NCBI GenBank assembly: GCA_015140255.1
Contig: CP043993.1
Location: 143,579 to 207,578 of the forward strand
DNA: 64,000 nucleotides
Direction: 5' to 3'
From: Candidatus Stammera capleta
GTDB taxonomy: Bacteria > Pseudomonadota > Gammaproteobacteria > Enterobacterales > Enterobacteriaceae
In this document: positions 1 to 64,000 of the stretch, one piece after another
Layout: each line of letters opens with the position of its first letter
Position numbering within the stretch: position 1 is the stretch's first letter
Translations under genes and position numbers: made by a program
The notes under the pieces: generated by a model
Databases searched by the model: none
Told to the model about the DNA's origin: nothing
What the model saw: only the letters and a program-made list of their open reading frames with translations

Positions 1-391
1 TTAGATATTTATTTTTTGAATATAAATTACTAATTTTTTTTATTAAACTTCCTATAACATCATCACCTTCTACATCAGGTAAACAAAAATAATTAATATT
101 TAATATTTTTAAAAAACTTTTAATACTTGAAATATATAAAACTAATTCTCTAGAAATTTTTTTACGATTAGATTTATATTCTTTATAAATTTTTTTTCTA
201 AAATTATTTCTATCATAATCAAAAATTAGTAATAGGTAATTTGGTTTACAAAATTTGTATTTACTAAAAATCATTTTTCAAAATACTAAAAAAGATTTTT
301 TAAAATTTATTTTTTTTTTTTTATAATTTATTATATAAAAAGATTTGTAGGCATATAATGTTGCATCTATTAAAAAAAATACATTACGCAT
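1..391 (-). CDS. polA: DNA polymerase I 5'-3' exonuclease domain, N-terminal part; the gene runs off the window start
   Basis: Minus-strand ORF from ATG at 389-391. Translation MRNVFFLIDATLYAYKSFY...LLLIFDYDRNNFRKKIYKEYKSNRKK...DVEGDDVIGSLIKK matches the FEN/5'-exo N-terminus of Pol I (E. coli LVDGSSYLYRAYHA...FD..FR...YK..R...EADDVIGTLA). One in-frame TGA is read as Trp. I cannot tell whether a polymerase domain follows. Confidence 0.75.
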
Positions 392-689
392 AATAACTAA
401 ATTTTATTTAATCACTAAAACAAATTTAAATTTTTATTGTTTGTACTAATTTTAAGTAATTACAACTATATAATATTATAGTTTTAATAATAATACCCCC
501 ATTATATTTTATATATAAATTATTTTTAAATATACTTTTGAAATATTTATTTATTGTAATTTAATTAACAAAAGTTATTATACTACTAACAATAATAAAT
601 TTCAAGTTTTTAAAAGTATAATTTGATTCATTTTAAATAACAATATATAATAAAAATATACTTCAAAGAATTATTTATAGATTATTGTT

Positions 690-2573
690 ATGAATTTAAT
701 TAACGAATTATTTGATGTTATTATAGTAGGAGGTGGACATGCCGGTATAGAAGCATCTTATATTTTATCTAAAATGAAAAAAAAAACTTTACTAATTACT
801 TATAATAAAAATAAGATAGGAGAAATGTCTTGTAATCCTGCAATAGGTGGAATAGGTAAAAGTAATTTAGTAAAAGAAATAGATGCTATTGGTGGATTAA
901 TGGGTCAAATTATAGATATTTCTGCTATACATTATAAAATTTTAAATTCTAGTAAAGGTGAGGCTGTAAGAGCTACAAGAGTACAAATAGATAAAGAAAT
1001 ATATAAAAAAAATATAAATAATAAACTAAAAAAATTAAAGTATTTAACTATATATCAGGATGAAGTTATTGATTTAATAATTGAAAAATACTGTATTAAA
1101 GGAGTTATTACTACTAAAAAAAAAATATTTTCTAATACCGTAATATTATCTACAGGAACATTTTTAAATGCTAAAATGTTTATAGGATTAAATTCTTATA
1201 TTGGTGGTAGAATGTTTGATCATTCATCTAGTGGAATTATTAATTCTTTAAGTAAATATTTTAAAGATATAAAATATTTTAAAACAGGTACCCCCCCTAG
1301 ATTAGAAAAAAAAACTATTAATTTTTCTTTTTTTAAAGAAGAATTAAGTGATACTATAAATAGTTTTTCTTTTTTTCATAATATAAGAGAAAAAAAAAAT
1401 AAATTAAAAAAAATTAAATGTTATTTAACATATACTAATAAATATACACATAAGATTGTAAAAAAAAATTTAAATAAAAGTCCTTTATATAAAGGTTATA
1501 TAATAGGTAAAGGACCTAGATATTGTCCTTCAATAGAAGATAAAGTAATAAATTTTCCTAATAAAAAAAATCATCGTATATTTTTAGAATTAGAAAGTTT
1601 AAATAGTAATATAATTTATCCTAATGGTATTTCTACTAGTTTACCTTTAGATATTCAAAAAAAAATTATTCATTCTATAAAAGGTATGGAAAATACAAAA
1701 ATTATTATTCCAGGTTATGCAGTTCAATATGCTTTTTTAAATCCTAAAAAATTAAAAAAAACTTTGGAAAGTAAGATAATAAATAATTTATTTTTTGCTG
1801 GTCAAATAAATGGTACTACTGGTTATGAAGAAGCAGCTGCTCAAGGATTAGTAGCAGGTATTAATGTTGGTCTTAAACTTACTAATAAAAATCAAAATTA
1901 TATATTTGATAGATCTAATTCTTATATAGGTGTATTAATAGATGATTTATGTAGTAAAGGTGTAAACGAACCATATAGAATATTTACATCTCGATCTGAA
2001 TATAGATTATTTCTTAGAGAAGATAATGCAGATTATAGATTAACTCCTATAGGATATAAATTAGGATTAATAAATAAAAAAAAATGATCTTTTTTTAAAA
2101 AAAAAATGAATTATATTAAAAACAATTATTATTTTATTAAAAATAAAAAAATTTACATTAAATATTTGCCTAAAAAAATAAAAAATAAATTTATTAAAAA
2201 AAAAATTAATAAGGTTAATTTAAAAAATTTAGTTTTAAATTATGATATTTTATCCAAAAATTTTACAAAAATATTTAAAAAATATAGTAATAAAATTAAT
2301 ATTAATTATATTAAAGAATCAGAAATTATTTTAAAGTATAAAGGATATATTAAAAAACAAAAAATAGATTTATTTAAGTTTAATAAATATAAAAATATTT
2401 CTTTATCTAAAAATATTAATTGAAATAAAGTTTCTGGTTTATCTAAAGAAGTAATAGAAAAATTAAATAAATATAAACCAAAATATTTAAATCAAGCTTA
2501 TAAAATATCTGGTATTAATCCGTCTTCTATATTAAGTATAATTATTTATTTAAAAAAAAATATAAAAAATTAA
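690..2573 (+). CDS. mnmG: tRNA uridine 5-carboxymethylaminomethyl modification enzyme MnmG (GidA)
   Basis: Same-frame pieces 690-2087, 2106-2423 and a tail to TAA 2571-2573 are joined by in-frame TGA at 2085 and 2421. FAD motif [30 protein letters not shown], and C-terminal [12 protein letters not shown]...ISGINPSSI. About 627 aa, as for MnmG. Confidence 0.95.
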
Positions 2574-2684
2574 ATTAAATTTAAAATTGTTTTTTTTATT
2601 AAAAAAATATAAAATAATAATGTTTAGTAATAAAAATTAATTTTAAATTTTAAAAATTAAAGTATTTATTTAAAAAATTTTACT

Positions 2685-3497
2685 ATGATAAAAAATATTA
2701 TTTGAAAGTTTAAACTACCTTCTAACTATATTAAACATCATTTAGCTCACTTACAATTTAATTTAATAAAATTAAAATTTTTAAATAATTTAAATTATAA
2801 ATACTCTTTTTGAAATTTAAATATAGATTCGTTAATTATATCACTTTTTATAGGTACAATATTTTTATTTTTTATAAAATATTCAGTAAATTCGTTAAGG
2901 TATAATCATATACCAAATAAATTACAAACTTTAATAGATATATTAATTTTATTTATTTATAAAAATGTAATTAATATATATGGTAAAAAAAATAAATTCG
3001 TTTTTTCTTTATCTTTTACAGTATTTACATGAATTTTACTTATGAATTTTATGGGTTTACTACCTGTAGATTTAATAAACAATATCTTTTATTTTATATT
3101 TAAATCCAATATATTTTCATATGTACCTTCTTCAGATTTAAATATAACTTTATCTATGTCATTGAGTGTTTTTTTATTTATTATTTTTTATAAATTATAT
3201 AAATATAATTATAAAAAAATATTTAAGGAATTTTTATTTCATCCATTTAATTGTAAAATTTTTATACCAATAAATATTTTATTAGAAATAATAAATTTTT
3301 TTTCTAAAATTTTATCTTTATCTTTAAGATTATTTGGAAATATATATTCTGGTGAAATAATATTTTTATTAATTTATTATATAGTTCCTTGGTGATTACA
3401 ATTTTTTTTTATATTTCCTTTAACTTTATTACATATATTAATTTCTTTTTTACAATCTTTTATATTTATGATACTTACATTAATTTATATATCATAA
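2685..3497 (+). CDS. atpB: F0F1 ATP synthase subunit a
   Basis: ATG 2685 to TAA 3495-3497 with several in-frame TGA. LSLRLFGNIYSGEIIF...VPWW(TGG then TGA 3393-3395)LQ...LQSFIFMILTLIY matches the AtpB C-terminus. Sits upstream of atpE. Confidence 0.92.
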
Positions 3498-3507
3498 ATT
3501 TTATTTT

Positions 3508-3752
<245 letters not shown>

Positions 3753-3786
3753 AATTATAAAATTTAATTAAATAATAAATTTAAAT

Positions 3787-4272
3787 ATGGAAATAAATGT
3801 TACTGTATTAATACAAATGATAATATTTTTATTTTATATAATTTTTTGTGTCAAATATATTTGACCTTATATTAATAAGGTAATTGAAAAAAGACAAAAA
3901 AAAATATATTTAGAAAATAAAAAAATTAAAAAAATAAAAAAAAAATTTTTGTTTTTTAAAAACGAAATTAAAAAAAAAATTTTAAATAGTAAAAAATTAT
4001 CTTCTAAAATTATTTTAGAAGCTAAAAATAATAGTATTTTATTAATTGAAAAATATAAAATTAAAGCTAAAAAAGAATATAAAAAAATATTATATGAAGC
4101 TAGTAAGGAAAATATTATACAAAAAAAAATTATGTATGAAAAATTTTTTAAAAATATTTCTGATATTATAAATTTAATATTAATTAATATTACCTCAAAT
4201 ACATTTGATAAAAAAATTGATAATAAGTATATTAGTAAAGTTTTAAACAAATTCAAAATTAAAAAAAATTAA
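3787..4272 (+). CDS. atpF: F0F1 ATP synthase subunit b
   Basis: ATG 3787. MEINVTVLIQMIIFLFYIIFCVKYIW(TGA)PYINKVIEKRQKKI parallels the E. coli AtpF N-terminus (..[21 protein letters not shown]). Runs in frame into track ORF 3949-4272. Confidence 0.88.
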
Positions 4273-4285
4273 TAAATTAAATATT

Positions 4286-4843
4286 ATGTTAAATATATAT
4301 AATATATCTTATTTTTATTCATTAGCTATATTAAATAATATAAATAAAAATAATATTAAATTTTATAAATGAAATAATTTTATTAAATTATTAATTTTAA
4401 TATTTAAAGAAAATTTTTTTTATTTTTATTATAAAGTAAATAAAAAAAAATGTTTAAAAGAAATTTATTTTATTATCAGTAAGAAAATTTATTTATATAA
4501 AAATATGAAACTATTTATTAAAGTTATTTTTGAAGATGATATGTATTTTAATTTAAATTATATACATATATATTTAAAAAAAATATATGAGGAAAATAAA
4601 AAAATATTAAATGTTGTTATTTTTACTAAAAATAATAATTTAAATACTTTAAATATTAAAAAAATTAAAAAAATTATTAAAAATTATTTTGTAAATAAAA
4701 GAATATTTTTTTGGTTTAAAAAAAATAAAAAAATTATTGCAGGTTTTAAAATTTATATAAATGATTTAATTTTTGATGCAAGTATATTAAATATAATTAG
4801 AAAAAATATTTTTTTTTGTAAATTTAATAATTTTAAAGAGTAA
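4286..4843 (+). CDS. atpH: F0F1 ATP synthase subunit delta
   Basis: 185-aa ORF with one in-frame TGA at 4370, located between atpF and atpA. Sequence is very divergent, so the call rests mainly on synteny and size. Confidence 0.75.
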
Positions 4844-4847
4844 AAAA

Positions 4848-6419
4848 ATGTTACAAAAAATTTCTGGGATTAGTAAATTAATTAAGGAAAGAATAAATAA
4901 ATTAAATAGTTCTGTAGATAGATATTATGAAGGAGTAATAATTTCTATAATAGATGGAATAATTAAAATAATTGGTTTATCTAAAGTATTAATAAATGAA
5001 TTAATAGAGTTTCCTAATAATATCGGTTATGCATTAATATTTGATTTAGATAAATATATTGTTAATGCTATATCATTAACTTCATGTTTAAATTTAAATG
5101 TAGGTATGAAAGTAAGAAGTACAGGTAAAAAATTAAGTGTTCCGGTAGGAAAAAAATTATTAGGCCGAATTATAAATTCTTTAGGTAAACCTATAGATGG
5201 AAAAGGAAATATAGAATTTAAAGAATTTTATCCTATTGAATATAAATCACCTTCAATAATTTATAGAAGATCAATAAATAGACCTTTATGTACTGGTTAT
5301 AAAGCTATAGATAGTATGATACCTATTGGTTTAGGTCAAAGAGAATTAATAATAGGTGATAGAAAAACAGGTAAAACTAGTTTAGTGATAGATATAATAA
5401 TTAATCAACGTAATTTAAATGTAAAATGTATATATGTTTCTATAGGACAAAAATTATCTTCTGTATTTAATATAGTAAAAAAATTAGAATATTATGATGC
5501 CATGAAATATACCACTATAGTGGTAGCTTCATCTTCTGATGAAGCTATTATGCAATATATTTCTCCTTATTCAGGTTGTTCTATAGCAGAATTTTTTAGA
5601 AATTATGGTGAAGATGTATTAATTATATATGATGATTTAACTAAACATGCTGTATCATATAGACAAATATCTTTATTATTACATCGTTCACCGGGAAGAG
5701 AAGCTTATCCTGGTGATGTATTTTATTTACATTCCAGATTATTAGAAAGATCCGCTTATGTAAATTATAAATTTATTAAAAAGTATAATGATAATTATCA
5801 TCCTAAAAATATTTCTGGATCATTGACAGCTTTACCTATAGTTGAAACTTATGAAGGAGATATATCTTCTTTTATACCTACTAATATTATTTCTATAACT
5901 GATGGACAAATATTTCTTGAAACTAATTTATTTAATTCAGGTATAAAACCTGCTATAAATCCTGGAATTTCTGTATCTAGAGTAGGTTCTGCAGCACAAA
6001 CTGGTATAATGAAATATTTATGTAGTTCTTTAAGAACTTCTTTATCTCAATATTATGAATTACTTAGTTTTTCACAATTTTCATTTGATATTGATGATTT
6101 TACTAATAAACAATTAATAAAAGGTAAAAAAATTGTAGAAATACTTAAACAAAAACAATATAAACCTTTGTCTTTATTTAGACAAGTTTTAATATTTTTC
6201 TCTTTAAAATTTGATTATTTAGAAGATATTAGTATTAATAAAATAATAACATTTGAACATGAATTATATTTATATGTTAAAAAATATCATATTAATTTTA
6301 AAAAAAAAGTTAATTTATATAAACCTTTAAATAAAAAATTAATATATAAATTTAAAAAAATTATTTCTTCATTTAAAAAAAAAAATAATCTAAATATAGA
6401 GGATAATTTTGATAAATAA
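4848..6419 (+). CDS. atpA: F0F1 ATP synthase subunit alpha
   Basis: 523 aa. Walker A GDRKTGKTS, plus REAYPGDVFYLHSRLLERSA and ITDGQIFLE blocks. Confidence 0.97.
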   Translation: MLQKISGISKLIKERINKLNSSVDRYYEGVIISIIDGIIKIIGLSKVLINELIEFPNNIGYALIFDLDKYIVNAISLTSCLNLNVGMKVRSTGKKLSVPVGKKLLGRIINSLGKPIDGKGNIEFKEFYPIEYKSPSIIYRRSINRPLCTGYKAIDSMIPIGLGQRELIIGDRKTGKTSLVIDIIINQRNLNVKCIYVSIGQKLSSVFNIVKKLEYYDAMKYTTIVVASSSDEAIMQYISPYSGCSIAEFFRNYGEDVLIIYDDLTKHAVSYRQISLLLHRSPGREAYPGDVFYLHSRLLERSAYVNYKFIKKYNDNYHPKNISGSLTALPIVETYEGDISSFIPTNIISITDGQIFLETNLFNSGIKPAINPGISVSRVGSAAQTGIMKYLCSSLRTSLSQYYELLSFSQFSFDIDDFTNKQLIKGKKIVEILKQKQYKPLSLFRQVLIFFSLKFDYLEDISINKIITFEHELYLYVKKYHINFKKKVNLYKPLNKKLIYKFKKIISSFKKKNNLNIEDNFDK

Positions 6420-7260
6420 AAAAGATTTAAAAAATAAAAAAAATAGTATTAAATATATTTATAAAATAACTAAATCAATGGAAATGATATCTATATTTAA
6501 ATATAGATTTTTTAGTGAAAAAATTATACATAGTAATATATATATTAATAATATTTTAAAACTGATTCAAAATATTAATTTTGATTATCATATTTTTTTT
6601 AATAAATATGAAAATATTAAAAATATTTTATATATTGTTATATCTACTAATCAAGGTTTATGTAGTAATATAAATATAAATTTATATAAAAAAATAATTT
6701 TAGATATAAAGAAGAAAAGAAATGGAAAAAAAATATATTTTCTTTTGTTAGGTAATAAAAGTTTATTATTATTAAATATTTTAAAAAAGAATAATATTAA
6801 TTATTATTTATTTGAAAATAATATTTTTTTTTATGATATTAAAAATTATTGAAAAAGTAATATTACTAATAAAATTATTAATTTTTATAAAAAAAATATT
6901 GATACGATAGTTTTTATAGCAAATAATATATTTGCGGAAAACAAATATTTTGTTAATATTGACTATTTATTACCTATAAAATCGTATAAAAAAAGTATAA
7001 ATAAAGTAAATTATTTATACGAAGATGATAAAAATATTATATATAAAAATTTATTATTTACATATATTAATAATAGAATTAATAATAGTATATTAAATAA
7101 TATAATATCTGAATATTTTACTAGAATATTAGTTATGAAAAATGCTTCTTTAAATTCAGATAATTTGTTTAAAAAATTAGATTTAGTTTATAATAAAATA
7201 CGTCAATTTAATATTACAAAAGAAATTACTGAATTAGTTTCTAATTTTAATATTGTTTAA
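6409..7260 (+). CDS. atpG: F0F1 ATP synthase subunit gamma
   Basis: TTG 6409 overlaps the atpA end by 11 nt. N-terminus IYKITKSMEMIS, GLCSNININLYKK, C-terminus LVYNKIRQFNITKEITELVS. One in-frame TGA at 6850-6852; TAA at 7258-7260. The exact start is uncertain. Confidence 0.88.
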
Positions 7261-7285
7261 ATAAAATTTTATAATTTAAATATAA

Positions 7286-8677
<1,392 letters not shown>

Positions 8678-8688
8678 TTTTTTGAAAT

Positions 8689-9111
8689 ATGAATTTTAAT
8701 TTTTTAATGATGTCTCCAAAAAAAATATATTTTAATGATTTTATAAATTATATAAAATTATTTAGTTATTCTAATAAATTAGAAATTTATCCCAATCATA
8801 CTCCTATATTATTGTATTTAAATAATACAATTATTAAAGTATATAAAAATAAGTATATTTATTTCTATATTAGTAAGGGTTTTTTAGAGTTTAAATTTAA
8901 TAAACTAATTTTATTAATAAATAAATTAGTAGAATTTGATATTTTAAATAAAAAAAAATATTTATCTAAAAAAAATAAAATTTTGTCTTTATTAAAAAAT
9001 AAAGTTATTTATAAAAATAATTTAAATAAATTTTTAAATTTAAATTTAAAATTAATTAATTATAATAATTTTTTATATTTTTATAAAAAAAATAAAAAGT
9101 TAGTTAAATAA
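8689..9111 (+). CDS. atpC: F0F1 ATP synthase subunit epsilon
   Basis: 140-aa ORF directly after atpD. ..LEIYPNHTPIL.. resembles LGIYPGHAPLL of AtpC. Confidence 0.85.
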   Translation: MNFNFLMMSPKKIYFNDFINYIKLFSYSNKLEIYPNHTPILLYLNNTIIKVYKNKYIYFYISKGFLEFKFNKLILLINKLVEFDILNKKKYLSKKNKILSLLKNKVIYKNNLNKFLNLNLKLINYNNFLYFYKKNKKLVK

Positions 9112-9173
9112 TTAATACTTTTATATTTGTATATATTATTATATAATTATAATGATTAAAATTTTTAATATAC

Positions 9174-9246
9174 GGGGTTATAGCTCAATTGGCAGAGCAT
9201 CTGTTTTGCAAGCAGAAGGTAAGCGGTTCGAATCCGCTTAACTCCA
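9174..9246 (+). tRNA. tRNA-Ala (anticodon UGC)
   Basis: GGGGTTATAGCTCAATTGGCAGAGCATCTGTTTTGCAAGCAGAAGGTAAGCGGTTCGAATCCGCTTAACTCCA. G3:U70 identity pair, anticodon loop TTTGCAA, homologous to E. coli alaT. No encoded CCA. Confidence 0.93.
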
Positions 9247-9251
9247 TATAA

Positions 9252-9324
<73 letters not shown>

Positions 9325-9337
9325 TATATTTAAAAAA

Positions 9338-9419
9338 GGTGGGATTCCTGAGTGGTTAAAAGGGACAGACTGTAAATTTGTTGTCATTGACTTCGAAGGT
9401 TCGAATCCTTCTCCCACCA
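9338..9419 (+). tRNA. tRNA-Tyr (anticodon GUA), long variable arm
   Basis: GGTGGGATTCCTGAGTGGTTAAAAGGGACAGACTGTAAATTTGTTGTCATTGACTTCGAAGGTTCGAATCCTTCTCCCACCA. Anticodon loop CTGTAAA. Resembles E. coli tyrU. Confidence 0.92.
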
Positions 9420-9427
9420 TTTATTAA

Positions 9428-9499
9428 GCGAGTATTTTATAATGGTTATTATTTTAGCCTTCCAAGCTAAAGATACGGGTTCGAATCCCGTTACTCGCT
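9428..9499 (+). tRNA. tRNA-Gly (anticodon UCC)
   Basis: GCGAGTATTTTATAATGGTTATTATTTTAGCCTTCCAAGCTAAAGATACGGGTTCGAATCCCGTTACTCGCT. Anticodon loop CTTCCAA. Resembles E. coli glyT. Confidence 0.9.
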
Positions 9500-9510
9500 A
9501 AGTATAATTT

Positions 9511-12102
9511 TTAGTAATATATTAAATTAACATTGTTTATTTTTATTTTAGTAAATTTTATTTCTTTTTTCTTTAAATTTGATTGATTAAAAATATTTTT
9601 CTTTGAAAAAATAATTTTATTTATTTTAATAAGTTTAAATAAATATATGTTTTCTATAAAAATTTTTTTTTTATTTAAATTTATATCTAAAATTATTAAA
9701 ATATTTATTTCTTTTTTATTTTTTTTATTTATTTTTCTTATATAAGTTATAATTTTTTGTATTGTTATAAAAATTTTTATTATATTGTGATTATTGAAAT
9801 TATTTTTATATTTAGGTAATTTAGTTTTTAATATAGAATTATTTTTATTTATTTTTTTTCATATATATTCTGTAATAAATGGAGTGATAGGGTGAGATAA
9901 TTTTAATATTTTAATAAAAATATGTGTTAGTATTAATTTATTATTTGTATTTAAACAATTATTTTTGATTTTTATTTTAGTTATTTCTATATATCAGTCA
10001 GAAAAAATATTTTTAATAAAGAAAAACATTACTTGATTAATTATATCGAATCTAAATTCTTTAATATTTTTTTTAAAATTTTTAATTAATATATTTATAT
10101 TATAATAAACTCAATATTCAGTTAAATTTAATTTATTTATATTAATTTTTTTTTTATTTATTTTAATTTTTAAATATTTAAATATAAATATATATATATT
10201 TCATATTTTATTACAATAATTAAAACTATGATTTAATTTTTTTATATCAAAATTTATTTTAATTTTTGTATTAGACATAGAACATAAAGTATGTCTTAAA
10301 ACATCTACTCCATAAGATTTAATTCCATTTGGAAAATTTTTTTTAGTATCTTTAATAATTTTACAAATTGATTTTTCTTTTATTATATTTTTAGTTCTTT
10401 TTTTAATTAATTTACTTAATTTAATACCTTTAATAATATCTATAGGATCTATTACATTACCTATGGACTTAGACATTTTTTTGCCATTTTCATCTCTTAT
10501 TAAACCTGTAAGAAGTACTTTTTTAAAAGGAATTTTTAGATAAGAATATTTTTTAGAAATATATGAACTTATCATAATCATTCTAGATATTCAAAAGAAA
10601 ATTATATCAAAACCACTTACAATTAAATTTATGGGATAAAATTTTTTTAATAAAATATGATTTTTTGGTCAACCTAATGATGTAAAAGCTCATATTGATG
10701 AAGAAAATCATGTATCTAAAACATTTGTATCTTGTTTAAGTTTATTTTTAATATTATATTTTGATAGAATTTTTTTTTTATTTTTTCCTACATATACATT
10801 ATTATTTTTATCATACCATATAGGTATTTTATGTCCTCAATATATTTGTCGTGAAATACATCAGTCTTGTATATTTTCCATTCATTTAAAAAATATTTTT
10901 TTATATTTTGTTGGAATAAAAATTATTTTTTTTTTTTTTACTAAACTAATAGCTTTTTTAGCTAAAGGATTAGTTTTTAAATATCATTGATTAGTAATTA
11001 TAATAATTAATCTAGAGTTAGTTTTATTACTTAAATATATATTAGATATTTTTTTCTTAATTTTTAGTATATATTTTTTTTTTTTTAAAAAATTAATTAT
11101 TTTTTTTTTTACATATTTAGAATTAAATTTTTTAATTTTTAATATTTTACTTATATTAATTTTTTTTTTTTTTTTTCATTTATAATTTAATATTTTAATT
11201 TTTTTTTTAAATGATCCATCTAAATTATAAATATTAATAATATCTAAATTAAATTTTTTACAATAAATTAAATGATTTATTTTATGTCCAGGTATAATTT
11301 TAGTATATTTTTTTTTTTTTGAATATTTAATTTTTTTATTATATATTATTTTAATGATATTTTTTGTTAAAGGATTAATTAATTTTTTACCTATTAATTT
11401 TTTATTTTTATTTTTTATTCCTAATGCTATTGTTCCTAACAATAATTCTGGTTGAGTAGTTTCTATTATTATAAAATCATTATTTTTTAAAAAATTTAAT
11501 TTTATAAAATAATTTTTTAATATTTTTTTTTCTTTATTAATTTCTAAATCTGATAAAACACATTTAATTTTTTTATCTCAATACATAGCTTTTTTAGTTT
11601 TATATATTAATTTTTTTTTATATAAATATATAAAAATTTTTTGTACAGATTTAGTAAAATTTTTATCTAATGAAAAACATGTATTAGATCAGTCTACAGA
11701 ACTACCTAAAATTTTAGTTTGTTGATAGATTTTTTTTTCGTGTTTTTTTTTTCATTTTCATATTTCATTAATAATTTTTTTTTTAGATATTTTTTTTAAT
11801 GTTTTATGTTTTTTTTTTATATAATTTTCTACAATTATTTGTGTAGATATACCAGCATGATCTGTACCCATTATTCATAATGTATTGTATCCAGACATTT
11901 TTTTATACCTTATTATTAGGTCCATAATAATTTGCTGAAATGCATGACCTATATGTAAATATCCAGTTATATTAGGTGGTGGCATAATTATAGAAAAATT
12001 TTTTTTATTATTTTTATTTATATTTGGTTTAAATAAATTATTTTTTTTTCAGTATGAATAAATTAATTTACATTTTTTTATATTTAAATTATTTTTTTTC
12101 AT
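9511..12102 (-). CDS. valS: valyl-tRNA synthetase
   Basis: ATG at 12100-12102 down to TAA (tta on the plus strand) at 9511-9513. I checked the frame triplet by triplet over most of the gene: many in-frame TGA, no TAA or [21 protein letters not shown] (HIGH region with the PPP triplet), [35 protein letters not shown] (KMSKS). 863 aa. Confidence 0.93.
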
Positions 12103-13565
12103 TTTTTTTTAATATAATTAATTAAGAATTGCACAATTATGTTTATTGGTTGACCTGTAGACCCATTATTATTATATGCTGTTCCAGCAATATCAATATG
12201 TGCTCATTTATATTTTTTAGTAAAATAAGATAAAAAACATGCAGCTATAATTGTTCCTCCATATATTGTATTTGAACAATTTTTAATATCTGCTATATTT
12301 GATTTTAAATATTTTTTATATTGACTAAATAAAGGTAGTTCATGTATATTTTCTTCTATTTCTAAACTAGATTTTATTAAACAGGAAGATAATTTTTTAT
12401 TATTTGATAATAAACCATTTATTTTGTTACCTAATGCTATAGCACATGATCCAGTAAGAGTTGCTATATCTATAACAAATTTAGGATCATATTTTTCAAC
12501 ATAAGTTAATACATCACATAATATTAATCTTCCTTCTGCATCAGTATTAATAATTTCAATATTTTTTTTAGATAAAGTTTTTATAATATCTCCAGGTTTA
12601 TTAGAATTACCATTTATCATATTTTCTGCACATGCTAATATACCTATTAAATTAATTTTTATATTTAATTTGGATATTATGTATATAATTCCGTATATAG
12701 ATGCTGCTCCTGACATATCATATTTCATTTTGTACATATTTTGTGATGTTTTTAATGATATTCCTCCTGTATCAAATGTAACACCTTTACCTATTATTAC
12801 TATAGGTTTCATATTTTTATTATTATTGTATTTAATTTGGATCATTAATGGTTTATTATAAGAGCCTTTATTAACTGATAAATATGCATTCATACCTAGA
12901 GATGACATTTTTTTTTTATCTAAGCAAGAAATTTTTATTTTTGGATGTCTAATTTTATTATTTATTTTTTTATATATATATGTAGAATTACATATATTTG
13001 GTGGTGTATTACATAAGTTTTTAGAAATTTTAATTCCTTTAAATATTATTAATGATTTTTTAATAGCTTTTTTAGTTAATATATATTCTCTTTTGTTTTT
13101 TACTAAAAAATTTATTTTTATATCTTTATATTTATTATTTTTTTTATTTTTAAATTTATCAAATAAATAGGTTTTTTTTTTAAATATTTTAATAATATTA
13201 AATATTTTTCAATATATTTTTTTTTTAATTTTTATTTTATTTAAAAAATAAATTATATTTTTATAATTATATTTTTTAATGATTTTAAAAGAATTTTTAA
13301 TGATTTTTAAAAATATATTTTTATTTATTTTTTTTTTTTTTCCACATCCTATTAAAATACAATCTTCTTTTTTAACTGAATTTATATCTTTTATAATTAA
13401 ATGTGTATTTATTTTACCTTTAAAATTATATTTTTTAATTTCTTTTAAAATTAAATTATATTTTAGAATATTTTTTTTTATTTTATCATTTTCATATATA
13501 TTTATTATTGCGCATTCATTTTTTTTATAATAATTTTTTTTTTTTTTAAATATTTTGTATTTCAT
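12084..13565 (-). CDS. pepA: leucyl aminopeptidase (M17, PepA)
   Basis: Pieces 13209-13565, the middle segment and 12204-12908 share one frame. VTFDTGGISLK, NTDAEGRLILCD, and after TGA 12204: W-AHIDIAGTAYNNNGSTGQPINIIVQFLINYI. Under code 4 the frame reads through TGA 12099-12101 to TAA at 12084-12086, overlapping the valS start by 19 nt. Confidence 0.9.
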
Positions 13566-13663
13566 ATTTTTATAATTTTATTGTTTAATTTTTATGTTTA
13601 AAAGTGATAATTTATTAATTATAATATAATTTAGAAGTTTTTATTAATTTATTTATTAAATAT

Positions 13664-14236
13664 ATGAATTTAAAAGATATTTTTTTTATAGGTAATAATA
13701 TTATTTATTTAAATGAACCCTATAAAATAGAATTTATTGATTTTATTAAGCCAGGTAAAGGTCATGAATTTATACGTACTAAAATAAGAAATTGAATTAC
13801 AAATAAATTAATTACTAAAACATTTAAATTTTTTAGTAATATAAAAAAAGCTAATATTTATATTGATAAATATTTATATATATATAATTTAAAAAATTAT
13901 TGGTATTTTTTAAATAAATGTAATTATCATCAAATTTCTTTATCTAAAAAAATAGTTAATAAGTATATTTCTTTAATATTTATAAATAATTTTTATAAAA
14001 TTGTATTTTGAAATAATAATCCTATAAATATAATATTACCTAAATATGTAATATTAAAGGTAATTAAAATTTATTTTGATAAAAAAGATTATTCTTTTTC
14101 TAATATTAAATATGTAAAATTAGTTACTGGTTTAAAAATAAAAGTTCCTAATTTTATTAATATAGGAGATATTATTAAAATAGATACAAAATATTTTTCT
14201 TATAAATCTCGTGTTAATAATTTTAATTATATATAA
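13664..14236 (+). CDS. efp: elongation factor P
   Basis: ATG 13664 to TAA 14234-14236, 190 aa. The loop FIKPGKGHEFIRTKIRNW(TGA) matches the E. coli-type VKPGKGQAFARVKLR. C-terminal GDIIKIDT..Y.SR. Confidence 0.88.
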
Positions 14237-14368
14237 AATAATTTATTATTTTTATTTTTATTAATATATATTTTTTTTTTATATTATATTTTTTATAATA
14301 ATAAATATATTTTAAATAAATATTTAATTTATTAAGTTAAATTTGTTATATAAATTTTCGGAGTTTTT

Positions 14369-15094
14369 ATGTTAGAAAATAAGAAAATTTTAATTGTAGA
14401 TGATGATATAGAATTAATATCTATTTTAAAAAATTATTTAAGTAAGTATAATTTTAATGTAAAAAATGTTATAAATTCTATTCAGATGCAAAGATTATTA
14501 GTTAGAGAAATATTTCATTTAATTATATTAGATTTAGTTTTACCTGGTGAGGATGGTTTATCAGTATGTAAAAGATTACGTAGTGAAGATAATTTTATTC
14601 CTATAATTATAGTAACTGCTAAAAATGATGATATAGATCGTGTTATAGGTTTAGAAGTTGGTGCTGATGATTATATTTCTAAACCTTTTAATCCTAGAGA
14701 ATTATTAGCTCGTATAAGATCTCTATTAAGACGTCAATATTATGAAACATCAAGTATATCATTATTTAAAGAAGATATTATAGTAAAATTTGGTAATTGT
14801 GAATTAAATTTAATTACTAGAGAAATGTTTAAAAATAATAAAAAAATTTTTTTAACTAGTAGTGAATTTTCCATATTAAAAGTTTTAATAAATAATGCTA
14901 AAAAACCTTTATCTAGAGAAAAATTAATGTTTTTAGCTAGAGGTAAAGAATATAATGCTATAGAAAGATCCATAGATGTACAAATATCAAGATTACGTCG
15001 TTTAATTGAAAATAATTCTTTTAAACCTAGATATATACAAACTGTTTGAGGTTTAGGTTATGTTTTTGTACCAGATAGTAATAATATACAATAA
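14369..15094 (+). CDS. ompR: OmpR-family response regulator, OmpR orthologue
   Basis: 241 aa. KILIVDDD, FHLIILDLVLPGEDGLSVCKRLRS, PIIIVTAK..DRVIGLEVGADDYISKPFNPRELLARIRSLLRRQ, and SIDVQISRLRRLIENN...PRYIQTVW(TGA 15047-15049)GLGYVFVPD are almost block-for-block E. coli OmpR. The phospho-acceptor Asp, the acidic pair and the KPF Lys are all present. Confidence 0.93.
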
Positions 15095-15126
15095 ATTTAT
15101 TTAAATAAATTATTTTGTTTAGTTTA

Positions 15127-15165
15127 TAAGATATTTTTTTAAAAAAAAATTAAAAAAATATCTTA
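15127..15165. terminator. Perfect 14-bp inverted repeat (16 bp with two extra A:T pairs) between convergent ompR and tRNA-Trp; candidate bidirectional terminator hairpin
   Basis: Left arm taagatattttttt at 15127-15140. Right arm aaaaaaatatctta at 15152-15165 is its exact reverse complement. A-rich loop. Almost pure A/T, so the stem is weak. Confidence 0.3.
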
Positions 15166-15170
15166 CTTTA

Positions 15171-15243
15171 CAGGGGTAGAAGGATTTGAACCTTAACCTA
15201 TGATTTTGGAGACCATTATTCTACCGGATTAAACTATACCCCT
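15171..15243 (-). tRNA. tRNA-Trp (anticodon CCA)
   Basis: Minus strand AGGGGTATAGTTTAATCCGGTAGAATAATGGTCTCCAAAATCATAGGTTAAGGTTCAAATCCTTCTACCCCTG. Homologous to E. coli trpT (AGGGGCG..., discriminator G). Anticodon loop CTCCAAA. D-stem is GTTT/GAAT, giving a U11:A24 pair. No encoded CCA. Confidence 0.9.
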
Positions 15244-15245
15244 AA

Positions 15246-15318
15246 TAGGTCTAAGCGGATTTGAACCACTGACCTCACCCTTATCAGGGGTGTGCTCTCG
15301 CCGCTGAGCTATAGACCT
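15246..15318 (-). tRNA. tRNA-Ile (anticodon GAU)
   Basis: Minus strand AGGTCTATAGCTCAGCGGCGAGAGCACACCCCTGATAAGGGTGAGGTCAGTGGTTCAAATCCGCTTAGACCTA. Close to E. coli ileT. Anticodon loop CTGATAA. Lies 2 nt from tRNA-Trp. Confidence 0.93.
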
Positions 15319-15448
15319 ATATAATTATCTTTAAGAGAAAGTATAACAAATTTAAATTTTAAAGTCACTATTAATATTTACATTATTTATTTAATTTATA
15401 AATTATTTATTATAATATAGTATATTATTAATTAAAATTAATAAATTT

Positions 15449-15796
15449 ATGAAAGATGAAAATATATTTAAAAAAATTGTTTCTGGTAAAATAAAAACAA
15501 AAATTATTTATAAAGATAAAGATGTAACTGCTTTTTATGATATTAAACCTAAATCATTAGTACATATAATTATTATACCTAATATTTATATAAAAAATAT
15601 GAATGAAATAAAAAAAGAACATATTATTATTTTAGGTAAAATGTTATATATATCTTCTAAAATAGCAAAAAAAAAAGGTATTAGTAAAAATGGATATAGA
15701 ATAGTAATAAATTGTAATAAACATGCTGGGCAAGAAATATTTTATTTACATATACATTTATTAGGAGGTAATTATTTAGGTGATATAGTAAATTAA
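15449..15796 (+). CDS. hinT: HIT-family purine nucleoside phosphoramidase HinT
   Basis: 115 aa. IFKKIVSGKI, VTAFYDIKP..LVHIIIIPN, GYRIVINCNKHAGQEIFYLHIHLLGG (histidine triad). Confidence 0.9.
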   Translation: MKDENIFKKIVSGKIKTKIIYKDKDVTAFYDIKPKSLVHIIIIPNIYIKNMNEIKKEHIIILGKMLYISSKIAKKKGISKNGYRIVINCNKHAGQEIFYLHIHLLGGNYLGDIVN

Positions 15797-15827
15797 TAAT
15801 TAATAGTATTAAACAATCAATAAATAT

Positions 15828-17522
15828 ATGAAAACAAGAAAATATTCTTTATTTACTTCTAAAAATATCTCTTTAGATAAAAATAGTAATTATATATATA
15901 ATTTAATGATAAAAGGAGGTATTATACGTAAATTATCATCTGGTATATATATATGGTTACCAAATGGTATTAAAGTTATTAATAATATTATTAATTTGAT
16001 TAGAAATTATTTTGATAAAATTAATGCTATAGAAGTAAATATGCCTATTATACAACCTTCTTATATATGAAATAAAAGTGGTAGATTATTAGAATATGGT
16101 CAAGAATTATTTAAATTTTATGATAGAAATAATAAATTATTTATTATATCACCTACACATGAAGAAATTATTACTAAATTAATAAGTGATGAAAATTTTA
16201 ATTTAAATTTTTATCCTAAAATTTTTTATCAAATACAAAAAAAATTCAGGGATGAAATTAGACCTAAATTAGGTCTTATAAGATTACGTGAATTTTTTAT
16301 GAAAGATGCCTATTCTTTTCATAATTCTTTAGAATGTTTAGATAAAACTTATTTTAAAATATTTAATGTATATAAAAATATTTTAAGTAATTTAGGTTTG
16401 AATTTTTTTTATAAAAAAGCGAATTGTGGAAATATAAAAGGTTTTTTATCTCATGAATTTCATATATATTCTGATATTGGAGAAAATAAAAATTTTATTA
16501 GTAAAAAAAAAATATGTAATTATTCATATTTTTTTAAAAAAAGAAAAATTAATTATTTCTCTATTAGAAATAATAAAAGAATTAAATTATTTAATATAAA
16601 TAATTTTAAAGAATTTGATAAAAAATATAATTTTTTAAAATATAAAAAAATAGTTAAAACTTACTTAGTAGAATTAGTAAATAAAAAAAAATCTTTTTTT
16701 TTATTGGTATTAATACCTTTAAATAAAAAAATAGAAATTTTTAAATTATATAAAATTTATTCTTATGTAAATAAAATAATTATATGAAATAAAAATCATA
16801 TTTTTTCAAAATTTAAATTTAGGTCTATGTTTTTAGGACCATTTTTAAATTATAAAATTATTTCTGATTTTTCTTTAATAAATACTAAAAATTTTATTAC
16901 TGGTGCTAATAAAGAAAATTTTTTTTATATTAATGTTAATTGATTTATTAATATAAATGTAAGTGGTTTTTATGATATATGTAGAAATACAAATTTTTTT
17001 TTATTTAAAAATAATAAAAAAAATAAAAAAGAAACAAAATCTACTGAAATAGCACATATTTTTAAATTAGGTAATTATTATTCATCTATTTTTCATAATA
17101 ATTATTTTTTTAATAAAAAAATTTTTATGGGTTGTTATGGGATAGGAATAACTAGACTAATATCATGTTTAGTAGAAAATTATCATGATAATAATGGTAT
17201 TATATGACCTTTATTAATTTCTAATTTTAAATTAGGTATATTACCTATTAATATAGGTAAATCTAAATTAGTCCATAATATTTCTATGGAAATATATAAT
17301 TTTTTAATTAAAAAAAATATAGATGTTTTATTAGATGATAGAGAATTATATATAGGGGAAATGTTTAATGATTTAAATTTAATTGGTATTCCTAATTTAC
17401 TAATTTTAAGTGAAAAAAATTTATTACTTGGTTTGGTAGAATTTCAAGATAGATTAAATAAAATTCAGAGATTTATTTATATAAATGATATATTTAATTA
17501 TTTATTAAATAAATATAATTAA
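15828..17522 (+). CDS. proS: prolyl-tRNA synthetase
   Basis: Pieces 15828-16070, 16299-16787 and 17286-17522 plus their connectors share one frame, joined by TGA. IRKLSSGIYIWLPNG, W-NKSGRLLEYGQELFKF, SPTHEEIIT, FYQIQKKFRDEIRPKLGLIRLREFFMKDAYSFH, MGCYGIGITRLI. 564 aa. The central (editing) region is low complexity. Confidence 0.92.
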
Positions 17523-17527
17523 ATTAT

Positions 17528-18829
17528 TTATTTAATTCATTCTATTATTCAATTTTTTTTTTTAGGTTCTCCTTCTTCAGTAATAAAAATATTTGGACAT
17601 AAAATAGGTTTATCATTGTAAAAAATTATAGGCATATGTTTTCTTAATCATGGAAAAACTTTTTTTTCTTGTCATATTTTTTTAATTTTTTTAAATTTTT
17701 GATTTTTTATTTTTATTTTATTTTTTATTTTAAATTTTATATAAATAGATTCATTTTTATTAATTTTTCTAATTAAATTTTTATTTTTTTCTTGAGATTT
17801 TATTATTTTTAAATAACCATTTTTATTTGGTAAATGAAATTTTTTTTTAATATTTTTTCATAAAAATGATGTTTTACTGGTATTTTGATATTTTTTAGTT
17901 AAATATAAATTATTTTTGTATTTATTAATTATAAATTCTTTAAAAATAAACTGTAAATAATTATTTTCTTTATATTTTATTATTTTTTTTCACATATTTT
18001 TCATTAATTTATATGAAATCATTTTTTTTTTATTTTTTTTTATTCATATTCTGGTAATAATGAATTTTTCATCATTATTTAATGAAATTATATTTTTTAA
18101 TTTTAAAGAATTTTTGTGTTTATTTTTTTCTTTTATTTTTTTTTTAAATATTTTATTTAATAGTTTTTCTTGTTTAAAACATATTTTAGCACTTCTATAT
18201 ACTGATGATATGAAATATGGTCATTTTTTAGTTAATTTTTTAATTATTGATAATCTTAAAAAATTTCTTTCTAATTTAATATTATTATTACTACTATCTT
18301 CTATTCATTTTAATTTTTTTTTTTTTGCATATTTTTTAATTTTTTTTTTACTAATTTTTAATAAAGGTCTATAAATAAAATTATTTTTATTAATTTTAAT
18401 TTTTTTTTTTATTCCTGATAAACCTTTAGGTCCACTACCTCTTTTTAAAGCTAAAAAAAAAGTTTCACATTGATCATTTTTATGGTGTGCTGTTAATATT
18501 ATTTCATTATTTAATATATTTTTTTTATATATTGAATATCTTATTTTTCTTAAATTACATTCTATATTTTTTTTTATTTTTATATATATTTTTTTTGTGA
18601 TTAATTTAATATTCAATTTTTTACATATTTTTTTACAATGTTTTGATCATTTATCAGATAATGGATTAATATTATGATTTATATGTATTGCTCTTATATA
18701 TATTTTTTTTTTTAATGATTGTGTATATAATTCATGTAATAATACAGTAGAATCTATTCCTCCACTAAATCCAACTAAAAAATATTTATATTTTTTAATT
18801 AACAAAGTAATTTTTTTTTTTATAGACAT
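17528..18829 (-). CDS. tilS: tRNA(Ile)-lysidine synthase
   Basis: ATG 18827-18829 to TAA (tta) at 17528-17530. Frame checked across the whole gene: only TGA interruptions. PP-loop FLVGFSGGIDSTVLLH; LTAHHKNDQCETFFLALKRGSG. 433 aa. Confidence 0.9.
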
Positions 18830-18833
18830 AATA

Positions 18834-19280
18834 TTATTTTATACCTGTATGTCCAAAACCTAATTTATTTCTTTTTGTTTTATTTTTAAATTTATTGACT
18901 ATAGAAAATTTTACTTTTCATATTGGTATAAATATTATTTGAGCTATTCTATCTTTATTTTTAATTTTGAAAGGTTTTTTACTTCTATTTAATAATGGAA
19001 TTATAATTTCTCCTTGATAATCTGAATCTATAATACCTATACTATTACTTAATATAATACCATTTTTATGTCCTAATCCTGATCTTGGAACAATTAATCC
19101 AGTAATATTTTTTTTTTTAATATATATTTTAATTCCGGTTTTTATTAATTTTGTTTCTAAAGGTTTTAAAATTATATTTTTTTTTAAATATGCTTTAATA
19201 TCTAGTCCTGATGCTCCATTGGTCATATATTTTGGTATTCATGAATTTTTATGAATTTTAAATATTTTAATTTTTTTCAT
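18834..19280 (-). CDS. dut: dUTP diphosphatase
   Basis: ATG 19278-19280 to TAA at 18834-18836. GASGLDIKA, PRSGLGHKNGIILSNSIGIIDSDYQGE, RIAQIIFIPI-W(TGA 18918), C-terminal LGFGHTG. 148 aa. Confidence 0.92.
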
Positions 19281-19337
19281 TGTTTTTAATATTAAATTAT
19301 ATTAATATATATAATATTATATTTTATAAATATAAAT

Positions 19338-19409
19338 GGGTCGTTAGCTCAGAGGTAGAGCAGTTGACTTTTAATCAATTGGTCACAGGTTCGAATCCTG
19401 TACGACCCA
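19338..19409 (+). tRNA. tRNA-Lys (anticodon UUU)
   Basis: GGGTCGTTAGCTCAGAGGTAGAGCAGTTGACTTTTAATCAATTGGTCACAGGTTCGAATCCTGTACGACCCA. Near-identical to E. coli lysT-type tRNA. Confidence 0.93.
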
Positions 19410-19420
19410 AAATAATTTTA

Positions 19421-19726
19421 TTATTTATACATAAGATCTATATGTAATATTTTATTTTTAAATGGATGTTTTTGTATTTCTTTTATATTTGATTTAATTA
19501 TTTTATCTTTAAATTTTAATTTCAAAGTTATATCTTGTATTTTTTTATATTTTAATTGATTTTTTTTTATTGTATTATATATAATATTATGTTTTATATA
19601 AAACATAATGTTTTTTTTTTTTTTTCCATATATTATTCCTGGTACTAAATTTTTATTTCTTATTTTTCTACTGTATTTAGAACCTTTTTTAATTTTATAT
19701 TTTACTGATAATAAGATACTTTTCAT
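19421..19726 (-). CDS. rplY: 50S ribosomal protein L25
   Basis: 101 aa. ..SRKIRNKNLVPGIIYG.. and ..IQKHPFKNKILHIDL.. parallel E. coli L25 (ASRRLRAANKFPAIIYG; VQRHPYKPKLQHIDF). Confidence 0.85.
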   Translation of the reverse strand: MKSILLSVKYKIKKGSKYSRKIRNKNLVPGIIYGKKKKNIMFYIKHNIIYNTIKKNQLKYKKIQDITLKLKFKDKIIKSNIKEIQKHPFKNKILHIDLMYK

Positions 19727-19782
19727 ATTAATTTTTTAAAATTATTATATTTATAATATATAATATAATATAAAATATATAT

Positions 19783-20640
19783 ATGACAAATAAATTGAAA
19801 ATAAAAGAAAAGAAAATTGGTATATATATTAATAATTACGAATTAAAAAAAATTTTTTTTTTAATAAAAAATTTAGGTATAAAGGTATTTTCTTTTTTTA
19901 TTTATCCACCTTGAATAAATAAAAAAAATATTTTTTTATTTTATAAAATTAATAAAATTTTTTTTTTTTTGAAGAAAAATAATATTTTAAATAGTTTTTT
20001 TATAGCACATAGTAGTTTTTTGATTAATTTAGGTCATTATATAAAAGAAAAATTATATTTTTATAGATATATTATGATTAAAGAAATACATTTTTGTAAT
20101 TTACTTAAAGTAAAATATATTGTTTTTCATATTGGTTATCATTTAAATATGATATCTAAATATAAATGTATTCAGTTAATTATTAAATCTATAAATTATA
20201 TAATAAACAAGACTAAAAATATTATTTTATTAATAGAAAATACTGTTAATAAAGGTACTTCTATAGGTTATTCTTTAGAACAAATTTCATATATTATTTC
20301 TAATATTGAAAATAAATCACGTATTGGAGTATGTATAGATATATGTCATGCATTTTCTTCAGGTTATGATTTAAGAAATTTTTCTTTATGTGAATATTTT
20401 TTTTTAAATTTTCATAATATTATAGGATTAAATTATTTAAAAGCTATTCATTTAAATGGAAGTAAATATAATTTTAATAGTAAAAGAGATAGACATGATT
20501 CTATAATGAATAATTTTATTGGTAATAATATTTTTTATTGAATTATGAAAAATAATTTTTTAAATAATATTCCATTAATTTTAGAATCCAAAGATAATTC
20601 TTTATGAATTAAAGAAATAATGTGATTGTATTCAATATAA
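19783..20640 (+). CDS. nfo: endonuclease IV
   Basis: ATG 19783, in frame (TGA at 19912) with track ORF 19969-20541 and a tail to TAA 20638-20640. HSSFLINLGH, FHIGYH, LIENT, VCIDICHAFSSGYDLR, IHLNGSK...RDRHDS, W-IMKNN..IPLILES. Confidence 0.9.
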
Positions 20641-20645
20641 TATTA

Positions 20646-21023
20646 TTATTCAATAATTACTATTGATATAACGTATTTTTTTTCATCTGTTATACTTATA
20701 TGAATTTTTGTAGCATGTTTTTTAATTAAAATTTTTGCTGCTTTATTTAAAAAATATATTTGTGGTTTACCATTTTTATTGTGTATAATTTCAAAGTCAT
20801 TAAAATGTATACCTTTTTGTATACCTGTACCTAAAGCTTTACATGATGCTTCTTTAGAAGCAAAGCTTCTAGCTAAAAATAATATTTTATTTTTTTCTTT
20901 TTTATATTTTTTAAGTTCTAATTTAGTTAAAATTTTTTTTGATAATTTTTTAATTAAATTAGGTGACATTTTTTTAATTCTATTTATATTTAATATATCT
21001 ATACCTAATCCTAATATTTTCAT
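20646..21023 (-). CDS. acpS: holo-[acyl-carrier-protein] synthase
   Basis: 125 aa. MKILGLGIDILNINRI, FLARSFASKEASCKALGTGI, ISITDEKKYVISIVIIE resemble E. coli AcpS. Confidence 0.9.
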   Translation of the reverse strand: MKILGLGIDILNINRIKKMSPNLIKKLSKKILTKLELKKYKKEKNKILFLARSFASKEASCKALGTGIQKGIHFNDFEIIHNKNGKPQIYFLNKAAKILIKKHATKIHISITDEKKYVISIVIIE

Positions 21024-21024
21024 A

Positions 21025-21345
21025 TTAATTTCTTAATTTTGGTTTTTTAAATTGTTTTTTAATTGAATTAGATAATTCATCTAATGATGATTGTTCAAGA
21101 TTTTCAATTTTATTTTCTCAAGATAATTGAGCTTCAGCTAAATAAGTATGAATAGGGTAACCATTATCATCTTCCATAATTACATGATATCATGGAGATT
21201 TTTTAAATGTTTTATTTATTAATTTTTCATCTAAATTTGATTCTATATAATTATATTTATAATCTATATCTATTATTACCCCTAAAAAACCAAATAGTTT
21301 ATGTCTTACTTTTTGTCCAATATTAAATTTACTAGATATAATCAT
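21025..21345 (-). CDS. hspQ: heat-shock protein HspQ (YccV, hemimethylated-DNA-binding family)
   Basis: Not in the ORF track because of two in-frame TGA. MIISSKFNIGQKVRHKLFGFLGVIIDID...SPW(TGA)[24 protein letters not shown]...LDELSNSIKKQFKKPKLRN is nearly colinear with E. coli HspQ. Confidence 0.88.
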
Positions 21346-21390
21346 TTTTTTCCTTTTTTAAAATAATTTATTTTATTAATTATATTGTTT

Positions 21391-22371
21391 TTTATATTAA
21401 TTTAAAACTATTTATAATCATTTTTTAATTTTAAAATATATATATGATATAAAACTTAATGTAAACATTCCTATAATTGTTATAGGATATCCATATTTTC
21501 AGTTTAATTCTGGAATATATTTAAAATTCATTCCATATGATGATGATAATAATGTAGGTGGTAAAAATAATACTGATATTAATGAAAAAATTTTTATTAT
21601 ACGATTTTGTTCTATATTCAAAAATTCTATAGAAGATTGTATTAAAAAATTTATTTTTTGAAATATAGATTCATTATGTGGAAGTAAAGATTCTATATCT
21701 CTAATTATTTCTTTAGCTTGTTCTATTTGTAATTTTTTTAATACTGTTTTTCTTATTAAAAAATTTAATGCTCTTTTAGTATCAGATAAACATATTCTTA
21801 TTTTAGATGTAGTATCTTCTTTAATGGATAATTCTGATATAGAACTGTTAAATTTTTGATTATTTTGATCTCTTAATATAATTTGAGTTAAATTTTCTAA
21901 ATCTTTATATATATTTTCTATTTCATTAGCTAGTTGTTCAATTTTAATTTCAAATAAATTTAATAATAATTCGTATGGATTACAATGTATTAATATTTTT
22001 TTTTTAGTTTTTATTCTATAAAAACGAAATGCTGGTAATTCTTTTTCTCTTAAAGAATAAAGTTTATTATTTTTAATTGTAAAAGCTACTGCAGAATTAC
22101 TTATTCTATTATTTGAATCTTTATAAAAAAAAAATGAATGTACATGTAAACCATCTCTGTCAATATAAAATCTAGCTGATGATTCTATATTAAATAATTT
22201 TGGTCTTTGTATAATTCTTTGTCCTAATATATTGAGTACATACATTCTTTCTTCTATTGTTGGATCTATTAAATCTGCTCAAATATAATTAGTTATTTTA
22301 ATTGGTTTTTTTTTTTTATATATTTTTAATTTTCTTAAACTTTTTTTTTTTAATTTAAATATATTTAACAT
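21391..22371 (-). CDS. corA: magnesium/cobalt transporter CorA
   Basis: ATG 22369-22371. ..IW(TGA)ADLIDPTIEER.., [101 protein letters not shown]. The last few codons depend on a 7-T run at 21420-21426. Confidence 0.9.
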
Positions 22372-22533
22372 AAAAGTATTTAAATTGTATATATTTATAT
22401 TTATTATATTATTAGATTCATAAAATTTATATATTTTATAAAACGATTTGTTTTTAAAATTTATTTAGAAATTTATTTAATATATTTATGTTTTTAAAAA
22501 AATGTAGTAATATAATAATTATTATTAGTTGGT

Positions 22534-22538
22534 GAGGA
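22534..22538 (+). promoter_or_regulatory. Shine-Dalgarno (GAGGA within GGTGAGGA) for trxA
   Basis: gagga lies 6 nt upstream of the ATG at 22545. Confidence 0.55.
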
Positions 22539-22544
22539 ATTTAT

Positions 22545-22877
22545 ATGAATAAAAATATTTTAGATGTAGATAGTGATTCTTTTAAAAATGAAGTGTTAAA
22601 TTATAATGGATATGTATTAGTTGATTTTTGAGCAAGTTGATGTAATCCTTGTAAATTATTTGGTAAAATTTTTAGTAATGTTTATAAAAAATTTTATAAA
22701 AAAGTTAAGTTTGTTAAAGTAAATATAGAAAATTCCAGTCATATTCAAAATAAATATAATATTAGAAGTATTCCAACTATAATATTATTTAATAATGGTG
22801 TTATTTTATCTACTAAGGTAGGTTTATTAAAAGAATCTGATTTAATTAATTTTTTAAATTCTCATAAGTTAGATTAA
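22545..22877 (+). CDS. trxA: thioredoxin
   Basis: 110 aa. VLVDFW(TGA 22629)ASW(TGA 22638)CNPCK active-site region, and IRSIPTIILFNNG. Lies upstream of rho as in E. coli. Confidence 0.92.
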
Positions 22878-22923
22878 TTTTTATCTCTTCTCCAATTTAA
22901 TTATTAATAATTAAATATTTATT

Positions 22924-24186
22924 ATGAATCTTACGCAACTAAAAAATGTGTCAGTTTCTAAGTTAGTTATGCTTGGAAAAAAAATAGGTTTAGAAAATTT
23001 AGCTAGAATGCGTAAACAAGATATAATTTTTTCTATTTTAAAACAACACTCTAAAAGTGGTGAAGATATTTTTGGTCAAGGTGTATTAGAAATTTTACAA
23101 GATGGTTTTGGTTTTTTAAGATCTTCTGATAGTTCTTATTTAGCAGGTCCAGATGATATTTATGTTTCTCCTAGTCAAATACGTAGATTTAATTTAAGAA
23201 CAGGTGATACTATATCTGGTAAAATACGTCCTCCGAAAGAAACAGAACGTTATTTTGCTTTATTAAAAATTAATAAAGTTAATTATGATAAACCTGAAAA
23301 TTCAAAAAATAAAATACTTTTTGAAAATTTAACTCCTTTACATACTAATTGTCGTTTATATATGGAAATTGGAAATGGTTCTCAAAATGATATAACTTCA
23401 CGTGTATTAGATTTAGCTTCTCCTATAGGTAGAGGTCAAAGAGGTTTAATAGTTGCTCCTCCAAAAGCTGGTAAAACTATTTTATTACAAAATATTGCGC
23501 AGAGTATTAGTTATAATTATCCTAAATGTGTGTTAATAGTTCTTTTAATAGATGAAAGACCTGAAGAAGTTACTGAAATGTATCGTTTAGTAAAAGGTGA
23601 AGTTATAGCATCAACTTTTGATGAACCTGCTTTAAGACATATTCAAGTTTCAGAAATGGTAATTGAAAAAGCTAAAAGATTAGTAGAACATAAAAAAGAT
23701 GTTATTATTTTATTAGATTCTATTACTAGATTAGCTCGTGCATATAATACTGTTGTACCTTCTTCAGGAAAAGTTTTAACTGGTGGTATAGATGCTAATG
23801 CTTTGCATCGTCCTAAACGTTTTTTTGGTGCAGCTAGAAATGTTGAAGAAGGTGGTAGTTTAACTATTATTGCTACTGCTTTAATTGATACAGGTTCTAA
23901 AATGGATGAAGTAATATATGAAGAATTTAAAGGTACTGGTAACATGGAATTACATTTATCTCGTAAAATAGCAGAAAAAAGAATTTTTCCTGCTATAGAT
24001 TATAATAGATCTGGAACTAGAAAAGAAGAATTATTAACTTCCTTAGAAGAATTACAAAAAATATGGATTTTAAGAAGAATTATTCAACCAATGAATGAAG
24101 TAGATGCTATGGAATTCTTAATTAAAAAATTATCTATGACTAAAACTAATAGTGATTTTTTTAAAATGATGAAAAATAGTAATTAA
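22924..24186 (+). CDS. rho: transcription termination factor Rho
   Basis: 420 aa with long runs identical to E. coli Rho as I remember it: [141 protein letters not shown]. Confidence 0.98.
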
Positions 24187-24233
24187 ATATATTTTAAAAT
24201 TTACTATTATTAATATATAATAAATATATTATT

Positions 24234-24307
24234 GGTGGTTATAGCTCAGTTGGTAGAGCTCTGGATTGTGGTTCCGGGAGTCATGGGTTCGAATCCCATT
24301 AACCACC
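24234..24307 (+). tRNA. tRNA-His (anticodon GUG) with genomically encoded G-1
   Basis: G-GTGGTTATAGCTCAGTTGGTAGAGCTCTGGATTGTGGTTCCGGGAGTCATGGGTTCGAATCCCATTAACCACC. Resembles E. coli hisR. The extra 5' G pairs with C73. Confidence 0.92.
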
Positions 24308-24310
24308 TTT

Positions 24311-24384
24311 CGGTGAGTGGCGCAGCTTGGTAGCGCAACTGGTTTGGGACTAGTGGGTCGGAGGTTCAAATCCTCTCTCGCCGA
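24311..24384 (+). tRNA. tRNA-Pro (anticodon UGG)
   Basis: CGGTGAGTGGCGCAGCTTGGTAGCGCAACTGGTTTGGGACTAGTGGGTCGGAGGTTCAAATCCTCTCTCGCCGA. Near-identical to E. coli proM. Confidence 0.93.
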
Positions 24385-24401
24385 TTAATAATTTTAAATT
24401 T

Positions 24402-26036
24402 ATGAAAAATATATTAGTTACTTGTGCTTTACCATATTCTAATGGTCCTATACATTTAGGACATATTTTAGAGCATATACAGGCAGATATATGAGTTAAA
24501 TATCAAAGATTTTTTTTAGGTAATAATGTATATTTTATATGTGCTGATGATGCTCATGGAACTGCGATAATTTTAAAATCTATTGAATTAAATATAGATC
24601 CATTATTAATGATAAAAAATAATTTATCAGAACATAAAAAAATTTTTAGAAAATTTAATATTTCACATGATATTTATTTTTCTACACATAGTAAAGAAAA
24701 TTATTATTTTTCTTTATTATTATTAAATAAAATTAAATCTAAAAATTTATTAGTTAAAAAGAGTATTATGCAATATTATGATGTAGATAAAAAATTTTTT
24801 TTACCTGATAGATATATAAAAGGTATTTGTCCAATATGTAAATCAAAAGACCAATATGGTGATTATTGTAATATATGTAATAATATTTATTATTCTCATA
24901 ATTTAATTAATCCTATTTCATTATTATCTAATAAGAAACCAATTTTAAAAAAATCTAAACATTTATTTTTAAAAATTAATTCTTTTAAAAAAAAAATAGA
25001 GAAATGAATTTCTTTATGTTTTTTACAAAATGAAGTCAAAAATCAATTATTGTATTTACTTAATAAAAAATTAATTGATTGAAATATTTCACGTGATTTA
25101 CCTTATTTTGGTTTTAAAATTCCAGATAGTTTTATTAAAAAAAAATATTTTTATGTTTGATTTGATGCTCTTTTATGCTATATAAGTACCTTTAAGTATT
25201 TTTGTAAAATTAATAAATTTTCTTTTTTTAATAAATTTTGAAAAATTAATAATAATTACTATATATATAATTTTATAGGTAAAGATATATTATATTTTCA
25301 TGGATTATTATGACCTATAATATTAGATATATTAAATTTTAAAAAACCTACTTCTCTAATTGTACATGGACATGTTTTAATAAATGGTAAAAAAATGTCT
25401 AAATCATTAAATAATTTTATTAGTGGTAAAGATTGATTAAATATTTTAAATTCTGATAGTTTAAGATATTATTTTTCTACTAAATTATCTTTTAAAATAA
25501 ATGATATTAATTTATCTTTAGATGATTTTATTAAAACTATTAATTCAGAAATTGTAAATAAGTTTGTTAATATACCTTCAAGAATATATAAATTTCTTGA
25601 AAATTATTTTAATAATATTTTATCTGGTGAAATTTATAATATTAATTTTTATTATTATTTTGTTAATAAATTTAATTTAGTAAGTGATTATTATTTAAAA
25701 TTTAATTATAAAAATGTATTATATGAAGTTAATAATATGATTGATTTATTAAATAAATTTATAAATGATACTCAACCTTGGTTATTAATTAATTCTGAAA
25801 AAAAAATAAAGAAATTACATTCTTTTTGTACTACTATTATAAATATTTTTAAAATAATTTCTATTTATTTATATCCTATAGTACCAAATTTATTTTCAAA
25901 AATTGAAAAATTTTTAAATTTAAAATTAAGTATTAAAAATTTTCATATACCTATTTTAAATCATAAAATATCAAAATATGAAAAATTATTTTTACGTGTA
26001 GATAAATCAATTATAAATTATTTTAATAAATTATAA
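24402..26036 (+). CDS. metG: methionyl-tRNA synthetase (catalytic core only, no C-terminal appended domain)
   Basis: ATG 24402. [28 protein letters not shown](TGA)[32 protein letters not shown] zinc knuckle, [27 protein letters not shown]. All pieces in one frame, 544 aa. Confidence 0.93.
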
Positions 26037-26089
26037 TGTAGAAAATTATTAATATTTATTTTATATATAATAAAGAGGAAAATAATAAT

Positions 26090-26317
26090 ATGGTTTATTT
26101 AACTGTTCAAAAATCAGTAGAAAAAATCGGTAATAGATTTGATTTAGTTTTAATAGCTTCATATAGAGCTAGACAAATACAATATTTTTCTAAAAATACT
26201 TTTTTAAAAGATTCAAAAAATGATAAACCAACTATTTTAGCTTTAAGAGAAATAGAAAATGGTTTAGTAGATAAAAGTGTTTTAGATATTATTTTTAATA
26301 AAAAAATAACATTTTAA
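26090..26317 (+). CDS. rpoZ: RNA polymerase subunit omega
   Basis: 75 aa. TVQKSVEKIGNRFDLVLIASYRARQIQ and TILALREIENGL match E. coli RpoZ. Confidence 0.93.
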   Translation: MVYLTVQKSVEKIGNRFDLVLIASYRARQIQYFSKNTFLKDSKNDKPTILALREIENGLVDKSVLDIIFNKKITF

Positions 26318-26328
26318 TTTTTTTTAAA

Positions 26329-27528
26329 ATGAAATTTTATCTTGTTGGTGGAGCTGTAAGAGATAAATTATTAGGTATAAATATTAGAGATAAAGATTGA
26401 GTAGTGATTAATTCTTCATATAAAGAAATGATTGATTTAGGTTTTAAAGCTGTAGGTAATTATTTTCCTGTTTTTATTCATCCTATAACTAAAGAAGAAT
26501 ATGCTTTAGCTCGTACAGAAAAAAAAATTGGTTTAGGATATAATGGTTTTATATGTGATTTTTCTAATAAAATTACTTTAAAACAAGATTTATTTCGTAG
26601 AGATTTAACAATTAATGCTATAGCATTAGATGATAAAGGTAATTATTATGATCCTTATAAAGGTATAGAAGATATTAAAAATCGTATTATAAGACATATT
26701 TCTCATTATTTTTCTGATGATCCATTAAGAGTTTTTAGAGTAGCTCAATTTTATTCTCGTTTTTTAAATTTTAATTTTTCTATTTATCCTAAAACTTTAT
26801 TTCTAATGAGTAAAATATCATCTTCGGGTGAATTATTATCTTTAAGTGTAGAAAGAATTTGAATAGAAACTAAAAAAGTTTTAAAAAATTATAATATTTT
26901 CTGATATTTTAATATTTTAAATAAATGTAAAGCTTTAAAAATAGTTTTTCCAGAAATTATTTTTTTATTTAGAGATAATATTAAAAAACAATATTTTAAT
27001 TTATTATCTATTAGATTATTACATTTAAAATGTAGTACAAAATTAAATTTTTCTTTTGTCTGTTTTTTTTTTTATGAAACAATTTTATCAAAAAATTTTT
27101 TTTTAAATAAAAATTTTTATTTTTTAAAAATAAAAAATTTTTGTAAAAGATTATGTATTCCTAAAAAATATTTTTTATCATTTAAATTTTTATATAAATT
27201 TTTACTTAAGATTTTTTTTTTAAATAAAACTAAATTAGTTCAATATATTTTAGATATTTTTTATGAAATAGATATATGACGTAAACCTAAAATTTTATGA
27301 GATATTATAAGTATAATGAATATTTTTCAATTGTTACCTTTAAAAAATAAATTTTTCTTTTTATTTTTAAAAAATTATTTATTAGATATTTATAATACTA
27401 TTTTTATAATTAAAAATAAATATATAATTAAATTGGGTTTTAAAGGTATTGAAATAGGTAAGAAATTATATGAATTACGTTTTAAAAAAATTTTTTTTTT
27501 TATAAAAGAAAGAATAAATAAAAGTTAA
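26329..27528 (+). CDS. cca: CCA-adding tRNA nucleotidyltransferase
   Basis: [24 protein letters not shown](TGA)VV, FPVFIHPITKEEYALARTEKK, RRDLTINAIALDD, DPLRVFRVAQF. Pieces at 26329, 26404 and 27316 share one frame, 399 aa. The region aligned to the E. coli HD motif (LCHDLGK, HHGHG) reads FVCFFFYETILSK, so the HD phosphohydrolase signature appears lost. Confidence 0.9.
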
Positions 27529-28541
27529 AATTTTTCGTTTATTTTTCATTTTGGTTTAATTTTAATTTTAATATTTTGTTTATATTTTGTTTTTTTTTTC
27601 ATTTTTAAATATCCCGTATAAGCTATCATAGCAGCATTATCAGTACATAATTTTTTTTTAGTAAAAAAAGATTTTTTATTTATTTTTTTAGTCATTTTTT
27701 TAATTTTTTTTCTTAATGTATTATTAGCACTTACTCCTCCTACTACAGATAAATATTTTATGTTAAATTTTAATAATGCTTTTTTAGATTTATAAACTAA
27801 TATTTCTGTAATACTATCTTCTAAAGAAAAACATATATCACATTTAAATTGATATTTATTAATATTTTTTATGTTTTTTTTAATAAAATAATATACATGT
27901 GTTTTTAATCCTGAAAAACTAAAACAAAAATTATTTTTATTAATGATTGGTTTTGGAAAATTAAAATTTTTTTTACCAAATTTAGCCATTTTAGATATTT
28001 TTTTCCCGCTAGGATATTTAAGTCCTATCATATTACCAATTTTATCAAATGTTTCTCCTGCAGAATCATCTAAAGAATGTCCTATAATTTTATATTTTTC
28101 ATATTTATAAACTATTACTAAAAGAGTATGTGCTCCTGATGTAACTAATGATATAAATGGAAAAAGAGGTTTTTTTTTAGCTAACATAATAGACATTATA
28201 TGTCCTTCAATATGATTAATAGGTATTGAAGGTATTTTATATATTAATTCTAATGTTTTAGCTACAGTTGTACCTATTAATAATGAGTTAGGTAAACCTG
28301 GTCCTGCTGTAAATGCTATAGCATTTATTTTTTTAAATTTTATTTTTTTTTTTTTAAGTACTTTTTTAATTAAAAATATTATTTTTTTTGAATGATCTCT
28401 AGATGCTAATATTGGTACTACTCCTCCATATATAGAATGTATTTTTTGATTATAAATTTCATTAATTATTATACCTTTTTTTTTTGTATATATACTTATA
28501 CTAGTTTCATCACATGATGTTTCTATACCTAAAATTATCAT
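27525..28541 (-). CDS. tsaD: tRNA N6-adenosine threonylcarbamoyltransferase TsaD
   Basis: MIILGIETSCDETSISIY, ILASRDHS, PINHIEGHIMS, GGVSANNTLR, CTDNAAMIA. The C-terminus reads through TGA 27546 (..KPKW-KINEKF, compare E. coli ..RPRWPLAEL) to TAA at 27525-27527. Divergent from rpsU as in E. coli. Confidence 0.92.
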
Positions 28542-28622
28542 ATATTTTGTTTATTTTATTAATATGTTAATATTATATTTATTATATTATAATTAATGAT
28601 ATTTATTTAGTTGGATAAAATT

Positions 28623-28826
28623 ATGCCTTTGATTAAAATTAGAGATAACGAACCTTTTGATATTGCTTTACGTAGATTTAAAAGATTATGTGAAAAATCT
28701 GGTATTTTAACTGAAATTCGTAAAAGAGAATTTTATGAAAAACCATCTACGAAAAAAAAAAGAGCTAAAGCTTCAGCTATAAAAAGATATATTAAAAAAA
28801 TGTATAGAGAAAAAATACAAAATTAG
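28623..28826 (+). CDS. rpsU: 30S ribosomal protein S21
   Basis: [55 protein letters not shown] is nearly identical to E. coli S21. ATG 28623 is preferred over the track's upstream TTG at 28611. Stop is TAG. Confidence 0.95.
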
Positions 28827-28845
28827 ATTTTTAATTTAAATATGT

Positions 28846-30579
28846 ATGAAATATGTTTCTCGTTCTTTTATTAAAGATTTATTATTTAGAACTGATATTG
28901 TTAAATTAATATCTTCTAAAATTAATCTTTGTAAAGTAGGAAATAGATATAAATGTTATTGTCCTTTTCATAAAGAAAATAATGCTTCGTTTATTGTAGA
29001 TAAAGAAAAAAAATTTTTTTATTGTTTTGGTTGTAAAATTTATGGTAATTCTATAGATTTTTTAATGAAATTTAATAATATTAATTTTTTAGAAAGTATT
29101 ATAGAACTTTCTAAATTTAATGGTGTTGAATTAATTTTAAATAAAAATAAAGATATAAATAAATTTAATAAAATTAAAAAAAAGTATTTTAAATTAATGC
29201 TAATTTTAACTAAAATATATCATAAATTTTTATTATTTAATATTAATATTAATTTGATAAAAAAATTTTTTTTATATAGAAATATAAATTTAGATATGAT
29301 AAAAAAATTTTTTCTTGGTTTTTCTAATTTTAATTTATTAAAATATTTAATAAAATTTTTTGATAAAAAAGAATTAGAATTTTTAATTAAATTTAATATT
29401 TTATTTAAAGATAAACAAGGTAATATCTATGATAGATTCTATAATAGAATTATTTTTCCTATATTTGATTTATATGGTAGAGTTATAGCTTTTAGTGGAA
29501 GATCATTAGTTAATAATAATATTAAATATATTAATTCTTCTAAAAATATTTTTTTTTCTAAAAAAAATTGTTTATATGGTTTAAATTACATTAAAAAAAA
29601 AACTAGATTAAATAAAATATTTATTGTAGAAGGTTATATAGATGTTATTTCTTTACATAAATTTAATTTTTTAAATACTGTTGGTTTATTAGGTAGTTCT
29701 ATAAATTTAGAACAAATTAAAATTTTATATTTTTACACAGATGTGTTATTTTTTTGTTTTGATGGTGATAATACAGGTTTTAGTGCAATTAAGAAAACAT
29801 TAAAATTATTATTATTTTTTATTAATGAAAAAAGAAAATCTTATTTTATTTTTTTACCTAAAGGAGAAGATCCTGATTCGATTTTAAGAAAAAATGATAA
29901 AAATAAGTTTAATAAATATATTAAAAATGCTAAATCTATTTTAGATGTTTTATTTGATATTTATTTATTTAAAAAAAATTTTATGATGTATGAAGAAAGA
30001 TTTATTTATATCAAAAAAATTTTATTTTTGATTAATAGAATTAATTCTCCTATTATAAAATGATTTTTAAATAGAAAATTATGTTTAAAAATTGGTTTAG
30101 AAAATAGTTATTTAGATAATTTAAAAAATTTAAAATTTAAAAGAATTAAATTTAAAAATAATAAATATATTTTAATTATTAGGTATTTAATTAGTTTATT
30201 ATTAAAAAATCTTTTTTTATCTAAATTAGTTAATATTTATGATAAAATATTTTATTTTAGTAAAATATCAAATCTTGGTTTATTTTTAAATATTATTAGT
30301 TTATGTGTTTTAAATAAAATTTATACTTTTAATAAAATTTTAGAAAAATTTTCTAGAAATTTTTTACGTTTTTATTTGGAATACTTATTTTTAAAAAATT
30401 ATTTTTCTAATAATATTAATGATAAATTATATTTTTTAAATTTTTTAAAAAAATTAAAAAATTTTTTAATAGATAGAAAATTAAATTTAATTTTTAAAAA
30501 AGGATTTTTAAGTGATTTTAGTTTAAAAAAAAAAAAAAAAATATGATATTTAATAAAATTAAAAAATTTTTTTAAATAA
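28846..30579 (+). CDS. dnaG: DNA primase
   Basis: CHC2 zinc finger CYCPFHKENNASFIVDKEKKFFYCFGCKIYGNSIDFLM, RIIFPIFDLYGRVIAFSGR, TOPRIM IFIVEGYIDVISL...DGDNTGFSA. Reads through TGA 30061-30063 and a 17-A run to TAA 30577-30579. 577 aa. Confidence 0.9.
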
Positions 30580-30611
30580 ATTATTTATTTTAAATTAATT
30601 TATGGATTTAT

Positions 30612-32408
30612 ATGAATAAAAAAAAAAAAAATTATTTAAACTTATTAATTAATAAAGGTAAAGAAAAAGGTTATGTAACTTTTTCTCAAATAAATAATAG
30701 TATATTTATAAATAAACATTTAGAATCATTACAATTTGAAGAAGTAGTAAATATAATTAGTAATTTAGGTATTCCAGTAATAGAGGATAATTCTGAAGTT
30801 AATGAGTTAATTTTTAATGAAAATAATACTACTAATATATCATCTAGTGATGTTTCTGATATTATTTTATCTAAAGTTAATTCTGATGTAGGTAAAACTA
30901 ATGATCCAGTAAGAATGTACATGAGAGAAATGGGTACTGTAGAATTACTTACTAGAGAAGATGAAATTAATATAGCTAAATATATTGAAAATAATCTTAA
31001 AAAAATGCAATTTTATTTAGCTAAATTTTTAAAATCTATTGATTATTTTTTAAATCAATATTCTTTAGTAAAAAAAGGTAAATTACGTTTATGTGATTTA
31101 ATTATTGGTTTTGTAGATTATAATATTGATTTTTCTTTATTAACAGATTCATATTCTTTATTTAATATTAAAAAAAAGAATAATAATAGTTTATGTTATA
31201 TATATATAAATTTTATAAAAAAAAAATTTGATTGTTTATATTTTCAATATAATTTATTAAAAAAATTTATTGATATATATACTATTAATCATCCTTATAC
31301 TAAATATGAATTAAATAAATTAATTAATATTTTTATGGAATTTAAATTATCTCCTAAACAATTTAATTATTTAATATTAAAACATAAAAATATAGTAAAG
31401 AAAATTTTTTCTGTTGAAAAAAATATTTTTAATTTATGTGTAAAAAAATGTTTTGTGCCTAAAAATATTTTTTATAAATTTTTTTTAAAATATGGAACTA
31501 ATAAAAAATGATTATTTAAAGTTATTAATATGAATCAATTTTGATCAATAAAATTAAAAAAATATTTAATTAAATTAAATAATAAATTAAATATTTTATT
31601 TAATATAGAAAAAAAAGTTTGTTTAAATATTTTAAAAATTAAAAAAATTAATAGATTTCTATTACATAGTGAACATAAAGCTAATAAAGCTAAAAAAAAT
31701 ATGGTAGAAGCTAATTTGAGGTTAGTTATATCTATAGCAAAAAAATATACTAATAGAGGTTTACAATTTTTAGATTTAATACAGGAAGGAAATATAGGTT
31801 TAATGAAAGCTGTAGATAAATTTGAATATAAGAGAGGTTATAAATTTTCTACTTATGCTACATGATGGATTAGACAAGCTATTACTAGATCAATAGCTGA
31901 TCAAGCACGTACTATTAGAATACCTGTTCATATGATAGAAACTATTAATAAATTAAATAGAATTTCTAGACAAATATTACAAGAGATAGGTAGAGAACCT
32001 ACTCCAGAAGAGTTATCAGCTAAAATGTTAATTTCAGAAGATAAGATTAGAAAAGTTTTAAAGATAGCTAAAGAACCTATTTCTATGGAAACTCCTATAG
32101 GAGAAGATGAAGATTTACATTTAGGTGATTTTATAGAAGATTCTTCAATAGAATTACCTTTAGATTCAGCAACTTCTGAAAGTTTAAAATCAGTAACTAA
32201 TAATATTTTATCGAGTTTAACTCCTAGAGAAGCTAAAGTTTTAAGAATGCGTTTTGGAATAGATATGAATAGTGATCATACATTGGAAGAAGTAGGTAAA
32301 CAATTTGATGTTACTAGGGAAAGGATTAGACAAATAGAAGCTAAAGCATTACGTAAATTACGTCATCCTAGTAGATCAGAGATTTTACGTAGTTTTTTAG
32401 ATGATTAA
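30612..32408 (+). CDS. rpoD: RNA polymerase sigma-70
   Basis: [73 protein letters not shown](TGA 31863)W(TGG)[55 protein letters not shown]. 598 aa. Confidence 0.97.
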
Positions 32409-32460
32409 ATTTTAATTTAAATTTATTTTCAAATTATTCAAATTAATTTATAATATTTTT

Positions 32461-33018
32461 ATGGAAAACTTTAATGAAAATGATGTAAAAAAAAAGATGG
32501 ATAAATGTATTAGTTCTTGTCAAACTAATATAGTTAAATATAATATAAATCATGTAAATACTAAATTAATTTCTGATTTATCAATAGATTATTACGGTAA
32601 TAAAATTTCTTTATATAAAATTTCTAGAATAATTATTGAAAGTTCTAATTCTTTACGTATTTCTCTATTTGATAATTCTATAAAAAAATCTGTTAAAAAA
32701 TGTATTTATTTATCTAAATTAGATTTAAATATAATAGATGATAAAAATGATTTAATTGTTTATTTACCTTTATTAACTAAAGATAGAAAAATTAAAATTT
32801 TAAAATTACTTAAAAATGAAATAGAATTAAGTAAAATATCAATTAGAAGCGTACGAAGAGAATTTAAAAATAAATTTAAATTACTTTTAAAAAATAAAGT
32901 TATTAGTAAGGATGAAGAAATTTATATAAATAGTAAATTACAAAAAATTACTGAATTATATATAAAAAAATTAGAAGTTATTTTAACAAATAAAAAAAAT
33001 ATTTTGTTTTCTAATTAA
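32461..33018 (+). CDS. frr: ribosome recycling factor
   Basis: 185 aa. ..MDKCISSCQTNI.., IDYYG, LPLLTKDRKIKILKLLKNE.E..KISIRSVRRE resemble Frr. Confidence 0.9.
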   Translation: MENFNENDVKKKMDKCISSCQTNIVKYNINHVNTKLISDLSIDYYGNKISLYKISRIIIESSNSLRISLFDNSIKKSVKKCIYLSKLDLNIIDDKNDLIVYLPLLTKDRKIKILKLLKNEIELSKISIRSVRREFKNKFKLLLKNKVISKDEEIYINSKLQKITELYIKKLEVILTNKKNILFSN

Positions 33019-33026
33019 TTTTATTT

Positions 33027-33737
33027 ATGAAAAAAAAACCTTTTCATATTGCTATTATTATGGATGGTAATGGAAGATGAGCACAAAAAAGAGGTAAATC
33101 TAGAATTATAGGGCATAGATATGGTGCTTTATCTTTAAAAAAGATAATAAATTTTTCTATTAAAAAAAAAATAAATATACTTACTTTATATGCTTTTAGT
33201 ACTGAAAATTGATCTAGACCTTATTTAGAAGTATTAGAATTAATGAAATTATTTACTTTTTCTATTAAAAATTTTATGTATGAATTACATGAAAAAAATG
33301 TTTGTGTGAATATTATTGGTGATAGAAAAAAATTATCTAAAAATTTAGTTTTTTATATTAATAAAATAGAATTTTTAACTAAAAATAATAAAGGTTTAAT
33401 ATTAAATATAGCTATAAATTATAGTGGTAAATGAGATTTGGTTAATTGTGTAAAAAAAATATATTTTTTAATTAAAAAGAAAAAAATTAAAATTAATGAT
33501 ATTAATGAAAATTTTGTAAATAATAATTTATGTTTAAGTAATTTACCTGATATAGATTTATTAATTAGAACTGGTGGTGAAAAGAGAATTAGTAATTTTT
33601 TTTTATGAAAAATTGCTTATTCAGAATTATTTTTTACAGATATATTATGACCAGATTTTAGTAGTGAAGATTTTTTAAATATTTTAAATAATTTTTCAAA
33701 AAGAAATAGAAGATTTGGAAAAATATTTTTTTCTTAA
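33027..33737 (+). CDS. uppS: undecaprenyl diphosphate synthase
   Basis: HIAIIMDGNGRW(TGA)AQKRG, LTLYAFSTENW(TGA)SRP, NIAINYSGKW(TGA)D, DLLIRTGGEKRISNFFLW(TGA), RRFG. 236 aa. Confidence 0.93.
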
Positions 33738-33760
33738 TTTTTAAGTATTTATTATTATTT

Positions 33761-35044
33761 ATGTTATGAAATTATTTAATAATTATTTTAACTATTAATT
33801 TATTAATATTTGTTCATGAATTAGGACATTATTTATGTATAAAATTTTTAAATTTTAAAATTAATAAATTTGTTGTAGGTTTAGGACCAAAATTATTTTC
33901 TTTTAAAAAAAATGATATATCATATGAATTTGGTATTTTACCTATAGGCGGATATGTTAATTCATCTAATTTATTTTTTTTTAATAATAATAAAAATTAT
34001 TATTTAAATTTTTTAAATAAAATAATTTTTTTATTAAAAATGTTTTTTATTTTTTTTTCTGGTCCATTTTTAAATTTGTTATTTAGTTGTTTATTTTTTT
34101 TTATATTTTTTTTTTGTTTTGGTATTAATGTTTCACTTCCTTTGTTAAAGGATAGTAATATTTTAATAAATAAACACGATTATTATAAAATTTTATCTAT
34201 TGATAATAATAAAATTTATGATTCTCATGATTTATTATATTTAATTAAAAAAAAATATAATAGAAATATTTATATAAAAATTTTAAATTTAAGTAATAAG
34301 AAGATATTTTTAATATTATTAAAAATAAATAAAAAAAATATCAATTCAATTTTAAGTTTTTTAATTCAAAATTATAATTTATATATATATAAAAATAAAA
34401 ATGAAAAATTAAGTAATATTTTTTTATATTACTTAAAAAATTGTGATATCATATATATGATTAATAATAGATTAATAATTAATAATAATTATATTAACTT
34501 TTTATTTAAAAAAACTTTTTTAAATTTTAAAAAAAAAATAAATTTAAAGTTAATTAGAAATAATCAATTTTTTAGTGTAGACATACCTATGTCCATTTGA
34601 AAAAAAGAAAAAAGAAGTAATTTTTTCTTTTTTAAAAAAGATTTTCTTTTTAAGAAAAAATGATCTTTGTTAAAAAGTATTATTTTTTCTTTAAATAAAG
34701 TTAATTTTTTAATTAAAAATATTTTAAAAATTTTAATAAATATTTTTTATAATTATAAATTTTTGTTAAACTTAAATAGTTCTTTATTTTTATTTAAAAA
34801 ATATATTTTTTTTGTAAATAATTTAAATAATTATTTATTTTTTTTGTCTTATTTAAATATTAATTTATTTATATTAAATTTATTACCTTTATTTCCTTTA
34901 GATGGAGGAATGTTATTATTTTGAATATTTAAATTGTTTTTTTATAAAGATATTGTTAAGTATTATTGTTATTTTAGTAATATTTTTTTATTATTTTTAT
35001 TATTTTTTGTATTTTTAAAAGATTTAATAATTATTTTTTATTAA
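33761..35044 (+). CDS. rseP: RIP metalloprotease RseP (site-2 protease)
   Basis: ML-W(TGA)-NYL...LIFVHELGHYLC (HExxH), ILPIGGYV, C-terminal NLLPLFPLDGG. All pieces in one frame, 427 aa. The PDZ region is very divergent. Confidence 0.85.
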
Positions 35045-35094
35045 AATTTTTAAAATTAATTTAATTTTTAAAAATTTATTGAAGTTATTTTAAG

Positions 35095-37398
35095 ATGAAT
35101 AAAATTTTTTTATGTATTTTTTTATGTTTTTTTTTCACAAAATCTTTTTGTGTTCAAAAATTTTATTTTAAAAATATTTTTTGAAATATAAAAAATGAAT
35201 TTGATATATCTAAATATGAGAAAATTTTATCAAAAAAATTTGGTAATTTTATTAAAGAAAAAAATATTTTTAGTATAATTAATTTTTTATATAAAATTGA
35301 TTTTTTTGATAAAATTAAGATATATAAATTTAATAAAAATTTATATATAAATTTACATTATAAACCTATTATAAATAATATTTTTATTATAGGAAATAAT
35401 ATATTATCAAATTCAGATATAATAATTTATTTAAAAAAATTTAATATTAAAAAAAATGCATTTTTAAATGATTTTTTAATTTTAAAAGTTAAAAATTTTA
35501 TATATAGAAAATATAGAAATTTAGGCATATATAATGTAAAAATTATTTTTAAAAAAATTTTTTTAAAAAATAAATTTTGTATTTTAAAAATTTATTTTTA
35601 TGAAAATAAATATTTAAATATAAAAAATATTTTTTTAAATAAAAAAACTTTTATAGTAAAAAAAAGAATTAATTTTTTTTATAGAAAAAATATTTTTCTT
35701 TTTAAAATATTTGGTACTTTTATAAATTTTAATTTAGATGATTTTATTGTATATTTAAATTTAATTAAAAAAAAATATTTAAATTATGGTTATTTTGATA
35801 TTGATATTAAAAAAATATATTTTATTTTTTTAAATAAAACAGATATAAACATAAAAATTTATTTATCAGAAGGTAAAAGATATAAAATACATGATTTATT
35901 TATTTATAGTAATAAAAATATTAAATTAGATAAAATTTTAAATAAAGTTAAATATATTTTTTTAAAAAACAATAAATATTATAAATATAATATATTAAAA
36001 AAAATTATTATATATATAAAAAAATTTTTTAAAGAAAATGGTTTTTTAAATGTTAAAATTGATTTGGATTATCAATTTATAGATTATGAAAAAATAATGA
36101 TTTTTTTATATATTAAATTAGATAAAATTTTTTATGTCAATAAAATTTTTTTTAAAAATATTAGTTTATATGAAAAGAAAATTTTATATAATAATATACC
36201 TAAAATAGAAAATAATTTATTTAATGAGTATTTAATTAATTTAGGTAAATTAAATTTAAAGAAAACTAATTTTTTTTCTTCTGTTGATTGAAAAAAAAAA
36301 AAATGTGTAGATAAAATTAATAAATTAGATATTATATATTTATTAGAAAAAAATAATGATAGTAAATTAAATTTTAATATAAATTATGATAAAAAAAATA
36401 ATTTAAATTATGAAGTTAGTTTATTAAAAAATAATTTTTTATATTTAGGGAATAATTTATTTATTAAAGGTATTAAAAATAATCTTTGAAATTATAGTGA
36501 AATTAATTTAATTAATCCTATTAATTATGTAAATAATTTTTATATTCAACATAAATTATTTTATAATTATATAATTAATAATTATTTTAAAAAATTTAAT
36601 TATGTACATTTAAATTATGGTTATAAAAATAATTTTTTATTTAAATTAGATAATTATTTTAAATATAAATTTGGTATATATTATATATATAATAATTTTT
36701 ACGTAAAAAAGAATATTTATTTTTCTAATGTAAAAAATAATTTAAATATTAAGAATACTAAAAATTTTTTAATAATAAATAATTTATATATTAATAAATT
36801 AGATAATAATATTTTACCTGAATATGGTTTTTATATTAATTTTAATAGTAAATTTACATTTTTAAATTTATATAAAAAATTTTATAATATATATATATCT
36901 TGATCAAAATATCTTTCTTTAAGTAAAGATAATAAATGAATATGATTTATACATAATTACTTAGATTATAGTAACGATTTTAAAAATGAAATTTTACCAT
37001 TTTATAAAAATTTAAATTTTTCCAGAGAAAGATTTTTACGTGTTTTTGACGAAAATATTAATTATATTAATAAAAAATATTTTTTAAATACTTATAAAAA
37101 TAATTTAATTTTTTTATTAACTAATGAATTAATAATACCTAATAAATTTTTATTATTAAATAATACTAATTTAAGTAAAAATATTCGTACTTCTTTTTTT
37201 ATTGATAGTGGTTTGAGTATAAATACAGGTTTATTAAATAAATTAAATTTTAAAGATTTTTTAAAAGTTTCTACAGGTATTTCTTTAAAATTTGTAACTT
37301 ATTTAGGTACTATTAATTTGTCTTATGGTTTTCCATTAATTAATAATATTAATGATAAAATAAATAGTTTTCAATTTAATATAGGTAATTTTTTTTAA
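35095..37398 (+). CDS. bamA: outer-membrane protein assembly factor BamA
   Basis: Signal-peptide-like MNKIFLCIFLCFFFTKSFC, repeated POTRA-like modules, and a C-terminal beta-barrel ending ..INSFQFNIGNFF. Pieces at 35095, 36064 and 37213 share one frame. 767 aa. Position rseP-bamA-skp as in E. coli. Confidence 0.85.
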
Positions 37399-37410
37399 TT
37401 TTGGTGATTT

Positions 37411-37893
37411 ATGAAAAAAATTTTTGTTTTATTTTTTTATTTTTGTTTTTTTTTAAATTCATTTGCATTAGGTAATTTAAAGTTTGCTGTTTTAGATTTT
37501 GAAAAAATTTTTAAAAATTCTTTTCAATATAAAAAAATTATAGATTCTATGAATTATAATTTTTATAAAAAATATTTAATTTTAAATAATGAAATTAATG
37601 ATTTAATTAAAGAGAAAAAGCAAAAAAATGATAATTATTATTTAAATGATATGATTAAAAATTCTTTTAATATTAAAAAAAAATATGTTTTTTTAAAAAT
37701 AAATAAATTGGAAAAAGAAATTAATAGTAAAAATATTAATATACATAATTTATTTATATATAAAATTAAAAAGATTATTAATTCTTTAATTAAAAAGAAT
37801 AAATATGATATTATTTTTGATAGTAACTCTATTTTTTATTATAATAAAAATATTTTTGATATAACTAATTATATAATTAATAAACTAAATTAG
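37411..37893 (+). CDS. skp: periplasmic chaperone Skp (OmpH)
   Basis: 160 aa with a signal-peptide-like N-terminus MKKIFVLFFYFCFFLNSFA and a coiled, Lys-rich body. Size and position directly after bamA fit Skp. Sequence similarity is weak. Confidence 0.75.
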   Translation: MKKIFVLFFYFCFFLNSFALGNLKFAVLDFEKIFKNSFQYKKIIDSMNYNFYKKYLILNNEINDLIKEKKQKNDNYYLNDMIKNSFNIKKKYVFLKINKLEKEINSKNINIHNLFIYKIKKIINSLIKKNKYDIIFDSNSIFYYNKNIFDITNYIINKLN

Positions 37894-37919
37894 TTTTTTT
37901 TATTAGAAATTAATTTTAT

Positions 37920-40900
37920 ATGTCTGAACCAAAATTTATACATCTAAATATTCATAGTGATTATTCTATACAAGATAGTCTATGTAAGATTGATAATATA
38001 GTTAAAAAATCTTTGGATTGTAATATGCCGTGTGTTGCTTTAACTGATTTTTTTAGTTTATCAGCAATAATTAAATTTATTAAATTATCTTATAATTATG
38101 GTATTAAACCTATAGTAGGTTCTGATATTTGTGTTTTATATAAAAATTATACATATAATATTACTTTATTAATAATGAATGAAATAGGTTATATTAATTT
38201 AATTAAATTAATTTCTTTATCTTATAAAAATAAATTTAAAAATAAAGGTAAACTTATAATAGATAATAATTTATTATTAAAATTTAATGATGGTTTAATA
38301 TTTTTATATTATATTAATTATGGTTATATAAATTATAGGAATTTTATTAACTATGATTTTTCAATTTTAGAAGAATATCTATGTCTTTTAAAAAAATATA
38401 TTTATGATAGATTATATATACAAATATTTAGAATTAATGCTTTAAATGAAAATAAATATTTAAATATTATTATTAATATAGCTAATTCTAATAATTTACC
38501 TTTAGTAGCTACTAATAAAGTTTTATTCTTTTGTAAAGAAGATTTTTATATACATAAAATAAGATCGGCAATTTACCATAATTGTTCTTTAAATAAAGTA
38601 AAATTATTTATAAATTATACTGATCAACAATATTTTAAAAATGAATATGAAATGTATAATTTATTTTCTGATATTCCTGAAGCACTATATAATAGTGTCC
38701 AGATAGCTAAGAAATGTAATTTTATTTTTAAAAAAAAAAAAATAATTTTACCTAAATATCCTTTTTCAAAAGAAAAATCTCATGTTTTATTAAAAAAATT
38801 AGTTTATAAAGGTTTATATAAAAGAATTAATTTTAGTGATGATAATAATTTAAAAAAAAAATATTTATTTCGAATTAAGAAAGAATTAAATATAATAAAT
38901 ATTTTAAATATTTCTGATTATTTTTTAATAGTAATGGAATTTGTAAAATGATCGAAATTAAATGATATTTGAGTTGGTCCTGGAAGAGGTTCTGGAGCAG
39001 GATCTTTAGTAGCTTATTTATTATTTATTACAGAAATTGATCCTTTAAAGTTTGGTTTAATTTTTGAAAGATTTTTAAATTTAGAAAGAATTTCAATGCC
39101 TGATTTTGATATAGATTTTTGTATGAATAAAAGAGATAAAGTTATATCTCATATAGAAAATATTTATGGTTATAATTGTGTAGCTCAAATAGTTACATTT
39201 AATACTTTAACTGCTAAATCTGTATTGAGAGATGTAGGTAGAGTATTAGGTTATTCATATAATTTTATTGATTATTTAGCTAAATTAATACCTTATGATA
39301 TTAATATAACTTTAAATAAAGCACTTCTTCAAGAATCTAAATTATTAGATATATATAATTCAGATATAGAGGTAAAAAAATTAATTGATATTTCTATTTG
39401 TTTAGAAGGTATTATTAAAGGTATAGGTAAACATGCTGGTGGTATTGTAATATCTTCTTCTAATGTATATAATTATTGTTCTTTATATTATGATGAAGAA
39501 TCTAAAAGGTTAGTTACTCAGTTAGATAAAAATGATATTGAATATGTTGGTTTAATTAAATTTGATTTATTAGGTTTAAGAACTTTAACCGTAATAAATA
39601 ATTCAATTAAAATGATTCGTAATAAATTAAATAGTAATTTTAATATTAATAATATATCACTTGATGATAAATTAAGCTTTAAATTATTAAAACAAGCTAA
39701 AACTGTTGCTGTTTTTCAATTAGAATCTATGGGTATGAGAGATTTAATTAAACGTTTAGAACCAGATAATTTTAATGAAATTATTGCTTTATTAGCTTTG
39801 TTTAGACCTGGACCTTTACAATCTGGTATGGTAGAAAATTTTATTAATCGTAAAAAAGGTAGAGAAAAAATTTATTATCCTGATGTAAAATGACAACATA
39901 AATTATTAATACCAATATTAAAATGTACTTATGGTATTATTTTATATCAAGAACAGGTAATGCAGATTGCTCAAGTTTTAGCTAATTACAATTTAGCTTT
40001 AGCAGATTCATTAAGAATGTCAATGAGTAAAAAAGATTATCATAAAATGAAATTACATAGAAAAATTTTTAAAAAAGGTTCTATATCTTTAGGTATAGAT
40101 TCAAAATTATCTATGAAAATTTTTTCTTTAATGGAAAATTTTTCTAGTTATGGTTTTAATAAATCTCATTCTGTAGCTTATTCTTTTTTAGCATATCAAA
40201 CTTTATGATTAAAAACTCATTTTACTTCTGAATATATGGCTTCTTATATGAATGCTGATATTGATAATATTAATAAAATAACTTTAATTATAAATGAAAG
40301 TAGAAAGATGGGTATTAAAATTATACCTCCTAATATTAATATTAGTAAATATTATTTTAGTATAAATAATCAAAATGAATTATTGTATGGTTTAGGAGCT
40401 ATAAAAGGTATTGGAAAAAGTTCTGTAGATTTAATTATTAAATTACGTAATAAATATGGTGATTTTAAAGATTTTATTAGTTTTTGTATTTTAACTTTTT
40501 CTAATAAGATTTCTAAATTAGTTTTAGAAAAATTAATTTATGCTGGTGCTTTTGATTTATTTAATATAAATCGTTCTATATTAATTAAAAATATTAAAAA
40601 AATTATGTTATTATCTAAATATAAACATAATGAATTATTTTGTAAACAATTATCTTTATTTGGAAATAAAAGTATTAATGAATTATTATTATATAAAAAA
40701 ATTACTAATATGTTACCTTTAAAAAATAAAGAATTTTTATTACATAAAGAAAAAGAAGTTTTAGGTTTATATATAACTGATCATCCTATACATAAATATA
40801 TTTTAGATATTTTAAAAAAATATAAAAATATTTACAGAATAAGAAATTTGTATTTTTTAAAAGTTAGAAAAAATATTTATATTTTTGGTTTAATAGTAAA

Positions 40901-41126
40901 CATAAAATTTTTGTTTACAAAGAATCGTAATCGTATATGTATATTAAGTATTGATGATAGTTCTGGTAGTTTAGAAGTAATTTTATTGAAAGATATATAT
41001 AATCAATATTCATCTTTAATTGAAATTAATAATATTATTATTATATTAGGTTTATTAAAATTTGAATTTAATAAATATAATATTTCTTTTTTAGCTAATA
41101 AAATTATTTTATATAATAAGGAGTAA
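37920..41126 (+). CDS. dnaE: DNA polymerase III subunit alpha
   Basis: PHP N-terminus [105 protein letters not shown]. Four track pieces in one frame. 1068 aa. Confidence 0.96.
41118..41123 (+). promoter_or_regulatory. Shine-Dalgarno (AAGGAG) for rpmB, embedded in the last codons of dnaE
   Basis: aaggag lies 9 nt upstream of the ATG at 41133. Confidence 0.55.
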
Positions 41127-41132
41127 ATATAT

Positions 41133-41342
41133 ATGTCTAGATTTTGTTTTGTTACAAAAAAAAGAACTTTATCAGGTAATAAAAGATCTTTTTCAATGAA
41201 TGCTAATAAAAAAAAATTTTTACCTAATTTACATAATAAGCGTTTTTGAATAAAAGAAAAAAAAAAATTTATTAAATTAAGAATTACAGCTAAAGGAATA
41301 AAAATAATTGATAAATTAGGTATAAATAAATTTTTAAAATAA
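41133..41342 (+). CDS. rpmB: 50S ribosomal protein L28
   Basis: [39 protein letters not shown](TGA)[22 protein letters not shown] parallels E. coli L28. Confidence 0.93.
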
Positions 41343-41368
41343 TTTCTTATAAATGAGGAAACAAGTAA

Positions 41369-41533
41369 ATGGGTAAAAGTAAAAGATTTAAAATTAAATT
41401 AATTTCTTCTTCTGGAAGCAGACATTATTATACTTCTACAAAAAGTAGAAGTAATTCTAAAAAAAAAATTTCTATAAAAAAATATGATCCTGTATTTAGA
41501 AAGCATTTTATTTATAATGAAAGTAAAATTTAA
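41369..41533 (+). CDS. rpmG: 50S ribosomal protein L33
   Basis: MGKSKRFKIKLISSSGSRHYYTSTKSRSNSKKKISIKKYDPVFRKHFIYNESKI parallels E. coli L33. GAGGA lies upstream. Confidence 0.92.
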   Translation: MGKSKRFKIKLISSSGSRHYYTSTKSRSNSKKKISIKKYDPVFRKHFIYNESKI

Positions 41534-41541
41534 TTTTTAAA

Positions 41542-41829
41542 TTATTTTAATAATTTTTTATTATTTTTTTTTATTATATACTTTTTATTTATTAAGATTT
41601 TATTTTTTTTATTAATTAATAAAGTAATATATTTTTTATCTTTTATTTTTATTATTTTACCTATTATACCTCCTTTGGTAATAATTTCATCATTAATTTT
41701 AACATTGTTAATTATATTTTTATGTTTTTGTTGTTTTTTTTTACGTGGATAAATTATCATACTATAAAGTAATACTATAAAAAGTATTACAGTACTTATA
41801 TTTAAGTAAAGATTAAATTTTCAATTCAT
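41542..41829 (-). CDS. yajC: preprotein translocase accessory subunit YajC
   Basis: MNW(TGA)KFNLYLNISTVILFIVLLYSMIIYPRKKKQQKHKNIINNVKINDEIITKGGIIGKI has the YajC architecture (TM segment, R-P-Q-x-K-R, GDEV.T.GG..G). Confidence 0.85.
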
Positions 41830-41830
41830 T

Positions 41831-42421
41831 TTATTTATATTTGTTTTTTAAAAAATTACATATTCCTTTATGATTAGGAATAATTCCCATATCACCTTTT
41901 TTTCATTGAGCTGGACAAACTTGTTGTTTTTTTGTGTTAAAATTTATTGCATCTATTAATCTTATAATTTCATCTATATTTCTACCTATTGGCAGATCAT
42001 TAATAGATTGATGTTTAATGATTTTATTTTTATTTATTATAAATGTTGCTCTTAATGATACACCTGTATTTTCTTCTCCTACATTATATTTTTTTTGTAT
42101 TTCTTTTTTTATATCTGATATAATTTTAAAATTTATTTTACCTATTCCTCCTTTATTTATAGGAGTTTTTTTTCATGCTATATGTGTATATACTGAATCT
42201 ATAGATACACCTAATAATTTTATTTTTCTTTTTTTAAATTTTTTAAATTGGTTATTAAATTCTAATATTTCTGATGGACAAACAAATGTAAAATCTAGTG
42301 GTCAAAAAAATAATACTGTATTTTTATTTTCTATTTCTTTTCAAAAATCTATTTTAATAATTTTATTATTTATATCTACCAATTCTGCTTGAAAATTAGG
42401 TGCTATTTTATTCACTAACAT
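41831..42421 (-). CDS. ahpC: typical 2-Cys peroxiredoxin (AhpC/TsaA family)
   Basis: Not in the ORF track because of four in-frame TGA. VLFFW(TGA)[15 protein letters not shown](TGA)[43 protein letters not shown](TGA)KKG. 196 aa. The plus-strand track ORF 42018-42392 is its antisense artefact. Confidence 0.9.
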
Positions 42422-42518
42422 TGTTTACTCCAATAATTTTAAATTTATATTTATCATGTATAATAATATCATTATAAATTATAATTAGTAATATTACGAA
42501 ATAATTTTATTTAAATTT

Positions 42519-43157
42519 ATGTATAATAAAAATTTTATTGTAGTAGAAGGTATAGATGGATCTGGTAAATCTACTTTGTGTCATTTTTTAGTAGATTTAT
42601 TAAATTGTATAGGTATTAAAAAAGTTTTATTAGTTCGTGATCCAGGAGGTAATTATTTTTCGGAAAAAATACGTAATTTAGTTTTATCGAGTAAAATAAA
42701 TTATTCTAATGTTTCTAAAAAATCTATTTTACTTATGATGTATGCTTCTAGAATTCAATTAATTGAAAAAACTATTATACCTGCTATAAATTCAGGATAT
42801 TATGTTGTATCTGATAGATTTCATTTAAGTACATTAGCATATCAAGGTTATGGTTGAAATGTTATAGATAAAAAATTAATTTATATATTAAATGAAAATT
42901 TTGTTAATTTTTATCCATATTTAACAATATATTTAGATATTTCTCCATTAATAGCTATAAAACGTTTATTATCTTTTAGAAAATTAGATTTTATTGAATC
43001 ACAAGGTATAGGATTTTTATATAGAATAGTTAGTTTTTATAGAAAATATTTTCGTAAAAGAAATAATGTAATTATATTAAATGGTAATTTAGATAAAAAA
43101 AAAGTATTTTTAGAATTAAAAAGTAAAATATTATCTTTATTTAAAAAATATAAATAA
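42519..43157 (+). CDS. tmk: thymidylate kinase
   Basis: FIVVEGIDGSGKST P-loop, VRDPGGN, SDRFHLSTLAYQGYGW(TGA). 212 aa. Confidence 0.92.
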
Positions 43158-43158
43158 A

Positions 43159-44115
43159 ATGTATCCATGATTAAAAGTTTTATATAAAAAAATAATTAAT
43201 TCTAAAATAATGTTATGTAAAAATTGTAATTTATTAATAGGCTATCCTTGTAATTTAGGAGTAAATTTATTAGTGTTTAAATTAGTTAAATGAATTTTAT
43301 GTTTAAAAAAGAAAAAATGTTTAAATTGTATTAATTGTAATTTATTAAAATTTAATAATCATCCGAATTTTATTATTATTGATAATAAAAATTTAAATAT
43401 TTCTTTTATAAAAGAAATAGTTCTTTTTTTAAATAAAAGTCTATATTTTAGTGTTTTTAAAATTATTTATTTTATAAATTTTAATTTTACTAATTCTTTT
43501 GTATTTAATTATCTTTTAAAATTAATGGAGGAACCAAATTATAAATTAATATTAGTATTTTCTTATTTGAATTCTATTAATATTCCTCTTACGTTTTTAA
43601 GTAGATGTCAAAGATATAATTTATATGCTCCTAAAGAATTATTTATATATAAATGAATAAATAATAATTTAAATAATACTAATTACAGTAAATTAAATAT
43701 ATTAACTTCTATACGTTTAAATCATAATTCTCCTTTAGATTCAATATTTTTTTTAAAAAATAAGTGACTACTAAGAATGAATATTTTAAATATGATAAAA
43801 AATATTTTTAATATAAGTGTTACAAGTTTAATAAATATATTAAATAATTCTTTTATTAAGTTTAATTTATATCTTTTATATACTATTTTTTTAGATATTT
43901 TAAATTATAAATATACTGATAAAATATATAATATCGATTCACAAAATGTATTAAAAAATATAAAAAAAAAAATTTGTATTAAAAATATTAATTTAATATT
44001 AAAAAAAATAATTTTTTGCATTAATGATTTAAATAATAATTTAAATTTAAATATAAATATATTAGTTTATAATATATCATATAATATATATTATTTAATT
44101 AATAAAAAAAAATAA
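43159..44115 (+). CDS. holB: DNA polymerase III subunit delta'
   Basis: MYPW(TGA)LK start (E. coli MRWYPWL), Cys-rich C..C..C..C segment, LLKLMEEP, and LSRCQRY (compare LRSRC). One frame with track ORF 43777-44115. tmk-holB-ycfH order as in E. coli. Confidence 0.82.
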
Positions 44116-44127
44116 TGGTATATAATA

Positions 44128-44919
44128 ATGTTATTAGTTGATTCTCATTGTCATCTTGATATTTTAATGAATTTTAAAAAAAAATATAAAAATATTAATA
44201 AATTAATAAATTTATTTAAAAAAAATAAGTTTTTGTATTTATTAACTATATCTACTAATATTAAAAATTTTTTTAGTATTTTTAGTATGTTTTCATATAT
44301 AGATATTATTAAATTATCTTGTGGTATACATCCTCTTTATATTGAAACTGTTACTAATAGTGATTATTTAGATTTAGAAAAATTTGTTTCTTATAAAAAA
44401 GTTATTGCTGTTGGTGAAACTGGTTTAGATTATAAAATAAATATTAAAAAAAATATAAAAAAAAAACAAATAGATCTTTTTATTTATCATTTATATTTAG
44501 CTAATAAATATAGAAAACCTTGTATTATTCATTCAAGAAATTCTTATAATGATACTTTAAATATTATTAAAAAATTTAATATTAATTTATTTGGTGCTGT
44601 TATACATTGTTATAGTTATTTTAAAAAAAAAGTTTTATTTAAATTTTTAGATTGTGGTGTTTATATATCTATTTCTGGATTAATAACTTATAAAAATAAT
44701 TTTTTATTACAAAAAATTATAAAGTATATTCCTTTAGATAAATTATTAGTTGAAACAGATTCTCCTTATTTGACACCTTATCCTTATAGAGGGAGTATCA
44801 ATAATCCTTCTAAAATTATATTTACATTTAAACAAATTTCTAAACTTAAAAAAATTAGTTTTTATAAAATATTAAAAATTAATATAAATAATTTTTTAAA
44901 TTTATTTAATATTTTTTAG
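44128..44919 (+). CDS. ycfH: TatD-family metal-dependent hydrolase YcfH
   Basis: MLLVDSHCHLD, GIHPL, AVGETGLDY, PCIIHSR, IHCYS, YISISG, LLVETDSPYLTP. Stop is TAG. Confidence 0.92.
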   Translation: MLLVDSHCHLDILMNFKKKYKNINKLINLFKKNKFLYLLTISTNIKNFFSIFSMFSYIDIIKLSCGIHPLYIETVTNSDYLDLEKFVSYKKVIAVGETGLDYKINIKKNIKKKQIDLFIYHLYLANKYRKPCIIHSRNSYNDTLNIIKKFNINLFGAVIHCYSYFKKKVLFKFLDCGVYISISGLITYKNNFLLQKIIKYIPLDKLLVETDSPYLTPYPYRGSINNPSKIIFTFKQISKLKKISFYKILKININNFLNLFNIF

Positions 44920-45787
44920 TTGTTTTTTTTTAACTATAAAAATTTGATATTTTTTTTTTTTTATTTTAATTCAATTAATTTTGATTAATTTATTTTTTTT
45001 TATAATTATTTTTTTTTGATGTCCTGTTTCACATATTAAGTATCCTTTTTTATTTAAATATTTATATGATCTACTAATTATTTTTTGTATTAAATAAGTT
45101 CCTTTATCTTTACTTATTAAAGATATTTTAGGTTCATAAGAATATTCTTTTGGTAAATATTTTATATCTTTTTTATTTATATATGGTGGGATTACTAATT
45201 ATAAGATCATATTTATTTTTTATTTTTTCAAATAAATTTGATTTAATTAATTTAATTTGTTTTTTTTTTTTATGAATTAAAATATTTTTTTTAGCTATTT
45301 TAAGTGCTTTTTTTGATATATCTATGGCATCTATTTTAGACTCAGGAAATATATATGCACAACATATAGCTATACATCCACTACCAGTACATAAGTCTAA
45401 TATTTTTTTTGGATAATATTTTTTTTTAATAAATTGAAATTTATTTTTTATTATTTCAGATATAGGTGATCTAGGTATGATAACTCTATTATCAATATAA
45501 AATTTTTTATTACAAAATCATGTATTTTTAGTTAAATAAGCTATAGGTATTTTTTTTTTTATTCTTAATTTAGCTAATTTAATAATTTTATTTCTTTGTT
45601 TTTTTGTTATTTTATAATATTTAATTGTATTAATTTTTTTATTTATATTTATTTTTAATATTGAATATATTAAATGTATAGTTTCTGTATAATAATTATA
45701 TGTTCCATGACCATAATATATATTATTATGTTTAAATAGTCTATTGCAATATTTGATTAAATTTAATAAAAATAATTTATTTTTCAT
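44902..45787 (-). pseudogene. prmB: 50S ribosomal protein L3 glutamine N5-methyltransferase PrmB, with the reading frame broken by one extra nucleotide inside the NPPY motif (a pseudogene, or dependent on a +1 frameshift)
   Basis: The 5' frame from ATG 45787 reads ..IYYGHGTYNYYTE.., IPIAYLTKNTW(TGA)FCNKKFYIDNRVIIPRSPISE, ILDLCTGSGCIAICCAY, KYDLIISN-P-T-I-Y-K-stop (TAA at 45173-45175). The +1 frame continues PPYINKKDIKYLPKEYSYEPKISL...GYLICETG to TAA at 44902-44904. The junction on the minus strand is AGT AAT CCC ACC ATA T (plus strand 45181-45196); removing one C gives AAT CCA CCA TAT = NPPY. Confidence 0.8.
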
Positions 45788-45830
45788 ATTTATATAATAT
45801 AATAATATATATATAATTTGTATATTTATT

Positions 45831-45911
45831 ACGGAAGTGGCGAAATTGGTAGACGCACTAGAATTAGGGTCTAGTACTTTATGTGTGCGAGTTCAAATCT
45901 CGTCTTCCGTA
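45831..45911 (+). tRNA. tRNA-Leu (anticodon UAG)
   Basis: ACGGAAGTGGCGAAATTGGTAGACGCACTAGAATTAGGGTCTAGTACTTTATGTGTGCGAGTTCAAATCTCGTCTTCCGTA. Resembles E. coli leuW. Long variable arm. Confidence 0.9.
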
Positions 45912-45919
45912 TTTTGTAG

Positions 45920-45990
45920 TGGGGTATAGCCAAGTGGTAAGGCATCGGGTTTTGATCCCGAGATCCCAGGTTCAAATCCTGGTACCCCGG
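45920..45990 (+). tRNA. tRNA-Gln (anticodon UUG)
   Basis: TGGGGTATAGCCAAGTGGTAAGGCATCGGGTTTTGATCCCGAGATCCCAGGTTCAAATCCTGGTACCCCGG. Resembles E. coli glnU. Confidence 0.92.
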
Positions 45991-45995
45991 TAAAA

Positions 45996-46069
45996 GGCTA
46001 CGTAGCTTAGTTGGTTAGAGCACAGCACTCATAACGCTGAGGTCACAGGTTCAATTCCTGTCGTAGCTA
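45996..46069 (+). tRNA. tRNA-Met, elongator (anticodon CAU)
   Basis: GGCTACGTAGCTTAGTTGGTTAGAGCACAGCACTCATAACGCTGAGGTCACAGGTTCAATTCCTGTCGTAGCTA. The body matches E. coli metT rather than ileX or initiator tRNA. The Leu-Gln-Met order echoes the E. coli metT-leuW-glnU operon. Confidence 0.85.
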
Positions 46070-46091
46070 TTAAATTTAACTTAATATTATT

Positions 46092-47426
46092 ATGTGTGAA
46101 AAAGTATATATAAAAACTTGAGGTTGTCAAATGAATCATTATGATTCAAATAAAATCAAGGTATATTTAAGTAATTATATAAATTATTCATTAGTCTATT
46201 GTTTAGATGAAGCAAATATAATTATATTAAATACTTGTTCTGTACGACAAAAAGCTCAAGATAAATTATTTTTTTTTCTTGATAGAATTAAAAATATTAA
46301 AAAATTTAAAAATAATATAATTGTTGCTGTAGGTGGTTGTGTATCAATGCAAGAAAAAGAAAAAATTTTTTTACGTAGTAATATAGTTGATATAATTTTT
46401 GGTCCACAAACTTTACATAAAATTTATGATTTTATTTTAAAATTTAGAAAAAATAAAAAAAAAATTATTGACATAAATTTTTCTGGTATAGAAAAAAATA
46501 TTGATTTACCTAATAATATAAATTTAAATTTTAATAGAAGATCTTTATCTTATGTTTCTATTATGGAAGGTTGTAATAAATTTTGTTCTTATTGTATTGT
46601 TCCTTATACTAGAGGTAGAGAAATAAGTAGATCACCAGAGAATATAATTTCTGAAATATGTAGATTATCTTTATATGGAGTTTCTGAAATAAATTTATTA
46701 GGTCAAAATGTTAATGCGTATAATGGTATTTTAAAAAATAATAAAAGATGTGATTTTTCTTACTTGTTAAAATTAATTTCTAATATAGATGGTATTAAAA
46801 GAATTAAATTTACTACTAGTCATCCTAATAATTTTACTGATAAATTAATTAATACTTATAGTAAGATTAGTAAAATAATTAATTTTTTACATTTACCTAT
46901 TCAAAGTGGTTCAGATAATATTTTAAAAAAGATGCGTAGAGGTTATACTACAGATTATTATAAAAATTTAGTTAAAAAAATTTTATGTGTAAGAAAAAAT
47001 ATGATTTTTGGTTCTGATTTTATAGTTGGTTTTCCTACTGAAAGTATTGAAGATTTTCAATTAACTTTAGATTTAGTATCAAAAATAAAATTTGATAATA
47101 GTTTTGTATTTATGTATTCACCTAGACCACATACTAAATCTTTTAATGTATTAGATGACGTAAGTATAGAAGAAAAAAAGAATAGGTTATATAAAATTAA
47201 CGATTTACTTTATAAGAATTCTATTTATTGAAAAAATAAAATGATTAATTCTATACAAAAAGTATTAGTTGAAGGTGTTTCTTCAAAAAATTTAGATTTT
47301 TATTTTGGTTATACTGAAAATAGTAAAATTGTTTATTTTAAAGGTTATAAAAATTTATTAGGTCAATTAATTAAAATAAAAATTATAAAATTATATAAAA
47401 ATTATTTATATGGTGTTTTAATTTAG
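46092..47426 (+). CDS. miaB: tRNA-2-methylthio-N6-dimethylallyladenosine synthase MiaB
   Basis: MCEKVYIKTW(TGA)GCQMNHYDS, NTCSVRQKAQDK, radical-SAM CNKFCSYCIVPYTRGRE, LHLPIQSGSD, FIVGFPTES. Joins track ORF 47241-47426 (TRAM domain) through TGA. 444 aa. Confidence 0.94.
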
Positions 47427-47434
47427 ATTAAACA

Positions 47435-48100
47435 ATGAAAAAAAATATTTTTTTTTTAAAAACAAAGTATAGTTTAATAAAACCTAAAACTAAAATGCAA
47501 TTTTATTATATTAATAATATTTTAAGTAAAATTATTACTTTTGGAATAGGTGTATCAGGTACTGGTAAAACATATTTAGCTACAGCAGCAGCCATAGATT
47601 ATCTTAAAAAAAGAAAAATATATAGAATTATATTAGCTAGACCTATTGTAGAAGCAGGAGAAAAATTAGGTTATTTACCCGGTAGTTTTAATCAAAAGAT
47701 AAATCCTTATTTATGTCCTATATATGATATTTTATTTGAAATATTAGGTCCAAATTTTAGTAAAAAATATATATCTCATAACATTATTGAAGTAGTTCCT
47801 TTAGCATATATGAGAGGTAGAACATTTAATGATTCTTTTATCATATTAGATGAAGCTCAAAATACTACTATTTCTCAAATGAAAATGTTTTTAACACGTT
47901 TAGGTTTTAATTCAAAAGCAGTAATTAATGGAGATATATCTCAAATTGATTTACCTAATAAAAATTATTCTGGTTTAAAACATGCTATAAATATATGTAA
48001 AAATATAAATGATATTGGTATAACTTTTTTAGGTATTAAAGATATTATGCGTTCTTCTATTGTAGCAAATATAGTTAAAGCTTATGATAATAATAAATAA
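47435..48100 (+). CDS. ybeZ: PhoH-like ATPase YbeZ (short form, PhoH core only)
   Basis: GVSGTGKTYLATAAAI, ILARPIVEAGEKLGYLPG, PLAYMRGRTFNDSFIILDEAQNT, GDISQIDLP. 221 aa. miaB-ybeZ-ybeY order as in E. coli. Confidence 0.9.
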   Translation: MKKNIFFLKTKYSLIKPKTKMQFYYINNILSKIITFGIGVSGTGKTYLATAAAIDYLKKRKIYRIILARPIVEAGEKLGYLPGSFNQKINPYLCPIYDILFEILGPNFSKKYISHNIIEVVPLAYMRGRTFNDSFIILDEAQNTTISQMKMFLTRLGFNSKAVINGDISQIDLPNKNYSGLKHAINICKNINDIGITFLGIKDIMRSSIVANIVKAYDNNK

Positions 48101-48579
48101 TGTATAAATATTTTTTAAATATAATAAATTATTGTAATGATTGTTTTTTATTACCAAAAAATATATTTTTTTATAAGTGATTATGAAAATTAATTATTTT
48201 TTTTAATGTAAAAAAAAAAATTACAATAGTTTTAGTAAATAAAAAATTTATTAGAAAATTAAATAAAAAATTTAAAAACAAAAATTGTGCTACTGATATT
48301 TTATCTTTTACCTCTAATATTAAATATTTTAAAAATAATTTTTTAGGAGAAATTATTATATCTCCTTTGGTAATTTTAGAAAAATCTATTAAAATTAATA
48401 TTAATTATTTTTTTTATTTTTCTTATTTATTAATACATGGTTTATTACATATATTAGGTTTTAACCATAAAAAATATTCTAATTTTAAAATTATGAGAAA
48501 ATTAGAGTGTTTTTTTTTATTTAAATTAAAAAAAATTTATTTTTATGAAAATTTATTGATAAATAAAAATTATGAATAA
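48100..48579 (+). CDS. ybeY: endoribonuclease YbeY
   Basis: The ATG overlaps the ybeZ TAA (TAATG). ..ATDILSF.., and the metal site YLLIHGLLHILGFNH. 159 aa with two in-frame TGA. Confidence 0.88.
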
Positions 48580-49663
48580 TTTAAATTCTTTAAAAAAATT
48601 TAATACTTTTAATTTAGACATTAAATGTAATACTATTCATATAGTAAATAATTTATTAGATTTAAAAAGAATAACTTTTACAAATTTTAAAAAAAAAATC
48701 TATACTTTAGTTTTGGGAGGTGGAAGTAATGTATTATTTTTAAATAATTTTTATGGAAGTATTATTATAAATAAAATGAAAGGAATAAAAATTAAACAAA
48801 ATATAGATTTTTGATTTTTAGATATTTATTCTGGTGAATTATGATCTAATATAGTTGAATTTTCAATTCATAATGGTATTTATGGTTTAGAAAATTTATC
48901 TTTTATTCCAGGTTCTATAGGTGGAGCTGTAGTTAATAATATAGGTGCATATGGTTTAGAAATTAAAGATTTTTTTTATTATATTAAAATATTAGATTCT
49001 TATACAGGAAATTTTTTTTTTTTAAATAAAAAAAAATTATGTTTTTCTTATAGAAATAGTATTTTAAAAAATTCTATTAATAATAGATTTATTATAATAA
49101 AAGTAGGTTTAATAATTAAAAAAGATTGAAAACCATGTTTAATTTATAAAGATTTATTAAATTTTTTTGATCCTTTAAACCCTAATATTAGTGTTGAAGA
49201 TATTTATTTTAAAATATTTTATTTAAGAAAAAATAAAATACCTGATACTAAATTATTAGGTAATACTGGTAGTATATTTAAAAATCCTATTATTAATATA
49301 TCTTATTATAATTATATTAAAAGTATTTATTTTCCTTTTTTCGATGATTCTAATTTTACTATTAGTGAAAATAAAATTAAAATATCTGCTGCTTTATTGA
49401 TTGATATATGTGGTTTAAAAGGTTATACTATTGGATGAGCTAAAATTTATAATAAACAGCCATTGATTATTGTTAATTTAGGTAATGCTTTACCTAAACA
49501 TATTTATTCTTTAATTTTATATATTAGGAAAAAAGTATTTATAAAATTTAATATTTTTTTAGAACTTGAAATTAAAATTATTAATTTTTTTTCCTTAATA
49601 AAAAAAAAAGAATTTTTTAAAATTTAATTTATTAAAATACTTAATTAGTATTTTGAACATTTA
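48572..49663 (+). CDS. murB: UDP-N-acetylenolpyruvoylglucosamine reductase
   Basis: LKKFNTFNLD, LVLGGGSNVLF, GLENLSFIPGSIGGAVVNNIGAYGLE, FSYRNSI, GNTGSIFKNP, ISAALLIDICGLKGYTIGW(TGA)AKIY. The end (TAA 49661-49663) lies downstream of a 10-A run, so the last ~15 codons are uncertain. Confidence 0.88.
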
Positions 49664-49676
49664 ACATTAAATATTA

Positions 49677-50042
49677 ATGAATATTAATTTATTTACTTCT
49701 AAAAAAATGTATTTTTTTATATTATTATTAACTGTTTTAATATATATAAATAATTTTATTTTTTATAATATTTTTTTTTTAATTCAATATGTATTAAATA
49801 TATTTTTTTCTTTTTTATGTTTTTATTTATTTAAATCAACTTATTTAGGAAAAAAAATTTTTTTATATTTTTTGAAATCTAAATTAGAAATTTCTAAAAT
49901 TTATTGACCTTCTAAATATGAAGTTACAAAAACTGTTTTAATAGTTACTTTTTTAAGTTTTTTAATTTCTATTATAATATGAATACTAGATAATTTTTTA
50001 TTATATATAATTTCTGCTATTCTTAATTTGAGGATTATTTAA
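49677..50042 (+). CDS. secE: preprotein translocase subunit SecE
   Basis: ..EISKIYW(TGA)PSKYEVTKTVLIVTFLSFLISIIIW(TGA)ILDNFLLYIISAILNLRII parallels the E. coli SecE C-terminus (..VRKVIWPTRQETLHTTLIV...[22 protein letters not shown]). Confidence 0.88.
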
Positions 50043-50597
50043 ATGTTAGATGATAAAAAAAAAAAAAATTGATATGTAATACAAGTTTTTTCGAGTTTTG
50101 AAAAAAAAGCTATTGAATCATTAAAAGATCATATTAAATTATATGGTTTAAAGGATGATTTTGGAGATATTTTAGTTCCTACAGAACAAGTTATAGAAAT
50201 TAAAAATGGTATTCGTAAAAAAAGTGAACGTAAATTTTATCCAGGATATTTTCTAATTAATATGGTTATGAATGATAAAAATTGATATTTAATTCGTAAG
50301 GTTCCTAAAATTATAGGTTTTATAGGAGGTAATTTAGGTAATCCTTGTCCTATTAGTGATAAAGAAATTAAAATTATTAAAAGTAAATTAAGTAAAATTA
50401 AAAGTGGTAAACCTAGACCTAAAGTATTATTTGAATGTGGAGAATTAGTTAGAGTAAATAGTGGTCCTTTTTCTGATTTTAATGGTACTGTTGAGGAAGT
50501 TGATTATGATAAGAATCGTTTGAAAGTTTCTGTTTTAATTTTTGGAAGATCTACTCCTGTGGAATTAGATTTTTCTCAAGTTGAAAAAAGTAATTAA
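50043..50597 (+). CDS. nusG: transcription termination/antitermination factor NusG
   Basis: [10 protein letters not shown](TGA)[106 protein letters not shown]. Contains a 14-A run at 50055-50068. Confidence 0.95.
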
Positions 50598-50618
50598 ATT
50601 ATAATTATTAAAAAAAAA

Positions 50619-51047
50619 ATGTCTAAAAAAATACAATTTTATATAAAATTACAAGTTTTATCTGGTATGGCTAATCCTAGTCCTCCTGTAGGTCCTATTT
50701 TAGGACAAAAAGGTATTAATATTATGAATTTTTGTAAATTATTTAATGAAAAAACTAGTTCTTTAGGTAAAGGTATACCTATACCTGTAGTAATATCAGT
50801 TTATACTGATCGTAGTTTTAGTTTTATTACTAAAAGTCCTCCCGTTTCCTATCTTATTAAAAAAGAAGTTTCTTTAGATAATGGTTCTAAAAAACCTGGT
50901 CATGATATTGTTGGTTATATAACTAAAAAATCTATATTAAATATAGCTAAAATAAAATCTACTGATTTATATGGTTGTAGTTTAAAATCAATATCTAATT
51001 CTATAATTGGTACAGCTCGTTCTATGGGTATTTTAATAAAAAATTAG
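50619..51047 (+). CDS. rplK: 50S ribosomal protein L11
   Basis: 142 aa. IKLQVLSGMANPSPPVGPILGQKGINIMNFCKLFNEKT, PVVISVYTDRSFSFITKSPP. Confidence 0.96.
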   Translation: MSKKIQFYIKLQVLSGMANPSPPVGPILGQKGINIMNFCKLFNEKTSSLGKGIPIPVVISVYTDRSFSFITKSPPVSYLIKKEVSLDNGSKKPGHDIVGYITKKSILNIAKIKSTDLYGCSLKSISNSIIGTARSMGILIKN

Positions 51048-51060
51048 TTAAGGTTTTTAT

Positions 51061-51720
51061 ATGCATATTAGTAAATTAAATTTTAATAAAGATAATTTAA
51101 TAAAGATTTTTAATCTTATTAAAAATAAATCTAAAATTAATTTTATAGAATCTATAGATATAGCAATTAATTTATCTATAGATCCTAAGGATTTTACTCA
51201 AAATATTAGAGGTAGTGTTTTATTACCTTATAGTTTTAGTAAAGAAAGAAAAATAATTGTTTTTGCTCCTAAATCTAAAGAAAAAATTGCTTATTCTTCA
51301 GGAGCTTTTTTAGTTGGTATGGATGATTTATTTTATAAAGTAAAAAATAATCTTATTAAATATGATATTGTTATATCCAGTTTAGAATCTGTTGATTTAG
51401 TTAGTAAATTAGGTCAGATTTTAGGTCCTAAAGGTTTAATGCCTAATTTAAAATTAGGAACAATTACTGATAATTTGGAGAATACTATTTCAAATTTTGT
51501 TAAAGGTCAAATTACTTATAAAAATGATAAATTTGGTATTATACATGGTGTTATAGGTAAAATAAATTTTACTAGTAATCAATTATTAGATAATTTTATT
51601 TGTTTTATTAATTCCATTAAATCTAATAAACCTAATGGTTTAAAAAATAATTTTTTGTTTAAAAAAATTGTTATTTCTAGTACTATGGGGAAAGGTTTTT
51701 TAGTTAATATTAGTAATTAA
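51061..51720 (+). CDS. rplA: 50S ribosomal protein L1
   Basis: 219 aa. FIESIDIAINLSIDP....NIRGSVLLP, LGQILGPKGLMPNLKLGTIT, ITYKNDKFGIIHGVIGK, ISSTMG. Confidence 0.94.
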   Translation: MHISKLNFNKDNLIKIFNLIKNKSKINFIESIDIAINLSIDPKDFTQNIRGSVLLPYSFSKERKIIVFAPKSKEKIAYSSGAFLVGMDDLFYKVKNNLIKYDIVISSLESVDLVSKLGQILGPKGLMPNLKLGTITDNLENTISNFVKGQITYKNDKFGIIHGVIGKINFTSNQLLDNFICFINSIKSNKPNGLKNNFLFKKIVISSTMGKGFLVNISN

Positions 51721-51748
51721 TTTATTATTATTTATGAGGATTTTAAAT

Positions 51749-52237
51749 ATGTCTAAAATAGATAAAAAAAAATTTATATATCAAATAAAAAAAAAATTAA
51801 ATAAATCATTGTCTATTATGATATTAAATTTTAGTAATTTATCTGCAAATGAATTAAATTTATTTCGTAATGATGTTAAGAATAGTGGTTCTAATTTAAT
51901 GGTTATTCGTAATAATTTATTAAAAATTTCTTTACTTAAATCTGATTTAAATTATTTAAATAATTATTTATATGGACCAATTATATTATGTTTTTCTACT
52001 AAAAATTATAGTAGTTTATCAAAAGTTTTACTTAAATATTTAAATAAATATAAAAATAATTTAGTTTTAAAATCTATATCTATAGATAAAAGAAATGTTT
52101 CTTTAGATTTGAATTATAAATTGTCTTTTTTATCTTCAATTAGAAAATGTTTAATATATTTAATTTTTATTTTTAAAGAAATTTTTGTATTTAAATTACT
52201 ACGTGTTTTATCTCTTTTAAAAAATATTAAGTCTTAA
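51749..52237 (+). CDS. rplJ: 50S ribosomal protein L10
   Basis: GAGGA lies 8 nt upstream of the ATG at 51749; the track's ATG 51734 is an alternative start. ..LNFSNLSANELNLFRNDVKNSGSNLMVIRNNLL...LYGPIILCFS parallels L10. Sits between rplA and rplL. Confidence 0.85.
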   Translation: MSKIDKKKFIYQIKKKLNKSLSIMILNFSNLSANELNLFRNDVKNSGSNLMVIRNNLLKISLLKSDLNYLNNYLYGPIILCFSTKNYSSLSKVLLKYLNKYKNNLVLKSISIDKRNVSLDLNYKLSFLSSIRKCLIYLIFIFKEIFVFKLLRVLSLLKNIKS

Positions 52238-52249
52238 ATTAGGTTATAT

Positions 52250-52621
52250 ATGAATATTGATAAAAATAAAATTTTAGAACAAATATGTTCTATGTCATTA
52301 ATTGATTTAGTTGAATTAATAGATGCTATAGAAAAAAAATTTAATATAAATACTAATGATTATAAATTCAAATCTTCTGAAAATAATAGTATAAAAGAAA
52401 AAGAAGAAAAAAGTGAATTTGATTTATATTTAAATTCAGTTGGTAGTAATAAAATAGCAGTTATTAAAATAATTCGTAGTTTTTTAAATTTAGGTTTAAA
52501 AGATGCTAAAGATCTAGTTGAATCTTCTCCAGTACTTATTAAAGATAAAATAGATAAAAAAAACTTAGATATTCTAAAAAAATCTTTAGAAGATGCTGGA
52601 GCAGTTGTAGATGTTAAATAA
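52250..52621 (+). CDS. rplL: 50S ribosomal protein L7/L12
   Basis: 123 aa. N-terminal dimerisation helix ILEQICSMSLIDLVELIDAIEKKF, and C-terminal domain NKIAVIKIIRSFLNLGLKDAKDLVESSP..IK......DILKKSLEDAGAVVDVK. Confidence 0.95.
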   Translation: MNIDKNKILEQICSMSLIDLVELIDAIEKKFNINTNDYKFKSSENNSIKEKEEKSEFDLYLNSVGSNKIAVIKIIRSFLNLGLKDAKDLVESSPVLIKDKIDKKNLDILKKSLEDAGAVVDVK

Positions 52622-52655
52622 ATTAATTCATTATTTAAAGATTATATAAAATAGT

Positions 52656-56696
<4,041 letters not shown>

Positions 56697-56744
56697 TTTT
56701 AAATAATTAATTTAATTATTTTATATTTTAAGGTTACTATTATT

Positions 56745-60947
<4,203 letters not shown>

Positions 60948-60965
60948 TTAATAAATTTAATAATT

Positions 60966-61949
60966 ATGAAAAAAAAACTTTTTAGTGCCATACAGCCTAG
61001 TGGTGGTGTTACTATAGGTCATTATATAGGAATTTTAAAAAAATGATTTTTAGTACAAAAAAAATATAATTGTTTTTATTGTATAGCAGATTTACATTCT
61101 TATACTAATAATTTTAAAAAAAAAAAAAAATATATATTAGATATATTATCTATAATATTAGCTCTAGATATAGATTATAAGAAAAACATTATTTTTTTAC
61201 AATCTCATATTTATGAACATACTCAATTATATTGATTATTTAATTGTTGTTCTTATATAGGTGAATTAAAACGTATGACACAATTTAAACAAAAATCTAA
61301 AAAAAATAAATTTATTAATTGTGGTTTATTTACTTATCCTATATTAATGGCAGCTGATATATTATTATATAACTCTAATTATGTTATTATAGGTCAAGAT
61401 CAAGTTCAACATTTAGAATTTACATGTAATATTGCTAAAAGAATTAATAAATTATTTAGTAAAAAAATATTTTTTTTACCTAATTGTATTTTTTCTTCAT
61501 GTTCTAAAGTAATGTCTTTATTAAATCCTAAAAAAAAAATGTCTACATCAGATATTAATAAATTTAATGTTATTTATTTATTAGATAATTTGGATTTAGT
61601 TACTACTAAAATTAATAATTCTTTTACTGATAGTGATGTTCCTGCAAAAATTATTTTTGATATGGTTAAAAAACCTGGAATATCTAATTTATTAAATATT
61701 TTATCTAATATTAGTGATATATCTATTTTAGATTTAGAAAATAAATTTATTGGTTATTCTTATAAAGAATTTAAAAAAATAGTAATTAATAAATTAATAA
61801 ATTTTTTAAAATTATTACAGAAAAGATTTTTTTTCTTTCGTAAAAAAGAAAAATTTTTAAAAAAAATTTTATTAGAAGGTAAAAGAAAAGCTAAAATAGA
61901 AGCTAAAAAAAATATGTTTTTTATTAAAAAATTATTTTTTGATATTTAA
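60966..61949 (+). CDS. trpS: tryptophanyl-tRNA synthetase
   Basis: LFSAIQPSGGVTIGHYIG, FYCIADLHS, GELKRMTQFKQKS, YPILMAADILLY, IGQDQVQHLEF, KKMSTSD (KMSKS). A 15-A run at 61116-61130 is in frame. 327 aa. Confidence 0.93.
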
Positions 61950-61958
61950 TAATTATTT

Positions 61959-62612
61959 TTACCATATAATGGGTATTTTATTTTTTTTTTTTAAGTAAAT
62001 ATTTGCTTTTTTAAAGTGATTACATCCAAAAAAACTTTTTTCAGCTGATAAAGGTGAAGGATGTGAACATGTTAAAATTAAATGTTTTTTATTATTAATA
62101 ATTTTTTTTTTTTTTTGAGCATGTTTACCTCATAACATAAAAACTATATTTTTTAAATAAAAATTTATGTATTTAATAATGTTATCTGAAAAGATTTCTC
62201 ATCCTATATTTTTATGAGAACATGATTTATTTTTTTCTACTGTAAGAATTGTATTAAATAAAAAGACACCTTGTTTGACTCAATTTATTAAATATCCATT
62301 TGATGGTTTTTTAAAATCTTTAAATTCATATTGTAATTCTTTATATATATTTATAATAGATTTAGGTAATTTATTATTAGGTAATATAGAAAAAGCTAAT
62401 CCATGTGCCATATTTTCTCCATAATATGGGTCTTGACCTAATATAACTACTTTAATATTATTAAATTTTATTAATTTAAATATTTCAAAAATATTTTTTT
62501 TTTTAGGAAAGATTATTTTTTTTTTTTTATATTCATTTTTTAAAAAATTTATTATTTTTATAAAATATTTTTTTTTTTTTTCTTTTTGAAAAATTATTTT
62601 TCAATCTATCAT
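61959..62612 (-). CDS. ung: uracil-DNA glycosylase
   Basis: Not in the ORF track (four in-frame TGA). Frame checked codon by codon from ATG 62610-62612 to TAA at 61959-61961. KVVILGQDPYYGENMAHGLAFS, GYLINW(TGA)VKQGVFLFNTILTVE, NIGW(TGA)E.F, FMLW(TGA)GKHAQ, LTCSHPSPLSA. 217 aa. Confidence 0.92.
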
Positions 62613-62613
62613 T

Positions 62614-63474
62614 TTACTTATTTTTTTTAATATTAATATATAAAAAAATTTTTTTTTTGAAATTTAAGTATTTTGCTATACTTTTTTTAGATAAATATAT
62701 TATTTTTTTAATTTTATTTCCAAATTTACCTATTAATATAGGGATATGTTGTTTTTTATTAATATATAAATTACTATTTATATAATAATATTTTTTTTTT
62801 TTAATAATATTTTCTATTTTAAATTTTATTAGATATGGTATTTCATCTCCTGTGAGTCTAAATATTTTTTCTCTAATTATTTCTTTAAATATTTCTTGTT
62901 TACTATATATGTTATTTTTTTTTCAATAAAAATTTGATTTAATTAAATATTTATTTATAATTTTATTTATTATTTTAATATTTTTTTTTTTTTTTGCTGA
63001 TATGGGTATAATAGTATTAAAATTTGTATATGATTTAATTTTTTTTATATAAGGTAATATTTTTTCTTTATTTTTTAATTTATCTATTTTGTTTATTATT
63101 ATTATGTAAGGTATTTTATATAAATTAATTTTATTAATTATTCTAATTTCTTCAAAAAATTTTTCTATTTTAACTATCAGTATAATTAAATTAATTTTTT
63201 TATTAATTTTATTTTTTTTTAAAATATCTAATGCATTATTAATATTTTTATCTATATCTTTTATAAATTTAAATCCTGGTGTATCTATATATATATAAAG
63301 TTTTTTATTTTTATTATTTATTCCTAAAATATTTTTTTGAGTAGTATATTTTTTTTTAGATGTAATAGAAATTTTTTTATTTATTAATTTATTAAATAAA
63401 GTTGATTTTCCAACATTAGGTTTACCTACTATTAGGGTAATACATATTTTTTTAATTTTATTTTTTTTTTGCAT
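62614..63474 (-). CDS. era: GTPase Era
   Basis: G1 IVGKPNVGKSTLFNKL, ISITSKK..TT, G3 IDTPG, G4 INKID, and after TGA 62923 the KH domain ..EIIREKIFRLTGDEIPY.. Ends at TAA 62614-62616. 286 aa. The start overlaps the rnc end by 17 nt. Confidence 0.92.
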
Positions 63475-64000
63475 TAATTTTACTTTTAATTAGTCCTATT
63501 TTAATTAAAGTTTGTTTAGCAGATTTTTGTTCTGCTTCTTTTTTACTATATCCTATACCTTTAAAAATTTTATTTATTATTTTTGTTTTACATTTAACTA
63601 CAAATATTTGTTTATGTTCTTTTCCTTTTTTTTCTGATATATAATATTTAGGTAAAGGTAATTTAATTTTTTGTAAATATTCTTGTAGGATAGTTTTATA
63701 ATCTTTATGATTATTTTTTTTATTTAATATTTTTTTATTATTTTTATAATTAAAAAATAATTTTTTTACAATTTTTTCTACTATTTTAATATTTTTACTA
63801 TCTATGAATATAGCTCCTATTATTGCTTCTAAAGTATTAGCTAAAATAGATATTTTATATTGTCCTAACATTTTTATTTCACCTTGTCCTAATAAAATAT
63901 ATTTATTTAATTTTATATTTTGAGCTATTTTAAATAAATTATTTTTATTTACTAAATTAGCTCTTATTCTAGTCATGAAACCTTCTTTTTTATTAGAAAA
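63458..64000 (-). CDS. rnc: ribonuclease III, C-terminal two thirds; the 5' end lies beyond the window
   Basis: ..(F)MTRIRANLVNKNNL.., ILANTLEAIIGAIFIDS, and dsRBD KDYKTILQEYLQKIKLPLPKY...GIGYSKKEAEQKSAKQTLIKI. The frame is open to position 64000. rnc-era order as in E. coli. Confidence 0.9.
   Translation of the reverse strand, partial: FSNKKEGFMTRIRANLVNKNNLFKIAQNIKLNKYILLGQGEIKMLGQYKISILANTLEAIIGAIFIDSKNIKIVEKIVKKLFFNYKNNKKILNKKNNHKDYKTILQEYLQKIKLPLPKYYISEKKGKEHKQIFVVKCKTKIINKIFKGIGYSKKEAEQKSAKQTLIKIGLIKSKINAKKK

Follow-up and report, generated by a model that had tools for sequence, protein, structure and literature searches.

The window, the whole 64-kb stretch of DNA analysed here, is with a probability of roughly 0.95 part of the ~302-kb chromosome of Candidatus Stammera, and it is to be read with translation table 4, in which UGA encodes Trp and UAA and UAG terminate (a mechanism that we infer is appended below). 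The recoding is correct, but it is already known: code 4 in Stammera has been published since Salem et al. 2017 and was re-confirmed in surveys of 2021-2026, so that the recoding itself is a textbook-level case. What the comparison within the genus adds is to narrow slightly how a CCA anticodon serves a set of Trp codons that consists almost entirely of UGA.

Codon usage and gene ends

Calling ORFs with TAA and TAG as the sole stops yields 61 protein genes that cover ~94% of the window, which has a GC content of 17.4%. The longest ORF measures 1414 amino acids with these two stops versus 627 under code 11, in line with an earlier reading made from the sequence only, which had described long genes as split by TGA under the standard code. 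There are 141 in-frame TGA codons, spread over 41 of the 61 genes (67%), and 11 in-frame TGG codons. TGA thus makes up 93% of the Trp codons in the window, and the two codons together account for 0.77% of the 19,867 codons. Annotation of the window needs table 4, as table 11 wrongly splits two thirds of the genes. The features discussed in the text are collected in Table 1.

Table 1. Coordinates of the features discussed (lower-case w, Trp encoded by TGA)
Feature	Position	Strand	Remarks
61 protein genes	1..64000	.	ORF calls, masked alignment, stop counts
atpB	2685..3497	+	4 TGA, 3 opposite E. coli Trp
valS	9511..12102	-	most TGA of any window gene (19), plus 1 TGG
ompR	14369..15094	+	one TGA, 15047, in conserved TVWGLGYVF motif
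tRNA-Trp	15171..15243	-	sole tRNA-Trp in window; anticodon CCA
trxA	22488..22877	+	active-site FwASwCNPC
cca, CCA-adding enzyme	26329..27528	+	needed for the 3' CCA of tRNA-Trp
rpoD	30612..32408	+	masked alignment to E. coli
miaB	46092..47426	+	44% identity to E. coli MiaB
rpoB	52656..56696	+	65% identity to E. coli
rpoC	56746..60947	+	GTG start as in E. coli
trpS, tryptophanyl-tRNA synthetase	60966..61949	+	intact; 46% identity to E. coli TrpS

TAA ends 56 of the genes and TAG the other five (rpsU, skp, ycfH, miaB and rplK), while TGA terminates none of the 61. The first three TAG genes had been named before, together with the claim, upheld here, that TGA is never used as a stop. Not a single in-frame TAA or TAG occurs in the 19,867 codons of the 61 genes; off-frame, the same genes contain 3831 TAA and 1270 TAG triplets (5101 together).

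Two candidate constraints on TGA were rejected. The base that follows it is A in 45%, C in 9%, G in 18% and T in 28% of cases, as after any codon, which leaves no effect of 3' context. Tandem UGA-UGA is not avoided either, given that valS of two relatives (L096 and L097) contains TGA-TGA. The two credible WW doublets of the window each combine TGG with TGA: the order is TGG TGA in atpB (VPWw, 3390-3395), an arrangement kept in three code-4 relatives, and TGA TGG in rpoD (YATwWIRQ, 31863-31868). In the trxA ORF, a third WW doublet lies in an N-terminal extension that is doubtful, the true start probably being an ATG 19 codons in.

Residues opposite in-frame TGA

TGA was masked as X before alignment to E. 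coli K-12 orthologues. Trp stands opposite 68 of the 88 aligned TGA codons (77%), compared with a background of 0.88% (P = 3.5e-121), and opposite 7 of 8 aligned TGG codons. The remaining 20 TGA codons face other residues (Gly twice, Arg once, Cys never), all of them in poorly conserved stretches. Gene ends agree with this assignment: in 43 genes compared with E. coli, the C-termini differ by a median of -1 amino acid and extend by +9 at most, and in none of the 43 does a TGA at the orthologue's end precede an extension.

The sequence-only reading had proposed tabulating what orthologues carry opposite TGA, and the result is Trp at all three sites in rpoD, all three in rpoB and 7 of 8 in the part of rpoC downstream of 57045. 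The TGA positions it had cited in trxA, rpoD, atpB, rpoB, rpoC and ompR are all accurate. They include the Trp pair of the thioredoxin active site (WCNPC/FWASW; 22629-22631 and 22638-22640) and 53217, 55101 and 56493 in rpoB, which has one TGG besides. In rpoC, TGA is found at 56838 (SwSYGEV), at 57447 and at seven further sites; the first presumably corresponds to the W of the E. coli motif SWSFGEV. An N-terminal truncation or frameshift of rpoC was considered and ruled out by the GTG start at 56746. Both TGA codons of trpS fall at E. coli Trp positions.

Comparison with relatives gives the same picture. Window TGA sites are occupied by TGA in the code-4 relatives L095 (31 of 33) and L098 (24 of 31), and by TGG in L099 and L100 (24 of 33 in each), which have no sense TGA. 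The TGA sites of valS likewise appear as TGA in code-4 strains or as TGG in strains without sense TGA, and codon by codon TGG is the only triplet with which TGA alternates within the genus. The masked alignments, the gene ends matching those of orthologues and this codon-by-codon comparison together support UGA = Trp, the central claim of the sequence-only reading.

Could the standard code apply to genes that are decaying pseudogenes with premature TGA stops? The genes do fragment under code 11, and one of them, prmB, is truly frameshifted. Decay would, however, have to create not one in-frame TAA or TAG in DNA of 17% GC, leaving TGA as the sole interrupter, even though TAA is the commonest of the three stop triplets off-frame. 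It would also have to place 77% of the interruptions exactly at conserved Trp, maintain TGA sites between strains that are 60-85% identical in protein, and kill essential genes, among them rpoB, rpoC, rpoD, dnaE and those for aminoacyl-tRNA synthetases. We give this explanation practically no credence and consider it already refuted by these sequence comparisons.

Equally far-fetched is a reassignment of UGA to a residue other than Trp, be it Gly (code 25), Cys, Arg or selenocysteine. UGA = Gly occurs in Absconditabacteria and Gracilibacteria, and the two Gly residues among the 88 aligned positions could be quoted in its favour, but they stand against 68 Trp, one Arg and no Cys, and against the exclusive TGA/TGG alternation within the genus. 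The window contains neither a tRNA with anticodon UCA nor a tRNA-Sec, and neither tRNA-SeC nor selB is listed for Stammera in the literature.

Identity of the window and the release factor

AtpA encoded in the window is identical to an NCBI protein (P0122), as is ProS when translated with code 4 (P0127); the two matching proteins belong to a contig of 301,995 bp. A neighbour-joining tree of AtpA places the window within a 32-genome clade (genome sizes of 245-325 kb), one member of which is CP024013.1, the genome of Ca. Stammera capleta (PMC9543054). The window is syntenic with CP144856.1, and the order mnmG-atp-tRNAs-valS-pepA-efp-ompR-tRNA(Trp, Ile)-hinT-proS is identical in L095 and, gene losses aside, kept in L096-L104. 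The tree and the conserved gene order bear out what had been a guess at Ca. Stammera. In the deposited record of the same genome, code 4 has already been applied.

Stammera derives from the Enterobacterales and serves tortoise and hispine leaf beetles (Cassidinae) as a digestive symbiont. An Enterobacterales-like ancestry had been proposed from the gene orders trxA-rho, rpsU-dnaG-rpoD, tmk-holB-ycfH, miaB-ybeZ-ybeY, secE-nusG-rplKAJL-rpoBC and rnc-era, all of which are present. Rho is 86-88% identical to its counterparts in Enterobacter, Serratia, Pantoea and Morganella (among the matches listed), and the closest non-Stammera matches for AtpA and ProS come from Buchnera, Westeberhardia, Sodalis, Wigglesworthia and Pantoea. 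These similarities support the proposed ancestry. No rRNA or pectinase gene lies within the 64 kb, and positions 1-700, upstream of mnmG, contain no DnaA box within one mismatch.

Nothing of substance in the window differs from Stammera as published. The GC content of 17%, the ~302-kb chromosome, the synteny and a tRNA-Trp(CCA) with a 5-bp anticodon stem are shared, and the 67% of window genes with UGA compares with a published 62%, reported together with code 4, retention of trnW-CCA and absence of prfB, the gene for release factor 2 (RF2) (PMC10540940). Among the 61 window genes, which represent ~21% of the chromosome, there is no release-factor gene. The genus as a whole is less uniform. 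With 49-50 Stammera genomes available (Garcia-Lozano et al. 2024), prfB has been annotated in 15 of 49, some of which use code 4 (PMC13462651). The recoding may thus not strictly depend on the loss of RF2, or that loss may be incomplete. For the same reason an intact prfB, which the sequence-only reading had named as a finding that would refute the recoding, is no clean refutation of UGA = Trp.

These prfB annotations also favour an ambiguous UGA, read as Trp internally and as a stop in some genes by a retained RF2, as proposed for Providencia siddallii PSAC, a symbiont of Haementeria acuecueyetzin; a CCA anticodon reads UGA as a near-cognate codon, which may make decoding leaky. We nevertheless consider ambiguity very improbable for the window, where no gene terminates at TGA, where no orthologue's end is marked by TGA followed by an extension (tails of +9 amino acids at most), and where the share of TGA among Trp codons is far past the stage of PSAC. 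The latter is an instructive comparison. Like Stammera, PSAC belongs to the Enterobacterales, has kept tRNA-Trp(CCA) and uses UGA for Trp, but it is at an early stage: 20% of its genes contain UGA versus 67% in the window, ~9 genes still stop at UGA versus none in the window, and its prfB is kept, with an internal UGA. The earlier naming of Stammera as the only such case within the Enterobacterales is right as far as Stammera goes, and has to be widened by this one P. siddallii strain at an intermediate stage.

tRNA-Trp and a possible route to reassignment

The anticodon stem of the single tRNA-Trp in the window spans 5 bp, one of them the wobble pair G30.U40. The D stem reads GUUU...GAAU versus GUUC...GAGC in E. 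coli, and the pair U11-A24 takes the place of E. coli U11.G24. Anticodon CCA and U11-A24 were found in all nine Stammera tRNA-Trp genes examined (that of the window and those of eight relatives), under either code.

An unmodified tRNA-Trp(CCA) might not be the actual decoder of UGA, if a tRNA-Trp(UCA) were encoded outside the window or if C34 were converted post-transcriptionally to a base that pairs with A. The window is 21% of the genome, most other code-4 bacteria have a UCA anticodon, and C-to-U editing of tRNA-Trp occurs in some mitochondria. We know of no bacterial system that edits C34 of tRNA-Trp, however, and the nine CCA anticodons speak against a second type of gene. According to three papers Stammera genomes always lack tRNA-Trp(UCA), which is missing from all 49 surveyed in one of them (PMC13462651). 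A different decoder thus appears unlikely, though less so than any of the alternatives above.

A tRNA-Trp(UCA) is typical of code 4 without being obligatory. Hodgkinia, Nasuia and the Mycoplasmatales resemble Stammera in having reduced genomes, UGA = Trp and no RF2, but in these organisms a cognate tRNA-Trp(UCA) reads UGA, whereas Stammera has none. Candidatus Zinderia insecticola also does without UCA. It shares with Stammera UGA = Trp, a retained CCA anticodon, the absence of prfB and a very AT-rich genome; it differs in belonging to the Betaproteobacteria and in a tRNA-Trp(CCA) anticodon stem of 4 bp versus 5 bp in the window.

The closest parallel to the D-stem pair is the Hirsh UGA suppressor of E. 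coli, a tRNA-Trp(CCA) whose G24A mutation permits UGA reading (PMC13092985). Anticodon CCA and U11-A24 are common to both. The Hirsh suppressor, however, is a laboratory mutant with partial suppression against RF2 competition, whereas A24 is ancestral in Stammera, where any effect on decoding is putative, and is also found in strains without sense UGA. Four Stammera loci (L099, L101, L102 and L103) carry U11-A24 with no sense TGA, so A24 is not sufficient for UGA reading; as the code switch it was rejected, being present in all Stammera examined with both codes. The uppermost pair of the anticodon stem, 27-43, fared no better as a candidate switch. Four code-4 loci have A-U or G.A there (the G27.A43 mismatch being confined to L096 among the Stammera tRNA-Trp sampled) and the four loci without sense TGA have U-A, but the code-4 locus L104 has U-A as well. 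Among the features examined in the nine genes, none separates the two codes.

How might UGA have come to be read as Trp? Strong AT pressure would have made UGA very rare as a stop; in relatives without sense UGA, TGA ends 3 of 58 genes sampled. RF2 would then have become dispensable and been lost or weakened. The single tRNA-Trp(CCA) could read UGA by a C34.A third-position mismatch once RF2 competition was absent, probably aided by a D arm that possessed the Hirsh suppressor's U11-A24 pair beforehand, and mutations from TGG to TGA would subsequently pile up. With both codes in the genus and tRNA-Trp(CCA) alike in the features examined, U11-A24 throughout, reassignment may have taken place without any change in the tRNA: an AT-driven G24A would be a pre-adaptation, and loss or weakening of RF2 the only switch. 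We put this forward tentatively and think it somewhat doubtful. If true, it would make the genus a natural test of codon capture versus the ambiguous-intermediate model.

Two further genes may bear on the function of this tRNA. The tRNA-Trp gene specifies the discriminator G73 and does not encode the 3' CCA, for which reason cca is needed. MiaB adds the methylthio group of ms2i6A37, and the miaB product may possibly support reading of UNN codons, including UGA, by tRNA-Trp.

Reading frames and the identity of UGA

The window has a GC content of 17.4%. Read with the standard bacterial code (code 11), it has no ORF longer than 627 aa. When only TAA and TAG are allowed to terminate (code 4, UGA read as Trp), ORF length rises to as much as 1414 aa, and 94% of the window is covered by 63 ORFs that do not overlap. 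Two of these, antisense to tRNA gene clusters, are almost certainly spurious, and we excluded them to give a set of 61 genes. Among their 19,867 codons there are 141 in-frame TGA and 11 TGG. In-frame TAA or TAG is absent from all 61 genes, while the same sequences read off-frame contain 3831 TAA and 1270 TAG. The sequence-only reading had claimed that no gene end it could place is a TGA, and indeed 56 genes stop at TAA and five at TAG. The TGA sites it had cited in trxA, rpoD, atpB, rpoB, rpoC and ompR were each found as described.

That reading had also placed the TGA codons at conserved Trp positions and proposed an alignment to orthologues as a check. To keep an assumed identity from biasing the alignment, we translated the window genes with every TGA written as X and compared them with orthologue regions from E. 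coli K-12 (43 pairs, 15,046 aligned columns). The placement holds: 68 of 88 aligned TGA codons face an E. coli Trp, against a Trp background of 0.88% of columns (binomial P = 3.5e-121). The remaining 20 lie in poorly conserved stretches, where the opposite residues are scattered. TGG behaves similarly, with seven of eight aligned codons facing Trp; E. coli Trp columns thus hold TGA 68 times and TGG seven times. Decoding of UGA as Gly, Cys or Sec is not supported in this window, as aligned TGA faces Gly only twice and Cys never, compared with 68 times for Trp (Arg is found once). With TAA/TAG stops, the C-termini agree with those of E. coli (median offset, -1 aa; longest extension, +9 aa), except in a few genes, metG and dnaE among them, whose C-terminal end is shortened, and no TGA lies at an orthologous gene end among the window genes compared with E. 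coli. Given these alignments and gene ends, two further explanations are also unsupported in the window, namely that the genes are pseudogenes broken by TGA, and that UGA serves both as Trp and as stop. The earlier observation is confirmed, and the reading of UGA as Trp in the window is supported. The in-frame TGA codons of the window genes show no 3' context bias.

Ancestry and code use within Stammera

The proposed Enterobacterales-like ancestry agrees with Rho, which among the matches listed is 86-88% identical to the proteins of Enterobacter, Serratia, Pantoea and Morganella, identity declining via Vibrio, Alteromonas and Pasteurellaceae. An AtpA search returned 32 NCBI proteins at 65-92% identity, each on a single contig of 245-325 kb; the next matches (≤59%) were from Buchnera, Westeberhardia, Sodalis, Wigglesworthia and similar symbionts. 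In a neighbour-joining tree, the 32 proteins and the window AtpA form one long-branched clade. One member (NCBI protein P0024) is encoded on CP024013.1 (271,175 bp), which is 'Candidatus Stammera capleta' according to PMC9543054. The closest representative, P0001, is on CP144856.1 (302,130 bp), which shares its gene order with the window. The guess that the DNA is from Stammera, and the earlier interpretation with it, is supported. The window AtpA is identical to P0122, a cluster member, and ProS translated with code 4 is identical to P0127. These two NCBI proteins are encoded on a 301,995-bp contig, so the genome from which the window comes is publicly available, with Trp already assigned to TGA in its translation.

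The recoding itself is already known. Salem et al. 2017 described it, Stammera genomes are routinely annotated with table 4, and the deposited annotation applies code 4. PMC10540940 describes Stammera as prfB-negative, with trnW-CCA, 15.4% GC and UGA in 62% of CDSs, compared with 67% of genes in our window. The 49 genomes in PMC13462651 (13.9-20.4% GC; 0.22-0.34 Mb) have tRNA-Trp(CCA) but no tRNA-Trp(UCA), and prfB is present in 15. Five basal Stammera genomes with code 11 and retained prfB are described in a 2026 preprint, which also notes prfB in some code-4 assemblies.

We retrieved the tRNA-Trp locus from nine Stammera genomes, five with sense TGA and four without. Sampled genes of CP144856, CP144850, CP144853 and CP024013 contain 36-51 in-frame TGA, and a second CP144853 locus contains 23. 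Those of CP144793, CP144771, CP144774 and CP144787 contain no in-frame TGA and 22-36 TGG; TGA is the stop in three of 58 sampled genes of this group (proS in locus L101 of CP144771.1, envZ in CP144774.1 and a tilS fragment in CP144787.1). These four genomes agree with the code-11 lineage of the preprint. Codon by codon, window TGA lies opposite TGA at 31/33 and 24/31 sites in sense-TGA relatives, and opposite TGG at 24/33 sites in each of two relatives without sense TGA. Homologous sites have thus switched between TGG and TGA within the genus. In the window and in three other code-4 strains (CP144856.1, CP144850.1 and CP144853), the atpB WW doublet is written TGG TGA, its TGG being among the few conserved across the genus.

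tRNA-Trp and a possible route to recoding

The window encodes a single tRNA-Trp, along with trpS, cca and miaB. All nine Stammera tRNA-Trp genes examined keep the CCA anticodon and have U11-A24 in the D-stem, in place of the U11.G24 of E. coli. The change G24A, known as the Hirsh mutation, enables E. coli tRNA-Trp(CCA) to read UGA (PMC13092985). Because strains without sense UGA carry A24 as well, A24 is ancestral and not sufficient for UGA decoding as Trp, and we rejected it as the code switch. The 27-43 pair is A-U or G.A in four sense-TGA loci versus U-A in the four loci without sense TGA, but this candidate is ruled out by the code-4 strain CP144853, which has U-A. A rule against tandem TGA was not upheld by the Stammera loci examined. 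PMC13092985 places Stammera among code-4 bacteria whose tRNA-Trp(CCA) has a 5-bp anticodon stem; in code-4 CP144850.1, however, a G27.A43 mismatch leaves a 4-bp stem, and the D loop lacks the usual GG.

We propose that AT pressure may first have made UGA stops very rare, after which RF2 would have been lost or weakened. With this competition gone, a pre-existing Hirsh-like tRNA-Trp(CCA) could have read UGA as a near-cognate codon, and TGG would then have drifted to TGA. The presence of both codes in one genus provides a natural comparison for how efficiently a CCA anticodon decodes UGA.

Other features of the window

Coordinates of features in the window and of one tRNA gene in a relative
Feature	Position	Strand	Remark
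5'-3' exonuclease gene (polA-like or xni)	1-390	-	N-terminal part; continues beyond left window edge
atpB WW doublet	3390-3395		
Spurious ORF, 73 aa (code 4)	9104-9325	-	antisense to tRNA gene cluster
ompR	14369-15094		no envZ in window
tRNA-Trp, anticodon CCA	15171-15243	-	
metG	24402-26036		~140 C-terminal aa missing vs E. coli
dnaE	37920-41126		~90 C-terminal aa missing vs E. coli
prmB (ribosomal protein L3 glutamine methyltransferase)	44890-45787	-	1-nt insertion in catalytic NPPY motif
Spurious ORF, 86 aa (code 4)	45879-46139	-	antisense to tRNA gene cluster
ybeZ (phoH-like)	47435-48100		~120 N-terminal aa missing vs E. coli
tRNA-Trp(CCA) of CP144850.1 (locus L096)	15656-15730	-	

The prmB insertion (AAT CCC A CCA TAT) ends the ORF at 204 aa, and the final ~95 aa resume in a different frame; the gene may be a frameshifted pseudogene, or the extra base may reflect an assembly error or mark a slippage site. 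CP144856.1 also has ompR without envZ. In four other Stammera genomes (CP144853, CP144771.1, CP144774.1 and CP144787.1) envZ follows ompR, and ompR is absent from CP144850.1, CP024013.1 and CP144793.1. EnvZ/OmpR has been lost stepwise, and the window OmpR is an orphan response regulator.

No DnaA box within one mismatch was found between the 5'-3' exonuclease gene and mnmG. GC skew is positive in all 4-kb bins and the cumulative skew climbs steadily, which fits a position of the whole window on one replichore, adjoining an origin on the mnmG side.

Follow-up and report, generated by a model that had tools for sequence, protein, structure and literature searches.

The turning of stop codons into sense codons is one of the classic problems of genetic-code evolution. 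Most bacterial cases in which UGA has come to specify tryptophan are explained by a tRNA-Trp with the anticodon UCA, and those of Zinderia and XS4 by an anticodon stem of four base pairs. Candidatus Stammera capleta lives as a symbiont in tortoise leaf beetles and has a genome of about 0.3 Mb. Recent surveys list it as using code 4 with a "normal" 5-bp-stem tRNA-Trp(CCA) and no tRNA-Trp(UCA), and no explanation is offered. How, then, is UGA read in this organism? Some Stammera lineages use the standard code, others are transitional or fully recoded, and very few positions of tRNA-Trp distinguish them; the question of whether changes in the tRNA body are responsible is therefore directly testable. 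The tRNA-Trp gene was analysed in a stretch of 64,000 nucleotides of the Stammera genome (the window; contig CP043993.1, positions 143,579 to 207,578) and compared with those of related lineages. The original prediction for this gene was that UGA decoding relies on a change in the tRNA body, namely A24, rather than on the anticodon.

Code usage in the window and in related lineages

The GC content of the window is 17%. The excess of UGA over UGG as Trp codon noted before was confirmed: open reading frames of at least 250 aa contained 110 TGA and 11 TGG codons and ended in TAA or TAG only. rpoB and rpoC were intact under code 4 alone, with three and nine in-frame TGA codons, respectively. At Trp columns conserved among 19 related genomes, the window had TGA at 44 and TGG at 4 (about 92% TGA), and UGA made up about 90% of the Trp codons in its lineage.

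tRNA-Trp was recovered from 19 Stammera lineages, four of which use code 11 and 15 code 4. The code-4 group includes a transitional lineage (L044, GCA_036689315.1) with 4 TGA and 34 TGG at conserved Trp columns. In the code-11 lineages (L043, CP144787.1; L046, CP144771.1; L048, CP144777.1; L049, CP144774.1) no TGA and 41-47 TGG were found at these columns, and TGA serves as stop in efp, nfo and proS. The number of conserved Trp columns was about 48 in both code groups, and Trp avoidance was not seen.

The tRNA-Trp gene and its surroundings

A single tRNA-Trp, with the anticodon CCA, was found among the 12 tRNA genes of the window by both ARAGORN and Rfam (RF00005, 62.2 bits, minus strand). The Rfam match and the correct cloverleaf both cover 15171-15243, in agreement with the original prediction; the ARAGORN limits, 15170-15244, were one base off at each end. 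Read on the minus strand, the gene is AGGGGTA TA GTTT AATCCGGTA GAAT A ATGGT CTCCAAA ATCAT AGGT TAAGG TTCAAAT CCTTC TACCCCT G. The overall sequence is clearly homologous to E. coli trpT, and the discriminator is G73. The cloverleaf parse bore out the reading of the anticodon and of position 24, which is A in the window and G in E. coli trpT.

The D-stem is GUUU/GAAU, compared with GUUC/GAGC in E. coli trpT, and holds the wobbles G10-U25 and U13-G22 and no G:C pair. The anticodon arm has five nominal pairs, a single G:C among them, with A27 and U43 paired and a loop of 7 nt. The T-arm, previously described as slightly irregular, has a U49-C65 mismatch in its stem and A59 in its loop. Position 9 is A, so the A9C change is absent. 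The 3' CCA is not encoded in the gene. CCA ends are missing from the tRNA genes and have to be supplied by the CCA-adding enzyme listed in Table 1. ARAGORN also identified tRNA-Gln(UUG) and tRNA-Lys(UUU), as expected from the earlier reading of U34 in these boxes.

Table 1. Positions in the window of tRNA-Trp, its parts and the features related to it.
Feature	Position	Strand	Basis
tRNA-Trp (trnW), anticodon CCA, 73 nt	15171..15243	-	ARAGORN; Rfam; cloverleaf parse
Anticodon C34 C35 A36 (TGG on plus strand)	15207..15209	-	ARAGORN; cloverleaf parse
A24, paired with U11 (15233); Hirsh-like state	15219..15219	-	Cloverleaf parse; lineage comparison
U40, wobble pair with G30 (15213)	15203..15203	-	Cloverleaf parse; lineage comparison; stem energies
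Anticodon arm AUGGU-CUCCAAA-AUCAU	15200..15216	-	Cloverleaf parse; nearest-neighbour energy
tRNA-Ile(GAU), directly upstream of tRNA-Trp	15246..15318	-	ARAGORN; Rfam
Perfect inverted repeat, 16 nt, 7-nt loop	15127..15165		Repeat search
TilS, lysidine-34 synthetase	17528..18829	-	NCBIfam TIGR02432 N-terminal domain, 185 bits vs cutoff 94
CCA-adding enzyme	26329..27528	+	NCBIfam NF009813 (2e-113), NF008137 (1e-98), both below curated cutoffs
MiaB, ms2i6A37 methylthiotransferase	46092..47426	+	NCBIfam TIGR01574, 485 bits vs cutoff 355
Tryptophanyl-tRNA synthetase (TrpS), charges tRNA-Trp	60966..61949	+	NCBIfam TIGR00233, 276 bits vs cutoff 177

The adjacency of tRNA-Ile(GAU) and tRNA-Trp was kept in 19/19 Stammera loci, and the two genes are probably co-transcribed. 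tRNA-Trp and ompR converge on the inverted repeat, which lies in the gap separating their 3' ends and may be an A+T-rich bidirectional terminator hairpin; it was not called as a terminator by a G+C-based terminator scan. OmpR of the window is 69-98% identical to the OmpR of 11 Stammera genomes, an identical protein is encoded on an NCBI contig of 301,995 bp, and an ATP synthase operon is also present in the window. A betaproteobacterial symbiont such as Nasuia or Zinderia, which the low GC content and code 4 would also have suggested, was rejected on account of this operon and of the OmpR matches. A tRNA(CAU) of the window was considered as tRNA-Ile2, the substrate of TilS, and was rejected, as it looks like elongator tRNA-Met instead. 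In E. coli, the MiaB pathway modifies tRNAs with an A36-A37-A38 context, which tRNA-Trp has. By analogy, tRNA-Trp would be a MiaB substrate in Stammera.

Reading of UGA in the absence of tRNA-Trp(UCA)

No tRNA with a UCA anticodon was found by ARAGORN or Rfam among the tRNA genes of the window, or in eighteen 20-kb loci of Stammera relatives. The window is about 21% of a genome of about 302 kb, and an unrecognised second tRNA-Trp(UCA) that reads UGA could in principle lie outside it. Such a gene is extremely improbable, since three independent papers report none in Stammera: tRNA-Trp(UCA) is absent from each of 49 genomes in PMC13462651 (Table 2) and likewise in PMC10540940 Table 2, and Stammera is described as "always lacking" it in the gTranslate preprint. 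UGA reading by Stammera without tRNA-Trp(UCA) is an already known fact. Since UGA occurs in frame where Trp is conserved and a UCA tRNA is lacking (whole-genome absence taken from the literature), the window represents a near-cognate-only UGA decoder, and the CCA tRNA must therefore read UGA via a C34-A mismatch. The CCA anticodon is kept and a UCA tRNA is lacking, and to this extent the original proposal of a basis other than the anticodon stands.

UGA reading would instead be cognate-like if C34 were modified post-transcriptionally to an A-pairing base, either lysidine made by TilS or another. TilS, the only C34-modifying enzyme in the window, is retained and apparently full-length, and the loop of tRNA-Ile2 (E. 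coli ileX) differs from the tRNA-Trp loop CUCCAAA only at positions 35-36. However, TilS is required in any case to decode AUA. E. coli-type TilS uses the acceptor pairs C4:G69 and C5:G68, whereas the window tRNA-Trp has G4:C69 and G5:C68. Lysidine would moreover block the reading of UGG, yet TGG is present at 4/48 conserved Trp columns, and it would probably disturb recognition by TrpRS. A modified C34 is thus considered very unlikely.

The gene for release factor 2 (RF2), prfB, was not among the genes of the window, which is about a fifth of the genome. It is reported in 15/49 Stammera assemblies and absent in 34/49, and only 5 of the 15 use code 11 (PMC13462651; gTranslate preprint). Some code-4 strains (about 10 assemblies) thus read UGA as Trp while carrying an RF2 gene, which speaks for a tRNA that can hold its own against this factor. 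This bears on the reading that no tRNA adaptation has taken place: slow UGA reading by any tRNA-Trp(CCA) would be tolerated by a slow-growing symbiont once RF2 was lost or weakened, and A24, U40 and the other A/U changes would be neutral or slightly harmful results of A+T pressure and drift. Background UGA readthrough by wild-type E. coli tRNA-Trp is consistent with such an explanation, as is the symbiont Providencia siddallii PSAC, in which UGA is Trp with a nearly unchanged trnW(CCA) (PMC10540940). All substitutions in the Stammera tRNA-Trp relative to E. coli run from G/C to A/T, and tRNA-Trp is the most variable of seven shared tRNAs (30 variable columns vs 9-20). On the other hand, GCUC/GAGC D-stems are kept in other tRNAs of the same genome, and roughly nine in ten Trp codons are UGA, with no sign that Trp is avoided. 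Together with the position 40 data below, these observations make a wholly unadapted tRNA rather unlikely.

Position 24 and the Hirsh suppressor

The Hirsh suppressor (su+9), the classical UGA suppressor, is a G24A change in E. coli tRNA-Trp, and A24 of the window is the same nucleotide state. In the original prediction A24 was the possible enabling change, and its occurrence in relatives with the standard code that lack UGA readthrough had been set beforehand as refutation. Its occurrence in such standard-code relatives was observed. A24 was present in 19/19 Stammera tRNA-Trp genes, including those of the four code-11 lineages, all with U11:A24. A24 is therefore older than the recoding and, being shared by standard-code relatives, cannot alone explain it. 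As a cause of UGA reading, A24 would be expected only where UGA is read, and in Stammera it was found also where UGA is a stop. The conservation of U11:A24 carries no information, since the pair does not vary at all and is what A+T mutational bias would favour.

The possibility that G24A is nevertheless the key adaptation, with U11:A24 alone letting CCA read UGA and thereby enabling and sustaining the recoding, has some points in its favour: A24 in the window where E. coli has G24, the lack of a UCA tRNA in Stammera, and the classical suppressor itself, which Fakih et al. 2026 also took as their positive reference. It is improbable, however, because the four code-11 lineages combine A24 with the absence of TGA from conserved Trp columns and with TGA stops. 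Natural tRNA-Trp(CCA) genes moreover often have U11:A24, which was present in 101/106 GAAC-type matches in viral contigs, among the matches listed. In viral contigs both A24 and G24 were abundant, overwhelmingly as U11:A24 and C11:G24, among the matches listed. Zinderia tRNA-Trp(CCA) has C11:G24, though UGA is read there with the CCA tRNA alone.

In bacteria, 2,414 of 3,438 tRNA-Trp(CCA) genes with a 4-bp stem were excluded by Fakih et al. 2026 (PMC13092985) for A9C and/or G24A. As a marker of the code switch A24 was ruled out by the four code-11 lineages, and in annotation UGA recoding should not be called from A24 by itself. Judged from the gene sequences, A24 is at most a permissive background or pre-adaptation. 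In such a role it may allow readthrough of UGA in the standard-code lineages.

Position 40 and the anticodon stem

Among seven tRNAs (Ala, Thr, Tyr, Gly, Trp, Ile and Lys), position 40 of tRNA-Trp was the sole column that split the code groups, with C in 4/4 code-11 lineages and U in 15/15 code-4 lineages. The pair G30:C40 of code-11 Stammera is thereby replaced by the wobble G30-U40 in code-4 Stammera. The 27:43 pair was U:A in the standard-code lineages and A:U in the clade of the window, and the transitional lineage combined U40 with a U27-U43 mismatch. Nearest-neighbour energies of the 5-bp anticodon stem-loop, computed for unmodified, isolated hairpins, were +0.2 kcal/mol for code-4 Stammera, -2.2 for code-11 Stammera, -3.1 for Zinderia and -5.4 for E. 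coli. The G30-U40 wobble is thus predicted to leave the anticodon stem marginally stable. C40U also runs in the direction of the mutational bias.

From these alignments, a tie between the position 40 change and the recoding is suggestive. As a control, sets of four were picked arbitrarily from the deep lineages, and 5 of 15 such sets also gave one "diagnostic" tRNA column. Chance columns of this kind are hence not rare, as an unadapted tRNA would lead one to expect. Against such an explanation, A+T pressure could have turned G30 into A and so re-formed a Watson-Crick pair, but the G30-U40 wobble was kept in 15/15 recoded lineages. As few as one or two events in evolution may underlie the association of C40U with code 4. 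Neighbour-joining trees built from 14-19 proteins and rooted on the atp genes of E. coli supported two splits only, the main clade from six deep lineages and L048 with L049. Because the deep lineages were not separated, independent C40U events could not be counted. Protein columns were left out as a branch-length background, as they were confounded by genes missing in some lineages.

Proposed mechanism

On balance, it is considered somewhat more probable than not that the sole CCA tRNA reads both UGG and UGA via a C34-A mismatch with the help of a loose tRNA body, A24 being an earlier, permissive change and the anticodon-stem changes coinciding with the recoding. The ribosome would accept the C34-A mismatch at the third codon position for UGA. 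This acceptance would be helped by a D-stem without G:C and with U11:A24, by A59, and by an anticodon stem with a single G:C and G30-U40. A24 and/or U40 would then raise UGA reading, and C34 is presumably unmodified. A G24A/C27A/G59A triple mutant was reportedly described by Ortiz-Meoz and Green in 2010. Precedents for body changes that let CCA read UGA are Hirsh G24A, A9C and, in E. coli in vivo, C27A (Fakih et al. 2026, PMC13092985). McCutcheon et al. 2009 proposed that UGA recoding begins with a distal mutation in tRNA-Trp, and A24 could correspond to this "distal mutation" stage in the ambiguous-intermediate model. Coincident with recoding are the changes in the anticodon stem, namely C40 to U in every recoded lineage and the turnover of 27:43.

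A stronger and more doubtful form of this proposal is that UGA in Stammera was reassigned purely by loosening the body of the sole tRNA-Trp, and that the intermediate stages are still alive in different beetle hosts. In the first stage, code 11 and RF2 would go with a tRNA body that has C40 and the Hirsh-like U11:A24. In the second, C40U and an unpinned U27-U43 would accompany the use of UGA for about 10% of Trp codons (GCA_036689315.1), and in the third, 27:43 would be re-paired as A:U, with G30-U40 kept and about 95% UGA. If true, nature would have a third way of reaching code 4, beside the UCA anticodon and the 4-bp anticodon stem, and the "ambiguous intermediate" would be represented by a series of living lineages. 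In that case the G30-U40 wobble would be a newly recognised determinant of third-position C-A misreading.

Comparison with known systems

The Stammera tRNA-Trp shares with the Hirsh suppressor the unchanged CCA anticodon, the U11:A24 pair in the D-stem, reading by a C34-A mismatch and homology to trpT. In contrast to the suppressor, A24 of Stammera is a natural fixed allele in the only tRNA-Trp of the cell, arose before UGA was recoded and is found in four lineages that still use UGA as stop. The rest of the Stammera D-stem is also altered (G10-U25, U13-G22, no G:C). A parallel to the code-11 lineages is Bacillus subtilis, whose tRNA-Trp(CCA) has a natural U11:A24 under the standard code and reads UGA at a low level, as Lovett et al. 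are said to have reported in 1991. Unlike recoded Stammera, B. subtilis has kept UGA as stop.

With the 4-bp-stem category (Fakih et al. 2026; Zinderia), in which the uppermost pair of the anticodon stem, 27:43, is open and the loop has 7 nt, Stammera has in common a near-cognate CCA tRNA as sole UGA decoder, the lack of tRNA-Trp(UCA) and a weakened anticodon stem, which in code-4 Stammera is predicted to be less stable than that of Zinderia. The transitional lineage is the only one with an unpaired U27-U43. The window tRNA differs in that A27:U43 is paired, and Stammera is listed with a 5-bp anticodon stem by Fakih et al. 2026 (PMC13092985). Here the weakening comes from the mid-stem G30-U40 wobble and from A:U richness. 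The category is moreover defined by the presence of neither A9C nor G24A, and A24 places the window tRNA outside it. The systems with a cognate tRNA-Trp(UCA), those of Mycoplasmatales, Hodgkinia, Nasuia and mitochondria, resemble Stammera in code 4, in UGA and UGG as Trp and in their reduced genomes, but Stammera has the anticodon CCA.

Providencia siddallii PSAC, a leech symbiont in early code 4 with trnW-CCA and prfB, is likewise a symbiont of the Enterobacterales in which UGA has become Trp with CCA kept, and it supports a stepwise ambiguous-intermediate model (PMC10540940). The window lineage stands at the far end of such a series, with about 92% of conserved Trp columns TGA and prfB reported lost in most strains, whereas the transitional lineage, with TGA at 4/38 conserved Trp columns, resembles the early stage seen in Providencia.

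The tRNA-Trp gene and its surroundings

Twelve tRNA genes were identified in the window by ARAGORN, among them a lone tRNA-Trp(CCA), encoded on the minus strand with tRNA-Ile(GAU) immediately upstream of it. The Rfam tRNA model yielded no additional tRNA in the window beyond these 12. The tRNA-Trp gene scored 62.2 bits with this model and reads, from 5' to 3', AGGGGTA TA GTTT AATCCGGTA GAAT A ATGGT CTCCAAA ATCAT AGGT TAAGG TTCAAAT CCTTC TACCCCT G. The ends listed in the table are supported by Rfam and by alignment with the E. coli gene. ARAGORN placed them at 15170-15244, one base further out at either end with a shifted acceptor register, and a one-base end ambiguity was also seen in several other tRNAs of related loci. 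In two other Stammera lineages, L003 (CP144834.1, code 4) and L046 (CP144771.1, code 11), A1:U72 of tRNA-Trp is replaced by a G1-U72 wobble (acceptor GGGGGUA).

Positions of the features discussed
Feature	Window coordinates	Strand
tRNA-Trp	15171-15243	minus
Anticodon CCA of tRNA-Trp	15207-15209	minus
A24 of tRNA-Trp	15219	minus
U11 of tRNA-Trp	15233	minus
Discriminator G of tRNA-Trp	15171	minus
ompR and the stretch up to tRNA-Trp	14354-15170	
Inverted repeat, putative terminator	15127-15165	
tRNA(CAU)	45996-46069	
Seven shared tRNA genes	9174-19410	

Re-reading of the gene confirmed the original prediction in the placing of the anticodon, A24, U11 and the discriminator G. The D-stem of E. coli K-12 trpT is GUUC/GAGC with a U11-G24 wobble, so that U11:A24 is the state made by the Hirsh mutation, G24A, as had been proposed.

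ompR is located directly next to tRNA-Trp in the window and its clade, where envZ has been lost. In L042, L043, L044, L046, L048 and L049 a sensor-kinase gene (~10700-12030) is found between the two. This envZ-like kinase of the deep lineages is 368-437 aa long and has a HATPase_c domain, with or without HisKA. As no sensor kinase is adjacent in the window's clade, the window OmpR is an orphan response regulator, though it is conserved at 89-98% within the clade. A perfect 16-nt inverted repeat, TAAGATATTTTTTTAA / TTAAAAAAATATCTTA with a 7-nt loop, is placed where the 3' ends of tRNA-Trp and ompR face each other. It resembles a terminator and, being purely A+T, was missed by a G+C-based terminator scan.

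Genetic code of the window

The window has a GC content of 17.4%, and rpoB, rpoC and other long genes run unbroken only with TGA translated. In ORFs of at least 250 aa, 110 in-frame TGA codons were counted vs 11 TGG, in line with the earlier observation that UGA outnumbers UGG as Trp codon, and the stop codons were TAA or TAG only. The OmpR-type regulator beside the tRNA had matches in 11 Candidatus Stammera capleta chromosomes (~0.3 Mb, 69-98% identity) in a database with one genome per GTDB species, which identifies the window as Stammera.

Stammera is an Enterobacterales symbiont of tortoise leaf beetles. Use of code 4 in Stammera is listed in PMC8629427 with credit to Salem et al. 2017. 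The table of Manzano-Marin et al. 2023 gives Stammera as lacking prfB, with a trnW reading UGG and with UGA in 62% of the CDSs. Among 49 Stammera genomes, Parks et al. 2026 (PMC13462651) reported tRNA-Trp(CCA), no tRNA-Trp(UCA), and prfB in 15. According to the gTranslate preprint, five basal genomes retain code 11 and prfB, and tRNA-Trp(UCA) is 'always' missing in code-4 strains, some of which have prfB; in the literature prfB is missing from most code-4 strains, yet present in about ten. That UGA is read in Stammera by a tRNA with a CCA anticodon is thus a genuine paradox, and one already documented. No mention of A24 in Stammera was found in the papers searched.

UGA could have been read by a hidden second tRNA-Trp with a UCA anticodon, a possibility raised in the original prediction. 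This is contradicted by three papers, and no tRNA with a UCA anticodon was found in the window or in the scanned ~20-kb loci of its relatives. Modification of C34, e.g. by the TilS encoded in the window, found no support: UGG is still in use, and the acceptor pairs of tRNA-Trp are unlike those that E. coli TilS is known to use. The window tRNA(CAU) was considered as the TilS substrate tRNA-Ile2 and rejected because of its close likeness to E. coli elongator tRNA-Met (GGCTACGTAGCT...); tRNA-Ile2 must therefore be located outside the window.

Codon use and A24 across Stammera lineages

With OmpR homologues as handles, a region of ~20 kb surrounding the syntenic tRNA-Ile and tRNA-Trp genes was collected from eight further lineages, giving a total of 19. 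Codons were counted in 19 aligned orthologous proteins, at columns with Trp in at least 70% of the lineages.

Codons at conserved Trp columns
Lineages	TGA	TGG	Assignment
14 lineages including the window	42-47	0-5	code 4
L044 (GCA_036689315.1, CP144790.1)	4	34	transitional
L043, L046, L048, L049 (CP144787.1, CP144771.1, CP144777.1, CP144774.1)	0	41-47	code 11

The few TGAs within code-4 frames of the last four lineages are located before the start, at the orthologue end or at one conserved Cys position. TGA is found where orthologues end in efp and nfo of L048 and in proS of L046, and so works as a stop there. Codon use in these lineages matches the published code-11 basal clade. The TGA Trp codons of L044 (4/38 conserved Trp columns) are in leuS, efp and, twice, proS; its atpA ends in TGA with another stop codon immediately after. 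The Cys position is in the essential gene tilS of L043 (GCA_036689305.1), a lineage that otherwise follows the standard code; TGA there replaces a Cys conserved in the other 18 lineages (KHC to KH-TGA; alignment column 85, ~15510-15520 in locus coordinates). In public gene calls tilS is broken up into a 63-aa and a 127-aa piece. The TGA could reflect an error in sequencing, a pseudogene or reliance on UGA readthrough with A24 tRNA-Trp and RF2.

Anticodon CCA and A24 opposite U11 are shared by all 19 tRNA-Trp genes, those of the four code-11 lineages included. A24 is therefore older than the reassignment and occurs where UGA is still a stop. The proposal that A24 suffices for UGA reading, and so caused the recoding, had the Hirsh suppressor in its favor and is contradicted by this sharing of A24 with standard-code relatives, an outcome that the original prediction itself had listed as refuting. 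At most, A24 could have been a pre-adaptation.

IMG/VR was scanned with exact patterns for genes resembling tRNA-Trp(CCA) whose D-stem 3' strand is GAGC or GAAC (loci L051-L290). Among the matches listed, U11:A24 was seen in 101/106 GAAC genes, C11:G24 in 113/119 GAGC genes and the E. coli-type U11-G24 wobble, on which the Hirsh mutation arose, in only 5/119 G24 genes. The 11:24 pair was nearly always Watson-Crick in these matches. U11:A24 is likewise found in the tRNA-Trp of B. subtilis, which reads UGA only weakly. Zinderia, the other code-4 symbiont with only a CCA tRNA-Trp, has C11:G24. Since U11:A24 is common in nature and Zinderia lacks it, A24 is an ordinary natural state, neither necessary nor sufficient for recoding. 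In Fakih et al. 2026 (NAR, PMC13092985), 2,414 of 3,438 tRNA-Trp(CCA) genes with a 4-bp stem were excluded for A9C and/or G24A.

The anticodon stem

Seven tRNA genes common to all 19 loci (Ala, Thr, Tyr, Gly, Trp, Ile, Lys) were aligned. Position 40 of tRNA-Trp was the sole column dividing the codes, with C in 4/4 code-11 and U in 15/15 code-4 lineages. With C40U, the G30:C40 pair at the center of the anticodon stem becomes a G30-U40 wobble. Five of 15 arbitrary four-lineage subsets of the six deep lineages also had a diagnostic tRNA column of their own, so one such column for the code partition is not remarkable by itself, and C to U follows the mutational bias. It is suggestive that the column falls in the anticodon stem of the only tRNA with altered decoding. 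No more than two splits were supported in neighbor-joining trees, L048+L049 and the separation of the 13-member main clade from six deep lineages; L042, L043, L044 and L046 branched in no supported order, and C40U may thus represent one event or several.

The 27:43 pair also varied, being U:A in the code-11 lineages and L042, A:U in the window's clade, G-U in L011 and a U-U mismatch in transitional L044, where it leaves a genuine 4-bp stem. A change from U:A to A:U needs a mismatched intermediate, and U-U is one such. The L044 gene (12012-12085, minus strand) combines U40 and this mismatch on the A24 background. tRNA-Trp was the most variable of the seven tRNAs (30 variable columns vs 9-20 for the other six); the others retain G+C-rich GCUC/GAGC D-stems despite a 17% GC genome.

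Nearest-neighbor energies of the 17-nt anticodon arm, which ignore modifications and tertiary structure, were +0.2 kcal/mol for the window tRNA-Trp, -2.2 for code-11 Stammera, -3.1 for Zinderia and -5.4 for E. coli. In full-length minimum-free-energy folds the anticodon stem was absent for the window tRNA-Trp and present for a code-11 sequence.

Judged from these sequences, A24 and a D-stem without G:C pairs are ancestral to Stammera, and U40 is confined to recoded lineages among the 19 examined; the anticodon stem of the window tRNA-Trp is predicted to be very weak. UGA would be read through a C34-A mismatch at the third codon position. A flexible D-arm and hinge, A24 included, and a labile anticodon stem with G30-U40 could lower the barrier to the near-cognate codon; A24 would have been permissive, and the shift would have coincided with the stem changes. 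With G24A, A9C or 27:43 unpinning, E. coli tRNA-Trp is known to read UGA better. Genes for TrpS, MiaB, TsaD, MnmG, TilS and CCA-adding enzyme were also found in the window by profile search. ms2i6A37 helps E. coli tRNA-Trp to read UGA, a finding credited to Petrullo et al. 1983, and the MiaB gene suggests that this modification is retained in Stammera. Passive decoding after loss of RF2, with every substitution neutral, is plausible as well. Against it, prfB is kept in some code-4 strains, and G30-U40 is kept in 15 lineages though the bias-favored G30 to A would compensate.

Comparison with known systems

Standard-code, transitional and recoded strains form a natural series in Stammera, and the lineage comparison gives a new, testable lead in C40U and the turnover of 27:43. 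McCutcheon et al. 2009, citing Hirsh, put forward a distal tRNA-Trp mutation as a possible first step in UGA recoding. Fakih et al. 2026 explained Zinderia through a 4-bp anticodon stem, and merely listed Stammera as a code-4 bacterium with a 5-bp-stem tRNA-Trp(CCA). The window tRNA-Trp is a case of near-cognate decoding of UGA by tRNA-Trp(CCA), a known type of decoding.

Follow-up and report, generated by a model that had tools for sequence, protein, structure and literature searches.

The prmB gene of the Candidatus Stammera genome under study (G000; 308 kb, 17.6% GC, genetic code 4) carries one extra base inside the codons of its catalytic NPPY motif, and it is probably a dispensable gene that has only recently become a pseudogene, one that +1 slippage may leave leaky, rather than a programmed frameshift. 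Stammera is a gut symbiont of tortoise beetles, and PrmB is the N5-methyltransferase of Gln150 of ribosomal protein L3, a non-essential ribosome-assembly factor. A young pseudogene had been named as the simpler alternative in the initial annotation of this DNA, and we found it to be the best reading given a lesion private to one lineage, the deletion or breakage of prmB in relatives, and modestly relaxed constraint on the G000 copy.

In the scenario we favor, a single-nucleotide insertion would have arisen recently inside the NPPY motif, on the terminal branch of this Stammera lineage. Standard decoding would then yield a fragment of 204 amino acids without motif IV and without the entire C-terminal third, which is for that reason predicted to be catalytically dead. 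The gene would be at an early stage of pseudogenization in a genome still shedding dispensable genes. The only source of complete PrmB would then be a +1 slip of the one tRNA-Pro(UGG) on CCC-A, an event not under selection and probably infrequent.

A single extra base interrupts prmB within its catalytic motif

On the minus strand of the window (the whole 64,000-nucleotide stretch of DNA that was analysed), prmB reads ...LIISN followed by CCC ACC ATA TAT AAA TAA, just as the initial annotation described (Table 1). Translated with code 4 from its ATG, the frame-0 open reading frame encodes 204 amino acids ending in ...LIISNPTIYK, and the +1 continuation, which opens with PPYINKK, runs free of stops for 95 codons from position 45189. 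Reading TGA as a sense codon proved correct, each half of the gene containing one in-frame TGA translated as tryptophan. The openness of the downstream frame is far beyond chance, since no equally long open +1 window exists among the 132 G000 genes that have 300 codons or more: all 53,547 of the 95-codon windows taken from their +1 frame contained TAA or TAG, and the longest open run was 64 codons. The joined product of 294 amino acids matches TIGR03533, the profile of the L3 glutamine methyltransferase, with 318.6 bits (cut-off 229.7) over residues 9–286 and profile positions 6–283 of 284, and this read-through protein aligns collinearly and without gaps with ten orthologues of 294 amino acids. 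Identity as PrmC was rejected: the score against TIGR03534 (193.9 bits) lies below the cut-off of 199.1, and G000 has a separate prmC paralogue at C1:296676-297422, adjoining an RF1-like gene.

The break separates functional motifs of the enzyme. The N-terminal domain and the SAM-binding motif I (LDLCTGSG) are encoded in frame 0 together with the N of NPPY, and PPY appears only in frame +1, frame 0 reading NPTIYK and then stopping; no uninterrupted frame of G000 prmB holds both NPPY and motif I. In the 204-aa product, motif IV is left without its PPY, and the 95 residues at the C terminus are missing altogether. A trans-frame peptide produced by a +1 slip would read ...YDLIISNPPYINK, and the frame-0 peptide ...YDLIISNPTIYK. 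We rejected a functional split enzyme, because motif IV is missing from the N-terminal piece, and the C-terminal piece offers neither a Met nor any other codon at which translation could plausibly start.

The initial annotation had attributed the break to one extra C. That a single base was added within the NPPY codons held up; its identity did not, since the added base may be C or A. Three relatives (G006, G011 and G032) read AAT CCA CCA TAT at this site, but G053 reads AAT CCC CCA TAT, so that CCCACCA in G000 can be derived from CCACCA by adding C or from CCCCCA by adding A. That prmB is the only broken gene in the window was consistent with a whole-chromosome screen against G053, the closest relative. 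One apparently frameshifted G053 gene in that screen was discarded, its predicted ORF having been extended into a tRNA-Ser gene. The 3' end of prmB overlaps by 18 nt with the 3' end of a convergent tatD-like gene (44128-44919).

Table 1. Coordinates in the window of the interrupted prmB gene and of genes involved in decoding its shift site
Feature	Coordinates	Strand	Description
prmB 5' part, frame 0	45176..45787	-	204 codons, ATG at 45787 to ...LIISN-PTIYK
Lesion / candidate shift site in prmB, AAT CCC ACC (N, P, T)	45185..45193	-	AAT 45193-45191, CCC 45190-45188, ACC 45187-45185, then ATA, TAT, AAA and TAA (45175-45173)
Frame-0 stop TAA of prmB	45173..45175	-	five codons past the shift-site CCC
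prmB 3' part, frame +1	44905..45189	-	95 codons, PPYINKK...KNIK, from motif IV NPPY onwards
Stop TAA of the prmB +1-frame continuation	44902..44904	-	
tRNA-Pro(UGG)	24310..24385	+	sole proline tRNA of the G000 genome
tRNA-Thr(UGU)	9252..9324	+	sole threonine tRNA; must read frame-0 A-site ACC via U:C wobble
efp (EF-P)	13664..14236	+	full length

The extra base is present in an independent assembly

A sequencing or assembly artefact, in which the true genome would have six bases and an in-frame NPPY and the additional base would have been introduced by assembly or polishing, is in our judgment very improbable. From run SRR10017630, a different assembler produced a Logan contig (9,427 bp) that is identical through the lesion; the lesion lies in the interior of that contig, and the same 204-aa prmB product was called on it. 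The presence of the base in this independent assembly of an Illumina run makes an assembly error unlikely, and the base-calling error considered in the initial annotation is likewise disfavored. The published Stammera genomes derive from Illumina 2x150 reads, in which an indel in a run of three bases is very unlikely, and the lesion lies outside any long homopolymer. Against this stand several properties of the assembly. The ileS gene is split over three frames by two deletions, lying near positions 68548 and 69741 of C1, of which one removes a single nucleotide of an A-tract and one removes 28 nt, and such breaks in an essential gene raise doubts over local assembly quality; no second record of them was found, all ileS entries besides G000's own fragment being intact and from other species. 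According to the genome paper, a reference guided the reordering and scaffolding of some Stammera bins, and a 3-bp indel separates the Logan contig from the assembly about 730 bp from the site.

The lesion is private to one lineage in a genus that has repeatedly lost prmB

Comparison of the same site in relatives, which the initial annotation had proposed, turned up the extra base in none of the 44 other Stammera species genomes, making it private to G000. An in-frame NPPY, encoded by AAT CCN CCN TA(T/C), in an intact prmB ORF was found in 42 of these genomes, including G006, G011, G032 and the sister G053 (85% amino acid identity). The two exceptions have each lost the gene in a different way. 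In G013, prmB is deleted except for a 5' remnant of 42 codons between holB and tRNA-Leu; in G034, it is broken elsewhere, with its N-terminal part in a different frame. Together with G000, this amounts to three independent disruptions among 45 lineages. The tatD gene is also missing from the same neighborhood in G013. Turning to protein records, we found no intact or near-identical allele of G000 prmB in a collection of 5.8 billion proteins: the only protein there more than 85% identical to G000 PrmB was its own 204-aa product, and the exact in-frame 294-aa allele was absent from the record.

The prmB gene is demonstrably dispensable in two sister lineages (G013 and G034), and E. coli prmB mutants are viable, being merely cold-sensitive in ribosome assembly (PMC3347575). 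As a counterpoint, retention of the gene in the other 42 lineages indicates that it is of value in this genus. This retention favors a second reading, which we regard as unlikely, namely that compensatory ("corrective") +1 frameshifting keeps L3 methylated, with the indel tolerated and prmB functional. The privacy of the lesion leaves such frameshifting without shown persistence, and the losses in the two sister lineages also count against it. The L3 of G000 is identical to E. coli L3 around Gln150, as would be expected if the protein were still a substrate, but conservation of this L3 motif does not depend on the presence of PrmB.

Constraint on the G000 copy appears modestly relaxed

Beyond the extra base, the gene is well preserved. 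We found no second lesion in G000 prmB, and its 3' part, which has no stop or indel over 95 codons, is 87% identical to that of G053, compared to 85% for the upstream part. In a fully neutral simulation with the 13 G000-unique downstream changes, the frame remained open in only 18% of cases (P = 0.18), and this intact downstream frame is in keeping with corrective frameshifting. The distribution of substitutions points the other way and suggests modestly relaxed constraint on the G000 copy. First, changes on the G000 branch fell 28:19 at codon positions 1+2 versus 3, against a genome baseline of 43% at positions 1+2 (binomial p = 0.018), a signal driven in part by one block of five codons (aa 99-103). 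Second, the G053 copy showed the ratio 11:21 at the same positions (Fisher p = 0.039 against the G000 copy). Third, the downstream changes unique to G000 were 10:3 at positions 1+2 versus 3, and the uniquely changed downstream codons comprised 2 synonymous and 6 non-synonymous cases, both being small numbers. The amino acid rate on the G000 branch, by contrast, was not significantly raised (21 vs 12 unique changes, against 1.25:1 genome-wide, p = 0.22). We infer that PrmB function has been lost in G000.

The lesion lies in a slippage-prone context

The initial annotation had proposed that a fraction of ribosomes could produce full-length PrmB. With a sole tRNA for each of the two codons, CCC and ACC both rare, and CCC-A the best context, partial production is mechanistically reasonable. 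Nothing marks the site as more than an accident. The premises of the annotation about the decoding machinery, drawn from the window, hold genome-wide: tRNA-Pro(UGG) is the only proline isoacceptor, there is no tRNA-Thr with a GGU anticodon, and tRNA-Thr(UGU) alone serves threonine. On the +1 codon CCA, tRNA-Pro(UGG) forms three Watson-Crick pairs, versus a U:C wobble on CCC, supporting the earlier view that it pairs better after the shift. ACC is rare as presumed (85 of 3,244 threonine codons, 2.6%), and CCC makes up 2.3% of proline codons (50 of 2,129), being still no rarer than other NNC codons. Under the corrective reading, peptidyl-tRNA-Pro(UGG), held on CCC by its weak wobble, would re-pair with the cognate CCA one base on while the rare A-site codon ACC, a sense codon, awaits the sole tRNA-Thr(UGU), a slip that would bring back N-P-P-Y. 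In vitro, native E. coli tRNA-Pro(UGG) shifts +1 most readily when CCC is followed by A, at the highest rate and to the greatest extent (PMC4519876).

The principal suppressor of this shift at CCC-N is the m1G37 modification made by TrmD, and EF-P suppresses it as well (PMC4519876 and its references). Both safeguards are encoded in G000, which weighs against efficient slippage: trmD is intact (222 bits, over its cut-off), efp is intact too, and the anticodon loop of tRNA-Pro(UGG), UU-UGG-GA, is of the normal 7-nt size and includes G37, which makes the tRNA a TrmD substrate. The same normal loop in the only tRNA-Pro excludes a sufB-type suppressor tRNA. On the other side, EpmA and EpmB, the enzymes of EF-P modification (lysylation), were not detected in the G000 genome, nor was cmoB, required for cmo5U34 synthesis. 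The surroundings of the shift site contain no stimulator: no SD-like element precedes the shift codon at a distance of about 3 nt in the sequence UUAGUAAU / AUAAUUAGUAAU-CCC, and there is no A-site stop codon. CCC followed by A is moreover not avoided in G000, since 24 of 50 in-frame CCC codons have this context (51% for CCT-A), and high slippage there would damage about 23 other genes. Efficient corrective +1 frameshifting at CCC-ACC by the only tRNA-Pro(UGG), sustaining L3 methylation, is doubtful, and we infer that slippage at the prmB CCC-A is low. A functionally useful leak possibly exists all the same, given the best known +1 context, the undetected EpmA, EpmB and cmoB, and the trmD slippage in relatives described below.

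Slippage during transcription was also considered and rejected. The lesion CCCACCA is not in an A/T run, and an A11 run about 25 codons upstream cannot restore a functional frame, since a slip there would run into a TAA once the frame has changed and would exchange the N of NPPY for another residue. There are no A-runs between CCC and the frame-0 stop of prmB.

Relation to known frameshift systems

The nearest parallel within the genus is trmD. Eight other Stammera species carry the +1 site AGG(U/A)-U(U/A)U-CCY-UAA in this gene with both halves conserved, and they appear to use +1 slippage of tRNA-Pro in its expression. Like the prmB site, and like prfB (RF2), trmD would involve a +1 shift; the two Stammera sites would further share their genus, a peptidyl-tRNA-Pro occupying the P site and the sole tRNA-Pro(UGG), which lends the corrective reading some support. 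The geometry of the trmD sites is prfB-like, with UAA in the A site and AGG three bases upstream; the prmB site, in contrast, has no A-site stop or upstream AGG and occurs in one genome only. The trmD sites also bear on whether prmB might hold an evolved, programmed or regulatory +1 frameshift modelled on prfB or on trmD, with PrmB synthesis responding to ribosome state or to the modification of tRNA-Pro, which we consider extremely improbable. A conserved proline-codon site in the genus would lend it precedent, and a feedback loop is conceivable in that PrmB methylates L3 near the peptidyl-transferase center (PMC3347575). Opposed to it are the absence of the extra base from all 44 other genomes, the lack of a stimulatory element and a constraint that is relaxed, not strengthened. 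All features of the site, including CCC-A followed by ACC, result automatically from adding one base to CCA CCA or CCC CCA.

As a young pseudogene, prmB resembles the frameshift pseudogenes of Buchnera, Blochmannia and Stammera itself in combining a single-base indel with an otherwise well-preserved gene, in being independently lost in G013 and G034 (with neighbor loss as well, tatD in G013), and in belonging to a strictly vertically inherited, drift-dominated genome. It differs from them in that its indel lies outside the long A/T homopolymers that are their usual site (G006 provides an example), and in the catalytic motif, on a site that happens to be good for +1 slippage. Rescue by poly(A) slippage, which may still allow expression of frameshifted genes in the AT-rich symbionts Buchnera and Blochmannia (cited in PMC5009743), cannot apply to prmB: its lesion run is three bases with no homopolymer, a slip in A11 meets TAA, and no A-run precedes the stop.

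The corrective reading finds its closest precedent in the +1 frameshifting of animal mitochondria, a class that a review expects in endosymbionts (PMC5009743). There, too, one base is inserted into a conserved gene, the genome is tiny, vertically inherited and served by a minimal set of tRNAs, a rare frame-0 codon follows the insert, and only a +1 shift yields the correct product. The mitochondrial inserts affect essential genes and have lasted, across lineages, over tens to hundreds of millions of years (PMC5009743), whereas G000 prmB is non-essential and its insert is private. The CCC-N slippage of E. coli and Salmonella shares with prmB a tRNA-Pro(UGG) that is weak on CCC and perfect on the +1 CCA, and among the four CCC-N contexts the tendency to shift in vitro is greatest at CCC-A; those shifts are error-level events in reporters (PMC4519876). 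Unlike E. coli, G000 has no detected cmoB, EpmA or EpmB and no competing tRNA-Pro(GGG), and slippage efficiency is therefore not transferable from E. coli.

Should the corrective reading be true, prmB would match the mitochondrial frameshifts in a bacterium, observed just as such a case arises, in a genus that already appears to use tRNA-Pro +1 slippage for trmD expression, and would offer a natural system for measuring how a minimal tRNA set with unmodified EF-P and U34 raises slippage at proline codons. As a young pseudogene, it is routine, one more dated step of gene loss in Stammera. Modest extra value comes from the chance placement of the break on the best-characterized +1 context of tRNA-Pro(UGG) in a genome with a single proline and a single threonine tRNA, which makes it a natural and cheap test of how leaky +1 sites are in minimal translation systems. 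For annotation, the two parts form one frameshifted prmB pseudogene, not two genes.

An interrupted prmB frame inside the catalytic motif

Sequence and profile matches agree with the initial annotation that prmB, the gene for the L3 glutamine N5-methyltransferase, is broken at CCC ACC inside its NPPY motif, with the remainder lying in the +1 frame over about 95 codons. When CCCA is read as one step, the joined frames give a 294-aa read-through protein that spans the PrmB equivalog model TIGR03533 from end to end, at 318.6 bits against a cut-off of 229.7, and its score against the PrmC model falls under that model's own cut-off. The protein carries an MTS methyltransferase domain (Pfam), and among solved structures it is closest to HemK-family enzymes, with the alignment running across NPPY. 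Among 53,547 +1-frame windows of 95 codons from 132 other genes of the genome that holds the window (G000), none was stop-free and the longest open run was 64 codons; the open +1 frame of prmB is thus not due to chance, which confirms the frame break. In the +1 frame, the 3' end of prmB overlaps that of the convergent tatD-like gene (44128-44919) by 18 nt (44902-44919).

Features of the interrupted prmB gene (window positions)
Feature	Position	Strand	Description
Frame-0 ORF	ATG 45787	-	204 codons, code 4 (TGA read as Trp), ending ...KYDLIISN-PTIYK
CCC codon at the break	45190-45188	-	local AAT CCC ACC ATA TAT AAA TAA
Frame-0 stop TAA	45175-45173	-	
+1 frame	from 45189, stop 44904-44902	-	95 codons, PPYINKKDIKYLPKEYSYEPK...GYLICETG...KNIK

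The extra base in a second assembly and the rate of broken genes

G000 comprises 307,816 bp in two contigs (301,995 and 5,821 bp) at 17.6% GC, and the window (C1:143579-207578; GC 16-17%) has genes that stay open only with TGA as Trp. Stammera genomes were assembled with MEGAHIT from Illumina 2x150 metagenomes and annotated with code 4, with pseudogene calls by Pseudofinder; for some bins a reference guided reordering and scaffolding (bioRxiv 10.1101/2023.12.12.571295). As an independent check, the TatD-like neighbour and the truncated 204-aa product were looked up by exact identity. A Logan contig of 9,427 bp, built from run SRR10017630 by a different assembly pipeline, encodes both. It is identical to the window over 4,995 bp, including GGTGGGATT at the prmB site, bar one 3-bp indel. 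The base-calling error raised earlier for the GGG run is therefore unlikely. That sole difference, three extra bases (TAT) in the Logan contig (SRR10017630_1576) at 45919/45920, sits in the spacer between tRNA-Leu (45830-45912) and tRNA-Gln (45920-45990) and is either a polymorphism or an assembler difference.

When G000 and two relatives, G053 and G006, were screened reciprocally by tblastn under code 4, only prmB and ileS came out as frame-broken in G000. As ileS (C1:68402-71189) lies outside the window, this is consistent with prmB being, as first described, the only broken gene within it. The screen found no frame-broken gene in G053, where an apparent frameshift was discarded because the ORF call had run into a tRNA gene. 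It found one in G006, a 5-formyltetrahydrofolate cyclo-ligase-like gene (C1:220538-221082; 190 aa in G000) shifted where a poly(A) tract differs in length by 4 nt, a homopolymer break of the type usual for these genomes.

The enzyme IleRS is intact at 939 aa in both G053 and G006; the G000 gene, ileS, is split over three frames (aa 1-46, 59-431 and 456-939). Compared with the G053 gene, one nucleotide is missing from an A-rich tract near C1:68548, and a further 28 nt are missing near C1:69741, where the conserved ..IKKVKWNPSWG.. block is lost; both halves retain catalytic signatures (HIGH-type, KMSKS and RPDWCISRQR). G000 showed no second ileS, and no intact allele of it is on record. Either the assembly or its scaffolding is at fault here, or an essential gene carries a remarkable break. 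It is chiefly because of this odd break in the same assembly that we still give assembly problems at prmB a small probability. An artefact there is nonetheless improbable, given Illumina chemistry, a run of just three bases and the same bases in the Logan contig. With contigs as the evidence, a minority intact prmB allele may be hidden.

A private and young lesion

The comparison drew on the 45 species-level Stammera genomes of the collection; prmB was extracted from all 43 that, besides G000, had a match. In 42 the ORF is intact (278-308 aa) with an in-frame AAT CCN CCN TA(T/C). In G034 (L075/L056), the N-terminal part (aa 24-51) and the catalytic part (aa 78-290) lie in different frames, and the longest ATG-started ORF has 187 aa. 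Among the 45 genomes, G013 gave no prmB match; within its locus L076 (C1:41318-45604) the syntenic stretch from holB to tRNA-Leu measures just some 380 bp and holds a 42-codon 5' remnant of prmB with 62% identity, and tatD is likewise deleted. The extra base is therefore found in G000 alone, and across the 45 lineages prmB has suffered three independent disruptions.

At the prmB site G006, G011 and G032 have AAT CCA CCA TAT, and the closest relative, G053 (CP144856.1, a MAG, Candidatus Stammera capleta isolate BLHPGBGH chromosome; 85% aa identity), has AAT CCC CCA TAT. Thus the single extra base stands but need not be the C first proposed: CCCACCA would derive from CCACCA plus a C or from CCCCCA plus an A, with two events either way. 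The CCC-A followed by ACC is an automatic outcome of either insertion and no independently evolved feature.

Ten closest-clade PrmB orthologues, all of 294 aa, align without gaps to the read-through protein, and identity to G053 is 84.9% upstream and 87.4% downstream of the shift. With G006 as outgroup, G000 has 21 unique amino-acid changes in prmB and G053 has 12 (genome-wide 4,840 and 3,876 over 226 genes), an excess short of significance (p = 0.22; for the downstream part by itself 7 vs 3, p = 0.28). Nucleotide changes at codon positions 1+2 vs 3 were 28:19 on the G000 branch and 11:21 on the G053 branch (Fisher p = 0.039). Against the G000-branch baseline of 43% at positions 1+2 (74 ungapped orthologue triples) the binomial p is 0.018, and prmB ranks 8th of 75. 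A block of five adjacent changed codons (aa 99-103, NYGAL to DNRVI) contributes part of the signal. These codons (~45479-45493), NYGAL in both G053 and G006, differ by point changes only, and DNRVI resembles more distant Stammera (DKRSI, DKRTI); homoplasy, ancestral polymorphism or a small conversion tract could be responsible. In a neutral AT-biased simulation of the 13 G000-unique downstream substitutions, the frame stayed stop-free 18% of the time.

From these comparisons the lesion is young and originated on the terminal branch, and constraint looks modestly relaxed; a gene dead for a short time and one weakly selected because it is leaky may both fit. PrmB methylates L3 Gln150 during ribosome assembly, and in E. 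coli mutants of prmB survive but are cold-sensitive, and neither the rate nor the accuracy of their translation changes measurably (PMC3347575). The L3 target motif is intact in G000 and conserved with or without PrmB. Overall, the break most probably marks an ordinary young pseudogene, the gene being dispensable and any +1 leak at most adventitious, the simpler alternative of the initial annotation. Rescue by transcriptional slippage was rejected: the run has just three bases, the +1 frame after an upstream A11 run leads to TAA, and the stretch from CCC to the frame-0 stop holds no A-run.

Translation context and a shared +1 site in trmD

The initial annotation had proposed that tRNA-Pro(UGG) slips +1 at CCC-A. 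Its premises hold genome-wide: G000 encodes one tRNA-Pro(UGG) and one tRNA-Thr(UGU), CCC accounts for 50 of 2,129 Pro codons and ACC for 85 of 3,244 Thr codons. Of the CCC-N sites, CCC-A gives the fastest and most extensive +1 shift of native E. coli tRNA-Pro(UGG) in vitro, and m1G37 is the main suppressor of such shifts (PMC4519876). No match to the family models of cmoB (cmo5U34) or EpmB (EF-P lysylation) was found in the whole G000 genome, nor was a true EpmA detected, its best match being below cut-off in a 474-aa LysRS-like ORF. EF-P may therefore be unmodified, and without these enzymes slippage at proline codons in general may be higher. The RF2 model likewise gave a below-cut-off match only, to the RF1-like gene adjoining prmC (C1:295644-297422); a missing RF2 fits UGA being read as Trp.

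A single +1 site in trmD is common to eight other Stammera species (G036, G017, G045, G009, G051, G007, G014 and G004; L121-L128). It reads AGG(U/A) U(U/A)U CCY UAA U; frame 0 ends ...G(F/Y)P*, and the +1 frame continues P-NYT(R/K)P, which the uninterrupted SYPNYTRP of G000 matches; the C-terminal part remains conserved (62-76% identity to G000). Productive slippage on peptidyl-tRNA-Pro thus seems, from this shared site, to exist in the genus. However, the trmD site has an A-site stop and an upstream AGG, and the prmB site has neither.

A compensatory +1 frameshift at prmB with a leak large enough to matter, of a kind known from mitochondria (PMC5009743), draws on the tRNA set, the rare codons, the in vitro behaviour of CCC-A, the missing modification enzymes and the shared trmD site, yet we consider it doubtful. 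G000 trmD is in one frame (222 bits, over cut-off), as in G053 and G006, efp is full length, and the anticodon loop of tRNA-Pro has the normal 7 nt, including G37. CCC-A is not avoided: A follows 24 of 50 in-frame CCC codons (51% for CCT), CCC is no rarer than GCC, ACC or GGC, and efficient slippage would damage about 23 other genes. The prmB site is, moreover, conserved in no relative, and an evolved programmed +1 site is highly implausible. A different trmD break, at aa 154 (..AAA TAT TAA TTC..), occurs in G008 (L129).
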